A program made the translations under genes and the position numbers. From the NCBI GenBank assembly GCA_003135135.1, contig PLDK01000030.1:2006-66005 (forward strand): a DNA stretch of 64,000 nt, given 5' to 3'. Position 1 is the stretch's first letter. Every line of letters begins with the position of its first letter. This document shows positions 1-64,000 of the stretch, piece by piece. The notes under the pieces were generated by a model. That model ran no database searches. It was not told where the DNA came from and saw only the letters and a list, made by a program, of their open reading frames with translations. Source of the stretch: Deltaproteobacteria bacterium (GTDB lineage Bacteria; Desulfobacterota; Binatia; Binatales; Binataceae).

Positions 1-484
1 GCGCTTCCCAGATGAATCGATTGCGATTCACTTCGCGTCCCACGCCGCGGAAAACGACCGCCGCCTTGAGCCCGAAACCCGACAGAATCTGCGGAAGCTG
101 AGCGGCGTGACCGAATTGGTCGGGCAAATAGCCGGTTTGCGCGGACTTTCCGAATCGCCGCGCGATACGGCTGCCGATCTCAAGATTGCGAATCAGCGCT
201 TCACCGCTGGCGAGAAAGCTGTCCGCGAGCAGGTACCATGGACCGATTTGGAGCTTGCCGGCTTTCACCAGCTTCGCGATTCGGCGCGCACTGTCGGGCC
301 GTACTTCGAGGTAATCCTCGAGCACGATCGTCTGGCCGTCAAAGTGAAAACATGGCAGCGCTCCGCTTTCGAGAAGCGCAAGCATCTTGTCCGTCATCGT
401 GAGCAGCCGCGCACGCATCCGCTGAAACGATTGATACCACTCGCGATCCCAGTGAGTGTGAACGACGAAATAAAGATGCTCCAT
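1..484 (-). CDS. GH38 alpha-mannosidase, N-terminal part (runs off window start)
   Basis: Not in ORF track; manual translation from ATG at 484 gives MEHLYFVVHTHWDREWYQ...FHFDGQ...IGPWY...GYLPDQFGH, which are GH38 N-terminal motifs; GAGGTG RBS upstream. Confidence 0.9.
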   Translation of the reverse strand, partial: MEHLYFVVHTHWDREWYQSFQRMRARLLTMTDKMLALLESGALPCFHFDGQTIVLEDYLEVRPDSARRIAKLVKAGKLQIGPWYLLADSFLASGEALIRNLEIGSRIARRFGKSAQTGYLPDQFGHAAQLPQILSGFGLKAAVVFRGVGREVNRNRFIWEA

Positions 485-501
485 GAACCGCACCTCGCCG
501 G

Positions 502-1461
502 TTAGAGTCCCATCGCGACGCATAGCGACGCAACATCACCGATGCGCTCGCCCAATGCAGCCGGCACCACCTGGCAAGACCCGGCAGACGCGGGCAGGGC
601 CTCGCGCGCCATCACCTCGCGTGCGGGTCCGAGTATCATCTCGCCCGTACGCATCGCCAGCCCACCGATCACAATCCGCTCTGGATTGAGGATATCTACC
701 AGAATCGCCAGAACCTGGCCGAGCCGCTCGCCCGTGGAACGAACGATTCGCATCGCGACCGCATCGCCGCGCTTCGCAGCCGTGCAAACGTCGCGAGCCG
801 TGAGCGTCCCGCGATGGGCCGTCAGAATAGTGCTGCGCCCGTGCATCCGCGCGTCTTCGACGGCTCGCATCGCTACCCGCCCCATCCCGCCGCCGCTTGC
901 CCATCCCTCGGCTGAACCGCGCTTGTTATGTCCGACCGGGCCGCTGCGGGTGAGCCGCACATGCCCAATCTCTCCGGCGAGATCGTCAGTGCCGTGGTAA
1001 AGTCGCCCATCAACGATGATTCCCGCGCCAAGTCCCGTGCCCATCGTGAGGAAGACGATGTTGTCGAATCCATGCCCCGCGCCGTAGCGATGCTCGGCGA
1101 CGGCGCCAGCGTTTGCGTCATTCTCGACGTTGCATCGAACACCGAATTGCCGCTCGAGGATTGCTTTGACTGGAACATCCACCCACGTGGCAAGATTGGG
1201 CGGCGAATGGATAATCCCGCGCAATCGATCAAGCGGGCCGCCACAGCTTATGCCCATGCCGCGGATTGCCGAACCCGGAAGACCGCGCCTGCTCAGGATG
1301 GCGCCGATTCCCTTACCGATCAGGTCGAGCGCGCGGTTGGGGCCCTTGGAGGGCAGGGTGGCGAACTCGAGACGCTCGCTAACATTCGGCGGCCGCTGCG
1401 AGACGACGATCGCCGTCTTGGTGCCACCGATATCGACACCGATCCAGACTTTTGCGGGCAC
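502..1461 (-). CDS. ROK family sugar kinase (glucokinase-like)
   Basis: GVDIGGTK, ENDANA, GTGLGAG and AGEIGH ROK motifs; adjacent to GH38. Confidence 0.9.
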   Translation of the reverse strand: MPAKVWIGVDIGGTKTAIVVSQRPPNVSERLEFATLPSKGPNRALDLIGKGIGAILSRRGLPGSAIRGMGISCGGPLDRLRGIIHSPPNLATWVDVPVKAILERQFGVRCNVENDANAGAVAEHRYGAGHGFDNIVFLTMGTGLGAGIIVDGRLYHGTDDLAGEIGHVRLTRSGPVGHNKRGSAEGWASGGGMGRVAMRAVEDARMHGRSTILTAHRGTLTARDVCTAAKRGDAVAMRIVRSTGERLGQVLAILVDILNPERIVIGGLAMRTGEMILGPAREVMAREALPASAGSCQVVPAALGERIGDVASLCVAMGL

Positions 1462-1561
1462 GCGAACTCGCCCTCGACCATTTCAGTAGCGGGTAAGCTG
1501 TATCAAACGATCACCGTTTTCACCAACCGCTGCGGCAAGCTGGTCAGCGAAGCAGGTGGAT

Positions 1562-2755
1562 CTACTTTCCCGCAGCCATCGCTGACTCGGGCAATTCTTG
1601 CAGCTTCCTCGATTCGTGGCGCTTAAGAATATTGTAATAAGGATCGCGCAGCGCTGCGGTGAAGCCGGCCCCTTCGATGCATTTCACCACGTCACGGAGC
1701 AGCGCCTCGTTTGGGTCGGGCAAATCCTTGCCGGCCGCCGTGATGCAAGCGTTAATCGCGTTGATCGACCCGGTGCCGCAGAGATCGTTTGCTCCTGAGC
1801 GCAGCGCCCGGCTCGCGACCTCGAAGCCCATCGTGCGCCAGACCGCGCGGTGATTTTCGATGTTGTCGAGCGCAAGCCGCGCGACCGCCACATCGCGTAA
1901 GTACTCATTGACGACCGCATCATTATCGGCAGCAGGAGTGGCCCCGTTGAGGCGAGTATGCTCGAGGCGTGCGGGCCATATCTTGTACGCCGAAAAGCCG
2001 CAACCGTAACGGTCCAATCCGCGATCCTGTTGATCGCGCAGCGCGATCAGATGCTGAACGCGTTGTTCCAGCGTCTCGCCGAATCCGATCACCATCCCTA
2101 CCCACGGGTTGTGGAGGCCGGCCTTCATGGTTGAGTCGATGATTCGGAACCAGTCTCCGGTCTTCATCCGCGTCGGCGCGGTGCGTTCGCGCACTTCATC
2201 GACCAGGATCTCGGCGGCGGCGCCGGGCGTGCCATCCAGTCCGGCATCCTTGAGCTCGCAGAGAATATCCCACGCATCGCGGCCGGTCAGCTTCTCCAGA
2301 CCGAGAATCTCCTCGGGGCTGAATGCATCGATGTGGATTTCCGGATAGCGCGATTTGAGGAAGCGCAGCAGATCCAGATACCACTGAAACGGCAAGTCGG
2401 GATTGATGCCGCCCTCGAGCAGAACATCGCGACCGCCGATTTGCCTGAGCTCGTCCATCTGCTCCGCGATTTCATCGAACGTGAGCGTGAAGGCGCCCTC
2501 CTGGTGCCGGGCGCGATAGAACGCGCAAAATCTGCACGCGACGACGCAGATGTTCGTGTAATCGATATTCCCGCCGATGGAATAGGTCGCAATCTCCGGG
2601 TTGCTGCGGCGCAGACGTACTTCGTGAGCGGCAGCCGCCAGATCGTTGGTGGGCAAATCGTAGAGCCCGCGTATCTCGCCGGCGCTGAGCCGATGTCCGG
2701 CAACGGCGCGATCGAGCAGCTTGACGGAAGCATCTTCGTGAGTTGATTGAATCAT
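1562..2755 (-). CDS. CofH/MqnC/MqnE-family radical SAM enzyme (divergent MqnC-like)
   Basis: NIDYTNICVVACRFCAF (CxxxCxxC), GLDGTPGAAAEILVDEVR, ARLALDNI, GAND; start moved to ATG 2755 behind AGGAG. Confidence 0.85.
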   Translation of the reverse strand: MIQSTHEDASVKLLDRAVAGHRLSAGEIRGLYDLPTNDLAAAAHEVRLRRSNPEIATYSIGGNIDYTNICVVACRFCAFYRARHQEGAFTLTFDEIAEQMDELRQIGGRDVLLEGGINPDLPFQWYLDLLRFLKSRYPEIHIDAFSPEEILGLEKLTGRDAWDILCELKDAGLDGTPGAAAEILVDEVRERTAPTRMKTGDWFRIIDSTMKAGLHNPWVGMVIGFGETLEQRVQHLIALRDQQDRGLDRYGCGFSAYKIWPARLEHTRLNGATPAADNDAVVNEYLRDVAVARLALDNIENHRAVWRTMGFEVASRALRSGANDLCGTGSINAINACITAAGKDLPDPNEALLRDVVKCIEGAGFTAALRDPYYNILKRHESRKLQELPESAMAAGK

Positions 2756-2796
2756 CGTAGTTCTCCTGTTTATCGCTGCGCGCCAGTCATGAATAT

Positions 2797-3246
2797 CTAT
2801 TGTCGCCGCTTGTCCGTGAACTCGGACCATGCGCTCATAAACTTATCGGCTCCGCCGCGCGCCATCTTTGCCAGCGCGAAGCGTTCATCGGGATCGAGAA
2901 GCGACCAGCGCTCCTGCGACAGCTTAAGCTCGGCGATTAGCCGCGCAACATCCGGCGGCGCCTGGCCGGCGTCGGGCGCCGCGTCGCGCGATCCGGGTTT
3001 CATGATCGCGAGCTCGGTTCCCGCGCGGGTCTTCACCGCGTCGCGCAGAAAGGCCGCCAGAACGTCGCATTCCTCCGGGGATGCGACCGGGAAGTGGCAG
3101 ATCACCAGGCGCTCGGACCGCGAGAGCGCCTGCCACTCTTTCAAATGGAGCTTCACGCCAGCCAAGTCCAGCTTGCGCCGTACCGACAGCGGTATGAACT
3201 CGAGCGTCTCGTACAACTCCTTTTCGAAGTCGAAGCGCCTGAACAT
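2797..3246 (-). CDS. nitrate-reductase-associated (NarM-like) molybdoenzyme maturation protein
   Basis: FDFEKEL...IPLSVRRKLDLAGVKLHLKEWQALS resembles the Nitr_red_assoc family. Confidence 0.75.
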   Translation of the reverse strand: MFRRFDFEKELYETLEFIPLSVRRKLDLAGVKLHLKEWQALSRSERLVICHFPVASPEECDVLAAFLRDAVKTRAGTELAIMKPGSRDAAPDAGQAPPDVARLIAELKLSQERWSLLDPDERFALAKMARGGADKFMSAWSEFTDKRRQ

Positions 3247-3265
3247 CGGGCTCCCCGCGCGCAGA

Positions 3266-4582
3266 TTACGGCGCAGCTTCAGTCATTGCATTGACGGTGA
3301 AGAAACTCTTGTCCACCGCACCCATGTTGATGTACCAGGACTCGCGCTCGGTGGCGTCCTGTGCGGGGAGGTAACACATGGTGGCGAATCCGGCGGTCAG
3401 ATCATCGATGCTCGCGCCGACCTGGAATACGCGTTTAAACGGGTAAATCGCGACGCGCGCGTCCGCAACGGCGCGATCGCGATATGCCATCCAGGTCAGA
3501 TAGTTCTTCCAGAGTTCACCGGCGCGATTGTAGAAGTCCTGGTACATAATGCATTGGGCCTCGGCATCCAGGTACATGACATGGCGGCCGAACAGCTCGC
3601 CGGGAACCCGGTCCATTCGTGCGCGCCCCTCGACGATGTACATCTGGCGCATTTCCCAGCGCTCTGGACATGCGCTGGCGCCGCCGTCGGTCGGGCAGGT
3701 TACTTCAGGCACGTGAGCGGCGGCGATGGAAGCAAGCATGGGTTTCTCGCCGAGGAGGCGCCAGTTGTAGTTTTCATTCTTGGCAGCGAAGCCCTGAAAA
3801 TTGTCGAGTGACCATGTAATCGCACCGGCCGAGGATCCCAGGAACGCCTCGCCAAGCCTCCTGACTCGCCGATTCCCGGGCATCCAGCCCCAGGTGTCGT
3901 CACCCTTGAGAGGATCGGCATATCGATAGCGGACGAAGCCGCGGCCACGGTCCTCTTGCGGCGCCAGAAATGGATACTGGCCCATCAGCAAAAGCCGCCC
4001 GGTGCTCAGGAAATCGGGGTCCGTGGGCATCGGCTCGACCTCGGTGCGACCGACGAGGTTGTAACTGGCCAGATGGCCAAACTCGTAGTAGTCGATTGGA
4101 ACGTACGGCCGATTCAAGCCCGCGTACTCGGTGATGCAACTGAAGTCGCGCGCATCATAGTCGTCGGTGGAAGTGGGCCGAAACGTGTCGTTCCACATCA
4201 GCTTGGTTCCGGCACTGGGATCGTTCGGATCGATGAACGGGAAGGGCAGGCCGGCCACGTATCCCACCAGGCTCCGATGGTCATTGGAAAGCCGGACCTG
4301 CGAGGAATATTTCTCGGTGGCCTCGCGATACGGCGGAGGCCATTCGATGCGTTCGGTTGGCACGATCTGCATGCTCATCCCGTGGGTTATCCTGAGATAA
4401 ACTCCGGGCGACACCAGCTCCTTGGCTTTGTACGCGTTGTTGGGGGTGATGACGTCTCCGGGCCGCACCTGGGCCACGGCGGAGTTCGGCGCGCTGAGTT
4501 GGGTCAAGAGAGCCAGCAGCGCGATCGCAATCAGTCCAACGAGCGTGGGCGGTGAGTCATTGGGGTTGTTCATTTTGTGCAT
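3266..4582 (-). CDS. DUF1329 family exported protein
   Basis: Signal peptide; PGDVITPNN, YVAGLPFP, DDTWGWMPGNRRVRRL, YNWRLLGEK, WEMR, YNRAGELWK motifs. Confidence 0.85.
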   Translation of the reverse strand: MHKMNNPNDSPPTLVGLIAIALLALLTQLSAPNSAVAQVRPGDVITPNNAYKAKELVSPGVYLRITHGMSMQIVPTERIEWPPPYREATEKYSSQVRLSNDHRSLVGYVAGLPFPFIDPNDPSAGTKLMWNDTFRPTSTDDYDARDFSCITEYAGLNRPYVPIDYYEFGHLASYNLVGRTEVEPMPTDPDFLSTGRLLLMGQYPFLAPQEDRGRGFVRYRYADPLKGDDTWGWMPGNRRVRRLGEAFLGSSAGAITWSLDNFQGFAAKNENYNWRLLGEKPMLASIAAAHVPEVTCPTDGGASACPERWEMRQMYIVEGRARMDRVPGELFGRHVMYLDAEAQCIMYQDFYNRAGELWKNYLTWMAYRDRAVADARVAIYPFKRVFQVGASIDDLTAGFATMCYLPAQDATERESWYINMGAVDKSFFTVNAMTEAAP

Positions 4583-4605
4583 AGGGTACCCTCTGCGCGC
4601 TGCAT

Positions 4606-5628
4606 TCAGCCCCCGAGCACGTGCATCCCCACATTCCCGCGATCCATTGAAGCGGAGCTTTCGACGAAGCCGGGGGACTTATTCCGGATCGCCGCTTCCA
4701 TCCGCGATTCAAGCAATTCTGAATTGACCGTGGGGCGGATCGCGCTTTTGAGATCGACGCCGGTGGGCGAGAACAAGCACGCGAACAGCCTGCCATCGGC
4801 AGTGAGCCGGACGCGATCGCATCGCGCGCAGAACGGATTGGAGATTGTCGAAATCACACCGAGGCGGAAGTGTCCGTTCAAGAGATAGTAGCTCGCCGGC
4901 TCCTCGGTGCGCGCGAGCGGCTCGATCTCGAAATCCCGCTCCAGCAGCGCGACGATCTCGCGCTCGGTGAAGACCTTATCGGCACTCCAAAGACCGCGAC
5001 TGTCCAGCGGCATGAACTCGATAAAGCGCAGAGGGATGCCGGCGCGATATGCCCAGGCAGCGAGCGCTGGAATTTCCGTATCATTGGTCCCGCGCATCAC
5101 GACGGCGTTGAGTTTCACCGGTAGTCCGGCCTCTCGCGCACTGTCGATCCCGCGCAGAACCTCGTGCAGGTCGCCGCCGCCGGTTACCTGGTGAAATCGG
5201 TCGGGAGACAGCGAGTCGAGGCTGACGTTGACGCCGTCGAGGCCCGAATCCGCGAGTTCGCGCGCATACCGCGCCAGCAGGGCGCCGTTGGTCGAGAGCG
5301 AGACGCGTCGAAGGCCGGAGGCTCGCAGGCCGTGGAGCATGGACACGAATCGTGGCGCACCGCTGCGAAGGAGAGGCTCGCCGCCGGTCAGGCGTATCTG
5401 TTCGACTCCGAAGCGAGCGACGAAAACGGTCGCCAGATGATGAAGTTCTTCGAGGCTGAGGACGACATCCTTGGGACCCCAGACCGGACACTCCGGCATG
5501 CAGTAAACGCAACGGAAATTGCAGCGATCGGTCAGCGAGATGCGCAGTTTCTTCATGATGCGCCCGAATCGGTCGCGCAGCTGCGACGGCTGAGTTCGGA
5601 CGGGTGCGCTTTGGTTATCTGGTAGCAC
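4606..5628 (-). CDS. moaA: GTP 3',8-cyclase MoaA
   Basis: LRISLTDRCNFRCVYCMP, RFIEFMP, FCARCDRVRLTADG...C, C-terminal GG. Confidence 0.95.
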   Translation of the reverse strand: MLPDNQSAPVRTQPSQLRDRFGRIMKKLRISLTDRCNFRCVYCMPECPVWGPKDVVLSLEELHHLATVFVARFGVEQIRLTGGEPLLRSGAPRFVSMLHGLRASGLRRVSLSTNGALLARYARELADSGLDGVNVSLDSLSPDRFHQVTGGGDLHEVLRGIDSAREAGLPVKLNAVVMRGTNDTEIPALAAWAYRAGIPLRFIEFMPLDSRGLWSADKVFTEREIVALLERDFEIEPLARTEEPASYYLLNGHFRLGVISTISNPFCARCDRVRLTADGRLFACLFSPTGVDLKSAIRPTVNSELLESRMEAAIRNKSPGFVESSASMDRGNVGMHVLGG

Positions 5629-5705
5629 GGGTCGTCTATCCCATGCGCCGCGCGAACGGCGCGCCGCTCAAGAGAGCTGCGGTCGGTGGTCTCGCGGTCA
5701 GCATC

Positions 5706-6236
5706 TCAGGCACCAAAACCTCCGAAGCGCAGAAAACCGCCAATGACTATAATGATCGTTGACGCGATCACGTTGTAACGCGCCAGACGCTTCATCCACT
5801 TCGCATAGTCCATGGCGTTGGTACGCGAGCCCTCGACCTGCTGACGGCTGGCATCGTAGGGAAGTTTGACCACGACGCGCGGGCGCAGGTAGAAGGTCAG
5901 GATTGCGGCGGTGATTATCAAGGTAAACCAGAGCGTGATCATCGACAGCAGGGCGATGCCGTAACCGCCGAAGAGGAAGCTCGGGTCGAGCAACGACGGC
6001 AAATCGCCCAATCGCCACAGCAGCAGGAGTCCGCTCAGTGGGGATCCGATCAGGGCGATCCAGTTCAGCCAGGCGAAGTCGGTGCCGAGCTTGTCGCCGA
6101 GCCGCGCCGCCTGGCCGGGCGGAATCAGATCGAGGCGCGGGGTCAAAAGGAAATCCAGAAACACATTGGAGCCGACAAACACGGCTGCAAAAAAAAGATG
6201 AAACGAAACCAGAATTTGTAGATCGAGAGATTTCAC
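5706..6236 (-). CDS. 4-TM membrane protein, CopD/DUF4149/HemJ-like
   Basis: Four hydrophobic segments, N-terminal FHLFFAAVFVG; GTGA overlap with upstream stop. Confidence 0.65.
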   Translation of the reverse strand: MKSLDLQILVSFHLFFAAVFVGSNVFLDFLLTPRLDLIPPGQAARLGDKLGTDFAWLNWIALIGSPLSGLLLLWRLGDLPSLLDPSFLFGGYGIALLSMITLWFTLIITAAILTFYLRPRVVVKLPYDASRQQVEGSRTNAMDYAKWMKRLARYNVIASTIIIVIGGFLRFGGFGA

Positions 6237-7348
6237 CTGCCACTCCGATAACTTCCGACTCGAATGGTTTGCACATCATCTGCGAGCGCCTGCGCGCACT
6301 GCGTTGGCTTGCCGCTCACGTGTACGGCGCGCTGCGCCCACTTCCCGCAATAGTCACACTGGTTGCAATCGAGCAAACAATGGTCGTCCTGGAAGAAGCG
6401 CAGGAAGCCATCGAGCTCCGCGCTGTCGATTCGGACGACCAACGGCTCCGGCTCCTCGCCGAAGAGCTTGTGAGGGGGCTGGATGCCGACGAGGAGGCGG
6501 GCGATGTCCTCGCAGTGCCTCGAGTGGTACGCGTTGGCGACCATGGCGATCCAATCGGTGTGCGAGCTTGGTCCCTCTTCCATCTTTTCACGGCCGGCGA
6601 TCTTGAACAGGTCGATGCCCAAGTTTTCGTAGACGCCCAGATCTTCGGGTCTGACCCATGGTGAGCGAAGATGCTCGGCGGCGTCATTGAGTTTGAAAAG
6701 CGAGCAACGGTAGTAGCAGTAGTCGACGTAGTATCGGCTGGTGATACTTTCCCCCGAATGGGAAATCATATTGGAGTGATACTGGCGGATGGGGCAGCTC
6801 AGCAGGCACCCCTCATTGACCACCAGCGAGATACGGCAGCCGACCGCCTTGCGGATCGCCTCGAGACGGCGGAAGTCGCGATTAATCTGGGGATCGAGAT
6901 GAATCACGGTGGCGCCCAGGTCGTCGAAGAATTTCGCCTTGCGGGCGTCGTTGACGGAGGCGAGCACCGAAATGTGGAGCTCGAGAGCGGGAAAATTCTC
7001 GCGCACCAGCTCCATGACGAACGGGTTGGCCGTGACGACAGCCGCTGCGCCGATATCGACCAGCCACTGGAGACGCTGCAAGAGCTGACCGCGGCCTTCT
7101 TCGGAATATTCCTTGTTGCCCAGACAGGTGGCGTTCATGACGTAGACGAGACGAATGCCTTGCTGCGAGGCTTGTGAAACATGGAGCGCGATATCGTCTT
7201 CGCTGGCGTCCGACAGCATCTGCGAGGAGCGAAGCGTAGCCTCGCTCGGCAGGCTTCCGTAAATGTAATCGGGCTTGAACGGCGCAATTTGCGCGATCAG
7301 TTCGGGATCCCAATTGGTCGGGAGCATCAGTTTCATCGGCGTCTCCAT
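6233..7348 (-). CDS. U32 peptidase-family Fe-S protein
   Basis: YVMNATCLGN, NEGCLLSC...CYYRC, VRPED, FKIAGRE, C-terminal CLLDCNQCDYC. Confidence 0.85.
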   Translation of the reverse strand: METPMKLMLPTNWDPELIAQIAPFKPDYIYGSLPSEATLRSSQMLSDASEDDIALHVSQASQQGIRLVYVMNATCLGNKEYSEEGRGQLLQRLQWLVDIGAAAVVTANPFVMELVRENFPALELHISVLASVNDARKAKFFDDLGATVIHLDPQINRDFRRLEAIRKAVGCRISLVVNEGCLLSCPIRQYHSNMISHSGESITSRYYVDYCYYRCSLFKLNDAAEHLRSPWVRPEDLGVYENLGIDLFKIAGREKMEEGPSSHTDWIAMVANAYHSRHCEDIARLLVGIQPPHKLFGEEPEPLVVRIDSAELDGFLRFFQDDHCLLDCNQCDYCGKWAQRAVHVSGKPTQCAQALADDVQTIRVGSYRSGR

Positions 7349-8640
7349 CAGCTCCTGGGGAGTTGTAGCTCGCGGCCGTCGAGCACCTGGCGGAAACCCC
7401 AGTTGACTCTGAGGTCGCCGAGCCAGACGAGGTCGGCGCTGGCGACTCCGAGTTGCTCGCGCAGGCGCGCTTGCAGTTTGGCCGGGTCGTGCGCCTCACC
7501 TTCGATGGCGACGGTCAGGACGCCGGCGCGCGCATTGGCCTCGCGGATCAGCAAGACGTTGCGGCCTACCAGAGTGGGGTCTTCCTCGATGCACATCCGG
7601 ACGTCGTAGGCGGTGATTATCCGGTCGCCGACGAGCACGCTGCTCTCGGGACGTCCGTAAATCTTCAGTCTGCGAAAACCACAACCGCACGGGCATTGCC
7701 CGGGCGCGAATGCGGCAATGTCACCAGTGTCGTAACGCACGAATACGCTCCCGGCGGTGGAGAGCTTGGTAACGATCAGACGACCGCGAGAACCGGGCGC
7801 GACCGGAATGCCGGCATCGTCGAGGACTTCGAGGTAGCAGACGTCCTCGTGCACGTGGGGAGCGGTATGCCATCGGCATTCGTCAATCGCAGCGCCTTCC
7901 TGCGTTCCACCGCGTTCGAAGACATCTTCGACTTCGAGGCGGTCGCGAAGGAACTCGCGCATGCGCGGCGTAAGCGGCAAACCCACGACGACGACCGAGC
8001 GTACTCCCTTGAAAAGCTGGTGCGGCCGATTCGTGGCGCCGTGGCTGCCTCGAATCAGGGAGAGCAGGAACGGCGCGGTGGTCGTGATGAATTCCGGGCG
8101 CTGTGAGGAGAGCGTATGAAGGAAGGAGTCGGTGAACTCGGAGCCCATACTTCCCCAGAAAAACGCGCAGCGCCCGCCCAAGCGTGCGATCGCGTGAGCC
8201 TCGCAGGCGGCGAGACGGTGCCATACCGGGCTCATCAACAGGGCAGTCATCCCGGAGCGGAATCCCGCCCAACGAAAGCCGCGCATCGTCGGCTGTATGT
8301 ATGCTTCCTCTTCCTCCGCGCTCAGCCATACGAGCAGCGGAGCGCCTGAAGTGCCGCGCGTACTGAATGCGACCGGGCCCTGATGCGGATTGGTCCAGCC
8401 GTCACCCGCTTCTACAAGGTCATGCTTTGAAATCGTCGGGAAGCGCTCGAAATCTTCGAGCGAACGAAGCGGCCCGGGTTCGACGCCAGCCCGGTCCCAC
8501 AGTTTGCGGTAGAATGGAACGTCGAAGTAAGCGTGGTTGGTGACCTCGCGCAGACGGCCGGTCTGCCAAGCAGTCAATTGCGCGCCCGAAAGGGTCTCGA
8601 TTAGGTCGTTTCGCGCGCAGCCTGAAGTAGTGTCACGCAT
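7348..8640 (-). CDS. phenylacetate-CoA ligase / F390-synthetase-like adenylate-forming enzyme
   Basis: VPFYRKLW, FPTISKHDL, STRGTSG P-loop, RYDTGD, IYGR. Confidence 0.8.
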   Translation of the reverse strand: MRDTTSGCARNDLIETLSGAQLTAWQTGRLREVTNHAYFDVPFYRKLWDRAGVEPGPLRSLEDFERFPTISKHDLVEAGDGWTNPHQGPVAFSTRGTSGAPLLVWLSAEEEEAYIQPTMRGFRWAGFRSGMTALLMSPVWHRLAACEAHAIARLGGRCAFFWGSMGSEFTDSFLHTLSSQRPEFITTTAPFLLSLIRGSHGATNRPHQLFKGVRSVVVVGLPLTPRMREFLRDRLEVEDVFERGGTQEGAAIDECRWHTAPHVHEDVCYLEVLDDAGIPVAPGSRGRLIVTKLSTAGSVFVRYDTGDIAAFAPGQCPCGCGFRRLKIYGRPESSVLVGDRIITAYDVRMCIEEDPTLVGRNVLLIREANARAGVLTVAIEGEAHDPAKLQARLREQLGVASADLVWLGDLRVNWGFRQVLDGRELQLPRS

Positions 8641-8646
8641 CGCCGA

Positions 8647-9339
8647 TCAAATGCCTCGTCCGCGAGGTGACCATCCGATACACCAGTCGTGGATGCCCGC
8701 CGCACAGTGCGAAGGCCCGAACAGTTCGCCGCGCGACAGGTAGTAGGGCGGCGCGGCGAGGCGGAGGTTGCGAATCATCCGTCCGTCAACTTCGTAGAAC
8801 CCTTCGCGGAGGTGGAAGCAGTCGCACTTGACGCACTGGGGTGCGAGCAGAAGGGCGCTTTCGACGTGCATGAAATGACGCGACGGCTGGAGGCGGACCG
8901 GATTGAGTGCGGGAGGCTCGTCGCCGAACACCACAATTGTCTTCATCGTGCGCTGTGCGAGATCCGCAAATCCCTTTTTGCGCAGCTCCGCCGAAAGCAG
9001 CTCGAGCACGTCTTCTCTGATCACGAGCGCATCGACGCTCAGTTGCGCCAACAGGGCGGGCGTGAGGGTGACCCGCTCCGCGGAAGCGTCGAGGCAAATA
9101 AAGCGGCCATCGAAACGCTCGGCGACACCGCGACGAAGGCCGGGCATCAGCAGACTCGAGCCGAGAAACGAGATGGGACTGCTGCCGTAGTCCTGAACCG
9201 CGATCGTTGAGCCGTCGGGGATGCCCATCATCCGGTAACACCAGGCGAGATGCTCCGCCCAGACGTCGAGGTCTCCGTCGCCGAAGGCAAGCTGGCCGCC
9301 GGGAACGTCGAACAACAGATATGGATTCTCAGTTGGCAC
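8647..9339 (-). CDS. short, degenerate PaaK-like protein
   Basis: GTG start at 9339 overlaps upstream stop; DLDVW...MGIPDGSTIAV and FHLREGFYEV echo the PaaK core, no P-loop. Confidence 0.5.
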   Translation of the reverse strand: MPTENPYLLFDVPGGQLAFGDGDLDVWAEHLAWCYRMMGIPDGSTIAVQDYGSSPISFLGSSLLMPGLRRGVAERFDGRFICLDASAERVTLTPALLAQLSVDALVIREDVLELLSAELRKKGFADLAQRTMKTIVVFGDEPPALNPVRLQPSRHFMHVESALLLAPQCVKCDCFHLREGFYEVDGRMIRNLRLAAPPYYLSRGELFGPSHCAAGIHDWCIGWSPRGRGI

Positions 9340-10561
9340 TCGCGGCTCCCTGGCCGACGCGCGGGATGCCCTGCAGGGCAACCACGCCAACATGATCCAT
9401 CGTCGCGACCTGGTGCGTCCTCAGCGCGGTGCCGATTTTGGCACCGACGTTAAGCGCCGGCTCGACGTAGCCGACCATCGCGGACAGCGCCTCGACGCCA
9501 ACCTCCGCCTGATCGAGCATCTCCCACGGCACGATCGAAACCTTGCCGCTATCCGGATCGATCGGAATCAGAGAGACATTGACCAGCGGAAATCCGTGTC
9601 CATGCGGCGGAATCCAGGTGGGATGAGCGGCGACCAGAGGGCCGACCTCGGATAGTCCCCAGAGCGGAAAGATCGGGCGGCCGCATAGCGCTTCCATATG
9701 CCGCCGCCATCGCGCCGCGAAAGATCCTGTCGATACGAAGACATAGGCAGACTGACTAATCATCGGCGGTATCCGACCGCCCGCCAACATTGCGTCGGCC
9801 TGGCTTCGTTGAATGATCATGTAGTTGTCAGTCACGAAGTCGGTCAACTCGCCGGTGTCGAACTGTTCGAGGCTGGCAAATACAACAGGCTTACCCTGTG
9901 AAATGGCCAGCAAAATACCTGTCAGCATCTCCCACGAGCCGATCACAGGTTCGGTGCATACAAACGGGATCTCGCGCAGCCGGGGAATGAACGCTGCCAT
10001 CGAGGCGGCCATCGCCGACACAGAGAAATGTGAATGCGCGACCAGGCCACGGCCGCTCGGAATCAGTATCGCGGGCTCCGTCGCACGTATAGCTGTTCCC
10101 GCCGCGCTGAATGTCCCTTGCAGTTCGCTCCTGGCGACCATTCTGACGCCCGCGGCTTGCGCAGGCCCGGCGCCATCTGAGGTGATGAGCGCAGAAGCCT
10201 TCCCCTCGGCAAGCCGGGACGCAAGCTGCTCGGCGGAGTCCGCGGGATTTGCGAGCAAGACGCGGCGCCCGGCGAACAAACCGGCAAGGCACAGGCACAG
10301 GCTCTCGAGCGGATCAGGATCGGAGATCGCGATGGTGCCGGTGAGGCCGGCGGCCTGGATGCCGCCGGCCAGACTCAGGCTTTGCTCAAGTAGTTCACCG
10401 TAAGTGATGCGGACATTTTTGTCCACGACCGCGATGCGGTCCTTCATCGTCGCGAATCGCTGCCGGAACAGACGGCCGAGCGGCTGCTGCGCTACCGGAA
10501 CTCGTCGCGGGATGCCTGCAGGCCAATACCATGATGGCAACGCACCGCCGACTTTGGACAT
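9329..10561 (-). CDS. AMP-binding (acyl-CoA ligase-like) protein lacking P-loop and C-terminal domain
   Basis: WPAGIPR, ITYGEL, VAHSH, WGLSE motifs; no TSGTTGxPKG; ends at the hinge. Confidence 0.7.
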   Translation of the reverse strand: MSKVGGALPSWYWPAGIPRRVPVAQQPLGRLFRQRFATMKDRIAVVDKNVRITYGELLEQSLSLAGGIQAAGLTGTIAISDPDPLESLCLCLAGLFAGRRVLLANPADSAEQLASRLAEGKASALITSDGAGPAQAAGVRMVARSELQGTFSAAGTAIRATEPAILIPSGRGLVAHSHFSVSAMAASMAAFIPRLREIPFVCTEPVIGSWEMLTGILLAISQGKPVVFASLEQFDTGELTDFVTDNYMIIQRSQADAMLAGGRIPPMISQSAYVFVSTGSFAARWRRHMEALCGRPIFPLWGLSEVGPLVAAHPTWIPPHGHGFPLVNVSLIPIDPDSGKVSIVPWEMLDQAEVGVEALSAMVGYVEPALNVGAKIGTALRTHQVATMDHVGVVALQGIPRVGQGAASAN

Positions 10562-10563
10562 GA

Positions 10564-13419
10564 CTATCCCTGAAAGGTCGCCTTCTCGTAATCGATGTTG
10601 GTCTGCCTATCGCTCTGTGATGGCGCCCAGCTGAACAGCGTGTACTCGAAATGCCGATAGCCACCGGCAAAGTGGAGCCCTTTGGGCGGGCCAGGCATCA
10701 GGCCGTCCGCGGGCATGCCATTGGGATGCTGATACGGCTCCCAGGCATGGTAGATGACCAACTGATCCGGTCGCACGCAGGCGGACGGCTTCGCTCTCAC
10801 CAGAAATTCGCCGTAGTCGTTGTACACGCGAATGAAGTCGTGGTCCTCGATGCCTTTTTCGCGCGCGGCAGTATTATTGATGAATGCGAACGGCTCGCCG
10901 CGATGCAGCTTCATCATTTCGAGCGAGGTATGCCAATTGGCGTGGATGCTCCACCGGACGTGGCCGCCGGTGATTCTCATGGGCTGATGACCGCCGATGT
11001 CGGGCGGCCGCTTACAGCGGACGAGGGCCTCGTCCGCTTCGACGAAGTATGGGTGATCGATGTAGAACGCGATGCGCCGGGTGGTGGTCGCGTACGGGAC
11101 CTTCAGTTCCACCTGGTCCCTCATTGGCACATGGACCTGGCGCGGCACCATATCCGAGCTCTGGCATACCATTCCGTGCCAGGGCGGACGCCCGCTCAGC
11201 CAGGCCTTGCCGTTCTTGCGCATGTTGGCGAGGTTAACGTCTTCACCGTCAAGGCTGGTGAGCCATCCCAGCTCGCCGAGCGCATGGAGGCAGTCATCGA
11301 CCATGCGCTCTTCGTCGGCGTTGGTCTCGCCATAGCGGTTGCCGTAAGTCGCCCGCCAGTACAGGTCGTCGACGATGACCTCACGGTTTTCGCCGGCCTT
11401 GTACTTTTCGATGCCGCGGGCCTTCAGGTGCTTCGCGATGCTGCCCAACACGCCAAGCGCAATCTGGCGATCCGATCGGGACTCTCCCTGCATCGGTACC
11501 GACTGATCGGTGAAGCATAGCAGCCGCGTGTCGGGCGTCGAGTACTTTACATCCGCGTACTCATAGTAAGAGGCGGATGGCAATACATAGTCTGCATAAA
11601 GACCGGTCGTGCTCCAGCGCGGATCGAAAACGACGATCGTTTCGAGCTTCGGCCATAGGGTCTTTATATAGGTATTCATGCCGCCGCGATGACGGCGCAG
11701 CGGATTCGATCCTGATACGAACATGGCGCGCGGTGTGACTTTCTGGTCGAATCCGTCCCACCAGCCCTTGGCGACTGCGTCTTCGGCGTAGTCACTGATC
11801 TTCTTGTCCGTATATGGATCGTGCAGATGCTTGTCCCAGACTTCCTTGTATCCGGCGTGGCGATACCAGAGAAAAACCCCGGGCGTGAGCGTGCCTGACA
11901 TTTTCAGGCCCTCATGCGCCGTGCCGTTGGCGGCCTCGACCGGCGGCATCGTGGGGTCCATCTTAAGGCGCGTCTTGTAATCCTCCATCATCATCTGGGT
12001 CACGGTCGCGGCCGCGGCGATCGGGTTGTCCGATTCAATCACCTGCTTCGGCATTCCGGAGACAGCCGCCATCGAGGCCGAGATCTCCGTTCCCGGCGAC
12101 CATCCCTGAGTGCCGGTGCCCGGTTTGCCGACGTTGCCGGTCAGCGCAAGGATGTAGCAATACGAGCGCTCGAGCAGATCGCCGTGATAGAGCTTGCCCG
12201 TAATGAAGTTGATATAGCCGAAGATCTTGCGGGGCGGCCGGCAGAGCTCGGCGATCTGCTGGAGCATGTCCGGGTGAACACCCGACATCTCATGGACCTT
12301 CTCCGGCGTATAGCCGTCAAGGCGTTCCTTGAGCAGGCTGAAAACCGATCTGACGTCGAGCTTGGTCCCGTCTTTCAGGCGCACGCTGGTGCGCGTGTCG
12401 AGGGCATAGTCGGCGGCCATTTCAAGCGTGCCCTTCGGCATCTGCACGGGCTGTCCGGTCGCGGAGTCGATTGCATAGAACTGTTCCGGGTCTCCGCCCT
12501 CGCGCAGGTGGGCTTCTGTCAGGAACCGGCCATCATCTGATCGAACCAGGATTGGCAGATCGGTCTGTTCCTTGACGAAGTGCTCGTCGATCCATCCGTT
12601 GTCGATCAGAATCTTTGCTACCCCGAGCCACAGCGCGGGATCCGCCGACCAGTCGATGGGCACCCAGATGTCGGCGAACTGGCATGAAGGATTCTTGTCC
12701 GGTGCGACGGCGATTATCTTGGCGCCGCGATAGCGGGCTTCCAGGATGTAGTGAATGTCTGGAATGTTCGCATACACCGGGTTGGACATCAGGATGATGG
12801 TGTCGGGCAGGAACCAGTTCTCGATGCCGGGCGCGTGATGCATCTCGCCAAAGGTCAGCCACTGGCCGACCTTGAAGTCGCCGGTCACGAAGTCGAGATC
12901 GAAGCTCACTCCACCGAGTAACGAAGTCATGCCGGTGGTCGAGCCTTCTGCGGCGCCGCGAAACACCCCGATGCCGTTGGCGGCGTGGTCGTCAATCAAA
13001 GCCTTGGGGCCGTATTTCTGGATGACACCGGCAATCTTGTCGCCGATTTCCTCGAAGGCCTGGTCCCAGGAGATCTTTTCCCATTTCCCGCTGCCGCGCT
13101 CGCCCGCCCGCTTCATCGGGTGCAGCACTCTGTCGGGTCCGTACATCGCGCGCGAATGTTGATAGCCCTTCTGGCATCCGCGCGGATTGTAGTCGGGCAC
13201 CTTCGAGTCGGGGTCGTCGAACTCCGGATAGGTGCACGAGATCTCCTCGCGAATCACCTTGCCGTCCTTGGCATAGACCCGGAAGGGACAACTGCCGGGG
13301 TAGCAGTTGACCCGATGAGTCCCCCACTTGCAGCTATCCCATTCAAAATATTGGCGCTGCTCCTGCACAGAATCCCGTCTCGCCCCGGAGTTCTGAGGCT
13401 TATCCGATTCGTTTGCCAT
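10564..13419 (-). CDS. type II DMSO-reductase-family molybdoenzyme alpha subunit (EbdA/S25dA-like), paralog 2
   Basis: GTHRVNCYPGSC...PRGCQKG FS0 motif, GDF putative Mo-ligand Asp, GKLYHGDL, GHVRWSIH, YHAWEP. Confidence 0.9.
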   Translation of the reverse strand: MANESDKPQNSGARRDSVQEQRQYFEWDSCKWGTHRVNCYPGSCPFRVYAKDGKVIREEISCTYPEFDDPDSKVPDYNPRGCQKGYQHSRAMYGPDRVLHPMKRAGERGSGKWEKISWDQAFEEIGDKIAGVIQKYGPKALIDDHAANGIGVFRGAAEGSTTGMTSLLGGVSFDLDFVTGDFKVGQWLTFGEMHHAPGIENWFLPDTIILMSNPVYANIPDIHYILEARYRGAKIIAVAPDKNPSCQFADIWVPIDWSADPALWLGVAKILIDNGWIDEHFVKEQTDLPILVRSDDGRFLTEAHLREGGDPEQFYAIDSATGQPVQMPKGTLEMAADYALDTRTSVRLKDGTKLDVRSVFSLLKERLDGYTPEKVHEMSGVHPDMLQQIAELCRPPRKIFGYINFITGKLYHGDLLERSYCYILALTGNVGKPGTGTQGWSPGTEISASMAAVSGMPKQVIESDNPIAAAATVTQMMMEDYKTRLKMDPTMPPVEAANGTAHEGLKMSGTLTPGVFLWYRHAGYKEVWDKHLHDPYTDKKISDYAEDAVAKGWWDGFDQKVTPRAMFVSGSNPLRRHRGGMNTYIKTLWPKLETIVVFDPRWSTTGLYADYVLPSASYYEYADVKYSTPDTRLLCFTDQSVPMQGESRSDRQIALGVLGSIAKHLKARGIEKYKAGENREVIVDDLYWRATYGNRYGETNADEERMVDDCLHALGELGWLTSLDGEDVNLANMRKNGKAWLSGRPPWHGMVCQSSDMVPRQVHVPMRDQVELKVPYATTTRRIAFYIDHPYFVEADEALVRCKRPPDIGGHQPMRITGGHVRWSIHANWHTSLEMMKLHRGEPFAFINNTAAREKGIEDHDFIRVYNDYGEFLVRAKPSACVRPDQLVIYHAWEPYQHPNGMPADGLMPGPPKGLHFAGGYRHFEYTLFSWAPSQSDRQTNIDYEKATFQG

Positions 13420-13436
13420 TTTTTTAGCCTCTATGA

Positions 13437-16295
13437 TTATACAGGGAGAGTTGCCTTTTCGAAGTCAATGTTGGTCTGCCGATCCGACTGCGAAGGAGCC
13501 CAGTTCCACAGGGTGTACTCGTAGTGGCGGTAGCCGCCTGCGAAGTGGAGGCCCTTGGGCGGGCCGGGCAGCAAGCCATCGTAGGGCATCCAATTTGGAT
13601 ACTGATACGGCTCCCATGCGTGGTAGATCACGAGCTGGTCGGGCCGCGTACAGGAACTGAGCTTCGCCCGGGTTATGAAAGAGCCGTAGTCATTGTACAC
13701 GCGGATATAATCATGATCCGCGATGCCCTTTTCCTTCGCGACGGTGTCGTTGATGAACGCAAAGGGCTCACCGCGATGCAGCTTCAACATCTCGTAGGAC
13801 ACTACCCAATTCGAGTGAACGCTCCATCTAAGGTGTCCGCTGGTAAGCCGCAAGGGTTGTGCGCCGCCGATGTTGGGTGGCTGCTTGTAACGGACGAGAT
13901 GCTCGTCGGCCTCGATGAACCATGGATGGTCGAGGTACAGCTCCATTCGCCGCGTAGTGGTCGCGTACGGCACCTTTTGTTCGATCTGATCGCGGAAGGG
14001 CCAGAATATCTGGCCCGAAACCATGTCCGCGTTCTGGACCACGGTCGCGTGCCAGGCGGGGCGGCCGCTCAGCCACGCTTTGCCGTTCTTGCGCAGGTTG
14101 GCGAGCGTGAGCTCTTCACCGTCGAGACTTTCGAACCATCCCATCTTTCCGAGCGCGTTATAGGTGTCGTTTACCAGACGTTCCTCGTCTTCGTTGGTTT
14201 CGCCGTAGCGTCCTCCGAAGGTGCCCCGCCAGTAGAGCTCCTTGACGACGATCTCCCGGTCACCGGACTTGTACTTTTCCACGCCTCGCTTCAGTAGATG
14301 CTCCTGAATGCGTTTGAGCAGCGCGAGCGTGATCTGGCGGTCGGACCTGGACTCGCCGAGCATCGGCACGGTCTGGTCGGTGAAGGTGCTGAAGCGGGTC
14401 GCCGGCGTCGAGTACTTGGCGTCGGCATACTCATAGAACGATGCGGCCGGCAGCGCGTAGTCAGCGTAGAGTCCCGTGGTGCTCCAGCGCGGATCCAGCA
14501 CCACGATTAGCTCGAGCTTCGGCCACAAGGTCTTCAGGTAGGTGTTCATGCCGCCGCGGTGCCGGCGGAGCGGATTCGATCCGGATACCAGCATTCCCTT
14601 TGGAGTGACTTCCTTGTCGGGGTGTACGAACCCCTTCCACCAGCCGTTGGCGAGCGATTCCTCGGCGTACTGGCTGATTTTCTTGGGCGCGTTCGGGTCG
14701 TCCAGGAACTTGTCCCAAACCTCCTTGTACCCGGCGTGGTGGTACCAGAGCCAAACCGGCGGCGAGAGTGTGTTGCCCATCCTTAGGCCTTCACGGAGCG
14801 CACCCAAAGCAGCCTCGGCCGGAGGTATCGTCGGGTCCATTTTGAAATATGTCCGATAGTCCTCCTGTATCTTCTGCATCATATTCATCGCGTGAAGCAA
14901 AGGATCGCCGGTCTCGAGCACCTCGTTGGGCATCCCGCCGACGACGGCGGCGCCGCCGATATACTCGGCTCCGGCCGACCATCCCCGCGAGCCCGTGCCG
15001 GCCTTGCCGACGTTTCCGGTCAGCGCGAGCATGTAGCAGTAGGAGCGCTCGAGCAGATCGCCATGGTAGAGTTTACCGGCGTTCCAGTTGACAAAGACGA
15101 ACACCTTGCGCGGCGGCTTGACGAGTTCGGCCAACTGGGCGAGTTGGTCGGGGTGGATACCCGAAATCTCGTGCACCTTTTCCGGCGTGTATTCAGCGAT
15201 TCGCTTCTTGAGCAGCTCGTAGACCGTCGTGACCTCGATCTGCTTCTTGTCCTTGAGGGTAACTTTCCATTTGCCCTCGAGCGCGTAGTCGAACGGCATC
15301 GCCAGCGTGCCTTTGGGCAGCGGCTCGGGTTTGCCGGTGGCGGTGTTGATTGCGAAGTGCTGCTCCCCGTCTGCGCCCTCGGTTAGGTCGGACTCGCGCA
15401 GGAACCGTTGGTCGTCCATGCGGACCAGCACCGGGAGATCGGTCTGCTCCTTCATGAACTCGAGGTCGACCCATCCCTTATCGATCAGGATTTTGCAGAC
15501 GCCGAGCCACAGCGCCGGATCGGCCGACCAGTTGACCGGGAGCCACATGTCAGCGAACTGGGCAGTGGCATTCTTGTCGGGCGCGATCGCGACCACTTTG
15601 GCCCCGCGATAGCGCGCCTCGAGAATATAATGGATGTCGGGAATGTTGCCGTATGCCGGATTCGAAAGAGCGATGACCGTATCGGCGAGGAACCAGGTCT
15701 CGATTCCCGGAGCGTGCTGGAACTGCCCGAAGGTCAGGTACTGGCCGGGGTTGAAATCGCCGATGAGAAAGTTGAGATCGTAGCTGACCCCGCCCAGGCG
15801 CGACACGAAGCCGGTCGAGGCGCCCTCGCCGCCGCCGCGCAACACGCCGGCGCCATTGGTTCCATGGTCATCGGAGATCGCCTGCGGCCCGAATTTCTGG
15901 ATTATGTCGACGAGCTTGCTGGCGATTTCATCGTAGGCCTGGTCCCAGCTGATCCGTTCCCACTTGCCGCTACCGCGCTCGCCCGCCCGCTTCATCGGGT
16001 ATAGCAGCCGGTCGGGGCCATACATCGCTTTCGAGTGCTGGTAGCCCTTCTGACATCCACGCGGATTGTAGTCGGGCACCTTGTAGTCGGGGTCGTCGAA
16101 CTCCGGATAGGTGCACGAGATCTCCTCGCGAATTACATGGCCGTCCTTGGCATAGACGCGGAACGGGCAACTGCCCGGATAGCAGTTGACGCGATGGGTT
16201 CCCCAGCGGCACTTATCCCATTCCCAATAATTGTCGGGGGCTTGGGCTACCGCCTGGCGGGCCTCGGGATTTTCGTCGCCTTTGCGCTTGCTCAT
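13437..16295 (-). CDS. type II DMSO-reductase-family molybdoenzyme alpha subunit (EbdA/S25dA-like), paralog 1
   Basis: Same motifs as paralog 2; start at ATG 16295 (ATGA overlap with beta-subunit stop). Confidence 0.9.
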   Translation of the reverse strand: MSKRKGDENPEARQAVAQAPDNYWEWDKCRWGTHRVNCYPGSCPFRVYAKDGHVIREEISCTYPEFDDPDYKVPDYNPRGCQKGYQHSKAMYGPDRLLYPMKRAGERGSGKWERISWDQAYDEIASKLVDIIQKFGPQAISDDHGTNGAGVLRGGGEGASTGFVSRLGGVSYDLNFLIGDFNPGQYLTFGQFQHAPGIETWFLADTVIALSNPAYGNIPDIHYILEARYRGAKVVAIAPDKNATAQFADMWLPVNWSADPALWLGVCKILIDKGWVDLEFMKEQTDLPVLVRMDDQRFLRESDLTEGADGEQHFAINTATGKPEPLPKGTLAMPFDYALEGKWKVTLKDKKQIEVTTVYELLKKRIAEYTPEKVHEISGIHPDQLAQLAELVKPPRKVFVFVNWNAGKLYHGDLLERSYCYMLALTGNVGKAGTGSRGWSAGAEYIGGAAVVGGMPNEVLETGDPLLHAMNMMQKIQEDYRTYFKMDPTIPPAEAALGALREGLRMGNTLSPPVWLWYHHAGYKEVWDKFLDDPNAPKKISQYAEESLANGWWKGFVHPDKEVTPKGMLVSGSNPLRRHRGGMNTYLKTLWPKLELIVVLDPRWSTTGLYADYALPAASFYEYADAKYSTPATRFSTFTDQTVPMLGESRSDRQITLALLKRIQEHLLKRGVEKYKSGDREIVVKELYWRGTFGGRYGETNEDEERLVNDTYNALGKMGWFESLDGEELTLANLRKNGKAWLSGRPAWHATVVQNADMVSGQIFWPFRDQIEQKVPYATTTRRMELYLDHPWFIEADEHLVRYKQPPNIGGAQPLRLTSGHLRWSVHSNWVVSYEMLKLHRGEPFAFINDTVAKEKGIADHDYIRVYNDYGSFITRAKLSSCTRPDQLVIYHAWEPYQYPNWMPYDGLLPGPPKGLHFAGGYRHYEYTLWNWAPSQSDRQTNIDFEKATLPV

Positions 16296-17374
16296 GACTG
16301 GCGCCCCTTCCCGGCCTCGACACCCTGCTCGATCGGATCGACCGGAGCCAAGACATTGAACGGGGTGAAGGCGTCCGACCATTTGTAAATGATGAGAAGA
16401 TCCATCAATTCGGATTTTTCGCCGCGCTCGGCGCGTGCGCGATGGTCCTTGAGGGTAACCATCGCCTGGTCAAGACCGGGTCCGAAGTACTTCCGAAGAA
16501 GATCGGCCGGAATATCGGCTTGACCGGTCGGCTTATTCCCGGCTCCGAAAGTCGTTGGCCGAATGAACGGCGGTATGTAGTAAACGTTGGGACCGGTCTT
16601 GAAGTCCGGACGCAGTGGCAGGGCGACTTTGTATTCGTTGACGAGCTTGGCGACGAAGCTCTCCTTGTCGTCCAGGTAACCGAAGTACATCCCGCGTGCG
16701 GGACAGCTCTTGGCGCATACCGGAGCGTAATTGTTCTCCAGCCTGCCCGCGCAGAAGTCGCACATCTCGTAAGTGCCTGCGACGATGTTCTCCATTGGAA
16801 TCTTGTAGGGACATTCCGCTGCACACAGGCCGCATTCGTCGCACGAACTCGGATCGATGACGACGATCCCGTCCGCCTCGCGCTTGTGCAACGAGTTCTT
16901 GTGTCCGTTCCCCTGGCTCGACGGCATGCCGCCGCCTTTGGCGAAGTGCTCCTGGCAGACGGCGATGCAAGGAGCATCCGTGCAGTGATTGCAAAGCCGC
17001 GGCATATAGAAAAAATAACCGTTCGGCCACTCGCCGGCGCCCTGATCTTCTTCCCAGATGGGTCCCCACTTCGGCGGCTCTCCGGTTTCCTTGGTCACCG
17101 GATGCAGGTACTTGGCGCCCACCGGAGAGGTATAGACCTCCTCCCAGTTGAAGTTCCACGTTCCGCCGTAGTCGCGAACCCGGTCCGGAACCTTACGGCC
17201 CAGTTCCATCCATCCCTTGGGCCACCCCTCGCCGGGCTTGGTTTCGCACCATATGTACCGGAGCATCTCGGTGCCGGGATGGTTAAGACGGTGAGTGCTG
17301 CAGGCGACGGTACAAGTCTGACACCCGATACATTTATCGAGGTTGATCACCATCGCGAGTTGTCTTTGGCTCAT
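16292..17374 (-). CDS. Fe-S beta subunit (NarH/EbdB-like)
   Basis: QLAMVINLDKCIGCQTCTVAC, YMPRLCNHCTDAPCIAVC, CDECGLCAAECP, CDFC...CAKSCP, PNVYYIPP. Confidence 0.9.
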   Translation of the reverse strand: MSQRQLAMVINLDKCIGCQTCTVACSTHRLNHPGTEMLRYIWCETKPGEGWPKGWMELGRKVPDRVRDYGGTWNFNWEEVYTSPVGAKYLHPVTKETGEPPKWGPIWEEDQGAGEWPNGYFFYMPRLCNHCTDAPCIAVCQEHFAKGGGMPSSQGNGHKNSLHKREADGIVVIDPSSCDECGLCAAECPYKIPMENIVAGTYEMCDFCAGRLENNYAPVCAKSCPARGMYFGYLDDKESFVAKLVNEYKVALPLRPDFKTGPNVYYIPPFIRPTTFGAGNKPTGQADIPADLLRKYFGPGLDQAMVTLKDHRARAERGEKSELMDLLIIYKWSDAFTPFNVLAPVDPIEQGVEAGKGRQS

Positions 17375-17592
17375 GGCATTGCCTCTCTAATCTTTTATGC
17401 TGACGTAAATGAGACCCCGGTCTCTTGTTCGAAGGCGCTGGCCTTCAATTCGAACGCATCCCGTCGCACCAGGGCGCGTGACCGCACCCGAGCGTGACGC
17501 CCCCCAAGAAGGACGTCTCAGCTGGTATTCGGCTTGAGCATTTCACATCACCGGTCATTCGGAATTCCAATAGCGCGGTCGTGTTTTACGTA

Positions 17593-17608
17593 TGCACCGC
17601 TCGTGCCA
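17593..17608 (-). promoter_or_regulatory. sigma54 (-24/-12) promoter for the molybdoenzyme operon
   Basis: Minus strand TGGCACG-AGCG-GTGCA versus consensus TGGCACG-N4-TTGCW, about 220 bp upstream of the beta-subunit start. Confidence 0.65.
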
Positions 17609-17769
17609 TGGAGTGCCGGCGCGCGTGGCTGCCGAATTCAATTTCTGTGCTGCGTGTGTCGCTTATGGCTACAGCCGCGATGGTGCCATCCGCACCATTT
17701 TTTTCTGAAGCAGGGCTTGATCCGGTGGCGCAGGACACGCGTCGGAGTTCGGCCCCATTCTCATCGGCC

Positions 17770-17889
17770 CCTAACGCTCGTTAGGCTAGCAGCATAGAGA
17801 AAGGTTCAGTGTCAATTCTACAACCCGGGTTTCAAACGTGCGACTGATGATAGCCAGCGTGCGCAACCAACCTAACAAGCGTTAGGCTA
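17770..17889. promoter_or_regulatory. two palindromic operators CCTAAC-N4-GTTAGG(CTA)
   Basis: cctaacgctcgttaggcta at 17770-17788 and cctaacaagcgttaggcta at 17871-17889. Confidence 0.6.
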
Positions 17890-18008
17890 CGCAGCGGGCG
17901 GCGGCTTTCGATGCGCGATATCCGCCAATTTACGGTCGGGAAGAAAGACTGGACCAACGAATGCGAGCACGCGCATCCGCCGCCGATTCCAGCCGCTGAT
18001 GCCTGGAT

Positions 18009-18482
18009 CTAGTGTCCAGCTGGGCCGGGAGCCCCGTCTGCGGAGCCGGGCTTGCCCTTGGGCCACAGCGTTTCGACTTCGCGCGCGAACGCGCCGTAGA
18101 TCTCGTTTACCAACTCGGCATGCCTGATCAGAATTCGCATGTCGCCGGTGATTTTGATCTTGCCCTTCAGTCCCGCGTCGATGAGATCGATCTGTCCAGC
18201 CGCGACCTCTTCGAATACCGATGCGGGAAGCTCGAAGATGAACTCGAAATCCTTGCGCGGCGGTGGCGCGTCGGCTTGCCGGTACTCGAGACATTTGCCG
18301 TCGGTGAACAACACCACGAAATTGCGCAGCTCGCCGGCCGGGAGATAGAGCGAGCGCGCATCGCCGACAACCTTCGCCAGCACGTGGAAGGTGCCACGCG
18401 GGGAATTTTTATCGACTTTCGGATTTTCGTTGAGCAGCTTTTTGATCGCCTCGTACCATTCGGTTGTGTAAATCGCAGGCAT
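18009..18482 (-). CDS. SCP2 sterol/lipid-binding domain protein
   Basis: YTTEWYEA...ELPASVFEEVAAGQID...GKIKITGDM. Confidence 0.8.
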   Translation of the reverse strand: MPAIYTTEWYEAIKKLLNENPKVDKNSPRGTFHVLAKVVGDARSLYLPAGELRNFVVLFTDGKCLEYRQADAPPPRKDFEFIFELPASVFEEVAAGQIDLIDAGLKGKIKITGDMRILIRHAELVNEIYGAFAREVETLWPKGKPGSADGAPGPAGH

Positions 18483-18512
18483 GATATTCCTCTGGTGGCC
18501 GATCCGGTTCGC

Positions 18513-20126
18513 TTAATAGAGCCGATTTTCCCGCTGCCACGGTTTGGACAGGCCATAGTCGTTTGCAATGACCTTGTATGCGTTGTAGCCGCCGGCCGCG
18601 CTGATTCCTCCGCCGCCCGCAGACGCCCCGCACATGTAGAGTCCTTCCATCTCGCTGCGATAGATGTGCGCCCGCGGCATCCCGGGATTCATAATGCTGA
18701 GCCGGCCGTGCGAGAAATCGCCCTCGGGCATCGCCATCCGGCTCTCCATGTCGAGCGAGACGTAAAGCTTGTCGGCGATTACATTGGCGCGCGTCATGTT
18801 GGGAGCGTAAGTGTTCCAGAGCTCCAGGAATTTCCCGTTGTAGTCGCGCCGGACGTTGTCCCATTCCTGCGCGCTGAGGCACGAAGCCTTCGGGAAAAAG
18901 AACCATCCGTTCATCGTGTGCATTCCCGCAGGCGCCTGGCTGGGATCCCACAGCGAGTTGACCCAGGTGCCGGCGCCGGGCAGGTCGGGAATCTGGCCGC
19001 CGTAGGCCTGCAGGATATAGTCGGAAACCTGTTGGGCATTTTCGAATCCGACGATGGTGTAGAAGCACTTGTTGATGTCGGGATTATGACGCGCGGATTT
19101 GTAGTCGGGCGCCGCGCGCAACGCGAATGACGGCGTGCCGAGCACGTGCTCAGGTCCAAACCGCCAGTTCGACATCCGCTCTTTTCTGAATTCGCTGAGC
19201 TTGTCCCAGCCGATGAGATCGACGAAGGTGGTTTTCGGATCGGCGTTGGAAGCGACCAGTTTGCGCGCCTCGATGGTGCGCCCGTCCTTGAGCCGCACGC
19301 CGGTTGCGCGCCCGCCGGAATTCAGAATCTCGACGACCGGGCTGTTGTAACGAAGATCCGCGCCCGCGGCGAGCGCCGCGGCCGCCATCGAATGCGCCAG
19401 CGTATGCGTCCCGCCGATCGACATGTAGTGATTCGCGCACAGCCAGATCACGCACATCACGAAGCCGAAGCCGTCGGCGGTGTGCAGGTTCGCGCCCCAT
19501 TCCACGCACTGGCGATACATGGTCGCGCGCAGCTCGGTCGACTCGAAAACCTCATCGATCAGCACTTTCGGGCACTTGTTCATCTCTTGCGGCTGAAACC
19601 CGAGGTCAAGCCAAAGCTGCAGCATCCGGCCCATGATGGCTTCGCTGCGGCCCCCCTCGAGCTTCACCTCGGACGCGGGCGGGCTGTAGAGCATCGCTGA
19701 GATGTAATCGTTGGCCGCCAGCACCTTGCCGCGGATCGCAGCGAAAGTATCGGCGTCGCGGCGCGAGTAGTAGGCGATACTCGCATGCGTCCGGTCCGCG
19801 AGTTCGGGCCGGTAGATGACCAGGGGCGGCCTGCCATCGGCAAAGGTAATTCCGACCTGCGCATCCGGCTTGATCACCCGCGCCCCGAAGCTGGGCAGGT
19901 CGAAGTCGCGATAGAACGGCATCATCTCGATGAACTCCATGTACTGGGCATGGAGGTTGTGCCAGAAGCCGGGAACGGTCGCCTCATCGGTGTGTGCGCC
20001 GCCGCCTTCGTCGTGGCGCCGCTCGAATATCCCGACTTTCAAGCCCGCGCGCGCGAGATATGCGCCCAGGCAGAGACCGTTGTGGCCGGCTCCGATAATT
20101 ACCGCGTCATAAGATGCGTCTGGCAT
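18513..20126 (-). CDS. phytoene-dehydrogenase/CrtO-like FAD-dependent oxidoreductase
   Basis: YDAVIIGAGHNGL, ERR..GGG, GGTHTLAHSM, LYMCGAS...GYNA. Confidence 0.88.
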   Translation of the reverse strand: MPDASYDAVIIGAGHNGLCLGAYLARAGLKVGIFERRHDEGGGAHTDEATVPGFWHNLHAQYMEFIEMMPFYRDFDLPSFGARVIKPDAQVGITFADGRPPLVIYRPELADRTHASIAYYSRRDADTFAAIRGKVLAANDYISAMLYSPPASEVKLEGGRSEAIMGRMLQLWLDLGFQPQEMNKCPKVLIDEVFESTELRATMYRQCVEWGANLHTADGFGFVMCVIWLCANHYMSIGGTHTLAHSMAAAALAAGADLRYNSPVVEILNSGGRATGVRLKDGRTIEARKLVASNADPKTTFVDLIGWDKLSEFRKERMSNWRFGPEHVLGTPSFALRAAPDYKSARHNPDINKCFYTIVGFENAQQVSDYILQAYGGQIPDLPGAGTWVNSLWDPSQAPAGMHTMNGWFFFPKASCLSAQEWDNVRRDYNGKFLELWNTYAPNMTRANVIADKLYVSLDMESRMAMPEGDFSHGRLSIMNPGMPRAHIYRSEMEGLYMCGASAGGGGISAAGGYNAYKVIANDYGLSKPWQRENRLY

Positions 20127-20135
20127 GCGGCTCTC

Positions 20136-20543
20136 CTAATGGTTGCCCTCAGGGGCGAGCTTCATCAGCCGATGAACCCGAAGTGGAAAGAAAAGATTGC
20201 CGATCCGCGAGGTGACTTTCAGCCGGCCTCGAAGATGCTCGATCAGCGGATTGCTGCGGCCCTGCAGCAGCTTGGTCAGCGACTGGTACGAACCCGCGAT
20301 GGTGGCGTCGAACGGCCCCGCGTTGCCGTCGCTGATCGCGATTTCATCGCCCCGAAAATCCACCGTCACGGAAGCATCGTAATCGGTCGCGGTCAGCCCG
20401 AGGCGGCCATGCAAACGCGACGCGCGCACCCGCCGGCGCGTCGAATCGGCGAGTTGCTGCTCGAGGAACTGCTGCACGATCGAGGCGAGCCCGCTCGTCG
20501 CGTTGTCATCGAGTCGCACCGGGATATCTGCGATAGCGGTCAT
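20136..20543 (-). CDS. SCP2-like small protein
   Basis: ATG 20543 overlaps upstream stop; FDATIAGSYQSLTKLLQG...LRGRLKV. Confidence 0.7.
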   Translation of the reverse strand: MTAIADIPVRLDDNATSGLASIVQQFLEQQLADSTRRRVRASRLHGRLGLTATDYDASVTVDFRGDEIAISDGNAGPFDATIAGSYQSLTKLLQGRSNPLIEHLRGRLKVTSRIGNLFFPLRVHRLMKLAPEGNH

Positions 20544-22132
20544 TTCCACCAGCGCTCGACGTGCTGATCCTGCGCGATGATCTCCAGTGCGTTGTAAGCC
20601 GGCGCGAAGGTCACGAATCCGTGGGGATGCTGCGTAGCGCCGCACATGTAAAGATTCGCAATCGGAGTCCGATACTCTGAAAGAATCGGGCCAGGGCGAT
20701 TGTCCAGCATGTTGCCGAGATCGATCAGCCCGCCGATCCAGTCGGCAAACACCATGTTCGGCATTCGGCGCACGATATCGAGCGGCGTATAGGTCGCCCA
20801 ATCGATGAAGGAATCGTCGCTCAGGTTGGGCGCGGCGGTTTTCCAGACGTCGATGCAGCGCTGGCCGTACTCGCGCGCCACCTTGTCCCATTCCTGCGGA
20901 CCACCCTTGGCGAGGTTGTAGGGCGCCATCTGGCGCAGCAGACCGGTATAGCATCCCTGGGGCGCGTCGGTCGGATCATAGAGCGAGTTGACCGCGGCGT
21001 TGGGCCGCGGATTTAGAAGTTTGCCGGCGCGCACATCGCGCCAATCGTCATTGAACTGCTTCTGATTTTCGTAACCGAGGTTAACCACCCAGGCCTGGTT
21101 GACATCGGGATCGAATGACGCCGCGCGATACTCGGGAAGCTTCGTCATCGCCAGATGCACGCTGAAGAAGGTCGAATCCATGTGCGGGAAGTGTTCGACT
21201 TCGGCGGTCAGCGAAGCTGGCAGATTCTCGCGCCCGATCATCTGCAAGAAAGTCTGCTCGAGGCTGATGGAACTGGCGACCAGATGCCTCGCGCGCACTT
21301 CGCTGCCATCTTCGAGGCGGACGCCGACGGCTTTTCCGTTCTCGACCAGAATCTTCTCGACGCCATGATTGAGGAAAACGCGCCCACCGGCTTGCGCGAG
21401 CGCTTCCCATAGTGAATGGGCGAGCGCGTGCGAACCGCCAATGCAGATGTGCCAATTGTCGATCTTGCTCAGCAGCAGCGGGAACGAAACCGCCAGCCCC
21501 TTGCGGTCGGTCGCATAGCCCGCGAGCGACGCGTGAAATGCGAGATGCGCCTTGACTCGATCGTTCTCGAAATGGTGGTCGAGGAATTCGTTGATCGTCT
21601 GATGACGCAGATGAACGCTCAGGTATTTGCTCTTTTCCTCGACGCCCCAGGCCACCAGCGCCTTGGTGATCTCCTTCATCGAAGTCGGCGGCGAATACAT
21701 CAGCGTGCGCAAAATCAGGTCGCGGTAACCGCGCGCTTCTTCGTAAACCGCGCGAAAAGTGTCAGCATCCTTGCGCGAAAAACGCGCGATCGATTCGCAG
21801 GTCTTGTTGAGATCGGTATGCACCACTAGCGCAGTGCCGTCCTGAAATACGCTCGCCATCTGCACCGGTGGCTGTACGTAACGAAGTCCATGGCGGGTGA
21901 CCAGCTCGAGGTCGTCGTATACGGGGCAAATGCCGACCAGAGTGTGGTAATTCGCGTGAACGTTGTGCAGGAAGCCCGGCCGCGTCAGTTCCTCGGTGCA
22001 GAGTGCGCCGCCTTCTTCGGTGCGCTTCTCGAAAACGCCAACGCTCCATCCAGCTTTCGCCAGGTAGCCGGCGAGCGCCATCCCGTTGTGACCCGCACCG
22101 ATTATCACCGCATCAAAGGTTGCATCGGACAT
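20540..22132 (-). CDS. phytoene-dehydrogenase/CrtO-like FAD-dependent oxidoreductase
   Basis: FDAVIIGAGHNGM, GGSHALAHSL, YRTPIANLYMCGA..HP. Confidence 0.88.
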   Translation of the reverse strand: MSDATFDAVIIGAGHNGMALAGYLAKAGWSVGVFEKRTEEGGALCTEELTRPGFLHNVHANYHTLVGICPVYDDLELVTRHGLRYVQPPVQMASVFQDGTALVVHTDLNKTCESIARFSRKDADTFRAVYEEARGYRDLILRTLMYSPPTSMKEITKALVAWGVEEKSKYLSVHLRHQTINEFLDHHFENDRVKAHLAFHASLAGYATDRKGLAVSFPLLLSKIDNWHICIGGSHALAHSLWEALAQAGGRVFLNHGVEKILVENGKAVGVRLEDGSEVRARHLVASSISLEQTFLQMIGRENLPASLTAEVEHFPHMDSTFFSVHLAMTKLPEYRAASFDPDVNQAWVVNLGYENQKQFNDDWRDVRAGKLLNPRPNAAVNSLYDPTDAPQGCYTGLLRQMAPYNLAKGGPQEWDKVAREYGQRCIDVWKTAAPNLSDDSFIDWATYTPLDIVRRMPNMVFADWIGGLIDLGNMLDNRPGPILSEYRTPIANLYMCGATQHPHGFVTFAPAYNALEIIAQDQHVERWWK

Positions 22133-22203
22133 CGAAGGCTACCTCGCTTACCGCATCTCTAATGGGCGTAGTTCGCCGCGGCCGCGGTTGTGAACGATCC
22201 CAT

Positions 22204-22231
22204 CTCAAGTATCGTGCCTCAAGTATCGTGC
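22204..22231. repeat. perfect 14-bp tandem duplication (CTCAAGTATCGTGC x2), sigma54-like on minus strand
   Basis: Copies at 22204-22217 and 22218-22231; the minus strand reads AGGCACG-ATAC-TTGAG twice. Confidence 0.7.
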
Positions 22232-22257
22232 CTGAACTAAACTCGGGGTAATTTTTA

Positions 22258-22291
22258 TAACTGGTCAGTCAGTCATATGACTGGCTAGTCA
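22258..22291. promoter_or_regulatory. paired imperfect 14-bp palindromes (TetR-like operators)
   Basis: TAACTGGTCAGTCA 22258-22271 and TGACTGGCTAGTCA 22278-22291 upstream of the FAD/SCP2 operon. Confidence 0.55.
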
Positions 22292-22694
22292 TCACCCGAT
22301 TCAAACGCAATTACCATGCCTAAAACTAAGCGCATCATGTAGCTAACCATAGCGTCCAATAACTTCTCACTGTTCATGTTTTCGTTTACTTTCGGAGTTT
22401 ATTCGCCCAGCGCATGGTGTCCCTGAACAGACCAATGGACAATTGCGCGCCATTGCGCCGATCCGGGCTAGGAGGCTCGCGATGGTAGATTTAGTAGCGT
22501 CGGCACGATGTTTCGGGCGGGGGGTCCGATTCCGACAGCATGCGATCGGCCGCCACGCTTCGGTGTGTCCGGTCGCGTCACTCGCGGATACGGATGATTC
22601 CGATTGATGCAGTGGGACGCGCGCTCAAGCACGTGTCTCGGAATCTTTGTGCTCAGCGCAACAATTCAAGCAAGCTTGCCGCTTGCCGTTCGCT

Positions 22695-23150
22695 TCATGA
22701 TTGAACCGCGATGGCGGCCGCATTCTTCGTTCGATTTGAGGTTTTGGTCTTTTTTCTCGATCGAGGCTTCTTGACGGCAGATGCCACTGGCACGCCGGCA
22801 TCCGCAGTCATTGCGTCAACAGGCTCCAGGTCGTTGAGCTCGACGTCAGTGAGCTCAGGCTTGGCGAAAATCGCGCTCGGAGCAAAATTCGGTCGATCGT
22901 TGCCCTTCAGGAGGGCGTCGCGGAGCTCAAGATAACGCATTCGAGTGGTGCTGATGCCAACGAAGACAGGTCCGTCGATTCCGTTTTTTCCGACCGAGCG
23001 GCACTCGAAGCGGGTATTGATGATCGGAAACGGCTTACGGGCAGCGATGGACAGCACGGAACCGGGCCACCATCTGCCTTTGCCCACGCGGACGATCCAG
23101 ACCCAGACAGCAGCACCTGGACTAAGTTCGCAGATCCGATGAACTTCCAT
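22695..23150 (-). CDS. hypothetical protein with PWWP/Tudor-like N-terminus and Lys-rich tail
   Basis: GGAGG RBS upstream; PGAAVWV...GRWWPGSV; KKPRSRKKTK. Confidence 0.55.
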   Translation of the reverse strand: MEVHRICELSPGAAVWVWIVRVGKGRWWPGSVLSIAARKPFPIINTRFECRSVGKNGIDGPVFVGISTTRMRYLELRDALLKGNDRPNFAPSAIFAKPELTDVELNDLEPVDAMTADAGVPVASAVKKPRSRKKTKTSNRTKNAAAIAVQS

Positions 23151-23342
23151 TTGGTAGTCTTCCCTCCACAGTTCTTACGTCAATGGCTTTCAGCCAAGCG
23201 CGGAAATTTCTGAAATACGAATCGTATGAGGGGCACCCGGCTGGCCTGCTTCGTTCCAATCCGGCGCTGAGGGCTCCCCGCAAACCCAGTCGAAGAAGTT
23301 CACGATTTCTGGTGGAGGACGCAGCAAAGTGACTGCGGTTGG

Positions 23343-24056
23343 TCACGGCAGGTTTCTCGAGGCCGCGCTTGTCGCCGCGGTGCCCAAATCACGCTCGGCG
23401 TCAGAGAGGGCCGCGAAGATTGAGTCGGCGGTGACGGCGGCCATCAAGGTTCGCAGCGTTTCAGGCCGCGAACACATCTGCGGCAGCTTCGCCAGCCAGG
23501 GCAAGTGCAGTTCGTGATACTTAAGGCCGAGCACGAAAAACAGACGAGTGGGTTTACCATCGAGGGCGTCGAAATCGACGCCGCTGCGCGATCGGCCCAG
23601 GATCATGAACGGTTTGACTACGTGCTCGGGATGGCGATTGAGCGTGTGCAGGAAGGCGAGTCCGTTACCGATCGCGCTCGGCATGATATTCTCGCGCTCG
23701 ATAAGAGCGCCGACGAACCAGGTCTTGTCCCTCACCAAATTTAGCCGGCTGGCCAGATTCGCCAACTCCTCGATGACTCCGGTTTTGGTGTTGGCCTCCA
23801 GGTCGGGGATTATGTGGCTCGGCTGAAAGCAACTCGCGAGATCCAGCATTCTGCGCGCCGCCGGTGCGCCTCTGGAAACGTCAACGCTCCGCGGCGTGAC
23901 TCCCAACATTTGATCGTCGAGCCAGGCGTCCAGCATCGCCTTGCGGAAGCGCCATTGATTTCCGATTTTGACTCCGGGTAACTCGCCCTCGGATACCAAT
24001 TTGAGCACCGTTCGCTCGTTGAGGTTCAGGTAATCGGCGAGTTGGCGAACCGTCAT
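23343..24056 (-). CDS. HTH_17 (excisionase-like) - PTS EIIA(Ntr/Fru-type) fusion protein
   Basis: MTVRQLADYL...LPGVKIGNQWRF plus ERE..MPSAIGNGLAFLH...GVDFDALDG; start uncertain. Confidence 0.85.
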   Translation of the reverse strand: MTVRQLADYLNLNERTVLKLVSEGELPGVKIGNQWRFRKAMLDAWLDDQMLGVTPRSVDVSRGAPAARRMLDLASCFQPSHIIPDLEANTKTGVIEELANLASRLNLVRDKTWFVGALIERENIMPSAIGNGLAFLHTLNRHPEHVVKPFMILGRSRSGVDFDALDGKPTRLFFVLGLKYHELHLPWLAKLPQMCSRPETLRTLMAAVTADSIFAALSDAERDLGTAATSAASRNLP

Positions 24057-24338
24057 CAACCTATCTGCCGATTCACGGGAGCTTTCCGTCGTTCTACGGA
24101 CGATGTTTGACACTTGCGCAAGAATACCTAGAAATTCCATAGAATACAATCGATTACTCAAAATTCGGAGTAAAAGGCCGTGCTGTTCGAAAGCGCCCAT
24201 GCGAACGTTTGCCCAAGCGACGTGAAGTGAAGATGGGAGGCGGCCGAAACGGCACTGCCGTCGTATGCTGGACAGGGGCTTGCCGGATTGGCGAATATCG
24301 CGGAGCATCCGTGGAGTACCAGAAGAGTGAGAGTCGGC

Positions 24339-24995
24339 TTGGACAAGGTTTCAGTACTGGCGAGCGGTGGCCTGGACAGCTCGGTTTTGATCGCGAAATT
24401 GGCAACCGGCGCCGAAGTTTACCCGATCTACGTGCGGTGCGGGTTTGCCTGGGAAGAGCTGGAGCTCGACGGCCTTCAATCCTTCCTCGACGCGCTCGAC
24501 AACCCGAACGTGGTGCCGATAACGGTGCTCTCCGTCCCCACCAACGTCTTGTACGGCGACCACTGGAGCGTGTCGGGCGCGAGCGTTCCCGGCGCCGACG
24601 AACCCGACGAGAACACCTACCTGCCGGGCCGGAACATCATATTGATTGCGTTGGCGGCGGTTTGGGGCAGCACGCACGGCGTCTCACGCATCGCGATCGG
24701 ATCGCTGGGCGGCAATCCTTTTTCCGATGCGACCCCTGAGTTCTTCGATAGCTTCGCCCGCGCCCTAAGCATGGGACTGGGACGCAATGTGATGGTCGAG
24801 GCGCCGATGAGAGGTCTGCATAAGGACGACCTGATCAGGATGTTCAAGGACCTGCCGCTCGAGTTGACCTTGACTTGCATGGCGCCCAAAAAGGGCGCTC
24901 GGCACTGCGGGCAATGCAACAAATGCCGCGAGCGTCAGCTCGCCTTTCGCAACGCAGGTGTCGTGGATCGCACGGTTTACGTCCGGCAGGGGTGA
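24339..24995 (+). CDS. queC: 7-cyano-7-deazaguanine synthase
   Basis: SGGLDS PP-loop, YLPGRN, TC...HCGQCNKCRER; TTG start assumed. Confidence 0.85.
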   Translation: MDKVSVLASGGLDSSVLIAKLATGAEVYPIYVRCGFAWEELELDGLQSFLDALDNPNVVPITVLSVPTNVLYGDHWSVSGASVPGADEPDENTYLPGRNIILIALAAVWGSTHGVSRIAIGSLGGNPFSDATPEFFDSFARALSMGLGRNVMVEAPMRGLHKDDLIRMFKDLPLELTLTCMAPKKGARHCGQCNKCRERQLAFRNAGVVDRTVYVRQG

Positions 24996-25130
24996 CCCCT
25001 GCACTCAGTGTTAAGATGTGGGACTTCGTCCCTGTTAGAATCGTAGGGGGAGACTGAGCCGCCAAGTATTACCTTGAAACCGAAAACGAAGATTGACCCG
25101 AGTGTTTCAACACGCTGCTACCGCATTCGT

Positions 25131-26138
25131 GTGAAGCGGAAAGTTCTGGCGATAGCTCTCGTGCTCCTGCAGATAGGTGTGCTGGGAGCCTGCACCTCTC
25201 ATCCTGCGTCTGATGCAAAGCCCAATTCTGCATTTCGAGTCGCGCTACTCACGCCCGGACCGGTTAGCGACGCGGGCTGGAATGCGGCTGCGTATGAAGG
25301 ACTCGAACTCATCAAGACCAGGCTCGGCGCCGACACCGCCCTGGTGCAGACCAGGTCGCCTGCCGACTTCGAGGACGCTTTCCGCGATTTTGCCTCGCGC
25401 GGATTCGACCTCATCTTCGCTCACGGCTTCGAGTACACCGATAGCGCCATCGAGGTAGCGCGAAGTTTTCCAAATACCTGCTTTGTGGTCAGTTCGGGAA
25501 GTGAGTCGTCCGCAAATGTCGCGTCGATAACCTTCAATGTCGATCAGGCAACCTATGTGGAAGGCGTGCTGGCAGGGGCTCTCTCGAAGACCGGAGTCGT
25601 AGGCGCCGTCGGCGGAATAGAACTGCCGTCGATACGATTGTTCTTCGAGGGTTTCAAGCGGGGCTTTCTTTCAGTACAGCCCAAAGGTCGAATTCTGATC
25701 AGCTATACCGGCAATTTCGACGACGTCGGTGCCGCCAAGGAAGCGGCGCTTGCGCAAATCAGCCAGGGCGCGGACGTGCTGATTCACAACGCTGACGCGG
25801 CCGGCCTCGGCGTCTTCCTTGCGGCCGCACAAGCGCATGTCTTCGCCTTTGGTGTATTTAACAACCAGAACGGCGTCGCCCCGGACGTCGTCCTGGCCAG
25901 CGCCGTGACTTCGACTCCGCTGGCTTTCCTGAAAATCGCAACCGAGGTCAAAGACAAGCGCTTTCATCCGGGGATGCTGGAATTTGGAATGCAGGACGGG
26001 ATGGTGCGCGTGGTGCTCAACCCCAGGCTCGAGTCGCGGATTCCCGCGGCCGCGCTCCAACGCGCGCGCAAGGTCGAGCATGAGCTGGCGACTGGCCGGC
26101 TGGTTCTCCCGCCAACGCTCAACCCCGGCCGGCCATGA
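25131..26138 (+). CDS. BMP family (nucleoside-binding) ABC lipoprotein
   Basis: Lipobox LGAC, PGPVSDAGWN, GFDLIFAHGFEY, GNFDDV, GADV. Confidence 0.85.
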   Translation: MKRKVLAIALVLLQIGVLGACTSHPASDAKPNSAFRVALLTPGPVSDAGWNAAAYEGLELIKTRLGADTALVQTRSPADFEDAFRDFASRGFDLIFAHGFEYTDSAIEVARSFPNTCFVVSSGSESSANVASITFNVDQATYVEGVLAGALSKTGVVGAVGGIELPSIRLFFEGFKRGFLSVQPKGRILISYTGNFDDVGAAKEAALAQISQGADVLIHNADAAGLGVFLAAAQAHVFAFGVFNNQNGVAPDVVLASAVTSTPLAFLKIATEVKDKRFHPGMLEFGMQDGMVRVVLNPRLESRIPAAALQRARKVEHELATGRLVLPPTLNPGRP

Positions 26139-26187
26139 CAGCCCACAAGTGCACAATTCAGCGCCGCTGGCGCCAGAGGTTAAATTC

Positions 26188-27036
26188 ATGAAATTCGGAC
26201 TGTTCGGAATCAACAACGGAGCTTGTGCGTTACCCAAGTGTGCCGCCGCAGTCGCGCGCGCGGCCGAAGACGCGGGTTTTGAAAGCGTGTGGACGGGCGA
26301 GCATGTGATCCTGCCCGACCCGCAGGCGCCGCCCTCGCCGGTGGCGGCGGACTACCCGATGCTCGACCCTGCAGTCGCGCTGGCCTTCATAGCGGCGCAC
26401 ACCACGAAGATTCGCCTCGGCACGGGCATCATTATATTGCCGCAGCGAAATCCTGTGGTGCTTGCCAAAGAGCTTGCCTCGACGGACGTGCTGTCAAACG
26501 GCCGGCTGATCTTCGGTATCGGCGTTGGATATCTGAAGCCCGAGTTCGAGGCGATTGGCGCGCCGTTCGATCACAAGGGTGCGCGTGCGGAAGAATGGCT
26601 GGCGGCGATGATCGCGCTGTGGTCGATGCCCAAGCCGGAGTTCAGCGGCAAGTGGATCAAGTTCAAGGGCGTCAATGCGATGCCGCGGCCGGTGCAGAAG
26701 CCGCATCCGGAAATTGTCTTCGGGGGGCATTCGACCGAGGCCTACAGCCGGGCGGCGCGGCTGGCCAAGGGATGGTACGGGTTTGCCCTGGACCTGGAGG
26801 CGACGGCGAAGTGCGTCGAGGGGCTGCGGGAGGCATGCAAGGCTGCTCGACGTCGGTTCGAGGAGCTGGAGATAAGCGTCACTCCGAATCCACGAGTCAA
26901 GCTCGATCGCGACACCGCCAAGCGCTTCGCCGACTTGGGCGTGAGCCGGCTTATTTTGCTGCAGCGCGGCGCGGACCAAGCGGCGCTGCTCGAAGGCGTT
27001 CGCGCGACCGGGCGCGACTTGATCGGCAAGGTGTGA
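26188..27036 (+). CDS. LLM-class (probable F420-dependent) oxidoreductase
   Basis: GFESVWTGEHV, IRLGTGIIILPQRNP, SNGRLIFGIGVG, PRPVQKPHP. Confidence 0.9.
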   Translation: MKFGLFGINNGACALPKCAAAVARAAEDAGFESVWTGEHVILPDPQAPPSPVAADYPMLDPAVALAFIAAHTTKIRLGTGIIILPQRNPVVLAKELASTDVLSNGRLIFGIGVGYLKPEFEAIGAPFDHKGARAEEWLAAMIALWSMPKPEFSGKWIKFKGVNAMPRPVQKPHPEIVFGGHSTEAYSRAARLAKGWYGFALDLEATAKCVEGLREACKAARRRFEELEISVTPNPRVKLDRDTAKRFADLGVSRLILLQRGADQAALLEGVRATGRDLIGKV

Positions 27037-27141
27037 GGAGTGAACCCGTAGTCAACATCTGATTCGAGCCGGTCAAAATAGGACGACCGGTGTCTCAAGA
27101 GCGCGACGGCGGGCATTGATGGGTCGGATTGCCGGCGGGAC

Positions 27142-27256
27142 CGGCATTTTTCTGCCGAAGCGGCAAAATCCTACCGCCTGCGGCGGTCAATCGTGGCCGC
27201 AGGTCGCTTTATTCGGCTGACATTTCCGTCCGCATCACTGCGGCACGCATGTTGCG
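27142..27256 (+). promoter_or_regulatory. sigma54 promoter with two upstream CGG-N10-CCG enhancer-like sites
   Basis: CGGCACG-CATG-TTGCG at 27241-27256; CGGCATTTTTCTGCCG at 27142-27157 and CGGCAAAATCCTACCG at 27161-27176. Confidence 0.6.
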
Positions 27257-27328
27257 TTAACCCTATTCAAGAGGGGCTTGGGTAATCGCACGAATCAATA
27301 AAGCGGATCTGAAAAGGGGAGCTGACAG

Positions 27329-27523
27329 ATGTTGAAAAACGATAGCAGTCACGTACTGACGGTTAAGGAACTCTCGGACTATCTGAAGGTTCATCCGTCA
27401 ACAATATATCGCCAGCTCAAGCGCGGACGGCTTCCGGCGTTCAAGGTCGGCAGCGACTGGCGCTTCAATATCGAATCGATCGATCGCTGGCGTATGGATC
27501 AGGATACGTTCAAACCGAATTAG
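27329..27523 (+). CDS. stand-alone HTH_17 (BldC/excisionase-like) DNA-binding protein
   Basis: LTVKELSDYLKVHPSTIYR...LPAFKVGSDWRF; GGGGAG RBS. Confidence 0.9.
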   Translation: MLKNDSSHVLTVKELSDYLKVHPSTIYRQLKRGRLPAFKVGSDWRFNIESIDRWRMDQDTFKPN

Positions 27524-27677
27524 GACTGTCCGGGGCGCGTAGCGGAAAAGGTGGGGAGCCAGGGGGGAGAAAGAGGGGAGTCACGCAGCGGGGCGTCCGA
27601 GAGGGCGCCCGGCGTGGCTAATCACGGCCGTCGCAGCGATAGCCGACCGATCAGAAACAACTTCGACAGGAACAAAT

Positions 27678-27887
27678 ATGCGTTTGACTATTTTAGCCGG
27701 ATTGATCATGGGCGTGGCGTTGGCGATCCAGTCGGTGCTCAGCGCTCACGCCAGGGCCAAGGTCGTACATGCGGCGCGCGCTGTTCACGTCCATGAGAGC
27801 GCGCCGTGGTACATCGCAATGAATGATGGGCACAGCGCGGATGCTCGCGGCACTCGCGCGGGGCGGCCTGGGGCGAAGCTGATTTGA
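27678..27887 (+). CDS. small hypothetical exported protein
   Basis: AGGA RBS; hydrophobic N-terminus ending AHARA. Confidence 0.4.
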   Translation: MRLTILAGLIMGVALAIQSVLSAHARAKVVHAARAVHVHESAPWYIAMNDGHSADARGTRAGRPGAKLI

Positions 27888-27989
27888 TCGGCTCCTCGTA
27901 GCGGCAAATCGCGCGTCGCGAAAGGGGGCTGCGAGGTGAGGGACGGTTAGGTTCGAGAGGCTGTTGGGTTTGAGGGGCCCAGCGGCTGA

Positions 27990-29978
27990 TCAGACGGCTC
28001 TGATCGCGCCTGTCGAAGCCTCATCGGCGGGACCGACGAAATCGAACGCGAGCCATCCGCGCAGCGGATCGACGCGACTCACTTGCACCATTATCCGCAT
28101 CTGATTCGGCAAGGTGGGCGCGCCGTGCAAGGTTCCGCGCACGGCGAAATCAGCTAGTTCCGCACTTTGGCCTTCGCGTGCGACATAGGCAAGAATTGGC
28201 CCGTCAAGGGCGTGACGCTCGAGGTAGCGGAGAGTCCAGTAACGCTTGGCGCGTCGTTCGAGCTCGCGCCCGGAAGCCTCCGCATTTTCGGCACCGGCGA
28301 GCACGGTAAGTAATTCATCGACGGTGTAAATCGGCGTCTGGTTGTCGCGATTCTTAAGCGCACCCAACAGTTGCCGCTGCATGACCAAATCGGCGTAGCG
28401 GCGGATCGGTGAGCTCAACTGCGCGTAAAAGTCGAGTCCGATTCCGGCGTGGTATTCCGGGTGCAACGACAGGCGCGGGCGCTGCGACGCCGGATCGCCA
28501 CCAAGTTGCGGCTGCACACGGTAAATGATCGGAATCCGGTTCTCGGCGGCGTAGCGAGCGGCGACAAAATTGCTCAGCACCATGAACTCCGCCACCAGCG
28601 TGCGACCCGGCGACGCGTTATCGACCACGCTGATTTCCACGTCGTCGCCGTGCACCCGGACCTTGGCCTCGCGCCGCTGCACGAGGATTGCACCGGCGGT
28701 GCGGCGCCGCTGACGAAGCCCGATAGCGGCGCCGTGCAGGCGGGAAACGGTAGCGGCGTCGTCGTCGGCGCAGGCCCCTGACTCGAGAATGCGATCGACC
28801 TGGTCGTAGTCGAGTCGGCGCATGATTGGAATTCGCGCGGGATAGATCGAGCTTTCGACGAGCGCGCCGTCGGCCGACAACCGCACGTCGGTGGTCAGCA
28901 CGGGGCGATCTTCGCCGGCGATCAAGCTCGCGGCGCGGCATGAAATCGGATCGGGAAGCATCCTGATGGTTGTTTCAGGCAGATAAACCGTGGTTGCGCG
29001 TGCGGCCGCCTCCTGGTCCATCGCGCCGCCCTTGATGACGAAATCGGCAACCAGCGCTATATGCACGCGCACCCGCATGCCGCCGTCGGCGAGCGCCTCG
29101 CAACTGAGAGCGTCGTCAACCTCGACGGTGTCGTCGTCATCCACGGTGACGGCGTATCCGCCATCGGAAATCGCGCGTGGGCCAGGCACCGCCTCGGCCG
29201 CCTCCTTCATGACGGCGGCGCTGAATTCGTCCTTGAGCCCGGCGATGAACGCGAAACGCGGTACGCGCGGGCGCGCCCCGAGCCGCTCCAAAATTTCGAA
29301 AGCCGCTTCGGCGGGATCGACCTCGGGCGCCGCCTGCGCGAGCATCTGGGTCATATCGCGGCTGCGCGTGAACGGGTTCTTGAGATAGCGCGAGAGCTCT
29401 TCGATGATCGCGGCCGCTTCGGCGGCAGGCGGCATCTCGGCGCCGTTGAGGACATCGCGAAGCTGCTTCTGGATTTTACGATAGTCGTCGCTGCGCGCCC
29501 GAATCCGATCGTTCTGCATCCGCAGCCGTTCGACCTGATCGGGCGTGCGCGGCACAAAATCCATGTGGCGGCGGACGAAGTAGATGCGATCGCCCAGCAG
29601 CGCCTCGAGCATCACGGAGGCTGCGGCATTCGATCGCCGGCCGAAGAACAACTCGGCAAGTTCTGCGGCGGAAAAGCTGCGCCCCTGCTCCTGGGCGACT
29701 TCCCACAGCAACTGGAGATCGAGTTCGGCGGCCAGTTCGGCGCGCTCGCGCTCCAGGTCGGCGAGCGCCTCGGCGACGTCTTCGCGATCGGCGCGGCGAT
29801 CCGGATGGCGCATCAGGACCAGATCGCGCGGAACCAGCCGCTCGTGTCCGGCGGAATCGATCACGGCGAGATGGCGTTCCTGTTCCCGGGTGACCAGGGC
29901 AGCCCTGAGCCGCCCCTGGTCGAGGTACTCGACAATAGTGCCGGCGTATTTGATCGGCGATGACACGTCAAAATTCAT
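27990..29978 (-). CDS. RNase II/R (RNB domain) exoribonuclease
   Basis: TVDDDDTVEVDDALS, VHIA, LVAEFM, SSPIRRYADL. Confidence 0.9.
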   Translation of the reverse strand: MNFDVSSPIKYAGTIVEYLDQGRLRAALVTREQERHLAVIDSAGHERLVPRDLVLMRHPDRRADREDVAEALADLERERAELAAELDLQLLWEVAQEQGRSFSAAELAELFFGRRSNAAASVMLEALLGDRIYFVRRHMDFVPRTPDQVERLRMQNDRIRARSDDYRKIQKQLRDVLNGAEMPPAAEAAAIIEELSRYLKNPFTRSRDMTQMLAQAAPEVDPAEAAFEILERLGARPRVPRFAFIAGLKDEFSAAVMKEAAEAVPGPRAISDGGYAVTVDDDDTVEVDDALSCEALADGGMRVRVHIALVADFVIKGGAMDQEAAARATTVYLPETTIRMLPDPISCRAASLIAGEDRPVLTTDVRLSADGALVESSIYPARIPIMRRLDYDQVDRILESGACADDDAATVSRLHGAAIGLRQRRRTAGAILVQRREAKVRVHGDDVEISVVDNASPGRTLVAEFMVLSNFVAARYAAENRIPIIYRVQPQLGGDPASQRPRLSLHPEYHAGIGLDFYAQLSSPIRRYADLVMQRQLLGALKNRDNQTPIYTVDELLTVLAGAENAEASGRELERRAKRYWTLRYLERHALDGPILAYVAREGQSAELADFAVRGTLHGAPTLPNQMRIMVQVSRVDPLRGWLAFDFVGPADEASTGAIRAV

Positions 29979-30050
29979 TTTGACGACCCCCGCGACGTAA
30001 GACTATATGGAAGAGCGAACAATCGCCGGAAAAAGGATCGGGCAAGCGGC

Positions 30051-30266
30051 GTGAGCAAGAGAATTCAGATCGACCTGCCCGACGAGCTGTTTGGGCAGCT
30101 CATGCGGGTCGCGGAGGCGATGGGGATTTCGAATCCCGACGAAGCCGCGACCATCGGGCTGGCAGAGTGGCTCTCGCGCCGCAAGTCAGAACTGGATGAC
30201 CGGGATCCAAACGAAAAATACGTTGTCAACGAGGCACTTGATGAACTTCTCGAAAAGAAAAAGTAA
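30051..30266 (+). CDS. small ribbon-helix-helix-like protein
   Basis: KRIQIDLPDELFGQL strand-helix pattern; overlaps next gene. Confidence 0.5.
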   Translation: MSKRIQIDLPDELFGQLMRVAEAMGISNPDEAATIGLAEWLSRRKSELDDRDPNEKYVVNEALDELLEKKK

Positions 30267-31299
30267 CTTCTCGGTTTTCTCAGTCTCCGCCATCGCGTTC
30301 AGTGTCGCCGCCCTGACGATCGCCGCGTTGCCGAGCGTGACCAACTCGATCGCGAGCGCGGCGGGCAAGGGTCTGGACGTGGAAGTACCGTTCGAGATCA
30401 ATGCGCTGAAGGCGCCCGGCCTCGTCGCACCGTACTTCCTGCAGGATAACCACGGCGTCATGGTGGTGTCCGACCAGGCGGGGGGAGTCTTCACGGTCAC
30501 CTTCGGCGGCAAGGTGACGCCGCTGGCGGCCAAGTCGAAGATCAAGAACCCGGCCGGAGTCGCGATCGGTCCGGCGGGATTCGGCTCATACGAGGGCAAT
30601 GTTTTCGTGCTCAATACCGCCGGTGATATCAAGGCGCCGTGCGAGGTCGAACGAATCGACAAGTCCGGCGCGCTCAGCACGTTCGCTAAACTGCCCGACG
30701 CGGGCGCGGCTCCGACCGAATGCCGCGATCTGGAATTTGGCGCGGCCGGGACACCATTCGCAGGCAAGCTCTACGCGGCGACCAGCGGCAACGCAACAAT
30801 TTATTCGATCGACTCATCGGGCAAGGCGAGCGTATTCGGCACCTACAACAAACCGGTCGTATTCGAGCTGACCACGATAACATTTCCACGCGCGTCGGAT
30901 TCCAAGGCGGCTAACTCGATGCTGGTCGGGATGCGCGCGATTGGGGCTGGAGTGTCGAAGGTCGGCCGCATCAGCATGGTCGGCCCCGACGGCAAGATGA
31001 AAGATGAAGTTTACCTGGTCGGATTCATCCGTCCGTCGGGCTTCGCGTGGGCGCCGTCAAGCTTCGGGTCATACGGTGACGAGTTGATGGTCGCGGACAC
31101 CGGCAAATTTGGTTCCGAGAACAACTACGAACGGGACGGCAGCATCTATCGAGTGGAGAAAGGGATCGCTCGGGGGTTCGCCGCGGGCCTGATGGATCCG
31201 ACGGACATGAAGTTCTTCGGCAACAAGGCGGTGATTTGCGATCCTACCGAGAAGGGGAAAGGACAGGGCGCAATCGTGATTATCTCGTCGCTGCTGTAG
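30241..31299 (+). CDS. exported beta-propeller (NHL/SMP-30-like) protein
   Basis: Signal-like N-terminus; repeated NPAGVAI, RPSGFAW, DPTDMKF blades. Confidence 0.65.
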   Translation: MNFSKRKSNFSVFSVSAIAFSVAALTIAALPSVTNSIASAAGKGLDVEVPFEINALKAPGLVAPYFLQDNHGVMVVSDQAGGVFTVTFGGKVTPLAAKSKIKNPAGVAIGPAGFGSYEGNVFVLNTAGDIKAPCEVERIDKSGALSTFAKLPDAGAAPTECRDLEFGAAGTPFAGKLYAATSGNATIYSIDSSGKASVFGTYNKPVVFELTTITFPRASDSKAANSMLVGMRAIGAGVSKVGRISMVGPDGKMKDEVYLVGFIRPSGFAWAPSSFGSYGDELMVADTGKFGSENNYERDGSIYRVEKGIARGFAAGLMDPTDMKFFGNKAVICDPTEKGKGQGAIVIISSLL

Positions 31300-31339
31300 G
31301 GCGCGTACTAGAGTATAGCAACCGAATAAACTTGGCCGA

Positions 31340-32068
31340 TCAGCGCCAGGGTTCGCGGACGACTTCGGTGTCGCCGGTCTCGCGATCGACCAGTAGCATC
31401 TCGACCTGGTTGTATTGTCCCTTGGGAAAGAAAACGTAGCCGCTCACCGTGAAGTCCTTGCGGACTTCCTCGGGTTTGAGCGAGACCGCCTCGATCTGCT
31501 GCTTGGCCTGCTGGTCGGCTCTCGATTGGCCTTTTTCGGCGCCGCGGATAATGCCCATTCCACCGCCGAACGCACTGCCGATTAGCGCGCCAGCGCCCGG
31601 AGATCCGAAGCCCCAGCCGCCCGATGAACCAGCAGCGCCGGCGACTGCTCCCGCGGCAGCGCCCACTGCGGCGCCCCCGATGCCGCTGACGGCGGCGCTT
31701 TGGATCGCTCCTTCCAGCTCCTTGGCACTGCCGGCCTGTCGGGCCGCCTCACCCGGTGGGAGAGGAGCGACTCGTTCGCCGGCGCCGTTGAGCGCAAACA
31801 CCTGGCTTGGCGCGACCGCGCGTGGCGCGTCGGTGCCGTTGGCAATCGACACGTAGACAGGGGTTACCTCGCCGACGGTAGGCGCGGCCGCGACGCTTAC
31901 GGCCAGTTGGCCTTGTTGCGGAGTCGCCACGACATTGGGGGAATGCGCGATGGGCGGCGGCGCAACGGCGCATCCGGAAATTGCGACCGCTGCCGCGATT
32001 GCGCCGGCTCGGAGTCCGATGGCAAAGCTTCGATTCATCCCGGACGCGGTTCGATTCTTCATAAGCAT
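31340..32068 (-). CDS. hypothetical lipoprotein with glycine-zipper segment
   Basis: Lipobox ISGC; GAAVGAAAGAVAG; SGYVFFP. Confidence 0.65.
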   Translation of the reverse strand: MLMKNRTASGMNRSFAIGLRAGAIAAAVAISGCAVAPPPIAHSPNVVATPQQGQLAVSVAAAPTVGEVTPVYVSIANGTDAPRAVAPSQVFALNGAGERVAPLPPGEAARQAGSAKELEGAIQSAAVSGIGGAAVGAAAGAVAGAAGSSGGWGFGSPGAGALIGSAFGGGMGIIRGAEKGQSRADQQAKQQIEAVSLKPEEVRKDFTVSGYVFFPKGQYNQVEMLLVDRETGDTEVVREPWR

Positions 32069-32247
32069 CGCGAATGATCTTTCAGAGTCTCATTTCAATC
32101 TCTGCTGCGACGCAAGTCCATAGCCGCCCGCCTCGCATATATAGACGCAGCGCATGGACGGGGGTTTCGACGAACACGCGAGCGATTGACGGTTCGTAGG
32201 CACCGCGGGCTTGCCAAAAATGTCCTTTTCGCTGAGGTAGCGGCCAA

Positions 32248-32739
32248 CTAGCGACGGGGGTGGTGGGGGCCCCCGCCACCAAGTCCACGGCCAATAAAAG
32301 GTCCGGGGGCGAATCCGCCAATCCAGATTAGCGGCGGAGGAAAAAACCCACCGTTCAAGGCATTCAATGAGGCAACTTCCTGGTCCCCCGATTCGGCGGC
32401 ATACTCTGCAGTGTCGTTTTCCTGTCTCAGCGCCATCTGGTAGTGGTCGAATTCGTTTTCGTGTCCCTCATACACGCATGCGCAGACGTCAGGGTCGTAG
32501 TACCAGTAGACCTTGCCGGATTGGGCCGCATAGCTGCGAATCTCGTACGGCGGAAGATTTTCCACGAGCCCGACTTTATCGGAAGTGTCGAGTTTGATCG
32601 TGGTGAAGCCCGCGTCGGAGAGCATCGCTTCGGTTTTTTGAACGGCCTCGGGCCGCGAGGCTTCATAGTGATGGTATAGGGAGCAACCCGGCACGATCAG
32701 CGCCAATAGAATCGCGACAACGAACAGCTTTTGCGGCAA
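32248..32739 (-). CDS. hypothetical lipoprotein
   Basis: LALIVPGC lipobox; EAMLSDAGF, YWYYDPDVCACVYEG; start uncertain. Confidence 0.6.
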   Translation of the reverse strand: MPQKLFVVAILLALIVPGCSLYHHYEASRPEAVQKTEAMLSDAGFTTIKLDTSDKVGLVENLPPYEIRSYAAQSGKVYWYYDPDVCACVYEGHENEFDHYQMALRQENDTAEYAAESGDQEVASLNALNGGFFPPPLIWIGGFAPGPFIGRGLGGGGPHHPRR

Positions 32740-32944
32740 GGAGTCCGCCTTTTCGTCGATGCAGTCGGCGACCGTCAGGATGCACGGCGCGCCGCGGCAT
32801 CGAGCATATATCGATCGCGCGCCAGATCGAAAGAACAATTGCGAGGTCGCTCTGAATCGCGGCAGGGGGGCGTGCGTGGGCAGACCGATGCGCCATCTTC
32901 GCGCGCGGGCGTCTTTATGATTTAACGATCTTGTTCGCATACGG

Positions 32945-33029
32945 GCCGGGGTGGCGAAATGGCATACGCAGAGGACTTAAAATCCTCTGGAGTGAAAGCT
33001 CCGTGCGGGTTCGAGTCCCGCCCCCGGCA
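32945..33029 (+). tRNA. tRNA-Leu (anticodon TAA), CCA not encoded
   Basis: GCCGGGG/CCCCGGC acceptor stem, GAGGA-CTTAAAA-TCCTC anticodon arm, long variable arm, GGGTTCGAGTCCC T-arm. Confidence 0.97.
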
Positions 33030-33061
33030 TGGTCACTAAGTGCGATCTATTGAGAAGGCGC

Positions 33062-33095
33062 AAAAAAACGGAGGCGGCCATGAGGGCCGCCCCCG
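33062..33095 (-). terminator. intrinsic terminator downstream of DUF992 gene
   Basis: GC hairpin ggcggcc/ggccgcc followed by T7 on the minus strand. Confidence 0.65.
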
Positions 33096-33129
33096 CTGTA
33101 CATAACTCCGACGTAAGCGAAAATGCTGG

Positions 33130-33678
33130 CTACGGAGTGCTCTTCGCCGGCTTCGCTTCGTTGAACTTCAACGTCATCTCGGCAACTCCTGCCGCGAAGT
33201 TCAAGCCGTTCTGTCCTTCGATCGAGACCGGCTGCAATGCGATCGAGGCGTTCAAGCCTCCGACCAATACGTTGGCGCCCGCGCCGACTCCAACCGTTGC
33301 GCTCGCGGTCGCTCCGCCGTAGTGACCCGCAAGTGAACCCTGGCCGAGGTTGATGGTCGGGGAGAGGACTGCCCACATAATTACGCCCGACTGAAGGTAT
33401 CCGATATCAACGCCTAACTTTGTGATCGAACCCGTGTAATACTCGGTGTAGTCCGGCTTCAGGGCATACGCGCACTGTAGCTTGCGCGACGAGCCGAAAA
33501 TCCATCCCCATCCGGACGCGACGTGACAAGTCAGGTATCCTGCCCGAACGGCTGCCCCTCCGCCGGATGCAGGCGCCGCTGCGGGCGCTGCGCCTTGGGC
33601 GCGTGCCGATGGTGCACCCGCGGCCATTGCCACTGCCAACCCCAGTGCGATTACCATTCCTCGTGCTTTCGAATTCAT
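33130..33678 (-). CDS. DUF992 family exported protein
   Basis: AGYLTCHV..GWGWIFGSS..LQC, GAGANVLVGG, LQPVSIEGQNGLN. Confidence 0.85.
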   Translation of the reverse strand: MNSKARGMVIALGLAVAMAAGAPSARAQGAAPAAAPASGGGAAVRAGYLTCHVASGWGWIFGSSRKLQCAYALKPDYTEYYTGSITKLGVDIGYLQSGVIMWAVLSPTINLGQGSLAGHYGGATASATVGVGAGANVLVGGLNASIALQPVSIEGQNGLNFAAGVAEMTLKFNEAKPAKSTP

Positions 33679-33906
33679 TTTCTCCTCCGTCTATGCTGAG
33701 GCCTTCCGTTCCGGTTGGCCGGACCCGTGGAAACTTCCTCACGTTAGTTTACCCAGTCGAACATGCAAACTCGCATATTTGCTTGGCCAAATGCAATATG
33801 GGCCGTCTGAGTTCGAGCAACTGTACTTATCCACTTGACTATGAACTTCTAATGCAGCACCATCCTGCGGTCTTTGTTGAAGCCAAAACCCCTGGAGAAT
33901 CCATTG

Positions 33907-34416
33907 ATGAGCCTCAAGACTATTCTCGTAAATTTCACCGTAGCTTCGCTGGTCGTCTGCACGGTCGGACTGAGCCGTCCGGCCTCAGCGCAGAACCCGC
34001 CGACCTCACAGAAGCAGCTCGACATCGCGGCCGCCCGCGCACAGCGCAAGGCAACGGTCGGCGCCAACATGAATCTGACCGCCGATGAAGCGACCAGGTT
34101 CTGGCCGGTTTACGACGCCTACGAAGCGAAGATGGATCGCATCGAAGACCGCCACATCAGAGAGCTCAAGGAATTTGCGGCCAAGTATAATAATCTCACC
34201 GACGCCGATGCGAAGAAGAAGCTCGACGAGGTAATCGCCATTGCGCAGGCGCGGCTTGACGTGCAGAAAGAATTCATTGCGCAGTTCCGCGCCGTTGTCT
34301 CGCAAGTGAAGGTGACGCGGTTCTATCAAATTGACAACAAGATACAGGCGTTGATCCAGTGTGACATCGCGCAATTGGTGCCGCTGGCGCAATCGCCGGG
34401 CGAGGTCGCTCAATAG
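33907..34416 (+). CDS. hypothetical periplasmic helical protein
   Basis: Signal peptide ending ASA; NMNLTADEATRFWPVYDAYE, RFYQIDNKI. Confidence 0.65.
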   Translation: MSLKTILVNFTVASLVVCTVGLSRPASAQNPPTSQKQLDIAAARAQRKATVGANMNLTADEATRFWPVYDAYEAKMDRIEDRHIRELKEFAAKYNNLTDADAKKKLDEVIAIAQARLDVQKEFIAQFRAVVSQVKVTRFYQIDNKIQALIQCDIAQLVPLAQSPGEVAQ

Positions 34417-34645
34417 TCAATCAGTCTGGGACCAGTGAACAGGATCCGCCCGCAAGTTGCGCGACCTATGCGCAGATCGCGCCCGCCAGGGCGAACACGA
34501 TTGATCGATTAATGATTCGTCGTCTGTTGCAGCAGTGCAACTTATGCGCCTCTGGCGTTCCGACGGTGCAATTGGCATTATTTACCTCGTAAGCACTTTG
34601 GATCGTCAGCGTCAGATGATCTTACTAAAAGGGAAGGGTGCTCGA

Positions 34646-34816
34646 ATGAATGCGATAAACCGGTTCTATGTGCGGATTCGTGAATCGTCGAGCGGACAGA
34701 CGATGACTGAGTATGTGCTGATTGTCACGGCCGTCGCCGTAGTCGTTTACGCCGGATACCAGTCTTTTGGCGTAGAGGTTAGTGCAAGCGTGACGGCGAC
34801 CAACAATTTAATGTAG
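34646..34816 (+). CDS. flp: Flp/Fap type IVb pilin
   Basis: GQTMTEYVLIV prepilin cleavage and EY motif followed by a hydrophobic helix; 56 aa. Confidence 0.85.
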   Translation: MNAINRFYVRIRESSSGQTMTEYVLIVTAVAVVVYAGYQSFGVEVSASVTATNNLM

Positions 34817-35020
34817 ATTCGACCGTAGATTCGACGCGTTCGTATCCGCGCGCGCCTTCCTCCCGACCTGCTGAGTCGATTTGGGCATCAACCCCATTCA
34901 AACAGATTAGCGACTTTCTATCGCCGGCCGTTTCGAGCGACGCGATGCAAAGCGGACGCGCGTCGGGAACCATACTCCGGGGCCGATAACCGTGGTAATC
35001 ATGGCGCCGAAACGAAGCGA

Positions 35021-35281
35021 GTGACTGGAAGGCGGAAATCGACTCTTGCAGCCGCGATTGTTGGCGGCGCGATCGCGCTCGCGGCCGGATGCATGACGAC
35101 GCAGGAGATCGATCAGACGATCCCGCCGTACGCGTCTATTTCGGACGACGCGAGTGATCCGGCCAGCGCGCCAACACCCGCGCCGTCCGCAAGTTCATCC
35201 GGCGAATCCGGCGGGGTCATGAGCGCGATTGAAACCGTAATTATGTTTCCGTTTCACCTTATTGGTGAGGCGTTCGGATAG
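35021..35281 (+). CDS. small lipoprotein
   Basis: LAAGC lipobox. Confidence 0.55.
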   Translation: MTGRRKSTLAAAIVGGAIALAAGCMTTQEIDQTIPPYASISDDASDPASAPTPAPSASSSGESGGVMSAIETVIMFPFHLIGEAFG

Positions 35282-35560
35282 AACTCGAACTAGATATTTC
35301 GATCGCCCGCGCATCCGTTCGTGAACCCGCGAACCTTCATCAGTCCCAAGCCCCCGCGCCTGCAGCCAGAGGCCATACGATTGCCGGGCCTGCCGGCGCA
35401 ATCGCCGGCCGGATTAGAATCGCTCGCGACGGCGAGCCGCCTGGTCAGGTTGCTGTAATGTTTTATAACATTTTGTTTTCACGTTGAACTTTGCGTTTGC
35501 AGACGGATCGTGGTTGGTGCGAGTCTGGAGCAGGAGTCAAAATGGGAATCCGATGCGACG

Positions 35561-36835
35561 ATGAAGAGCGACGATAAGCAGCGAGAAACCCTCGCGATCC
35601 TGGTCGGCGGCGGTCCGGCTCCCGGGATCAACGGCGTGATCGCCTCGGCCACCATTGAGGCTATCAAGTGCGGACTGCGCGTCGTGGGACTGCGCGACGG
35701 TTATCGATGGCTCGTGGAAGGCGACACCGGGCACGTCGTCGAACTCAAAATCGAGGAGGTCAGCAGGATCCACTTCACCGGTGGTTCGATCCTGCGCACC
35801 TCGCGCACCAATCCGGCGCGCGACGAAGCGAGCCTGGGGCGCGTGATCGATGCGCTCACGGCGCTTGGCATTCGCTACCTTATCTGTATCGGCGGCGACG
35901 ACACCACCTACGGTGCGGCGCGAATCGCCGAGCGCACCAGAGGCAGAATCGGCATCGTGACCGTGCCAAAAACGATCGACAACGACCTGCCGCTGCCCGA
36001 GAATGCGGCGACGTTCGGCTACGAAACCGCTCGTGCCATCGGCGCCGGGATCATCGAATCGCTGATGGAAGACGCCCGCACCACCAGCAGGTGGTACCTG
36101 ACGATCTCGATGGGCCGGAAATCGGGGTCTCTCGCGCTCGGTATGTGCAAGTCAGCCGGCGCCACGCTGGCGGTGATTCCAGAGGAATTTCGAGGCGAGA
36201 AGTTTGACCTCGCACTGGTCGTCGACACCATCGTGGGCGCGATAATCAAGCGTCGCGCCAGCGGTTACGACGACGGCGTCGCGGTCATCGCCGAAGGGAT
36301 CGCAGAGCGCATGGAGGTTGGCACGCTGGCCTCGGCGGCGGCCTCGCACGCCGACGCTTACGGCCACGTGCACATCGCGGACATCCCGCTGGGTATTGTT
36401 CTGCGCGATCAGGTGGCCGCGGCGCTCAAGCAACTCGGCGTCGACGTTACCGTGGTCGCCAAGGACATCGGCTACGAGTTACGCTGCGCGAAGCCGTTGC
36501 CATTCGACGTCGATTATACGCGAACGCTGGGCTACGGCGCGGTGCGCCACCTGCTAAGCGGCGGCTCCGATGTGCTGATCGCAGTCGCGGGTGGCCGCGT
36601 GACGCCGGTCAATTTCGAGCAACTGCTCGACCCGAGCACGGGCCGGATTCGGGTGCGGACCGTGGATGTCTCCACCGAGTCATACCAGGTGGCGCGCTCT
36701 TACATGATTCGGCTCGAGCTGGAGGACTTCGAGGAGCCGGCGCTGTCGAGGCTCGCCGAACACGCGAAGCTCTCAGCCGCGGCTTTCAAGGCGAGATTTT
36801 TGCCTTCGGTGCGTGCCACGACTGATGGGAGATGA
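35561..36835 (+). CDS. pfp: PPi-dependent 6-phosphofructokinase
   Basis: GGGPAPGIN, GGDDT (Asp typical of PPi use), PKTIDND, MGR, GYELRC. Confidence 0.9.
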   Translation: MKSDDKQRETLAILVGGGPAPGINGVIASATIEAIKCGLRVVGLRDGYRWLVEGDTGHVVELKIEEVSRIHFTGGSILRTSRTNPARDEASLGRVIDALTALGIRYLICIGGDDTTYGAARIAERTRGRIGIVTVPKTIDNDLPLPENAATFGYETARAIGAGIIESLMEDARTTSRWYLTISMGRKSGSLALGMCKSAGATLAVIPEEFRGEKFDLALVVDTIVGAIIKRRASGYDDGVAVIAEGIAERMEVGTLASAAASHADAYGHVHIADIPLGIVLRDQVAAALKQLGVDVTVVAKDIGYELRCAKPLPFDVDYTRTLGYGAVRHLLSGGSDVLIAVAGGRVTPVNFEQLLDPSTGRIRVRTVDVSTESYQVARSYMIRLELEDFEEPALSRLAEHAKLSAAAFKARFLPSVRATTDGR

Positions 36836-36876
36836 GACCTTTCGCGGGTGTGCCTGCTAACTTCGCCGCGCGGACC

Positions 36877-37279
36877 TCACTGCCGGCTCAACTGCTCCAC
36901 ACCCCGAAGATCCATCGACCAGGGCAGCGCGGAGCGGCACCAGATTTGGCGCATCGGGCGTAGCTTGGCGCGCTGCTTGATCCCGCCGACGCGTAGCGAG
37001 TAAGTCGGCGGGTCGGTGACTGCGGAAGAATAGATAGGCGTGCCGCAATTGGGGCAGAACGCGTGGGCGCGCTTGGTGCCGCTGTCCGCGGTCTTGATGT
37101 AGATCTTCGGCTGCCCGGTGCGCAGGACGAACGTCTCGGCGGGCGCCTGGATATTGGCGCGATAGGCCGAACCCGTCAGCATCTGGCAATCGGTGCAGTG
37201 GCAGATGGCGGCCTTATCGGGGTTGACCACCGCCTCATAGGTGATCTGCCCCGCAATGACACCGGCCCTCGATCTTCAT
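36877..37279 (-). pseudogene. GFA/CENP-V family protein with a +1 frameshift near the start
   Basis: MKIEGRCHCG from ATG 37279 is out of frame with QITYEAVVN...CHCTDCQ...FCPNCG; extra base in C4 run 37249-37252. Confidence 0.7.
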
Positions 37280-37460
37280 GGCTGCTTTCTCCCTCGAAGC
37301 GCGATCCGCGGCGCAGTTGGGGCTTGCGCCTTCGGCCACTCGGCCACCCCTGCGCGCGAGAAAAAGTGATTGTTCAACATCGATCGCGACCGCGCAAGCA
37401 ATTGAAAGAGTGAAAGAGTTGCTGGCGCTTAGCTACGGATCAGGGCGATCCGCAAAGAAT

Positions 37461-38774
37461 TCATGGGGCTTCGATTGGAGCGTTGTCGATTCGGCTCTGC
37501 TTCCAGACCTCGGGGAGGAACTCATGATAGCGGATGGCGCCGTCGCCAATCATGACGAAGACCGCCGGACCGCGCTGCTCGATCTTGCGGGCGGTGGTGC
37601 CGGGCAGGACCTTGTCGAGGATTCCCGAGTAGAGCCGATTGAAGTTATCGGCGCAGCCCGCATTGCGGAAGGTGAGCATCCAGAGCACGGTCATCGATTT
37701 TTCCTTTTGTAGCGCGACGATCCGATCGCCCGCCCACTTGGCAGCCGCCTCCACGTACGGTGTCTGCTCACCCATCGTGCGCTCGATCATGATCTTGAGC
37801 ATCAACTCGCCGAGCGTGTCCTCGTCGACCTTTTTCCAATCACGCAGAACCTTCTCGTAGCCGGCGAGCATGACGGTTTTGGCGGGAGTCGGATGGTCGA
37901 AGTAAAGCTCGGGATGCATGATCTGCTGGGTCGAGAGCGGCGGCCCCTTGAAGAGGGCATTCACGCCGTCCCAGCGTTTGCGATGGTAGGCTTCAGCGAC
38001 GAAACGGGCTCCCTCGGTGTACTGAAAAATGAAGGGGTAAGTCATCGCGCGCGGCTTGCCTTCCGTGCGACCCATAAATATAGGAACGATGTCCTGCAGA
38101 TGGGTGTCGAAGTAGTCGATCGTCTGGTCATCGACGCGCCCGGTCACCACTGAAAATCCCGACAGGGTAGCATCGCCCTCGACGATTGCCTTGTAGGCGA
38201 GTTCGTGGTCGGTATCGCCCTTGTACTTTTTTTGCGCGGCTTCGATGTCGAAATGCTGGTCCTGAAGAGCATGGGTCAGCTCGTGTCCCAGGGTGCCCGC
38301 GGTTTCAAGCTTCTTGAGCTTCGTCACGGTATTTCGATATCGCTCCGGCAGCGCAACCGCGATAGGCCGATCGATGACGACGATGTCCTTCTGGCGGGGG
38401 TCATAGAAGCCGGCTAGCTCGAGGGCCATATCGGCGAGGTCTTTGCGCTCAATTTTCATATCGGGCGGATAGAGACCGATCAGCTTGCCCTCTCCGACGC
38501 CGGCGTCGATTTCAGCCTGGCTCGTCTCCCGCGCGAACTCGGTTCTGAACCTGGATTCGGTCTCGGCGACGCTGAGATAGGACACGGGCACATTGGCGGT
38601 GAACTTGAGCCCGCGAATCTTCTCAACGCGAGCCTTCACCACCGCTGCCTCGCTGCCGCTCAACGCGCCGTCCTGCGCGGCAGCGAGCTTGCAGAAAAAT
38701 GCGACGACAACGCATGCGGATGCGATTATCGCGATGAACCGTCCAAGCCGGATTCCCCCCAAGATTTCGCCCAC
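37461..38774 (-). CDS. exported HExxH zinc-metallopeptidase-like protein
   Basis: Signal peptide; GFYDP, GHELTHALQDQHF, EGDA, PPLSTQQIMHP, WAGDR. Confidence 0.75.
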   Translation of the reverse strand: MGEILGGIRLGRFIAIIASACVVVAFFCKLAAAQDGALSGSEAAVVKARVEKIRGLKFTANVPVSYLSVAETESRFRTEFARETSQAEIDAGVGEGKLIGLYPPDMKIERKDLADMALELAGFYDPRQKDIVVIDRPIAVALPERYRNTVTKLKKLETAGTLGHELTHALQDQHFDIEAAQKKYKGDTDHELAYKAIVEGDATLSGFSVVTGRVDDQTIDYFDTHLQDIVPIFMGRTEGKPRAMTYPFIFQYTEGARFVAEAYHRKRWDGVNALFKGPPLSTQQIMHPELYFDHPTPAKTVMLAGYEKVLRDWKKVDEDTLGELMLKIMIERTMGEQTPYVEAAAKWAGDRIVALQKEKSMTVLWMLTFRNAGCADNFNRLYSGILDKVLPGTTARKIEQRGPAVFVMIGDGAIRYHEFLPEVWKQSRIDNAPIEAP

Positions 38775-39016
38775 TCCTCTTCGGCCACATCTGCTTAGCC
38801 GGGATTCCCATTTAAGGCAAACAGGCGGTCAAGAGGATTCAAAACCCGGGCGCCGTCGCAGGCTGACAGGTCCTGCGGCCTATCCGGGGCATTGGACAAC
38901 CTAGCTGGGAGAAATTGCAATTTAAGGTAACTCCAGCAATTATAGTGGTTGGATATGTTTAGGATTGGGAGCTAAACAAAACATCGGGGACCTAGGGGAC
39001 CCAAAGGAGCACTTAC

Positions 39017-39268
39017 TTGGAGATCGATAGAATCGTTGCAGACTTGAAGAAGGAAAGGGACCGGCTTATCAGTGCGATCACGGCTTTGGTAGGAGCGGGA
39101 TCGGCGGCTACCGGCCGAAGAGGCCGGCCCGCGGTTGCTAAGCCGGGCGCCACGAAAACAAAGAGACACGGCGGTATCACCAAAGAGGGCAGAAAGCGGC
39201 TGTCGGAGCTTATGAAGAAGCGGTGGGCCGAGCGCAGAAAGAAAGGACTAACGAAACTCAGTAAATAG
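39017..39268 (+). CDS. small basic coiled-coil protein with RGRP motif
   Basis: AAGGAG RBS before TTG; LKKERDRL, GRRGRP, GRKRLSELMKKRWAERR. Confidence 0.75.
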   Translation: MEIDRIVADLKKERDRLISAITALVGAGSAATGRRGRPAVAKPGATKTKRHGGITKEGRKRLSELMKKRWAERRKKGLTKLSK

Positions 39269-39340
39269 CGGTACGGATGGATCGCCATCGGTCTCGAGGG
39301 CGCGGTTGATTCGCGACCGTCGCGTCCGCACAATCTTCAG

Positions 39341-40021
39341 ATGGCGAAATCAGTACAGCACGCGTTTGATCTTGCGGCGGAGGACTACGACCGCACGCGG
39401 CGCCGGCTGGTGCCGGGATTCGACGACTTCTATCGCGCGGCGATCGATTTGATACGGTTTCCGCACGATAGCCAGCTCAAGGTTCTCGATCTCGGCGCCG
39501 GCACGGGCCTGTTGTCGGCGTTCATCGCGTACAGTTTCCCGCAGGCGCGAATCACGATGGTTGACATCTCGAGCGAGATGCTCGAGCGGGCGCGAGCGCG
39601 CTTCGAATTGGGCGGCGAGCGCTTCCGCTTCGAGGTCTCCGACTACGGGGTTGACCCGATCCAGGAAAAATACGACGCGGTGGTTTCGGCGCTCTCGATT
39701 CATCACCTGGGCGACGACGAAAAGCGCTCGTTGTTCAATCGAATCCACGGCGCGCTCAACGACGGCGGTGTATTCGTCAACGCCGAGCAGTTTCGCGGCG
39801 CGACTCCGGAGCGGGACCGGTTTCACCACGAGCGATGGATCACGCGGGTGCGCGAATTGGGGATGGATGATCGCGACCTGGGGGCGGCGCTCGACCGAAT
39901 GAAGTTCGATCGCGCTGCGACGCTCGAAGATCAGCTCGAATGGCTGCGCGAGGCGGGGTTCCGGGATATCGATTGCGCGTATAAGAATCTGATCTTCGCG
40001 GTTTACTGCGGCCTCAAGTAG
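39341..40021 (+). CDS. class I SAM-dependent methyltransferase
   Basis: VLDLGAGTG, VDISSEML, SALSIHHL. Confidence 0.9.
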   Translation: MAKSVQHAFDLAAEDYDRTRRRLVPGFDDFYRAAIDLIRFPHDSQLKVLDLGAGTGLLSAFIAYSFPQARITMVDISSEMLERARARFELGGERFRFEVSDYGVDPIQEKYDAVVSALSIHHLGDDEKRSLFNRIHGALNDGGVFVNAEQFRGATPERDRFHHERWITRVRELGMDDRDLGAALDRMKFDRAATLEDQLEWLREAGFRDIDCAYKNLIFAVYCGLK

Positions 40022-40140
40022 CGTAGAGCGGCGTCCGTCGGTGCTCGGCGGAAGATACCGCGGCGCCCGATCCTGTTTCCGCGTTGCGATGGTACAAAAG
40101 GATTTGCGATCTCGTGTAGTTGTAGTCAAGAGGAAATTTA

Positions 40141-41142
40141 ATGGCGCGCAAGCTATCAATCGGAATCAATTGGCAAGGCAAGCTCGACTTCAAGGAGACG
40201 ATCGAACGGGCAAAAATCGCGGACGCCGCGGGAATCCATTCGATCTGGGTGGCCGAAGCGTGGGGCCGCGACGCCTTCACGCTGCTCACGCTGCTCGCGG
40301 AGCACACCAGCAAGGTCCAGCTTGCGACTTCGATCGTGAATATCTACTCGCGCACGCCGGCCGCGCTCGCGCAGCATTTCGGCACGCTTGACGAGTTGAG
40401 CAACGGCCGCATGATCATCGGGCTGGGCACCAGCGGTCCGCAGGTGATCGAACATTTCCACGGTATTCCGTTCAATCCGCCGCTGACCCGAATGAAGGAG
40501 TACGTGGAAATTATCAACATGATAATGGCGCAGACGCCGCTCAACTACGAAGGCAAGCTGTTCAAGCTGCAGCGCGGTTTCACGATGCGCTTCGAGACCC
40601 CGCGCAAGCATATTCCGATCTGGATCGCCTCGCTCAACAAAAAGAGCGTCGAGTTCACGGCGAAGAAAGCCGACGGATGGCTGCCGGTGATGATCCCGAT
40701 TAACTCGCTGAAGAAAGCGATCGCGGATTTCCGCGCGATTGCGACGGCCGCCGGCCGCGAGCCGCGCGCGGTAGCCGTCAAAGCGCCCGGACATGTGACG
40801 GTGACGGCGAACGTCGATCGCGCGGTTGCAGGACATGCCGCCAACGTTGCGTTCTACGCCGCGCGCATGGGCACCTTCTATTCCGAGCAGCTCACGCGCT
40901 TTGGCTTCGGCGACGACGTGCAGAAGGTCAAACAGGCGTGGGATGCGGGCGGCTCAAAGGCGGCCACCGCGGCGCTATCGCCCAAGCTGCTGGGCGAGTT
41001 GGGTTATATCGGCGGAGTCGAAGGGGCGATCGAGCGGCTCAAGGCGCAGGAGGAAGCCGGCGTCGATCTGCATCCGGTGGAGATCGACGCGGGCGGCAAG
41101 CCGGGCGAGTTCGAGAAGACCGTCGCGCAGCTGCTCGGATGA
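40141..41142 (+). CDS. LLM-class flavin/F420-dependent oxidoreductase
   Basis: WVAEAWGRDAF, YSRTPA, GLGTSGPQVIE, ADGWLP. Confidence 0.9.
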   Translation: MARKLSIGINWQGKLDFKETIERAKIADAAGIHSIWVAEAWGRDAFTLLTLLAEHTSKVQLATSIVNIYSRTPAALAQHFGTLDELSNGRMIIGLGTSGPQVIEHFHGIPFNPPLTRMKEYVEIINMIMAQTPLNYEGKLFKLQRGFTMRFETPRKHIPIWIASLNKKSVEFTAKKADGWLPVMIPINSLKKAIADFRAIATAAGREPRAVAVKAPGHVTVTANVDRAVAGHAANVAFYAARMGTFYSEQLTRFGFGDDVQKVKQAWDAGGSKAATAALSPKLLGELGYIGGVEGAIERLKAQEEAGVDLHPVEIDAGGKPGEFEKTVAQLLG

Positions 41143-41271
41143 TCGTGCAGACGGGATTTGCCGATTCCCCGGCACAGGCGCTATATCGAGGCTGGATGTC
41201 GCGTCGCAATCGAGCGGCGCTCCGATCGTGCACTAGACGCGGCGTTTCGTAATTCGTGGGAATCGAACGCG

Positions 41272-41303
41272 CGAGAGGGTCCTCGTGGACCCTCTTCGTT
41301 TTT
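41272..41303 (+). terminator. intrinsic terminator
   Basis: agagggtcc/ggaccctct hairpin followed by a T-run. Confidence 0.6.
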
Positions 41304-41319
41304 GGAGAGAGACAGCTTG

Positions 41320-41784
41320 ATGAGAACGAGAATCCAGCTGGTCGCCTTCGCACTGCTGCTCGTAGCGGCCGCGTTGCCCGCCCCGGCGCGTGCGCAAGAC
41401 GCGGCGAAAGCGGACGGCATCAAGGTCGAAGTGACCGGCTTTCGAAACGACAAGGGGCAACTGGGATGCTCGCTGTGGCCGGGGCCCGAGGGATTTCCGC
41501 GCGACGACTCTCATATACTACGTCACATCTGGGCAAAGATTCAGGGCAAGCGCGGCGAGTGCGACTTCGGCGGAGTCCCGGCCGGCGACTACGCCGTCAC
41601 CCTTTTTCACGATGAGAACGGCAACGGCAAGTTCGATTCGAATTTCTTCGGCTACCCGCTCGAGGGCTACGGATTCTCAAACAACGCCAAGGCCCAGTTC
41701 AAAGCGCCGTCATTCGACGAGACGAAATTTCACTATGACGGCGCCGGCACGAAGCAGATTTCGGTACAAGTGATTTATCGATGA
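41320..41784 (+). CDS. DUF2141 family exported protein
   Basis: GDYAVTLFHDENGNGKFDSNFFGYPLEGYGFSNN. Confidence 0.85.
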   Translation: MRTRIQLVAFALLLVAAALPAPARAQDAAKADGIKVEVTGFRNDKGQLGCSLWPGPEGFPRDDSHILRHIWAKIQGKRGECDFGGVPAGDYAVTLFHDENGNGKFDSNFFGYPLEGYGFSNNAKAQFKAPSFDETKFHYDGAGTKQISVQVIYR

Positions 41785-42764
41785 TGAAGGCAGTAATCGT
41801 TGAAAAACCCGGCGATGAAAATGCGCTCAAAATCGGCGACGTTGCCGAGCCTGCGATCAAGCCCGACGAAATACTGATTCGCGTCCGCGCCGCCGGGGTG
41901 AATCGCGCGGACATTCTTCAGCGCCAGGGATTCTATCCGCCTCCGGCGGGCGCGTCGGAAATCCTCGGCCTGGAATGCGCCGGCGAGGTTGCCGCCGTCG
42001 GCGCTGCCGCGATCGGATGGAAAACCGGCGATCGCGCGATGGCATTGCTGCCGGGCGGCGGTTATGCGGAGAAAGCCGCGGTGCATTACGGATCCGCGAT
42101 GAAGATTCCCGCGGCGCTGAGTTTCGAGGAAGCTGCCGGGATCCCCGAGGTCTTTCTGACCGCGTTCCTGAACTTTTTTATGCTCGCCGGGATCAAGCGC
42201 GGCGAGACCGCTTTGATTCACGGTGGCGGCAGCGGCGTCGGCACCGCATCGATTCTATTGCTCAAGGAAGCGGGCGTGCGCGTGATCGTGACTGCGGGCG
42301 CGGATGAGAAATGCGCGCAATGCCTCAAGCTGGGCGCCGACGTCGCGATCAACTACAAGCGCGGGCCTTTCGCGTCGGCTGTGAAAGCCGCGACAGACGG
42401 GCGCGGCGTGGACGTGATCTTAGACAGCATCGGCGGCGCCTACCTGCCCGGGAATATCGAGTCGCTTGCCAAGGGCGGGCGGCTGGTCCTGATCGGCTTG
42501 ATGAACGGGACGCGCGCCGAGATCGATCTGGCCGCCGTTTTGCGCCGTCATCTGAAAATTTTCGGCTCGACTCTGCGCACACGCCCAGCCGCCGAGAAAG
42601 CGCAGATCGTCGCGGCGTTCCTCGGGAAATTCGGCGCGGCTCTCGATGCGGGGCGGTTGCGTCCGCCAATTTACAAGGCGATCCCGGCCGCGGACGCCCC
42701 GACGGCGCATCGCATGATGCAAGCGAGCGAGCACTTCGGGAAAATCATTCTCAAGTTCGACTGA
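41781..42764 (+). CDS. NAD(P)H-quinone oxidoreductase (PIG3/zeta-crystallin family)
   Basis: GVNRADILQRQG.YPPP, IHGGGSGVG, HFGKIIL. Confidence 0.9.
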   Translation: MMKAVIVEKPGDENALKIGDVAEPAIKPDEILIRVRAAGVNRADILQRQGFYPPPAGASEILGLECAGEVAAVGAAAIGWKTGDRAMALLPGGGYAEKAAVHYGSAMKIPAALSFEEAAGIPEVFLTAFLNFFMLAGIKRGETALIHGGGSGVGTASILLLKEAGVRVIVTAGADEKCAQCLKLGADVAINYKRGPFASAVKAATDGRGVDVILDSIGGAYLPGNIESLAKGGRLVLIGLMNGTRAEIDLAAVLRRHLKIFGSTLRTRPAAEKAQIVAAFLGKFGAALDAGRLRPPIYKAIPAADAPTAHRMMQASEHFGKIILKFD

Positions 42765-42889
42765 TCCTGGCGCTCGCAATTCAGTGCGGTCGGCTTCCTG
42801 AGCTGCTCGAGCGCCGCGGGAAGTGGCGCAATTGGCGAAACTGATGGGTGTTCGCGGGCGCCTTCTGGTAGGATTCGGGGCGAGATAGC

Positions 42890-43816
42890 GTGAACCGCAA
42901 ACCGATCAAACCCAACGCGCTCAAACCGGGCGATACAGTTGCGGTCGTCGCGCCCGCCGCGGCGATCGAACGGGAGCATCTCGAGCGCGGCGTCAACGTG
43001 CTCGCCTCGATGGGCTTTCGGGTCAAAGTTTCGCAGCGCGTGCTGGCGCGCTCGGGGATATTGGCCGGCGACGATCGCGAGCGGGCGAGCGAGCTTCAAG
43101 AATACTTTGCCGATCCCGAGGTCAAGGCGATCTTTTCGGCGCGCGGCGGTTACGGATGCGGGCGGCTACTGCCGCTGCTCGACTTCAAGGCGATGGCCCG
43201 CACGCCCAAAATCTTCGTCGGCTTCTCGGACGCAACCTTTATCTTAAACGCGCTGGTCGATTTCGCCGGCATGGTATCGTTTCACGGGCCGATGGTCGCG
43301 ATGGATTTTGCGCGAGGCTTGAGCCCGCGCGGGTTCGAGCACATGCAAGACCTGCTCAGCGGCAAGCTCGACGGCTTCGAGCTCGAGGCGCGCGAGGCGA
43401 TGCATCCCGGATGCGCACATGGCGAGGTTATCGGCGGCTGCCTGTCGGTGCTGGTCGCGACGATAGGCACACCGTATGAGCCGCGCTTCGACGGCCGAAT
43501 CCTGTTCCTCGAAGACACGGGTGAGAAAGCCTATCGAATCGACCGGATGCTCGTGCAGTTGCGCCAAACCGGCGCGCTCGGCCGAGTGGCGGGGATTGTT
43601 TTCGGCGCGATTCGCGCGATCGACGGAAACGAGCAGGAGACGCGGCTGATTGCGCGCTTCGCCGGCGAGCAGACCGCAGGGCTGGGATGCCCGGTGCTGT
43701 ATGGCGTCGAGGCCGGGCATGGCACCGAGAATTTTACGATTCCGTTCGGCGTGGCGGCTCGAATCGATTCGGCCGCGCGCCGCATCATCTTCACCGAGCC
43801 GGCCGTGACGCGGTAA
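42890..43816 (+). CDS. ldcA: S66 LD-carboxypeptidase
   Basis: ARGGYG, GFSD, LFLED, GH triad motifs; near mpl. Confidence 0.88.
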   Translation: MNRKPIKPNALKPGDTVAVVAPAAAIEREHLERGVNVLASMGFRVKVSQRVLARSGILAGDDRERASELQEYFADPEVKAIFSARGGYGCGRLLPLLDFKAMARTPKIFVGFSDATFILNALVDFAGMVSFHGPMVAMDFARGLSPRGFEHMQDLLSGKLDGFELEAREAMHPGCAHGEVIGGCLSVLVATIGTPYEPRFDGRILFLEDTGEKAYRIDRMLVQLRQTGALGRVAGIVFGAIRAIDGNEQETRLIARFAGEQTAGLGCPVLYGVEAGHGTENFTIPFGVAARIDSAARRIIFTEPAVTR

Positions 43817-43844
43817 CGGGCCAGGTTTTCCGGAGGATTAAGCG

Positions 43845-44975
43845 TTGGGATGGAGTGAGGTCGAGCAGGGGTTCAACGACGCGGTCGAGGAGCGGGTGAT
43901 TCCCGGTGCGACGGTCGTCGTGCGGCGCGGCGCGGAGATCGCGTTCGAGGGCGCATTCGGATTCAGATCGATCGAGCCGAGCCGCTCGCCGGCCAAAATC
44001 GAGACCGTCTATGACCTGTCGTCACTCACCAAGGCGCTGGCGACGACGGTCGCGGTGATGATGCTGGCGCGCGACGGCAAGTTTCGCCTCGACGATCGAG
44101 TGACGCGTTTTTTTCCGAACTTTGGCGTGCACGGCAAGACCACCGTCACGTTTCGGCATCTGCTGGCGCATTGCTCGGGCCTGGCGGCGTGGCGGCCGTT
44201 CTACCAGCGGATCGCGGAGATCGAAAAAAGCGGGCGGGTCAACTTCATGGCGAGCCACGGCGCCAAGGAGTTCGCTTACGAGGAGATTCATCGCGAAAAA
44301 CCCGAGGCCGCGCCCGCGAGCAAAACTATCTACTCGGATCTCGGATTCATCCTGCTGGGTGAGACGATCGAAAAGGTCGCCGGCGCCGCGCTCAACCGAT
44401 TCTGCCGCGAGAAAATCTTCCGCCCGTTGGGTCTGCGCGCCACTGATTATATAGACATCTCACTGGTCCGCTCGCGGCGGCTGGAGCCGGTCCCCGGCAT
44501 GTTCGCGCCGACCGAAATCTGTCCTTCGCGCAAGCGGCTGCTGGTCGGCGAAGTTGACGACGAAAACGCGTTTTCGATGGGTGGAGTGGCGGGTCATGCC
44601 GGACTGTTCGCGCCGGTGCGCGAGGTCGATCGCCTCGCGCGCGAGCTGATCGCGTGTTACGCCGGACGCTCGGATTTCGTGCCGCAAAAAATAATCCGCG
44701 AGTTCTGGACGCGCGACACGACCGTGCCCGGCTCGACATGGGCGCTCGGATGGGACACGCCGTCGGCGGAGCATTCCAGCTCGGGCCATCGCTTCTCGCC
44801 GGCGGCAGTGGGCCATCTTGGCTTCACCGGCACTTCGATCTGGATCGAGCCGGAAAGCGAAGTTGCGATCTCGATGCTGACCAACCGCGTTCATCCGCGC
44901 CGCGACAATCAGAAGATTCGCGAGTTCCGTCCCAAGATTCACGATTTGATCATGGATGCGCTTGATGGCGGCTGA
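43845..44975 (+). CDS. beta-lactamase-family serine hydrolase
   Basis: SSLTK (SxxK), YSD, GHAGLF, GHLGFTG. Confidence 0.85.
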   Translation: MGWSEVEQGFNDAVEERVIPGATVVVRRGAEIAFEGAFGFRSIEPSRSPAKIETVYDLSSLTKALATTVAVMMLARDGKFRLDDRVTRFFPNFGVHGKTTVTFRHLLAHCSGLAAWRPFYQRIAEIEKSGRVNFMASHGAKEFAYEEIHREKPEAAPASKTIYSDLGFILLGETIEKVAGAALNRFCREKIFRPLGLRATDYIDISLVRSRRLEPVPGMFAPTEICPSRKRLLVGEVDDENAFSMGGVAGHAGLFAPVREVDRLARELIACYAGRSDFVPQKIIREFWTRDTTVPGSTWALGWDTPSAEHSSSGHRFSPAAVGHLGFTGTSIWIEPESEVAISMLTNRVHPRRDNQKIREFRPKIHDLIMDALDGG

Positions 44976-46419
44976 ATCCGGCAGCGCGGCGCGGCTCGCG
45001 CGCATTCCAGTGCCGGCCCGGCGAGTGCATCTGATCGGAGTCGGGGGCACCGCGATGGCCGCGCTGGCCGGGATGCTGGTGGAGCGCGGCTTGTCGGTCA
45101 CAGGCTCCGACAAGCAGCTCTATGAGCCGACGGCGTCGCTGCTGAAAAATTCGCGGGTCGGATTGATGACGGGATTTTCGCCCGCGAACCTGTCGCCCGC
45201 GCCGGACCTGGTGGTGGTGGGCAATGCGATCGTGGCGAGCAATCCCGAAGCCGTGGCGCTGCTCGACTGCGCGATCCCGTATCTCTCGATGCCTGAAGCG
45301 CTGTGGCATTTTTTCCTGAAGGGCCGGCGCGTGCTGATGGTCGCGGGAACGCATGGCAAGACCACCTCGACCGCGATGATGGCGCACGTGCTGGAAGCGG
45401 CGGGGCGCGATCCCTCGATGCTGGTGGGCGGAGTGGCGAGCGATTTCGGATCGAACTACCGGCTTGGCCGGGGCGCCGATTTCGTGATCGAAGGCGACGA
45501 GTACGACACTGCGTTTTTCGACAAAGGACCGAAGTTTCTGCATTACCGGGCCAGTGGTGCGATTATTACGGCGGTCGAATTCGATCACGCCGATATCTAT
45601 CGCGATCTCGAGCATGTGAAATCGAGTTTCCGCGCGCTCGTCGAGCAGATGGATTCGTCGCGGGTGCTCGCGGTATGCGCCGACTTTCCGCACGCGCTCG
45701 AGGTCAGTGCGGCGGCGCGCGCGCGGCGGTTCACATACGGGCTGCGCGAGGGGGAATACCGCGCGACGGACATTACGGTGGGCGCCGACGGCGCGAGATT
45801 TTCGGTGACGCGCGGCGGCGGCCGAATCCAGGATTCAATCCATCTTCCGATCGGCGGCCGAATGAACGTCGCCAACGCGCTGGGCGTTTACGTGCTGCTG
45901 AGCGCGTATGGAGTCTCCGGCGACGAGATTGCCGGCGGGTTGCGCAGCTTCAAGGGCGTGGTGCGCCGGCAGCAGGTGATCGGAGAGGCGGCGGGAGTGA
46001 CGGTGGTCGATGACTTTGCGCATCATCCGACCGCGATCGGCGTCACGCTCGAGGCGATTGCCGAACGGTTCCCGGGCCGGCGGATACTTGCGGCGTTCGA
46101 GCCGCGCTCGAATACGGCGCGGCGCAACGTTTTTCAACAGGCGTTCGCGGCCGCATTCGATCGAGCGTCGCGCGTCTATCTGGGTCCGGTCTATTTCAAG
46201 GAAAACGATCCGATCGCGCCGGGCGAGCGGTTGGAAACAGGCGCGCTCGCCAGTGCGATCAGTGCGCGTGGACCTCATGCGATTGCATGCGCGTCGAACG
46301 ATCAGATCCTCGAGCGGATGCTCTCCGACGCGCGCGCGGACGACGTGGCGTTGTTCATGTCGAACGGGCCGTTCGATGGATTGAAGGAACGATTCCTGGC
46401 GGGGTTGAAGGCTCGGTAG
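44965..46419 (+). CDS. mpl: murein tripeptide ligase Mpl
   Basis: IGVGGTAM, GTHGKTT, EGDEYDTAFFDK, EFDHADIY, DDFAHHP, EPRSNT. Confidence 0.9.
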   Translation: MAAESGSAARLARIPVPARRVHLIGVGGTAMAALAGMLVERGLSVTGSDKQLYEPTASLLKNSRVGLMTGFSPANLSPAPDLVVVGNAIVASNPEAVALLDCAIPYLSMPEALWHFFLKGRRVLMVAGTHGKTTSTAMMAHVLEAAGRDPSMLVGGVASDFGSNYRLGRGADFVIEGDEYDTAFFDKGPKFLHYRASGAIITAVEFDHADIYRDLEHVKSSFRALVEQMDSSRVLAVCADFPHALEVSAAARARRFTYGLREGEYRATDITVGADGARFSVTRGGGRIQDSIHLPIGGRMNVANALGVYVLLSAYGVSGDEIAGGLRSFKGVVRRQQVIGEAAGVTVVDDFAHHPTAIGVTLEAIAERFPGRRILAAFEPRSNTARRNVFQQAFAAAFDRASRVYLGPVYFKENDPIAPGERLETGALASAISARGPHAIACASNDQILERMLSDARADDVALFMSNGPFDGLKERFLAGLKAR

Positions 46420-46516
46420 CAGGGTGCCGATCACCAGACCCTCACCTACCTCGGTGTGCTCGGCCTCCTCTGCCGTGAAATAAGCCGCGAGGCAATCCCA
46501 GAAGGGGAACAATCCC

Positions 46517-47524
46517 CTAATAGCCGAGGTTGGGATCGACCAGGTTCAGCAGCGGGCGATTCGCGGCGAACCTTTTCAGATTCTCCGCGAACAGTTGGCA
46601 TGCCTTGTCCATGTAACCGCGATTGGCGCCGGAAATGTGCGGCGTCAGGATGACATTTTCCAGATCCCAAAGCGGGCTTTGGGCTTCGAGCGGTTCATGC
46701 TCGAACACGTCGAGGCCGGCGCCGCCAATCTTTCCCGCAGTCAACGCCGTGGCCATCGCGCGCTCGTCGATCACTTCGCCGCGCCCGATATTTACCAGGT
46801 ACGCGCCGGGCTTCATCGCGGCGAATTCCCGCTCGCCGATGAACTTGCGCGTGTGGTCGGTGAGCGGGAGAGTGACGGACACGTAATCGCTGTCGCGGAG
46901 GATCGCTTCGCGTTCGCCGGGACCGAAGAAGCGTGCGGGAAGCTTGCCTTCGGGATCGCCGAGCTCGGCGGGACACCATCCGGGATCGGCGCGCTCGGCC
47001 GGGTTGCGCTTGAGCGCAAGCACGGTCATCCCAAATGCGGCCGCGAGCCGCGCGGTTTCCCTGCCAATCGATCCGTAGCCGATGATGCCAAGAGTCCGCC
47101 CACGGATTTCGTCCACGCTCGCCATGAAAGCGCCCGAGCGCATCCACTCGCGGCGAATCTGCGCCCGAATCGCGAGATGAATCCGATGCGTATACGCGAG
47201 CATCGAGGCTATCGTGTATTCCCCGATCGGGGTCGCATGAATTCCGCTCGCGGTGGTGACCGGAATCGCGATCCCCTTGAGCGGTCCGCCTAGCGCGTGG
47301 TCCGCGCCCGCGCTGAGCAGTTGAATCCATTTGAGGCCGGGCGCCCGATTCGCGATGTCATTAGGCACGCGAAAGGCGAGCAGCACGTCGCATCCGCCAC
47401 TGACGAAGTCACCGGCTTCCTCGATGGTTCGGCACTGGCGATCGGCCAATTCGGCTCCCGGCACCGCGCTGGTAATTGCGGCGCGATGCGCGGGTTGCAG
47501 CGCAACCGTGGATATTATTTTCAT
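46517..47524 (-). CDS. D-2-hydroxyacid dehydrogenase
   Basis: GYGSIG, NIGRG, DVFEHEP, TPH. Confidence 0.9.
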   Translation of the reverse strand: MKIISTVALQPAHRAAITSAVPGAELADRQCRTIEEAGDFVSGGCDVLLAFRVPNDIANRAPGLKWIQLLSAGADHALGGPLKGIAIPVTTASGIHATPIGEYTIASMLAYTHRIHLAIRAQIRREWMRSGAFMASVDEIRGRTLGIIGYGSIGRETARLAAAFGMTVLALKRNPAERADPGWCPAELGDPEGKLPARFFGPGEREAILRDSDYVSVTLPLTDHTRKFIGEREFAAMKPGAYLVNIGRGEVIDERAMATALTAGKIGGAGLDVFEHEPLEAQSPLWDLENVILTPHISGANRGYMDKACQLFAENLKRFAANRPLLNLVDPNLGY

Positions 47525-47655
47525 GAACGCCAGCAAAACTCTCGCATGGGTTCGCGCGCCCTTCAAGGAGAAATCGTGCAGGTTGAGCAGATCGCGTGGC
47601 GGGCTTATATTTGCAGAGTTCCTGCATCACTGGATCGATCGCCGAGCGCATTGAA

Positions 47656-48429
47656 ATGAAGCTGCAAAAGATGCTCACGCTGGGCGTGGTGACGGCCGCG
47701 CTGTTCGCGCTGTGTCATCTTGCGGTCGCGCAGGCGCAGGACTCGCAAACGGGCTCCCAGAGCGGCGGGAATTCCGCCAATCCTGGAACTGTGGGGCAGG
47801 GCGGCAGCGACGCGACGCTCGAGATAGCTCCGCAGCCCGGCTTGGCGGCGCCGAAACCCGGCGTTCAGGAAATCCCCGGTGGCCGGAATTTTAATCCGGG
47901 CGAGAACAACGCGTCGATCGAACCCAACTTCCGCCCGAAAACAGAGAACGGCACCGGCGATAGCAACCGGCCGCATTCGCGGCCCTACCTCGGCATCACC
48001 GTGCAATACACGACGGAGTGCTACCTCGGAATGGAGGAGCATGGGCTCGAGGTGCTGACCGTCGATCCCAACAGTCCGGCCGCGCAAGCAGGTCTGCAGG
48101 CGCGCTCCGGAATGAGCGCGGTCGGCGCGGCGGTATCCACGCTGACGGGAATACTGCCCGGCGGCTCAATCCTGGCGAATAAGGCGCTGAGCAGTTCGGG
48201 AGCGATGGGCCATGGGGGAGATCTGATTGTCGCGGTTGACGATCGGCGCGTGCGCGATCAGAGCGATCTGGAAAACGCGATGGCGCGGCTCAAGCCGGGA
48301 GACACGATGTACCTGACGATAATCAGGCCGGAAGGTAACTCGCACAAGACAATCAAAATCGCGGTGCGAGTCGGCGCGGTGGGCGAGCCAATCGCGAATG
48401 CGGCGCCGACGGGCGGCAACGGGCACTAG
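47656..48429 (+). CDS. exported PDZ-domain protein
   Basis: Signal peptide; PYLGI, SPAAQAGL, GDLIVAVD; no protease domain. Confidence 0.75.
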   Translation: MKLQKMLTLGVVTAALFALCHLAVAQAQDSQTGSQSGGNSANPGTVGQGGSDATLEIAPQPGLAAPKPGVQEIPGGRNFNPGENNASIEPNFRPKTENGTGDSNRPHSRPYLGITVQYTTECYLGMEEHGLEVLTVDPNSPAAQAGLQARSGMSAVGAAVSTLTGILPGGSILANKALSSSGAMGHGGDLIVAVDDRRVRDQSDLENAMARLKPGDTMYLTIIRPEGNSHKTIKIAVRVGAVGEPIANAAPTGGNGH

Positions 48430-48681
48430 CAGGGGGCCAGCCCCTGCACCCGAGTCAGGAGGATGCGGCCGGGTTTTTGCTTGAGAACTCATCCGCGTTA
48501 AGGGTCGGTGCGCGTTCAAAGCAAAATCCAGATCCTGATTTCATTTCAAGATTGTTACTTCGCCACGGCGACGCGCGTTCGCGCGCGATTTTCTGCTATC
48601 ATTTTTGTGACGCCAGCGGCATGTGCGCTCCTCGCGCGCATCGCCGCAAGGCGAATTTTTGCGTATTTGGATCGAAAAGAC

Positions 48682-51600
48682 TTGCAACGCAGCCTCAAAG
48701 AAGCGGCCGGCGAACTCGAAGCGCGGCTCGCGGCAAATACCGAACGTAGATTCCCCGTGATGGGACTGCGCGGCGCGGCCGGCGCGCTGATGATTCGCGA
48801 GATGGGAATCCGGCTGCGGCGTCCAATCGTCGCGGTCACGTCAACGCCGTCGGAAGCCGAGGCGCTGGCGGGGGAGGTTGCGTTTTTTCTCGGTGAGGCG
48901 CCGGACGCGGATGCCGCCACCCGCCGGGTGCATCTGATCCGCTCATGGGAAGTGAAACCGATGGCGCAATTGTCGCCACCGACCGACGCGCAGGCGTCGC
49001 AACTGGCGGCGCTGTTCGCGATGCTTCGGCATGAGTCGCCGCTGGTCGTCACGTCGGCCGAAGCGCTGATGACGCGCACGATTCCGCGCACGGTCTTCAA
49101 CGAATCGATCGTTAAAGTGGCGATTGGCGATTCTCTGGATCTCGAGGCTCTGGTCGAGGCGCTCGTGGGGTGCGGCTATCAGCGCGTGCCGCAGAGCGAA
49201 GAGGCGGGAGACTTCAGCGTGCGCGGCGGGATCGTCGATGCGTTCTCGCCATTGTACCGCGACCCGATTCGCATCGAGCTCGAAGACGACCTGATCACCT
49301 CGATTAGGCATTTTGACGCCGACACCCAGCGCTCGGGCGGCGAACTGCTCGAGGCGACGATAACGCGCACTCGCTACGTGCCGCCGACTTCCTTGAAGGA
49401 CCCGAAGCTGCGCGAGCAGGTCACGTTGCGGGCCGCGGAAATCGGCATGGTGCGCAAGGAGGCCGCGGAACTGGCCGAGGCGCTCGAGAACGGGCTGCTG
49501 TTTCCGGGCGCGGAACTGCTGATGCCGTACGCGTACGGACGCGCGCTCGACAGCGTGTTCGATTACATGCCGGCGGGCGCGTTGCTGTGGCTGGTCGATC
49601 CGGGGCGCATTCTCGCCGAGGCGCATCGCTTCGCCGATACCGTATCCGTCGAGACGGCAGCGGCGGCGCGCAAGCCCGCATTTCATCCTGCGCCGGATTC
49701 GCTGTTCATCGGGGCGGACGCGTTCGAACGCGCGCTCGGAAACTTCACCGCCGTCGAGGTCGGCTCGCTGGTGACGATGGCCGCGCCGCGTGAGGGATGG
49801 GCGGTGCCGGTTGAGGTCAGATCGCAGGCCAGTTTGCGGCTGGGATCGAACCAACTGAGCGGATTGCGGACGCCGCCGAGCTTCGAGCCGCTGGCGACGG
49901 AACTGCGCGAAGTCCAGCGCGGGCAGGGACGTTCGCTGATGATCGTTGACGGCCCCCATCAGGTGGCGCGCCTGCGCCGTCATCTGGAGGCGTGGGACCT
50001 CGAAGTCAACGTCGAATGCAAAAGTCTGTCGGCACTGCTGGAATGGCCGGACTACCGCCCCGCGATCATGGAAGGGGAGATTTCCGCCGGCGTCGTTTTG
50101 CAGGCCGACGGTCTTTACATCTACAGCGAAGAGGAAATTTTCGGCGAGCCGCGAGCGCATCGGCGCAGGCGCCCGAGCGCCAAGGGCGCGCTGCTCAATC
50201 TTGAAGAGCTGAAGCCCGACGATTTCGTCGTGCATATCGATCACGGCATCGCGAAGTACCGCGGCCTGCGGCACATGAAGGTCGCCGACGTCGAAGGCGA
50301 CTTTCTGAATCTCGAATACTCGGGCAACGACACCATGTACGTGCCGGTCGAGCGGATAAATCTCGTTCAACGATACATCGGCGGCGACGGCGCGGAACCC
50401 AAGCTCGACAAGCTGGGCAGCGGCTCGTGGGAGAAGGTAAAGCGGCGCACCAGGCAGGCGGTGCTCGCGATGGCGGCAGAGCTGCTCGATGTGTACGCGG
50501 CGCGGGAAGTGATGGAGGGGCACGCGTATCCGCCACCGGGCGCGGACTACGAGGAGTTCGCGGCGCGCTTCGAGTTCGAGGAGACGCCCGACCAGCAGGC
50601 GGCGATCGACGACGTCATCCGCGACATGACGCGCGCCAAGCCGATGGATCGGCTGATCTGCGGCGACGCCGGCTTCGGCAAAACTGAAGTCGCGCTGCGT
50701 GCCGCGTTCATCGCCGTGATGGACGGCCGGCAAGTCGCCGTGCTGGTGCCAACGACGATCCTCGCCGAGCAGCACTGGAATACCTTTCGCGAGCGCTTCA
50801 AGGATTATCCGGTTCGGGTCGAGATGGTCTCGCGGTTTCGCAGTCACAAGGAAAATCGGGCCGTGATCGACGAGGCCGGCCGCGGCAAAGTCGACATCAT
50901 CATCGGGACCCATCGGCTGCTCTCGAGCGACGTTCAGTTCCCGCGCCTGGGCTTGCTGGTGATCGACGAGGAGCACCGATTCGGCGTGGTGGACAAGGAG
51001 CGAATCAAGAAGCTCAAGAAGTTGGTGCCGGTGTTGACGATGACCGCGACGCCGATTCCGCGCACGCTGCACATGGCGATGCTCGGCATCCGCGATCTCT
51101 CCGTGATTCAGACACCGCCGCCGGACCGCCAGGCGATTCGCACCTTCGTCGCGCATTTCGACGACGCCACCATCCGCGATTCAATCCTGCGCGAGTTGAA
51201 CCGTGGCGGCCAGGTTTTCTTCGTTCACAATCGCGTCGAGAATATCGACTACATGGCCAGTCATCTGCGCTCGCTGGTGCCCGAGGCCAAGACCGCAATC
51301 GCGCACGGCCAGATGAAGGAGCGGCAGCTCGAGGACGTGATGCGCGACTTTATCGAAAAGCGGGTCAACGTGCTGGTCTGCAGCGCTATCATCGAATCGG
51401 GCCTGGATATTCCCAACGCGAATACGATGATCATCAATCGCGCCGATCATTTCGGTCTCGCGCAGTTATACCAGTTGCGCGGCCGGGTCGGCCGTTCGCG
51501 CCAAAAAGCGTACGCATACCTGCTGATTCCCGGCGAACACATCATCACGCGCGACGCCAAGCGGCGAATCGATGCGCTCCGTGAACTGGTCGAGTCCGAG

Positions 51601-52257
51601 AGCGGCGGCGGCTTCAAGCTCGCGATGGCTGACCTCGAGCATCGCGGCGCCGGCAACCTGCTCGGCCATGAGCAACACGGACAGATCGCGGCGGTCGGGT
51701 TCGAGCTCTATACCGAGATGATGGAAGAGGCGATTGCCGAACTGCGCGGCCAGCCCAATCGCCCCGACTTCGAGCCCGAGCTTCGAATCGCAGTGCCCGC
51801 GTACATCCCCGAGGCTTACGTCTCCGACGAGAACGAGCGGTTGGTGCTCTATCGGCGGCTCGCGCGTGCGCAGCGCGAGGAGGAGCTCGGCGAGATTCGC
51901 GACGAGATGCGCGATCGGTTCGGCCCGGTGCCGACGCTGATCGAAAATTTGATCGCGGCGATGAATGTCCGGCGCCAGATGAAACAGCTGATGATCCTGA
52001 GCGCGATTCTCAAGGGCTCGCAGCTCGAGGTCAGATTTCATCCCGATGCGCCGGTGGAAACCGCACGGCTGGTGAAGCTCGCGGAGCAGAATCGGCGTAC
52101 GATGCGGCTGACGCCGTCGTACCAGGTGATCGCGCGAATCGAACCCGGAGAATACGAGCAGCTGTTTGCGCAACTCGACGGCGTCTTGCAGGCCTTGGCG
52201 GGCTGTGAAAAGTTGGAAAACTGGACGACCGCGAAAGTCGGGCCGGCCCTCAACTAG
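48682..52257 (+). CDS. mfd: transcription-repair coupling factor Mfd
   Basis: FSVRGGIVD, VVHIDHG, GDAGFGKTE, DEEH, QLRGRVGR; start uncertain. Confidence 0.97.
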   Translation: MQRSLKEAAGELEARLAANTERRFPVMGLRGAAGALMIREMGIRLRRPIVAVTSTPSEAEALAGEVAFFLGEAPDADAATRRVHLIRSWEVKPMAQLSPPTDAQASQLAALFAMLRHESPLVVTSAEALMTRTIPRTVFNESIVKVAIGDSLDLEALVEALVGCGYQRVPQSEEAGDFSVRGGIVDAFSPLYRDPIRIELEDDLITSIRHFDADTQRSGGELLEATITRTRYVPPTSLKDPKLREQVTLRAAEIGMVRKEAAELAEALENGLLFPGAELLMPYAYGRALDSVFDYMPAGALLWLVDPGRILAEAHRFADTVSVETAAAARKPAFHPAPDSLFIGADAFERALGNFTAVEVGSLVTMAAPREGWAVPVEVRSQASLRLGSNQLSGLRTPPSFEPLATELREVQRGQGRSLMIVDGPHQVARLRRHLEAWDLEVNVECKSLSALLEWPDYRPAIMEGEISAGVVLQADGLYIYSEEEIFGEPRAHRRRRPSAKGALLNLEELKPDDFVVHIDHGIAKYRGLRHMKVADVEGDFLNLEYSGNDTMYVPVERINLVQRYIGGDGAEPKLDKLGSGSWEKVKRRTRQAVLAMAAELLDVYAAREVMEGHAYPPPGADYEEFAARFEFEETPDQQAAIDDVIRDMTRAKPMDRLICGDAGFGKTEVALRAAFIAVMDGRQVAVLVPTTILAEQHWNTFRERFKDYPVRVEMVSRFRSHKENRAVIDEAGRGKVDIIIGTHRLLSSDVQFPRLGLLVIDEEHRFGVVDKERIKKLKKLVPVLTMTATPIPRTLHMAMLGIRDLSVIQTPPPDRQAIRTFVAHFDDATIRDSILRELNRGGQVFFVHNRVENIDYMASHLRSLVPEAKTAIAHGQMKERQLEDVMRDFIEKRVNVLVCSAIIESGLDIPNANTMIINRADHFGLAQLYQLRGRVGRSRQKAYAYLLIPGEHIITRDAKRRIDALRELVESESGGGFKLAMADLEHRGAGNLLGHEQHGQIAAVGFELYTEMMEEAIAELRGQPNRPDFEPELRIAVPAYIPEAYVSDENERLVLYRRLARAQREEELGEIRDEMRDRFGPVPTLIENLIAAMNVRRQMKQLMILSAILKGSQLEVRFHPDAPVETARLVKLAEQNRRTMRLTPSYQVIARIEPGEYEQLFAQLDGVLQALAGCEKLENWTTAKVGPALN

Positions 52258-52261
52258 ACTA

Positions 52262-53488
52262 ATGCAGAATAGAAGATTGTCCCCGCGTGCCGCCGCGCGA
52301 TGCACCCGCGGCGGTGCCGACGCGGCGATGGCGTTGGTGGCGTCGCTGGGAATTGTCCTGGCGGGCGCGGTTTCGGGTTGCTCGATGGATCTCCTCAAAC
52401 CCGGCGCTTTCGATATGTTCAAACAGCCGGCTGCTTCTTCCACAGTGACGGCGTCATCGGGGCCGGCGTTACCGGGGACCGGCAACCCGTCCCGGGCGGC
52501 GAAAGCGGCGCCAACCCCGGTCGTCGGGACGCAAACCGACGAAACGCCGCCACCTCCGCCAGCGCCGGTTGCCTCGGATGAGCCGCCGGAACCGAGCACG
52601 CCGGCGTTGGATCGGGTTGTCGCCAGCGTTGATGGCGATCCGATCACGATGCGGGAGGTCAAAGATTTTGCGGCGCAGCGCGGCCAGCCGATCGAGACCG
52701 ACGATTTCGCTTCTTCGGACGCCGCCAAGGTCGTGGTGAAGGAGTTGATCGGGGAGAAATTGCTCGAACAAGAAGTGAAAAAGTACGATGACAGGGTCGA
52801 TGACGCTCAGATCGACAAGTACATCCAGCAGTTGCGGCAGGACAAACACATGAGCGATGTGGAATTCCGCGCGCAACTGCAGGCGAGCGGGATAAGCTAT
52901 GACGATTTGCGCAAGCGGGCGCGCCTCGATATCGAAAAAGCAATGATGATCGAGCAGGAAGTCCGCGCGAAAATCGACGTGCCCGACGCCGACATCAAGG
53001 CCTACTACGATGCCCACAAGGGAGACTTCACGATTACCAAGGAGCGGCTTAAGCTCGCGCAGATTCTGATCGCGCTGCCGCCCAACCCGACCGCCGCGCA
53101 AGTTTCCGCCGCGCAAAAGAAAGCCGACATGATTCGCGCGCGCGCTGCCAAGGGCGACGACTTCGGCGATCTTGCGCGCGTGTATTCGGACGACGAATCA
53201 AAGTCCAACGGCGGCGAACTGGGATGGTTCGCGCCGTCCGACGTCATGGACCAGATTCTGGTCGCGGTAAAGTCGCTCAAGCCCGGCGAAATTTCGGCGC
53301 CGATTCGCACCAGTCACGGCATTCATATCGTCAAGCTCGAGGAACACGAAGTGCCGGGCGTGCAGCCGCTGAACGACGTCAAAACGTTGATTCGCGCTCA
53401 GCTGGTCGATCAGCAATCCGGCGCGCAGCTCCAGAAGTGGGTTGACTCCGATCTCGTCAAGCAGCATTACGTCGAGACCATGTATTAG
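52262..53488 (+). CDS. surA: SurA-like peptidyl-prolyl isomerase lipoprotein
   Basis: VSGC lipobox, DRVVASVDG, FGDLARVYSDD, GGELGW, GIHIVK; between mfd and pdxA. Confidence 0.85.
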   Translation: MQNRRLSPRAAARCTRGGADAAMALVASLGIVLAGAVSGCSMDLLKPGAFDMFKQPAASSTVTASSGPALPGTGNPSRAAKAAPTPVVGTQTDETPPPPPAPVASDEPPEPSTPALDRVVASVDGDPITMREVKDFAAQRGQPIETDDFASSDAAKVVVKELIGEKLLEQEVKKYDDRVDDAQIDKYIQQLRQDKHMSDVEFRAQLQASGISYDDLRKRARLDIEKAMMIEQEVRAKIDVPDADIKAYYDAHKGDFTITKERLKLAQILIALPPNPTAAQVSAAQKKADMIRARAAKGDDFGDLARVYSDDESKSNGGELGWFAPSDVMDQILVAVKSLKPGEISAPIRTSHGIHIVKLEEHEVPGVQPLNDVKTLIRAQLVDQQSGAQLQKWVDSDLVKQHYVETMY

Positions 53489-54538
53489 ATGATGACGGCG
53501 CTCAGACGAAAGACGCCGCCGCTGTTGGCGATCAGCATGGGCGATCCGGCGGGCGTCGGGCCCGAGGTGATCCTCAAGGCGGCAGCGGCGCTCGCCAGCC
53601 GCCGTGGTGCGCCGTCGATTGCGGTAGTTGGCGATTTGTCCGCGATGCGCGCGGCCGCCGCCCGCCTGAGCGACGTGCCGGCTCCATCCCAATGGCATCC
53701 TGGTCAGCCGCCGATTCGTCTGGCCAAAGGACTCGGCGTATTTTCCATATCGAGTTTGCCGGCGCGCGCAATTCGCCCGGGGCATCCCACGGTCGAGGGC
53801 GGCGGCGCCGCGTATGACTACATCGTAACCGGCGCGCGGATGGCGATGAGTGGCGACGCCGGCGCGTTGGTCACCGCGCCGATCAGCAAGGATTGGATGA
53901 ACCGCGCGGGGCATCATTTTCCCGGCCATTCGGAACTGCTTGCGCATCTGGCGCGAACCCGGCTGTGGCGCATGATGTTCGTGGCCGGCGAGCTGACGGT
54001 GGTGCTGGTAACCGCGCATATGGGATTTGCGAAAGTGGCGTCCGCACTGACGCAGCGCAATGTCCTGGACACGATTGGCCTGCTCTGCGCGCACTTGCGC
54101 GGCGCGCTCGGCGTTGCACGGCCGCGAATCGCGGTGCTCGGATTGAATCCTCACGCGGGTGAGGGCGGGATGTTCGGTGATGAGGAAATCCGCGTGATCG
54201 CCCCGGCGATTCGACGCGCGCAGCGCGACGGCATCGACGCGTACGGCCCGCTCGCACCCGACACCGCGTTCATCCGCACGGCGGGTTCGTTTAACTTCGA
54301 CGCCGCGGTTGCGATGTACCACGACCAGGGCTTGATTGCGGTCAAGACGCTGGAGTTTGATCGTGCGGTCAACGTCACGCTCGGATTGCCGTTCGTCCGC
54401 ACCTCGCCCGACCACGGAACGGCGTTCGACATAGCAGGGAAGGGAATTGCAAATCCGTCGAGCATGATTGCCGCGATCGAATATGCGTGGCGGGCCGCGG
54501 CGGGGCGCGGAAAGGCCGGGCGGCGGGCGTCGGCGTAA
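53489..54538 (+). CDS. pdxA: 4-hydroxythreonine-4-phosphate dehydrogenase
   Basis: [37 protein letters not shown]. Confidence 0.95.
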
Positions 54539-54544
54539 GCAACG

Positions 54545-57379
54545 ATGGCCGATCGAATCGTCATCAAGGGCGCGCGCGAGCACAATCTCAAGAACATCGA
54601 TCTCGAGATTCCGCGCGATCGGCTGGTAGTGATCACCGGACTCTCGGGCTCGGGAAAATCGTCGCTTGCCTTCGACACGATTTACGCCGAGGGTCAGCGG
54701 CGCTACGTCGAATCGCTGTCGGCCTACGCGCGCCAGTTCCTCGAACAGATGGAAAAGCCCGACGTCGATTCGATCGAGGGATTGTCGCCCGCAATCTCGA
54801 TCGAGCAGAAGACCACCTCGCGCAATCCGCGCTCGACGGTGGCCACTATCACCGAAATCTACGACTACCTGCGCCTGCTCTTCGCGCGGGTGGGACACGC
54901 GTTCTGCTACAACTGCCGCCGCGAAATCACCCAGCAGAGCGTGCAGCAGATCGTTGACCGAATCATGGGATGGCCCGACGGGGCGAGGATTCACGTCCTC
55001 GCGCCGATTGTCCGCGATCGCAAGGGCGAGTATCGCAAGGAATTGTCCGAGATGAAGCGCGCGGGTTTCGTGCGCGTGAAGATCGACGGCAAGCTCTACG
55101 AACTCGGCGAGGAGCCGGCGCTGAACAAGAACCAGCGCCACACCATCGAAGTGATGGTCGATCGGCTCGCGATCCGCAAGGGAATCGAGAAGCGCCTGTC
55201 GGACTCGCTTGAAGTTGCCTTCAAGTACGGGCAGGACCTGCTCAAGGTCGAGCGCCTGGACGGGCCCAACAACGAGAGCGAGATCTATTTCAGCCAGCGC
55301 TTCGCGTGCGTCGATTGCGGAATCTCGTATCCGGAAATCGAGCCCCGGATGTTCTCGTTCAACAGCCCCCACGGCGCCTGCGTGGAATGCTCGGGGATCG
55401 GATCGATCATGTATTTCGATCCCGAACTGGTCGTGCAAAACGAGGACTTGAGCATCTCCGATGGCGCGATCGCTCCGTGGGCGACGATGAACTATCTGCA
55501 GCCGGTGCTCGACGCGCTCGCCAGGCATTACAAGTTCAGCCTCGATCAGCCGTGGAAGGAAATTCCGGCCAAGGTGCGCAAGGCGATCATGCAGGGCTCG
55601 GGGAGCGAGGAGATCGAGTTCGCCTACCAGCGCGGGCATCATCGCGCCGAGTACTCGAAAACGTTCGAGGGTGTGCTGCAGTGGCTGGATCGGCGCTACA
55701 AGGAAACCGAGTCCGAAGGCGTGCGCGAGTTCCTCGAGGCGTACATGAACATGCGGCCGTGTCCGACCTGCAACGGCGCGCGGCTCAAGAAGGAAAGCCT
55801 GTACGTCCGCTTCAACGGCAAGTCGATTTCGGAAGTGACTGCGATGTCGATCAAGCAGGCGCTCGCGTTCTTCGCCGCGCCCAAGCTGAGCGCGCAGGAA
55901 GCTGAAATCGCGAAACTCATTTTGAAGGAAATTCGCGAGCGGCTGAATTTTCTCGCCGGCGTCGGACTCGAGTACCTGACGCTCGATCGCCCCTCGGGAA
56001 GTCTCTCCGGCGGCGAGGGCCAACGCATCCGTCTCGCCACTCAAATCGGATCGAGCCTCGTCGGCGTGCTTTACATCCTCGACGAGCCGTCGATCGGACT
56101 TCATCAGCGTGACAATCAGCGCCTGCTGGCGACGCTCAAACGCCTCAAGGAACTCGGCAACACCGTGCTGGTGGTCGAGCACGATCGCGAGACGATGCTC
56201 GAGGCCGATCATCTGATCGACATGGGACCGGGCGCCGGAATTCACGGCGGCTACGTCGTCGCGCAAGGCACTCCCGAGGAAGTGATGCGCGATGAAAACT
56301 CGCTCACCGGCAAGTATCTTTCGGGACAAGTCGAGATTCCCGTGCCGTCCCGGCGCCGCAAGCTCTCGAACCGATGGCTGACCATTAAAGGCGCGCATGA
56401 GAACAATCTGCGCGATCTCACTGTCGCGATTCCGCTCGGCGTCTTCACCTGCGTCACCGGCGTTTCGGGTTCCGGCAAATCGACGCTCGTGCTCGACACC
56501 ATCTATCGCGCGCTCTCGCAGAAACTGAATCACAGCCGCGAACGTGCCGGCGCGTACAAGACGCTCGACGGCGTCGAGCATCTCGACAAGGTTATTCACG
56601 TCGATCAAAGTCCGATTGGGCGCACGCCGCGCTCGAATCCCGCGACCTACACCGGCCTGTTCACCCATATCCGCGAGCTGTTTGCGCAATTGCCGGAGGC
56701 GCGCATGCGCGGTTACGGGCCGGGGCGATTTTCGTTCAACATCAAGGGCGGACGATGCGAAGCGTGCGAAGGCGACGGCATCATTCGGATCGAGATGCAC
56801 TTTCTGCCGGACGTCTACGTTACCTGCGAGGTCTGCGCAGGCAAGCGCTACAATCGCGACACCCTGGAAATTCAATACAAGGGCAAGAATATTGCCGAGG
56901 TTCTCAACATGACCGTGCTCGACGCGGTCGAATTCCTCGGCTCAGTTCCGCCGATTCGCCAGAAGCTTGAAACGCTGCGCGACGTTGGCCTCGATTACAT
57001 TCATCTCGGTCAGTCCGCGACCACCCTGTCGGGGGGCGAGGCGCAGCGCATCAAGCTGGCCAAGGAACTCGCGCGTCGCGCGACCGGCCGCACATTTTAT
57101 ATCCTCGATGAGCCGACGACCGGACTGCATTTCGACGACATCAAAAAGCTGCTCGGTGTGCTCGGCCGTCTCGCCGACGCGGGCAACACCATCGTCGTGA
57201 TCGAGCACAACCTCGACGTTATCAAGACTGCCGACTACCTGATCGATCTCGGGCCCGAAGGCGGCGATCGCGGCGGCAATGTAGTCGCAAAAGGCACGCC
57301 CGAAGAAGTCGCCGGCGTGAAGGCGTCGTACACCGCCGGATTTCTGCGCCAGGCGCTCAACCATCGCGCCGCCGCATAG
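54545..57379 (+). CDS. uvrA: excinuclease ABC subunit A
   Basis: GAREHNLKN, two ABC modules, LSGGE motifs, zinc fingers. Confidence 0.98.
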
Positions 57380-57388
57380 CCCGCGCTT

Positions 57389-57919
57389 TCATGATTCCGT
57401 CGCGGCCGCACCGTCGTAGATGATCCGTCCGTCCGCGACGCGCGCGAATGGCGCGAGCGCGTGCGCCGACAATTTCCCGGTCGGCATGATGTGCTCGACC
57501 GTCCAATCGCGAATCACAAGATTGTCCGAGATGATTCGCCGATGGCATCGCCACCATAATCCTTCGGAACACATGTACGCGGTTCGCGCGCCCGCGGCGG
57601 CTTGCGTCAGTTCGCGCATGCCATCTTCGAAATCCGCGCTCTCCGTATAGTCCGCGTACGATCGGAACGCAGGATGCTCCCATGCGGTATGCGGCGAGTC
57701 GTCGCGCTTCGAATGACGTCTGCCGCCGAGCCGCTTGATCCATCGATACTCGATTCCCGCGCGCTCGAGCGACGTGGAAAGTTCTGCCTGGTTGAATTGC
57801 GGCCATCGTTTTGAGCTTGGGAACGATCGCACGTCGGCGACGATCGCGATGCGATGCTCGGCGAGCAATTCAAGCAAACGCTCGATCGGATGCGTCGAAT
57901 GTCCGATCGTGAAGATCAG
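57389..57919 (-). CDS. DUF488 family protein (probable CTG start)
   Basis: IFTIGHST upstream of the first canonical start; DVRSFP.S, LGGRR, MCSE..WWRCHR. Confidence 0.8.
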   Translation of the reverse strand: MIFTIGHSTHPIERLLELLAEHRIAIVADVRSFPSSKRWPQFNQAELSTSLERAGIEYRWIKRLGGRRHSKRDDSPHTAWEHPAFRSYADYTESADFEDGMRELTQAAAGARTAYMCSEGLWWRCHRRIISDNLVIRDWTVEHIMPTGKLSAHALAPFARVADGRIIYDGAAATES

Positions 57920-57947
57920 CGGGTGCGGATCCTGCTCGCTGACGGCC

Positions 57948-59342
57948 CTATTGCGCGCTGGCGGCGTCGGCGGCCTTCTCCATCTGCGAGGTTTTGATCT
58001 TCGCCTCGCTCTGGTTCGCGGCCGCGACGACGATCATCGAATCGGGGTGCAGATATTTTTTTGCAACCGCCAGTACTTCGTCCTTGGTGACCGATCCGAT
58101 CAGCTTCGGATACTGCTCCGCGTAGTCGAGCCCCAGGCCGTAAAACTCGACCTGCACCATGAAGGACGCGATCGCGCTCTGCCGCTCCAGCCCCAGCGGG
58201 AAGCTGCCGATCAGATACTTTTTCGCGCCATCCAGTTCGGCGTCGCTGACCGGTTTTTCCTGGATCTCGCGAAGCTGCTGCAGGATCAAGTCGATCGCCT
58301 GGTTCGAGCTCTGGTTCTTGGTTTGAAGGGTGATGGTGAACGCGCCCTGGAACTTGCCCGGCTCGAAGCTGCTGGCGACCGAATAGGCGAGCCCGTGCTG
58401 GCTGCGAACGACCTTCACCAGGCGCGAGGAAAATCCGCCGCCGCCCAGTATGTAGTTCATCACTTTCAGCCGGTAAAAATCGGGATTCGAACGCTCAACG
58501 CCGCCGGAGCCCATTATGATGTTGGCTTGCACGACGCTTCGATCGATCAGCTTCAAATGCAGACCCGGCGCGACCGTGATTGGCGGCGGTTGCGCTTGCG
58601 GCGCGACGGAACCGGAAAGGCCGGCCAGCTCTTTTTCAAGTGATACTTTAACTTCGTCGGCGGTCACATCGCCGGCCACCGCGATGATCGCGCTGCCAAG
58701 CTTGTAATTGTCGCGGTAGAAGCCGCGCACGTCGTCAACGCTAAGTTTGCCGGTCGATTCCGGCGAGCCTTCGCCCGGATGCCCATAGGGCGAGTCGCCG
58801 AACAAGTCTTTTGTGAATTCCACATCCGCGACGTAGCCCGGCTGTTCTTCCGCCGCTTTGATTTCCGCGACCTGCTCGGCGCGTTTGCGTTCGATATCGG
58901 CGTCGCGAAGTCCGGGCTCCGTCAGGATTCCCCCCAGCAGCTTGAGCGTATCGCCCTGGTACTTCTTCAGCGTCGTCATCCCGGCGGTCGAATAATCGCG
59001 GCCGGCCGACACCGCGACCGAACTGCCCATGAAATCGACTTTCTGATCGAACTCCGGCGCGGTGAGTTCCTTGGTGCCCTGCGAAAGGCATCGCGCCGTC
59101 AGCTCGGCCAACCCTTCCTTGCCCTTGGGATCGCGCCGCGTGCCCGCGTCAAACGCGATCATCATCGTCACCATCGGCAGTCGATGCTCTTCCGAGACGA
59201 CCAGCACCGCGCCGTTGCTGAGCGTCATCTGCTTGATCTCGAGTGCATGCGCCGGCGAGGCCGCGAAGACGAACGCCGCGATTGCCGCGGCGCCAACGAA
59301 AGCGAAAGCAAACATTTTCATCCGATCCGCCGCGCCGCTCAT
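57948..59342 (-). CDS. M16B peptidase, non-catalytic partner subunit
   Basis: M16 fold motifs, GLAELTA instead of HxxEH, LGGGGFSSRL, GLAY. Confidence 0.88.
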   Translation of the reverse strand: MSGAADRMKMFAFAFVGAAAIAAFVFAASPAHALEIKQMTLSNGAVLVVSEEHRLPMVTMMIAFDAGTRRDPKGKEGLAELTARCLSQGTKELTAPEFDQKVDFMGSSVAVSAGRDYSTAGMTTLKKYQGDTLKLLGGILTEPGLRDADIERKRAEQVAEIKAAEEQPGYVADVEFTKDLFGDSPYGHPGEGSPESTGKLSVDDVRGFYRDNYKLGSAIIAVAGDVTADEVKVSLEKELAGLSGSVAPQAQPPPITVAPGLHLKLIDRSVVQANIIMGSGGVERSNPDFYRLKVMNYILGGGGFSSRLVKVVRSQHGLAYSVASSFEPGKFQGAFTITLQTKNQSSNQAIDLILQQLREIQEKPVSDAELDGAKKYLIGSFPLGLERQSAIASFMVQVEFYGLGLDYAEQYPKLIGSVTKDEVLAVAKKYLHPDSMIVVAAANQSEAKIKTSQMEKAADAASAQ

Positions 59343-60763
59343 CGGATCACCTCCGCAACTTCGCCCGGGTCGGGAGCATGGCGCAACTCTCCGCCGCTGA
59401 GTCCGCCGCCTCCATGCGGCAGCACGCCGGTCGGCACCAGCACGCCTTCGGTCATGTTGGCCGCGACCAGATAAGTTTTCGAGACCCGCTGCACGTCAGC
59501 CGCGGTCACCTTGTCGATTCCGTCCAGGTACTTGTCGACGAGATGGTAGTCGCCGAGCAGTTCGTACGTTCCGAGCAATTCGGCCTCGCGCATGATCGAG
59601 TCCTGCCCGAATACGTATTGGGCCTGCTCGAGATTCTTGGCTTTCTGCAATTCTTCTGCGCCGACGGGAGTATCGCGCAGCGCGGCGAGCTCCTTTTCGA
59701 CTTCGGCCTGGGTGTCCGCCGCCTTCATGCCGGGACGCATCTGCGCCGACACGATGAACAATCCCGGATCGAACGAGGTCATCTCATAGCCGGCGCCGAT
59801 ATCGATCACCATCTGCTTTTCGACGACCAGCTTCTTGTAGAGCCGCGAGCTCTGGCCGTCGCTCAGAATTTCAGAAGCCACTTCGAGCGCGTAACTGTCG
59901 GGGCTGGAAATATTCGGCACGTGATAGGCCTCTTCGAAGGCCGGAAGATTGGCCGCGTGCTGCAGTTCGACGCGCCGGGTTCCCTGTTGCGGCGGCTCGA
60001 GTTCCGTCACCGGCGGCGGCTTGGGACCGTTCTTGATTCCCGCGAACGCCTCGCTGATTTGCTTGAGCACCTGGTCGGCGTTGAAGTCGCCGACGGCCAC
60101 GATCAGCGCGTTTTGCGGCGAGTAATAAGTTTTCTGATACGCCATCGCGTCCGCCAGCGTCAGCCCGTCAACGTCGTGGAACCATCCGATCACCGGCCAG
60201 TGGTATGGATGCGCCAGGTACGCTTGTGCGCGGACCATCTCGTCGAGCGCGTCCTCGGGATTGTCATCGGTGCGCAGCCGCCGCTCTTCGAGCACGACGT
60301 GTTTCTCTTTGTCAAAATCTTTGGGCTCGAAGTTGGCCATCCGATCGGCTTCGAGCGTGATCGGCACGTCCAGGTGATCCTTGGTGATCTTCTCGAAATA
60401 GTCGGTGAAGTCCGTTTCCGTGAACGCGTTATCCATCCCGCCGTTTTGCTGGATGATCTGCGAGAACTCTTCGGGCCCCAGCTTCTTGGTGCCCTTGAAC
60501 ATCAGATGCTCGCACAGATGCGACAGTCCCGTCTTGCCCATCTTCTCGTTGCGCGAGCCGACGCGGTAGAAGACGCTGAGGATCGCCAGCGGAGCCTTGT
60601 GATTTTCCAGCACCAGCACTCTGAGCCCGTTGGGAAGAGTCTGCGCCTTGACCGCGTCCGCGATTCCCGCGCGCGCCGGCGCCGAAGCGGCCAGGCATAG
60701 AAGGGTACCGAGCGCCGCCATCGGAACGAGACGGCGATGATTGCCAAAGATCGTGATGAGCAT
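59339..60763 (-). CDS. M16B zinc peptidase, catalytic subunit
   Basis: HLCEHLMFKG (HxxEH), NAFT, LEADRM, EERR. Confidence 0.92.
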   Translation of the reverse strand: MLITIFGNHRRLVPMAALGTLLCLAASAPARAGIADAVKAQTLPNGLRVLVLENHKAPLAILSVFYRVGSRNEKMGKTGLSHLCEHLMFKGTKKLGPEEFSQIIQQNGGMDNAFTETDFTDYFEKITKDHLDVPITLEADRMANFEPKDFDKEKHVVLEERRLRTDDNPEDALDEMVRAQAYLAHPYHWPVIGWFHDVDGLTLADAMAYQKTYYSPQNALIVAVGDFNADQVLKQISEAFAGIKNGPKPPPVTELEPPQQGTRRVELQHAANLPAFEEAYHVPNISSPDSYALEVASEILSDGQSSRLYKKLVVEKQMVIDIGAGYEMTSFDPGLFIVSAQMRPGMKAADTQAEVEKELAALRDTPVGAEELQKAKNLEQAQYVFGQDSIMREAELLGTYELLGDYHLVDKYLDGIDKVTAADVQRVSKTYLVAANMTEGVLVPTGVLPHGGGGLSGGELRHAPDPGEVAEVIR

Positions 60764-60908
60764 AGCTTACGATCATCTAAGTCCGCCGCTCGCAAGCAAG
60801 TCAAGGAACCACTGTCGACGCCGCCGTCTTGCGCACCGCGCCGGCGATCAAGCCAAATTGCATCGATGTATCGCTCTTTGTAACAATGGTTAGATTAGTA
60901 TTGCGACG

Positions 60909-62990
60909 ATGCCTGAAATTGCCGAAAAAGCGCAGGACCTGTTCGAAATCAAGGGCGTCCTGACGAAGTTCATGCGGATGCTGTTTCCGCTTGAGTTCCG
61001 CATCGACTCGCTTGCCAACAGCGGCCCCATCCTGCCCTTTCACTATCCGCTCCTGCCCGGCGAAATGATCTATCTGCCCGAGCGGCTGGAACCCTTCGGC
61101 ACTCGCGGCGACGCCTACATCTACTATTTCGCCACCACCGCCCATCTGGCGGCGCGTCATGACTTCGGCACCTTCAAGCTCAAACTCGCGGACATCGCCG
61201 GCTTCGAAGAGCGCGGCGAGACCGGCGTCGAGGCCATCGACAGCTTCGTCGCGTCGTTCGACGACCCGGGCCTGGCCGGCGCTCTGATGCGGCTGGCGGA
61301 GTCGGCGCGAATCGACGCCGAACTGGCGCGTCGTTATCGCGGACTTGCACCGCGCATCGCGGGCCTCAATCGCTCTCTCCTGGATAGGCTTCATCCCGAG
61401 TCCTTGAGCACGATGCTGGTGCGCGCGGCGCTCGATCTCGAGCCTGCCGGCGAAGGGCCGGACTCCCCGCTGGTGTGGATGGCGGCGCGGCACTTCGCGC
61501 CCGTTCGTGAGCGCGGCGCCGACGTCATGACCAGCGTCCGCCAGGTCAGCTCCCTCTACAATTGGCTCCAGGAGCTGATTCGCGAGGCGCGCGAACGCGG
61601 CGAGGGCGATCCGCTCAGCGAAGAAGAAGCCGAGAGGATGCGCAACGACCTGATCAAGGGAATGAAGGGCTCGGAAACGCAGACCGCCGGCGAAGGCGAT
61701 GAGGGCGAGGATGGCGACGGCGGCGGCGAGCCCGATCAGAACGTTAAGATGGACGTCTCGGGCAAGCAATCCAAGGGCGGCAAGGGCAGGGCGCTCTCGC
61801 CCGAGGAATTGCGCAAGCTCATCGAGCAGGGCGCCGAGCTCAAACCGTCGCAAGGCGAGGGCAGCGCCGAAGGCGACGGCATGTACCTGACCCAACTGAC
61901 GGGCAAGCAGCTCAGCGAGCTCGAGCAGATGCGCGAGCAGCTCGGCGAGGTCGGCTCCGTCACCGGTCAGGGACGCTTGATGATCGGCCACGGCCGCCAG
62001 GATTCCTACTACGCCTACGACGAATGGGACTACGTGCTCAACGAGTACCGCCGCAACTGGTGCCGGCTGCGCGAAATTCCGCTGGTCGGCGACGAGGGCG
62101 ATTTTTTCGAGAACACGCTCGTTCGCTACGCCGAGATGCTGCCCGGCGTGCGGCGCAACTTCCAGCGCATCCGCCCTGCCTCGTACCGGATGGTCCGCGG
62201 ACTCGAGGACGGCGAGGAAATCGACATCGATCGCACCATCGAGGCTCGCGTCGCGCGTCTGATGGGCGAGACGCCCGACGGCCGCTTCTACAAGGCTCGC
62301 AAGAAAGAGGCGCGCGACGTCGCCACCCTCTTCCTGCTCGACATGTCGGCTTCGACCGACGAGCCCGTCCATCGCGAGCCGCGCAAGCCCACCGACGATG
62401 ACGACACCGACGACTGGATGAAGGCATGGCAGCGCCGCCCGCAAACCGCCAATCGTCCCCGCCGCATCATCGACGTGAACAAGGAAGCGCTGGTCATTAT
62501 GGCGCAAGCGCTCGAGGAAATCGGCGACTCGTACGCGATCATGGGTTTCTCGGGACACGGCCGCGACAACGTCGAGTTCTACGTGATCAAGGAATTCGAT
62601 CAGGAACTCACCGACGAGGTGAAAGCCCGCGTCGGCGCCGTCGAACCCAAGCGCTCAACCCGGATGGGCGCCGCGATTCGCCACGTGCGCGAGAAATTCA
62701 AGGACGTCTCCTCGCGCGCCAAGCACATGATCCTGCTCAGCGACGGCTTCCCGCAGGATTTCGACTACGGCCACGATCGCCGCTCGAACGCCTACGGCAT
62801 TCAGGACACGATGGTCGCGTTGAAGGAACTCGAGTTGGCAGGAGTGCTGCCGTTCTGCATCACGGTGGATAAAACCGGCCACGACTACTTGCGCCAGATG
62901 TGCCAATCGTCGCGCTACCTGGTGATAGAGGACATCGCCTCGCTGCCGCGCCAGTTGCCCAAGATTTACGAGCAAGTCATCCGCTGGTAA
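60909..62990 (+). CDS. NorD/CbbO-like VWA-domain protein
   Basis: YDEWDY, DGEEIDID, LLDMSAST MIDAS, TRMGAAIRH, LSDGFP, FCITVD. Confidence 0.85.
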   Translation: MPEIAEKAQDLFEIKGVLTKFMRMLFPLEFRIDSLANSGPILPFHYPLLPGEMIYLPERLEPFGTRGDAYIYYFATTAHLAARHDFGTFKLKLADIAGFEERGETGVEAIDSFVASFDDPGLAGALMRLAESARIDAELARRYRGLAPRIAGLNRSLLDRLHPESLSTMLVRAALDLEPAGEGPDSPLVWMAARHFAPVRERGADVMTSVRQVSSLYNWLQELIREARERGEGDPLSEEEAERMRNDLIKGMKGSETQTAGEGDEGEDGDGGGEPDQNVKMDVSGKQSKGGKGRALSPEELRKLIEQGAELKPSQGEGSAEGDGMYLTQLTGKQLSELEQMREQLGEVGSVTGQGRLMIGHGRQDSYYAYDEWDYVLNEYRRNWCRLREIPLVGDEGDFFENTLVRYAEMLPGVRRNFQRIRPASYRMVRGLEDGEEIDIDRTIEARVARLMGETPDGRFYKARKKEARDVATLFLLDMSASTDEPVHREPRKPTDDDDTDDWMKAWQRRPQTANRPRRIIDVNKEALVIMAQALEEIGDSYAIMGFSGHGRDNVEFYVIKEFDQELTDEVKARVGAVEPKRSTRMGAAIRHVREKFKDVSSRAKHMILLSDGFPQDFDYGHDRRSNAYGIQDTMVALKELELAGVLPFCITVDKTGHDYLRQMCQSSRYLVIEDIASLPRQLPKIYEQVIRW

Positions 62991-63074
62991 GCCCCGCCCT
63001 GTTTCCTCTCCCTGTAAGAGAGCTTTGCGTAACCGGATGTTGGTGCTGCAGCGATACGCGCTGGCGCGCTCTTT

Positions 63075-63316
63075 TTTTTGTGTCATTCTGAGCGAAGCGA
63101 AGAATCCCGAATCTTTCTCGGCGCAAAACACCCCGACTTCACTGAGGCCATGCGGAGCCGAGCTGCTCCGAATTCAATATGCAGTTACGCAAAGCTCTCT
63201 CTGTCAGCGAGGTGCCACGGGCACACGGCGGCCGGCCGCAACGCGGCCGGTAGGTGAGGGTGCAGGTTCTGCCGCCGCTTTGTTTTTGTGTCATCCTGAG
63301 CGCAGCGAAGGATCTC
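63075..63316 (+). repeat. two REP-like GTCATYCTGAGCG(A/C)AGCGAAG(A/G)ATC repeats
   Basis: Copies at about 63081-63106 and 63289-63314, both preceded by TTTTTG. Confidence 0.7.
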
Positions 63317-63402
63317 GCGCCCCAGCGCGCGCAGTTGTCGGGTAGCCGTCAAGCGCACTACTCTTACGGCGGAGAGCAAATCTCCAACGTCAAAGGGTGT
63401 TT

Positions 63403-64000
63403 ATGGGATTCTCTATCTCACCGGACGATCTCGTAAAGTACATACCGATTTTTCGGTCGCTTCCAGTTTGGTGGCAATTCGTGATCGTGGCGGGATCGAT
63501 AGCGGTTACGTCTGGGGTAATCGGCTGGCGGATTGCGCTGGGCCACTATCGCGAGCGACTCGAAACGCAGAAAGTCATCATCGACGATTATCGCGAGAAG
63601 TTAAAAGGGCAATCGCCCGCTGAAGCATCCCAACAGATACGACAATTGGAAGAGGCCGTCGCCAGTATGCGATGGCGAACTGTTACACCAGAACAGAAAA
63701 AACTGTTCCGCGAGGCGATTCCCTCCCATACGAGACTTGTAATTTGGGAAATTTCTTGCGTGGCCGCCGATGCCGAAGCCGAAAGCTATTTAAAGCAACT
63801 TCTTCATATATTTTACGATCCGTATGTGCCGAGACCAGCCTACAATTTTAACGCTTACCCTAGTTTGTCGCACTTAGAAAAGCGCGGGCTTCTCATAGTT
63901 GCAAGAAACACAGAATCACCAAACGTCCAAACTCTGACGCGCGCCCTCGGTGCCGCCAAAATTCCCTATTACCTTACGTCAGAAGGAATCGGCCCCAATG
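63403..64000 (+). CDS. membrane-anchored hypothetical protein, lower GC (runs off window end)
   Basis: Manual translation MGFSISPDD...WWQFVIVAGSIAVTSGVIGW... is open to 64000; many A/T-ending codons. Confidence 0.6.
   Translation, partial: MGFSISPDDLVKYIPIFRSLPVWWQFVIVAGSIAVTSGVIGWRIALGHYRERLETQKVIIDDYREKLKGQSPAEASQQIRQLEEAVASMRWRTVTPEQKKLFREAIPSHTRLVIWEISCVAADAEAESYLKQLLHIFYDPYVPRPAYNFNAYPSLSHLEKRGLLIVARNTESPNVQTLTRALGAAKIPYYLTSEGIGPN

Follow-up and report, generated by a model that had tools for sequence, protein, structure and literature searches.

A molybdenum enzyme of the ethylbenzene dehydrogenase type, apparently cytoplasmic, is encoded with a conserved five-gene module in Binataceae

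How might a molybdenum enzyme related to ethylbenzene dehydrogenase (EBDH) work on the inner side of the membrane, and what do the genes encoded beside it contribute? According to PMC10100899 and PMC7411048, every hydroxylase of the EBDH/S25DH group characterised so far resides in the periplasm as an alpha-beta-gamma enzyme, depends on a delta chaperone and passes its electrons to cytochrome c. We analysed a 64,000-nucleotide stretch of DNA from a soil or peat bacterium of the Binataceae (the window) that encodes a different arrangement. ORF, Pfam and NCBIfam calls placed all 12 co-oriented, tightly packed genes of the initial annotation on the minus strand (1562-17374), abutting or overlapping in the order beta, alpha1, alpha2, ANL, short, PaaK, U32, 4-TM, MoaA, DUF1329, NarM and MqnC/CofH-like. 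The unit also reaches upstream to position 22132, adding two CrtI-like flavoproteins and two SCP2 genes:

20540..22132, minus strand: CrtI/CrtO-like flavoprotein fad2 (Pfam Amino_oxidase/DAO), candidate CtmAB/delta-24-steroid-desaturase-type subunit
20136..20534, minus strand: SCP2 lipid-carrier protein a (PF02036 on residues 164-248 of a long ORF)
18513..20126, minus strand: CrtI/CrtO-like flavoprotein fad1, paralogue of fad2 (34% identity)
18009..18482, minus strand: SCP2 lipid-carrier protein b (sequence reading; PF02036 E 7e-6)
16292..17374, minus strand: beta, four-cluster Fe-S electron-transfer protein (Fer4_11; TIGR03478 309 bits)
13437..16298 (ORF to 16382), minus strand: alpha1, Mo-bisPGD catalytic subunit (PF00384 and PF01568)
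10564..13419, minus strand: alpha2, paralogous catalytic subunit, 69% identical to alpha1
9329..10561, minus strand: amp, AMP-binding ANL-superfamily N-domain protein (PF00501 on residues 33-133 only)
8647..9339 (ORF to 9393), minus strand: short, truncated PaaK-fold protein (AF2 model and Foldseek)
7348..8640, minus strand: PaaK-family adenylate-forming ligase, full length (PDB 2y4o PaaK2, E 2e-25)
6233..7348, minus strand: U32-family Fe-S protein of a rare subclade (PF01136 51 bits)
5706..6236, minus strand: CopD-like 4-helix membrane protein, 176 aa (translation; PF05425 at cut-off)
4606..5628, minus strand: MoaA, GTP 3',8-cyclase (TIGR02666 340.7 bits, above the cut-off of 284)
3266..4582, minus strand: DUF1329/LolA-like exported lipoprotein-carrier-type protein (PF07044 146 bits), variable member
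2797..3246, minus strand: NarM-like nitrate-reductase-associated maturation protein (PF09655 103 bits), variable member
1562..2830, minus strand: MqnC/CofH-family radical SAM enzyme (TIGR03699 317.6 bits, below the cut-off of 428)

The start of alpha1 is most likely Met29, at about 16298, because its relatives are 948-954 aa long and their conserved N-terminus begins there. The short gene probably starts at the GTG at 9339, and the real start of SCP2 a lies near 20534, the 272-aa ORF carrying a spurious N-terminus. For the 4-TM protein, the 193-aa ORF 5698-6279 is an Arg-rich wrong frame, the true frame being 5706-6236.

By sequence, alpha1 and alpha2 are members of the type II DMSO-reductase family and stand closest to ethylbenzene dehydrogenase (PF00384, 111 and 101 bits; PF01568, 47 and 48 bits). 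The best solved relative of alpha1 is EbdA (PDB 2ivf, E 3e-168); its Mo ligand Asp223 pairs with the D in the LIGDF stretch of alpha1, which in turn aligns with VTGDF in alpha2. Likewise, the FS0 motif H-x3-C...C...C of 2ivf aligns at the N-terminus of alpha1, and the same residues occur in alpha2. TIGR03479 was the best-scoring model type at 760 (alpha1) and 724 bits (alpha2), below its cut-off of 984.75, and the EbdA equivalog reached 580 and 582 bits against a cut-off of 2000. Scores below curated cut-offs even for the best models indicate a separate subfamily. In the alpha tree, the clade to which both belong is split from other alphas by a branch of length 0.84 (support 100), and alpha2 forms an orthologue clade of its own (20 rows, support 100); the nearest other relatives found were about 40% identical to the clade. 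Beta has four Cys groups with 16 invariant Cys in 13 sequences, and scored below the cut-offs of its best model TIGR03478 (480.7 bits) and of EbdB (291 bits, cut-off 740).

Several absences bear on where this enzyme resides. None of the clade alphas listed (at least 58% identity) has an RRxFLK Tat motif, whereas many alpha relatives of about 40% identity carry SRRxFLK, in agreement with the cytoplasmic enzyme proposed at the outset. Alongside the missing Tat signal, searches of the 98% complete genome for the gamma subunit (EB_dh, PF09459) and for a NarJ/TorD-type delta chaperone (PF02613) gave 0 matches each, and both searches gave matches in control genomes. The Mo enzyme thus apparently stays inside the cell.

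Comparison of loci revealed that the order beta-alpha(1-3)-ANL-short-PaaK-U32-4TM is kept at 22 of 33 assessable loci, labelled Binataceae/"delta proteobacterium", Actinomycetota or Gammaproteobacteria, and one further metagenome locus (L158) keeps the accessory genes in order. Such a recurrent order points to a real unit, beyond chance, and the accessory genes accompany homologous alphas as a conserved unit should. The twin alpha, initially taken as a defining trait, is not one: operons hold one (8 loci), two (12 loci) or three alphas (2 loci), and the twin, a duplication, was seen solely at loci labelled Binataceae/"delta proteobacterium". The five-gene module (ANL, short, PaaK, U32, 4-TM) adjoins beta in all operons with upstream sequence present (19/22); the remaining three loci start inside or just upstream of alpha. 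No accessory genes were found at any of nine alpha-only loci with enough sequence (eight delta/Binataceae/Actinomycetota-labelled paralogues and L034). The accessory genes occur once per genome beside beta, and extra alphas are scattered. Of 20 operons whose downstream sequence sufficed, 19 have a match to the MqnC-like query after the cassette. The Actinomycetota and Gammaproteobacteria versions lack MoaA, NarM and DUF1329.

The unit has a patchy, accessory distribution, being present in 9 of 29 other genomes of its own genus, in 31 of 401 genomes of a class sample (17 of these with the close type) and in 2 of 401 of a phylum sample. Alpha-bearing MAGs come from peat, soil and groundwater. 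Metatranscriptome contigs from four libraries lie on the operon at ≥95% identity, with X15 covering 28 of 30 bins, which is not proof of transcription. A Sterolibacterium MAG of unrated completeness contains clade alphas and a clade beta, and these queries found in it neither a U32 nor an ANL protein, nor a fad2 homologue.

Only one of the three ANL-type proteins looks catalytic, since the ANL protein lacks the P-loop and short has a truncated fold. The amp protein, with its invariant N-terminus MSKVGGA.P.WYWP, is a degenerate ANL protein without a canonical P-loop (no T/S-G-x-P-K loop) and without a C-domain; its family comprises only 109 clusters in a database of 5.8 billion sequences. The short protein has no Pfam match, yet its AF2 model (pLDDT 84.7) matched PaaK1/2 in Foldseek (TMq 0.64-0.67), so that the original name 'short PaaK-like' is right; its residues C34, C169, C172, H176 and C212 are invariant. 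The PaaK-like ligase aligns with 2y4o PaaK2 over residues 6-382 and shows a P-loop-like TRGTSGAP and a YDTGD motif. Scoring 91 bits with NCBIfam PaaK TIGR02155 (cut-off 646) and 102 bits, also below cut-off, with the DVU_1553 family, it is classed here as a family member and not as a PaaK orthologue.

The U32 protein carries invariant C181, C185, H191 and C215, which may correspond to the 4Fe-4S ligands of UbiU/V, and additional C-terminal C324, C328, C331 and C334. In the same database 178 proteins match it at E<=1e-10, and its scores with UbiU (24 bits, cut-off 440) and TrhP (32 bits, cut-off 534) indicate orthology to neither. The 4-TM protein, exactly at the CopD cut-off (PF05425, 32.1 bits), is 55-87% identical across loci; 47 columns of its alignment are invariant, among them His13 and positions in the loops IPPGQAARLG and LRPR. 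Its AF2 model consists of four long helices, and a structure search returned 0 matches at E<=0.001 and no haem or quinone protein.

A diverged form of the module (27-40% identical; 4TM-short-PaaK-ANL with U32 convergent) occurs in eight fetched Binatia loci. Seven have no alpha or beta match, and L167 has one 26% alpha2 match about 8 kb away; four of five diverged-module genomes (95-96% complete) yielded no EBDH-like alpha at E<=1e-50. In L166, the one such locus scanned, the neighbours are those of a CoA-dependent catabolic cluster: CoA-transferase subunits, a thiolase, nitroreductase-family proteins, an aldehyde dehydrogenase and a Rieske oxygenase. Distant relatives of the U32 protein are found within clusters for fatty-acid synthesis, with recurrent neighbour families in 14-24 of 78 loci. 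The five-gene module is independent of the Mo enzyme and not specific to it. The idea of a self-contained hydroxylase unit therefore survives only in part: the gene set is conserved, but its module also exists without an EBDH-like alpha.

Upstream of beta, fad2 and fad1 are adjacent paralogues (530 and 537 aa) with CrtI-family matches, fad2 reaching 208 bits with NCBIfam CrtO, far below the cut-off of 1000. Their motifs, GFLHNVHA in fad2 and GFWHNLHA in fad1, each deviate at one position (V for T/L; W for L/R) from the covalent-FMN consensus G-F-L/R-X-N/S-T/L-H-A given in the accessible text of PMC11061730. GFWHNLHA is kept in fad1 orthologues, and a looser pattern with free third and sixth positions was found in 16 of 17 rows examined. 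Likened by motif and architecture only, the two are a candidate CtmAB/delta-24-steroid-desaturase-like pair. SCP2 genes flank the enzyme here and in one Actinomycetota locus; the 132-aa core of SCP2 a is 58-98% identical in nine loci, and SCP2 b is also conserved in nine. A fad-SCP2-fad trio (70/62/73% identical) lies beside beta-beta-alpha-alpha in the Dehalococcoidia locus L066. In Sterolibacterium, a delta-24-steroid-desaturase partners the Mo C26 hydroxylase (PMC11061730, as far as its text was available). The statement that no described pathway matches the cluster therefore holds for the whole combination, for which a literature search found no paper, but not for the flavoprotein pair and Mo hydroxylase, which match the Sterolibacterium stigmasterol side-chain route outlined in that source.

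The remaining members and the genome background give no support to the earlier suggestion that the accessory enzymes build a redox carrier or modified cofactor. The genome has classical menaquinone genes (MenB/MenA) and, on another contig, the F420 genes CofG/CofH/CofD/CofE, whereas a profile search found no MqnA/D; besides remaining below the MqnC model's cut-off, the MqnC/CofH-like protein scored 211 bits with CofH (cut-off 374). The NarM-like protein reached 93 bits with TIGR02664 (cut-off 110). DUF1329 has an N-terminal hydrophobic signal-like stretch and is absent from several otherwise complete operons. One Gammaproteobacteria locus has true MqnE and MqnC and two VitK2_biosynth genes directly next to the cassette.

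The alpha-only paralogues lie among acyl-CoA dehydrogenases, an SCPx-type thiolase, SDR and full-length acyl-CoA ligases, and together with the SCP2 proteins and the flavoprotein pair this indicates a catabolic, lipid-directed context. We therefore give about even chances to a reading of 1562-22132 as a catabolic island in which a lipophilic substrate (sterol side chain, other terpenoid or branched lipid) is oxidised in its alkyl or isoprenoid portion, on the cytoplasmic side, with water and independently of O2, with breakdown of a sterol- or terpene-like lipid the most likely role. The SCP2 proteins would hold the lipid, which the putative covalent-FMN pair may desaturate or hydroxylate at an allylic position. 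Alpha1 and alpha2 would hydroxylate C-H bonds with water at the Asp-ligated Mo centre, each using the single beta, so that electrons would leave via FS0 and the four clusters of beta. At the membrane, the portable five-protein module would act: its PaaK member may adenylate the resulting or incoming carboxylate to form a CoA-thioester, and the U32/4-TM pair may carry out a further redox or O2-independent oxidation step. MoaA and NarM would provide and load the molybdenum cofactor, standing in for a NarJ-type chaperone, and DUF1329 could help uptake. Substrate class, step order and electron acceptor are proposals, as is every reaction of the five-gene module and the MqnC-like enzyme.

Some observations sit less easily with the catabolic island. 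In a menaquinone-only organism, an oxidation near 0 mV is a problem for the electron acceptor, and accessory genes that follow beta and not each alpha are also compatible with a general function in the production or re-oxidation of the enzyme. The analogy with the Sterolibacterium cascade is loose: its ATP-dependent step runs via a phosphate ester (PMC7411048), while AMP + PPi are the products of a PaaK-type ligase. A bolder proposal, which we hold to be unlikely, is that the five-gene set is a previously unrecognised portable membrane machine coupling ATP-dependent adenylation to Fe-S-dependent, O2-independent lipid oxidation, with the docked EBDH-type enzyme, lacking gamma and delta, hydroxylating C-H bonds with water in the cytoplasm of a menaquinone organism; if true, anaerobic-type C-H activation would have a new architecture in bacteria that are abundant in soil and peat but uncultured.

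It is rather improbable that electrons leave the enzyme through the U32 and CopD-like proteins, scaffolded by the ANL-like proteins, as a non-haem replacement of gamma or cytochrome c that links beta to the quinone pool, comparable to NarI for NarGH. The lack of gamma anywhere in the genome, the two conserved Cys clusters of U32, the invariant His and strongly conserved hydrophilic loops of the 4-TM protein and the constant position of the module beside beta would all suit such an exit, whereas three ANL-type proteins would have no purpose in electron transfer, the 4-TM model had no significant match to a haem or quinone protein, and four of the five genomes with the diverged module gave no EBDH-like alpha. 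This last point also weakens a role of the ANL trio, U32, 4TM, MqnC-like, MoaA and NarM proteins in maturing a Tat-less type II enzyme, by a modified Mo cofactor or as NarJ substitute, as do the Sterolibacterium MAG, where the module was not found beside clade alpha and beta, and the versions without MoaA, NarM and DUF1329. We consider maturation more doubtful still, although no PF02613 chaperone is encoded, MoaA and NarM lie within the operon, the accessory genes stay with beta while extra alphas are scattered, and the ANL family and close U32 subclade roughly match the operon in rarity.

Least probable to us is a biosynthetic unit for O2-free modification of a membrane lipid, quinone or pigment (e.g. 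isoprenoid chain or ring hydroxylation), in which the MqnC-like and U32 proteins would build or decorate the molecule. Characterised U32 enzymes do hydroxylate ubiquinone precursors and RNA (PMC11574389, in its available part), the SCP2 proteins weakly recall UbiT (20 bits, cut-off 46.9), and both the futalosine-type neighbours of the Gammaproteobacteria cassette and the fatty-acid-synthesis clusters around distant U32 relatives could be read this way. However, the futalosine adjacency is confined to one locus, the genome already has MenB/MenA and CofGH, the unit is patchy within one genus, and the alpha paralogues and diverged module lie among beta-oxidation and CoA-transferase genes.

A well-separated clade without Tat signal, gamma or delta, with conserved partners of its own and found in Binataceae as well as in MAGs labelled Actinomycetota or Gammaproteobacteria, broadens the range of places and modes considered for water-dependent C-H hydroxylation, and raises the bioenergetic question of which acceptor takes the electrons inside the cell. 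It provides candidate genes for O2-independent steps of sterol or terpenoid turnover in soils, and the five-gene module with its rare U32 subclade is a defined, testable subject. S25DH-type enzymes are reportedly already used to make 25-hydroxyvitamin D3, and a cytoplasmic version without gamma and delta could therefore be easier to express.

Compared with known systems, the Mo enzyme and flavoprotein pair appear to be of known kinds, whereas the five accessory genes seem to lack a described counterpart. Respiratory nitrate reductase uses a dihaem cytochrome b, NarI, and depends on NarJ. Like NarGHI/NarJ, the unit would have a cytoplasm-facing type II alpha-beta pair served by a small membrane protein, but neither the NarI nor the NarJ family is present and NarG scores 204 bits against a cut-off of 1084. 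Prephenate-dependent hydroxylation is a biochemical trait of the UbiU/UbiV/TrhP/RlhA group. With UbiU/UbiV (and UbiT), TrhP and RlhA the locus shares the PF01136 domain, conserved Cys in the presumed cluster-binding region and SCP2 nearby, and it differs in its single U32 gene and the extra C-terminal CX3CX2CX2C; unlike UbiU/UbiV, this U32 gene is always followed by 4-TM and preceded by three ANL-type genes.

As in CtmAB, the limonene dehydrogenase of Castellaniella defragrans (PMC11061730, available sections), two phytoene-desaturase-like flavoproteins with a G-F-x-x-N-x-H-A motif are adjacent, though here with one deviating position per subunit and with SCP2 genes interleaved; the likeness is one of motif and architecture only. 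EbdABC(D) of Aromatoleum aromaticum (2ivf) shares the Asp Mo ligand, the FS0 motif and a beta resembling EbdB, in contrast to low scores (580 vs 2000 and 291 vs 740 bits), a non-conserved EbdA His192 and the lack of gamma, delta and Tat. From S25DH/S26DH of Sterolibacterium denitrificans, which the available parts of PMC7411048 and PMC11061730 describe as Tat-periplasmic alpha-beta-gamma enzymes with haem b and an essential delta, the unit differs in having none of these; the alphas were compared with S25dA/S26dA by description only, and the pathway as described there offers nothing equivalent to the five additional conserved genes. Shared with that system, on the same partial sources, are a type II DMSO-reductase-family alpha with beta, several alpha paralogues per genome that apparently share electron-transfer subunits, a heteromeric CrtI-like flavoprotein pair of about 58-60 kDa with a near-consensus histidyl-FMN motif (PMC11061730), and the logic of a lipophilic isoprenoid substrate followed by CoA ligation and beta-oxidation.

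Open reading frame, Pfam and NCBIfam analyses placed 12 genes on the minus strand of the window between 1562 and 17374, with gaps of at most 77 bases and frequent overlaps, in a genome of 3.73 Mb that is 98% complete. The gene list of the initial annotation proved correct, and three of its details were mended (the frame of the 4-TM protein and the starts of alpha1 and of the protein termed 'short'). From beta onwards the genes are:

16292-17374, minus strand: beta, four-cluster Fe-S subunit
13437-16382 (ORF), minus strand: alpha1, Mo-bisPGD subunit
10564-13419, minus strand: alpha2, Mo-bisPGD subunit, 69% identical to alpha1
9329-10561, minus strand: 'amp', AMP-binding-family (ANL) protein
8647-9393, minus strand: 'short', 230-248 aa, without Pfam match
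7348-8640, minus strand: PaaK-family ligase
6233-7348, minus strand: U32-family protein
5706-6236, minus strand: 4-TM membrane protein, 176 aa, CopD match exactly at cut-off
4606-5628, minus strand: MoaA
3266-4582, minus strand: DUF1329/LolA-like protein
2797-3246, minus strand: NarM-like protein
1562-2830, minus strand: MqnC/CofH-family radical SAM protein

Relatives have a length of 948-954 aa, and in alpha1 the conserved N-terminus opens at Met29, which is therefore most likely its start; that of 'short' is probably the GTG at 9339. An apparent 'short'-PaaK fusion in a related locus (L031) was ruled out by a stop codon between the two. Long Arg-rich ORFs lie over real genes in this 61% GC DNA, and purely ORF-based annotation would take them. 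Three such frames were rejected: a 193-aa ORF (5698-6279) that overlaps the true 176-aa frame of the 4-TM protein in the wrong frame, a 135-aa ORF (17887-18294) and, at 20535-20954, the N-terminal half of a 272-aa SCP2 ORF, the latter two wrong-frame or over-extended. Scans of 1300-18700 for promoter-like (1 versus a shuffle mean of 5.2) and terminator-like sites (16 versus 14.0) were uninformative. The flanks (2-1461 and 23343-41142) carry unrelated housekeeping or sugar genes, with a GH38 N-domain, a ROK kinase, a PTS EIIA-HTH regulator, a Bmp-family binding protein, RNase II, phosphofructokinase, a luciferase-like monooxygenase and several ORFs of 230-437 aa without Pfam match.

Seventy loci that surround alpha2 relatives were retrieved, and all window proteins were mapped onto them. 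Clade alphas (at least 58% identity) were present in 41 loci, 33 of which had at least 5.5 kb of downstream sequence and were assessable. The genes for ANL, 'short', PaaK, U32 and 4TM followed in that order in 22 of these 33, from 19 Binataceae- or 'delta proteobacterium'-labelled MAGs, two Actinomycetota and one Gammaproteobacteria, and one more copy of the operon was found in a metagenome (L158). The accessory genes stay beside homologous alphas in these loci, and the gene set is a real, conserved unit. Eight of the 11 loci without the ordered set hold alpha-only paralogues, which also lack beta, two belong to a Sterolibacterium MAG, and in the last, the Binataceae-type locus L019, about 10 kb of opposite-strand genes (12845-22841) separate alpha2 from the module, with U32 13 kb downstream. 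The part of this insertion that was scanned includes a 420-aa cytochrome b and a 360-aa cytochrome c of multihaem/cbb3 type. A match to the MqnC query followed the cassette in 19 of the 20 operons with enough sequence; the presence of MoaA, DUF1329 and NarM varies.

The number of alphas per operon was one in eight loci, two in 12 and three in two. Within the Binataceae/'delta proteobacterium' rows of the tree, alpha1 and alpha2 formed separate orthologue clades, with single-alpha operons branching below, indicating that the twin alpha is a retained lineage-specific duplication. A twin alpha is not what defines the unit.

Profile searches placed both alphas nearest to TIGR03479, the type II DMSO-reductase subfamily (alpha1 760 bits, alpha2 724 bits), and EbdA (about 580 bits for either alpha), these being the top-scoring models, with scores under the curated cut-off for each. 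The closest solved relative is the ethylbenzene dehydrogenase alpha subunit (PDB 2ivf, E 3e-168); in the alignment of alpha1 to it, both the Mo ligand Asp223 and the FS0 motif of His and Cys at the N-terminus are retained. Beta has 16 invariant Cys in four groups. No twin-arginine motif was found in alpha1, alpha2 or the clade alphas examined, whereas SRRxFLK is present in many relatives of about 40% identity from Chloroflexota and Myxococcales MAGs, which supports the earlier assignment to the cytoplasm. A tree built on 122 alphas of the fetched loci placed the 60 rows of the Tat-less clade beyond a branch of length 0.84 (support 100), and a search of 5.8 billion sequences gave the same break, identities dropping from about 60% to 43%. 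Searches that were positive in control genomes found neither a haem b EB_dh gamma subunit nor a NarJ/TorD-type chaperone (delta) in the 98%-complete genome. The literature describes the characterised members of the EBDH/S25DH kind as periplasmic, built of alpha, beta and gamma and served by a chaperone (PMC10100899; PMC7411048), and the enzyme encoded here differs from them in that no Tat motif, gamma or delta was found. It is a new subfamily of a known kind, distinct and, as judged from sequence, apparently cytoplasmic.

Chloroflexota loci (L043, L050, L057, L066 and others) carry EBDH-like genes arranged beta-beta-alpha-alpha, a Tat-less alpha being directly followed by a Tat-bearing one, often with an SCP2 gene nearby; such pairs may reflect hitch-hiker export or mixed localisation. 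Alpha-only paralogues lie among genes for acyl-CoA dehydrogenases, an SCPx-type thiolase, SDRs and full-length acyl-CoA ligases, in some loci with such a ligase directly upstream of alpha. One group (L027, L029, L030) always has a PEBP lipid-binding protein after alpha and Ppx/GppA before it, with a UbiA prenyltransferase and an amine-oxidase-type flavoprotein close by. These contexts suggest the breakdown of lipophilic acids or CoA esters.

The MqnC-like radical SAM enzyme scored under the MqnC, MqnE and CofH cut-offs. Because MqnA/D were not found in the genome, MenB and an adjacent UbiA-family gene (MenA) are present, and CofG-CofH-CofD-CofE lie on another contig, roles of this gene in menaquinone or F420 biosynthesis were rejected for this genome. 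That contig (C8, L076:5457-15729) carries an MlaE/MlaF/MlaD-type lipid transporter, then CofG, CofH, CofD and the F420 ligase CofE, and continues with a polyprenyl synthetase and an FAD_binding_3 oxidoreductase; the organism is probably capable of F420 synthesis. In a gammaproteobacterial MAG (L041:17737-21543) the MqnC-query matches directly after the cassette are true MqnE and MqnC, with scores above cut-off, and they are accompanied by two VitK2_biosynth (MqnA/MqnD-type) genes. The MoaA of the operon is a true MoaA. NarM is, per NCBIfam, a maturation protein of the cytoplasmic nitrate reductase, and in this NarJ-less genome the NarM-like protein is plausible as a putative cofactor-insertion helper.

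The ANL/PaaK/U32/4TM module itself is uncharacterised. 'Amp', an ANL N-domain that goes no further than the hinge, has no P-loop and has the invariant N-terminus MSKVGGA.P.WYWP, and its family comprises 109 clusters in total, all at least 40% identical. The predicted fold of 'short' is that of a PaaK N-domain (pLDDT 84.7; TMq 0.64-0.67), without a nucleotide loop and with an invariant Cys/His set, and the PaaK protein matches PaaK2 (E 2e-25) and is full-length. The U32 protein is orthologous to neither UbiU nor TrhP and comes from a rare subclade, with 178 proteins at E<=1e-10; C181, C185, H191 and C215 are invariant in it, and a further Cys motif reads C324-x3-C-x2-C-x2-C334. In the 4-TM protein 47 columns are invariant, one His among them, and Foldseek found no structural neighbour of its model at E<=0.001. 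A complex prediction of beta with the 4-TM protein, run without controls (score 0.00, mark 0.32), counts neither way for binding.

That the U32 family generally travels with Mo enzymes was ruled out by 79 of 80 metagenome loci of distant relatives (at most 40% identity), in which the other operon genes were absent at the coverage threshold, bar two weak matches (a 27% MoaA and a 21% fad2, the second upstream flavoprotein); the 80th is the operon copy L158. Distant relatives (28-40%; L081-L157) recur beside PlsX, ACP, KAS, FabG, MaoC and a B12-radical-SAM gene, families each seen in 14-24 of 78 loci, suggesting that this part of the family acts on lipids. This group beside fatty-acid-synthesis genes is likewise uncharacterised and lipid-linked.

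An 'amp' search across Binatia was positive in 31 of 401 genomes, 17 with the close type and 14 more solely with a 27-31%-identical type. The eight fetched loci of this diverged module (27-40% identity) share the order 4TM-short-PaaK-ANL with a convergent U32; the proteins retain MSKGA.GL..YWPE and the Cys motifs, and PaaK has a canonical SSGTxGT loop. No alpha or beta match was found in seven of the eight, the other (L167) having one 26% alpha2 match about 8 kb off, and four of five diverged-module genomes (95-96% complete) had no EBDH-like alpha at E<=1e-50. Its neighbours in L166 (8693-19857), the one locus scanned for them, are two CoA-transferase subunits and a thiolase, along with nitroreductase-family proteins, an aldehyde dehydrogenase, a Rieske oxygenase and a TetR regulator. 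Since the module thus occurs without the Mo enzyme and in a catabolic cluster, it is a portable unit with its own job in catabolic clusters rather than a device dedicated to maturing the Mo enzyme. As a counterpoint, the close-type module follows beta and not the scattered alphas; no match for U32 or 'amp' came from the Sterolibacterium MAG, in which alpha and beta of the clade are present. Substrate activation with a further Fe-S-dependent step is the best reading of its role. We consider it unlikely that the module provides an electron exit, less likely again that it serves enzyme maturation, and least likely of the three that it acts in biosynthesis.

The close type is patchy, being present in nine of 29 other genomes of the genus and two of 401 in an even phylum sample; close and diverged types together occur in 23 of 94 genomes of the family. 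Identical DNA was found in peat metagenomes, and contigs of four metatranscriptome libraries (wetland, soil, peat) align to the operon at 95% identity or more, covering 28 of 30 operon bins in the best library, although contig matches are no proof of transcription.

Beyond a 630-bp gap upstream of beta lie further genes on the same strand that the initial annotation had not seen:

18009-18482, minus strand: SCP2
18513-20126, minus strand: CrtI-like flavoprotein with GFWHNLHA
about 20136-20534, minus strand: second SCP2
20540-22132, minus strand: second CrtI-like flavoprotein with GFLHNVHA

The two flavoproteins are 34% identical and carry their motifs near the N-terminus; a looser form, with positions three and six free, was found in 16 of 17 rows examined. 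The trio flavoprotein-SCP2-flavoprotein also lies upstream of beta in Binataceae-type loci and, at 70/62/73% identity, adjoins the beta-beta-alpha-alpha genes of the Dehalococcoidia locus L066; an SCP2 gene precedes beta in one Actinomycetota locus too. On the most economical reading, to which we give about an even chance, the Mo enzyme, the flavoprotein pair and the SCP2 carriers would together oxidise a sterol or terpenoid-type lipid catabolically, in the cytoplasm and independently of O2.

The initial annotation had recognised no described pathway in these genes. The combination was indeed not found in the literature searched, most subscription journals lying outside its scope; part of the locus nevertheless has a counterpart. 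The delta-24-steroid desaturase of Sterolibacterium denitrificans is described as two adjacent subunits of about 60 kDa, related to the limonene dehydrogenase CtmAB, each with FMN covalently bound at the His of G-F-L/R-X-N/S-T/L-H-A, and as acting with a Mo-dependent C26 hydroxylase (Zhan et al., PMC11061730). Compared by motif only, the window pair deviates from this FMN consensus at one position each. The motif and the synteny of the trio together suggest that the flavoprotein-plus-Mo-hydroxylase logic of the characterised O2-independent sterol side-chain route is present here.
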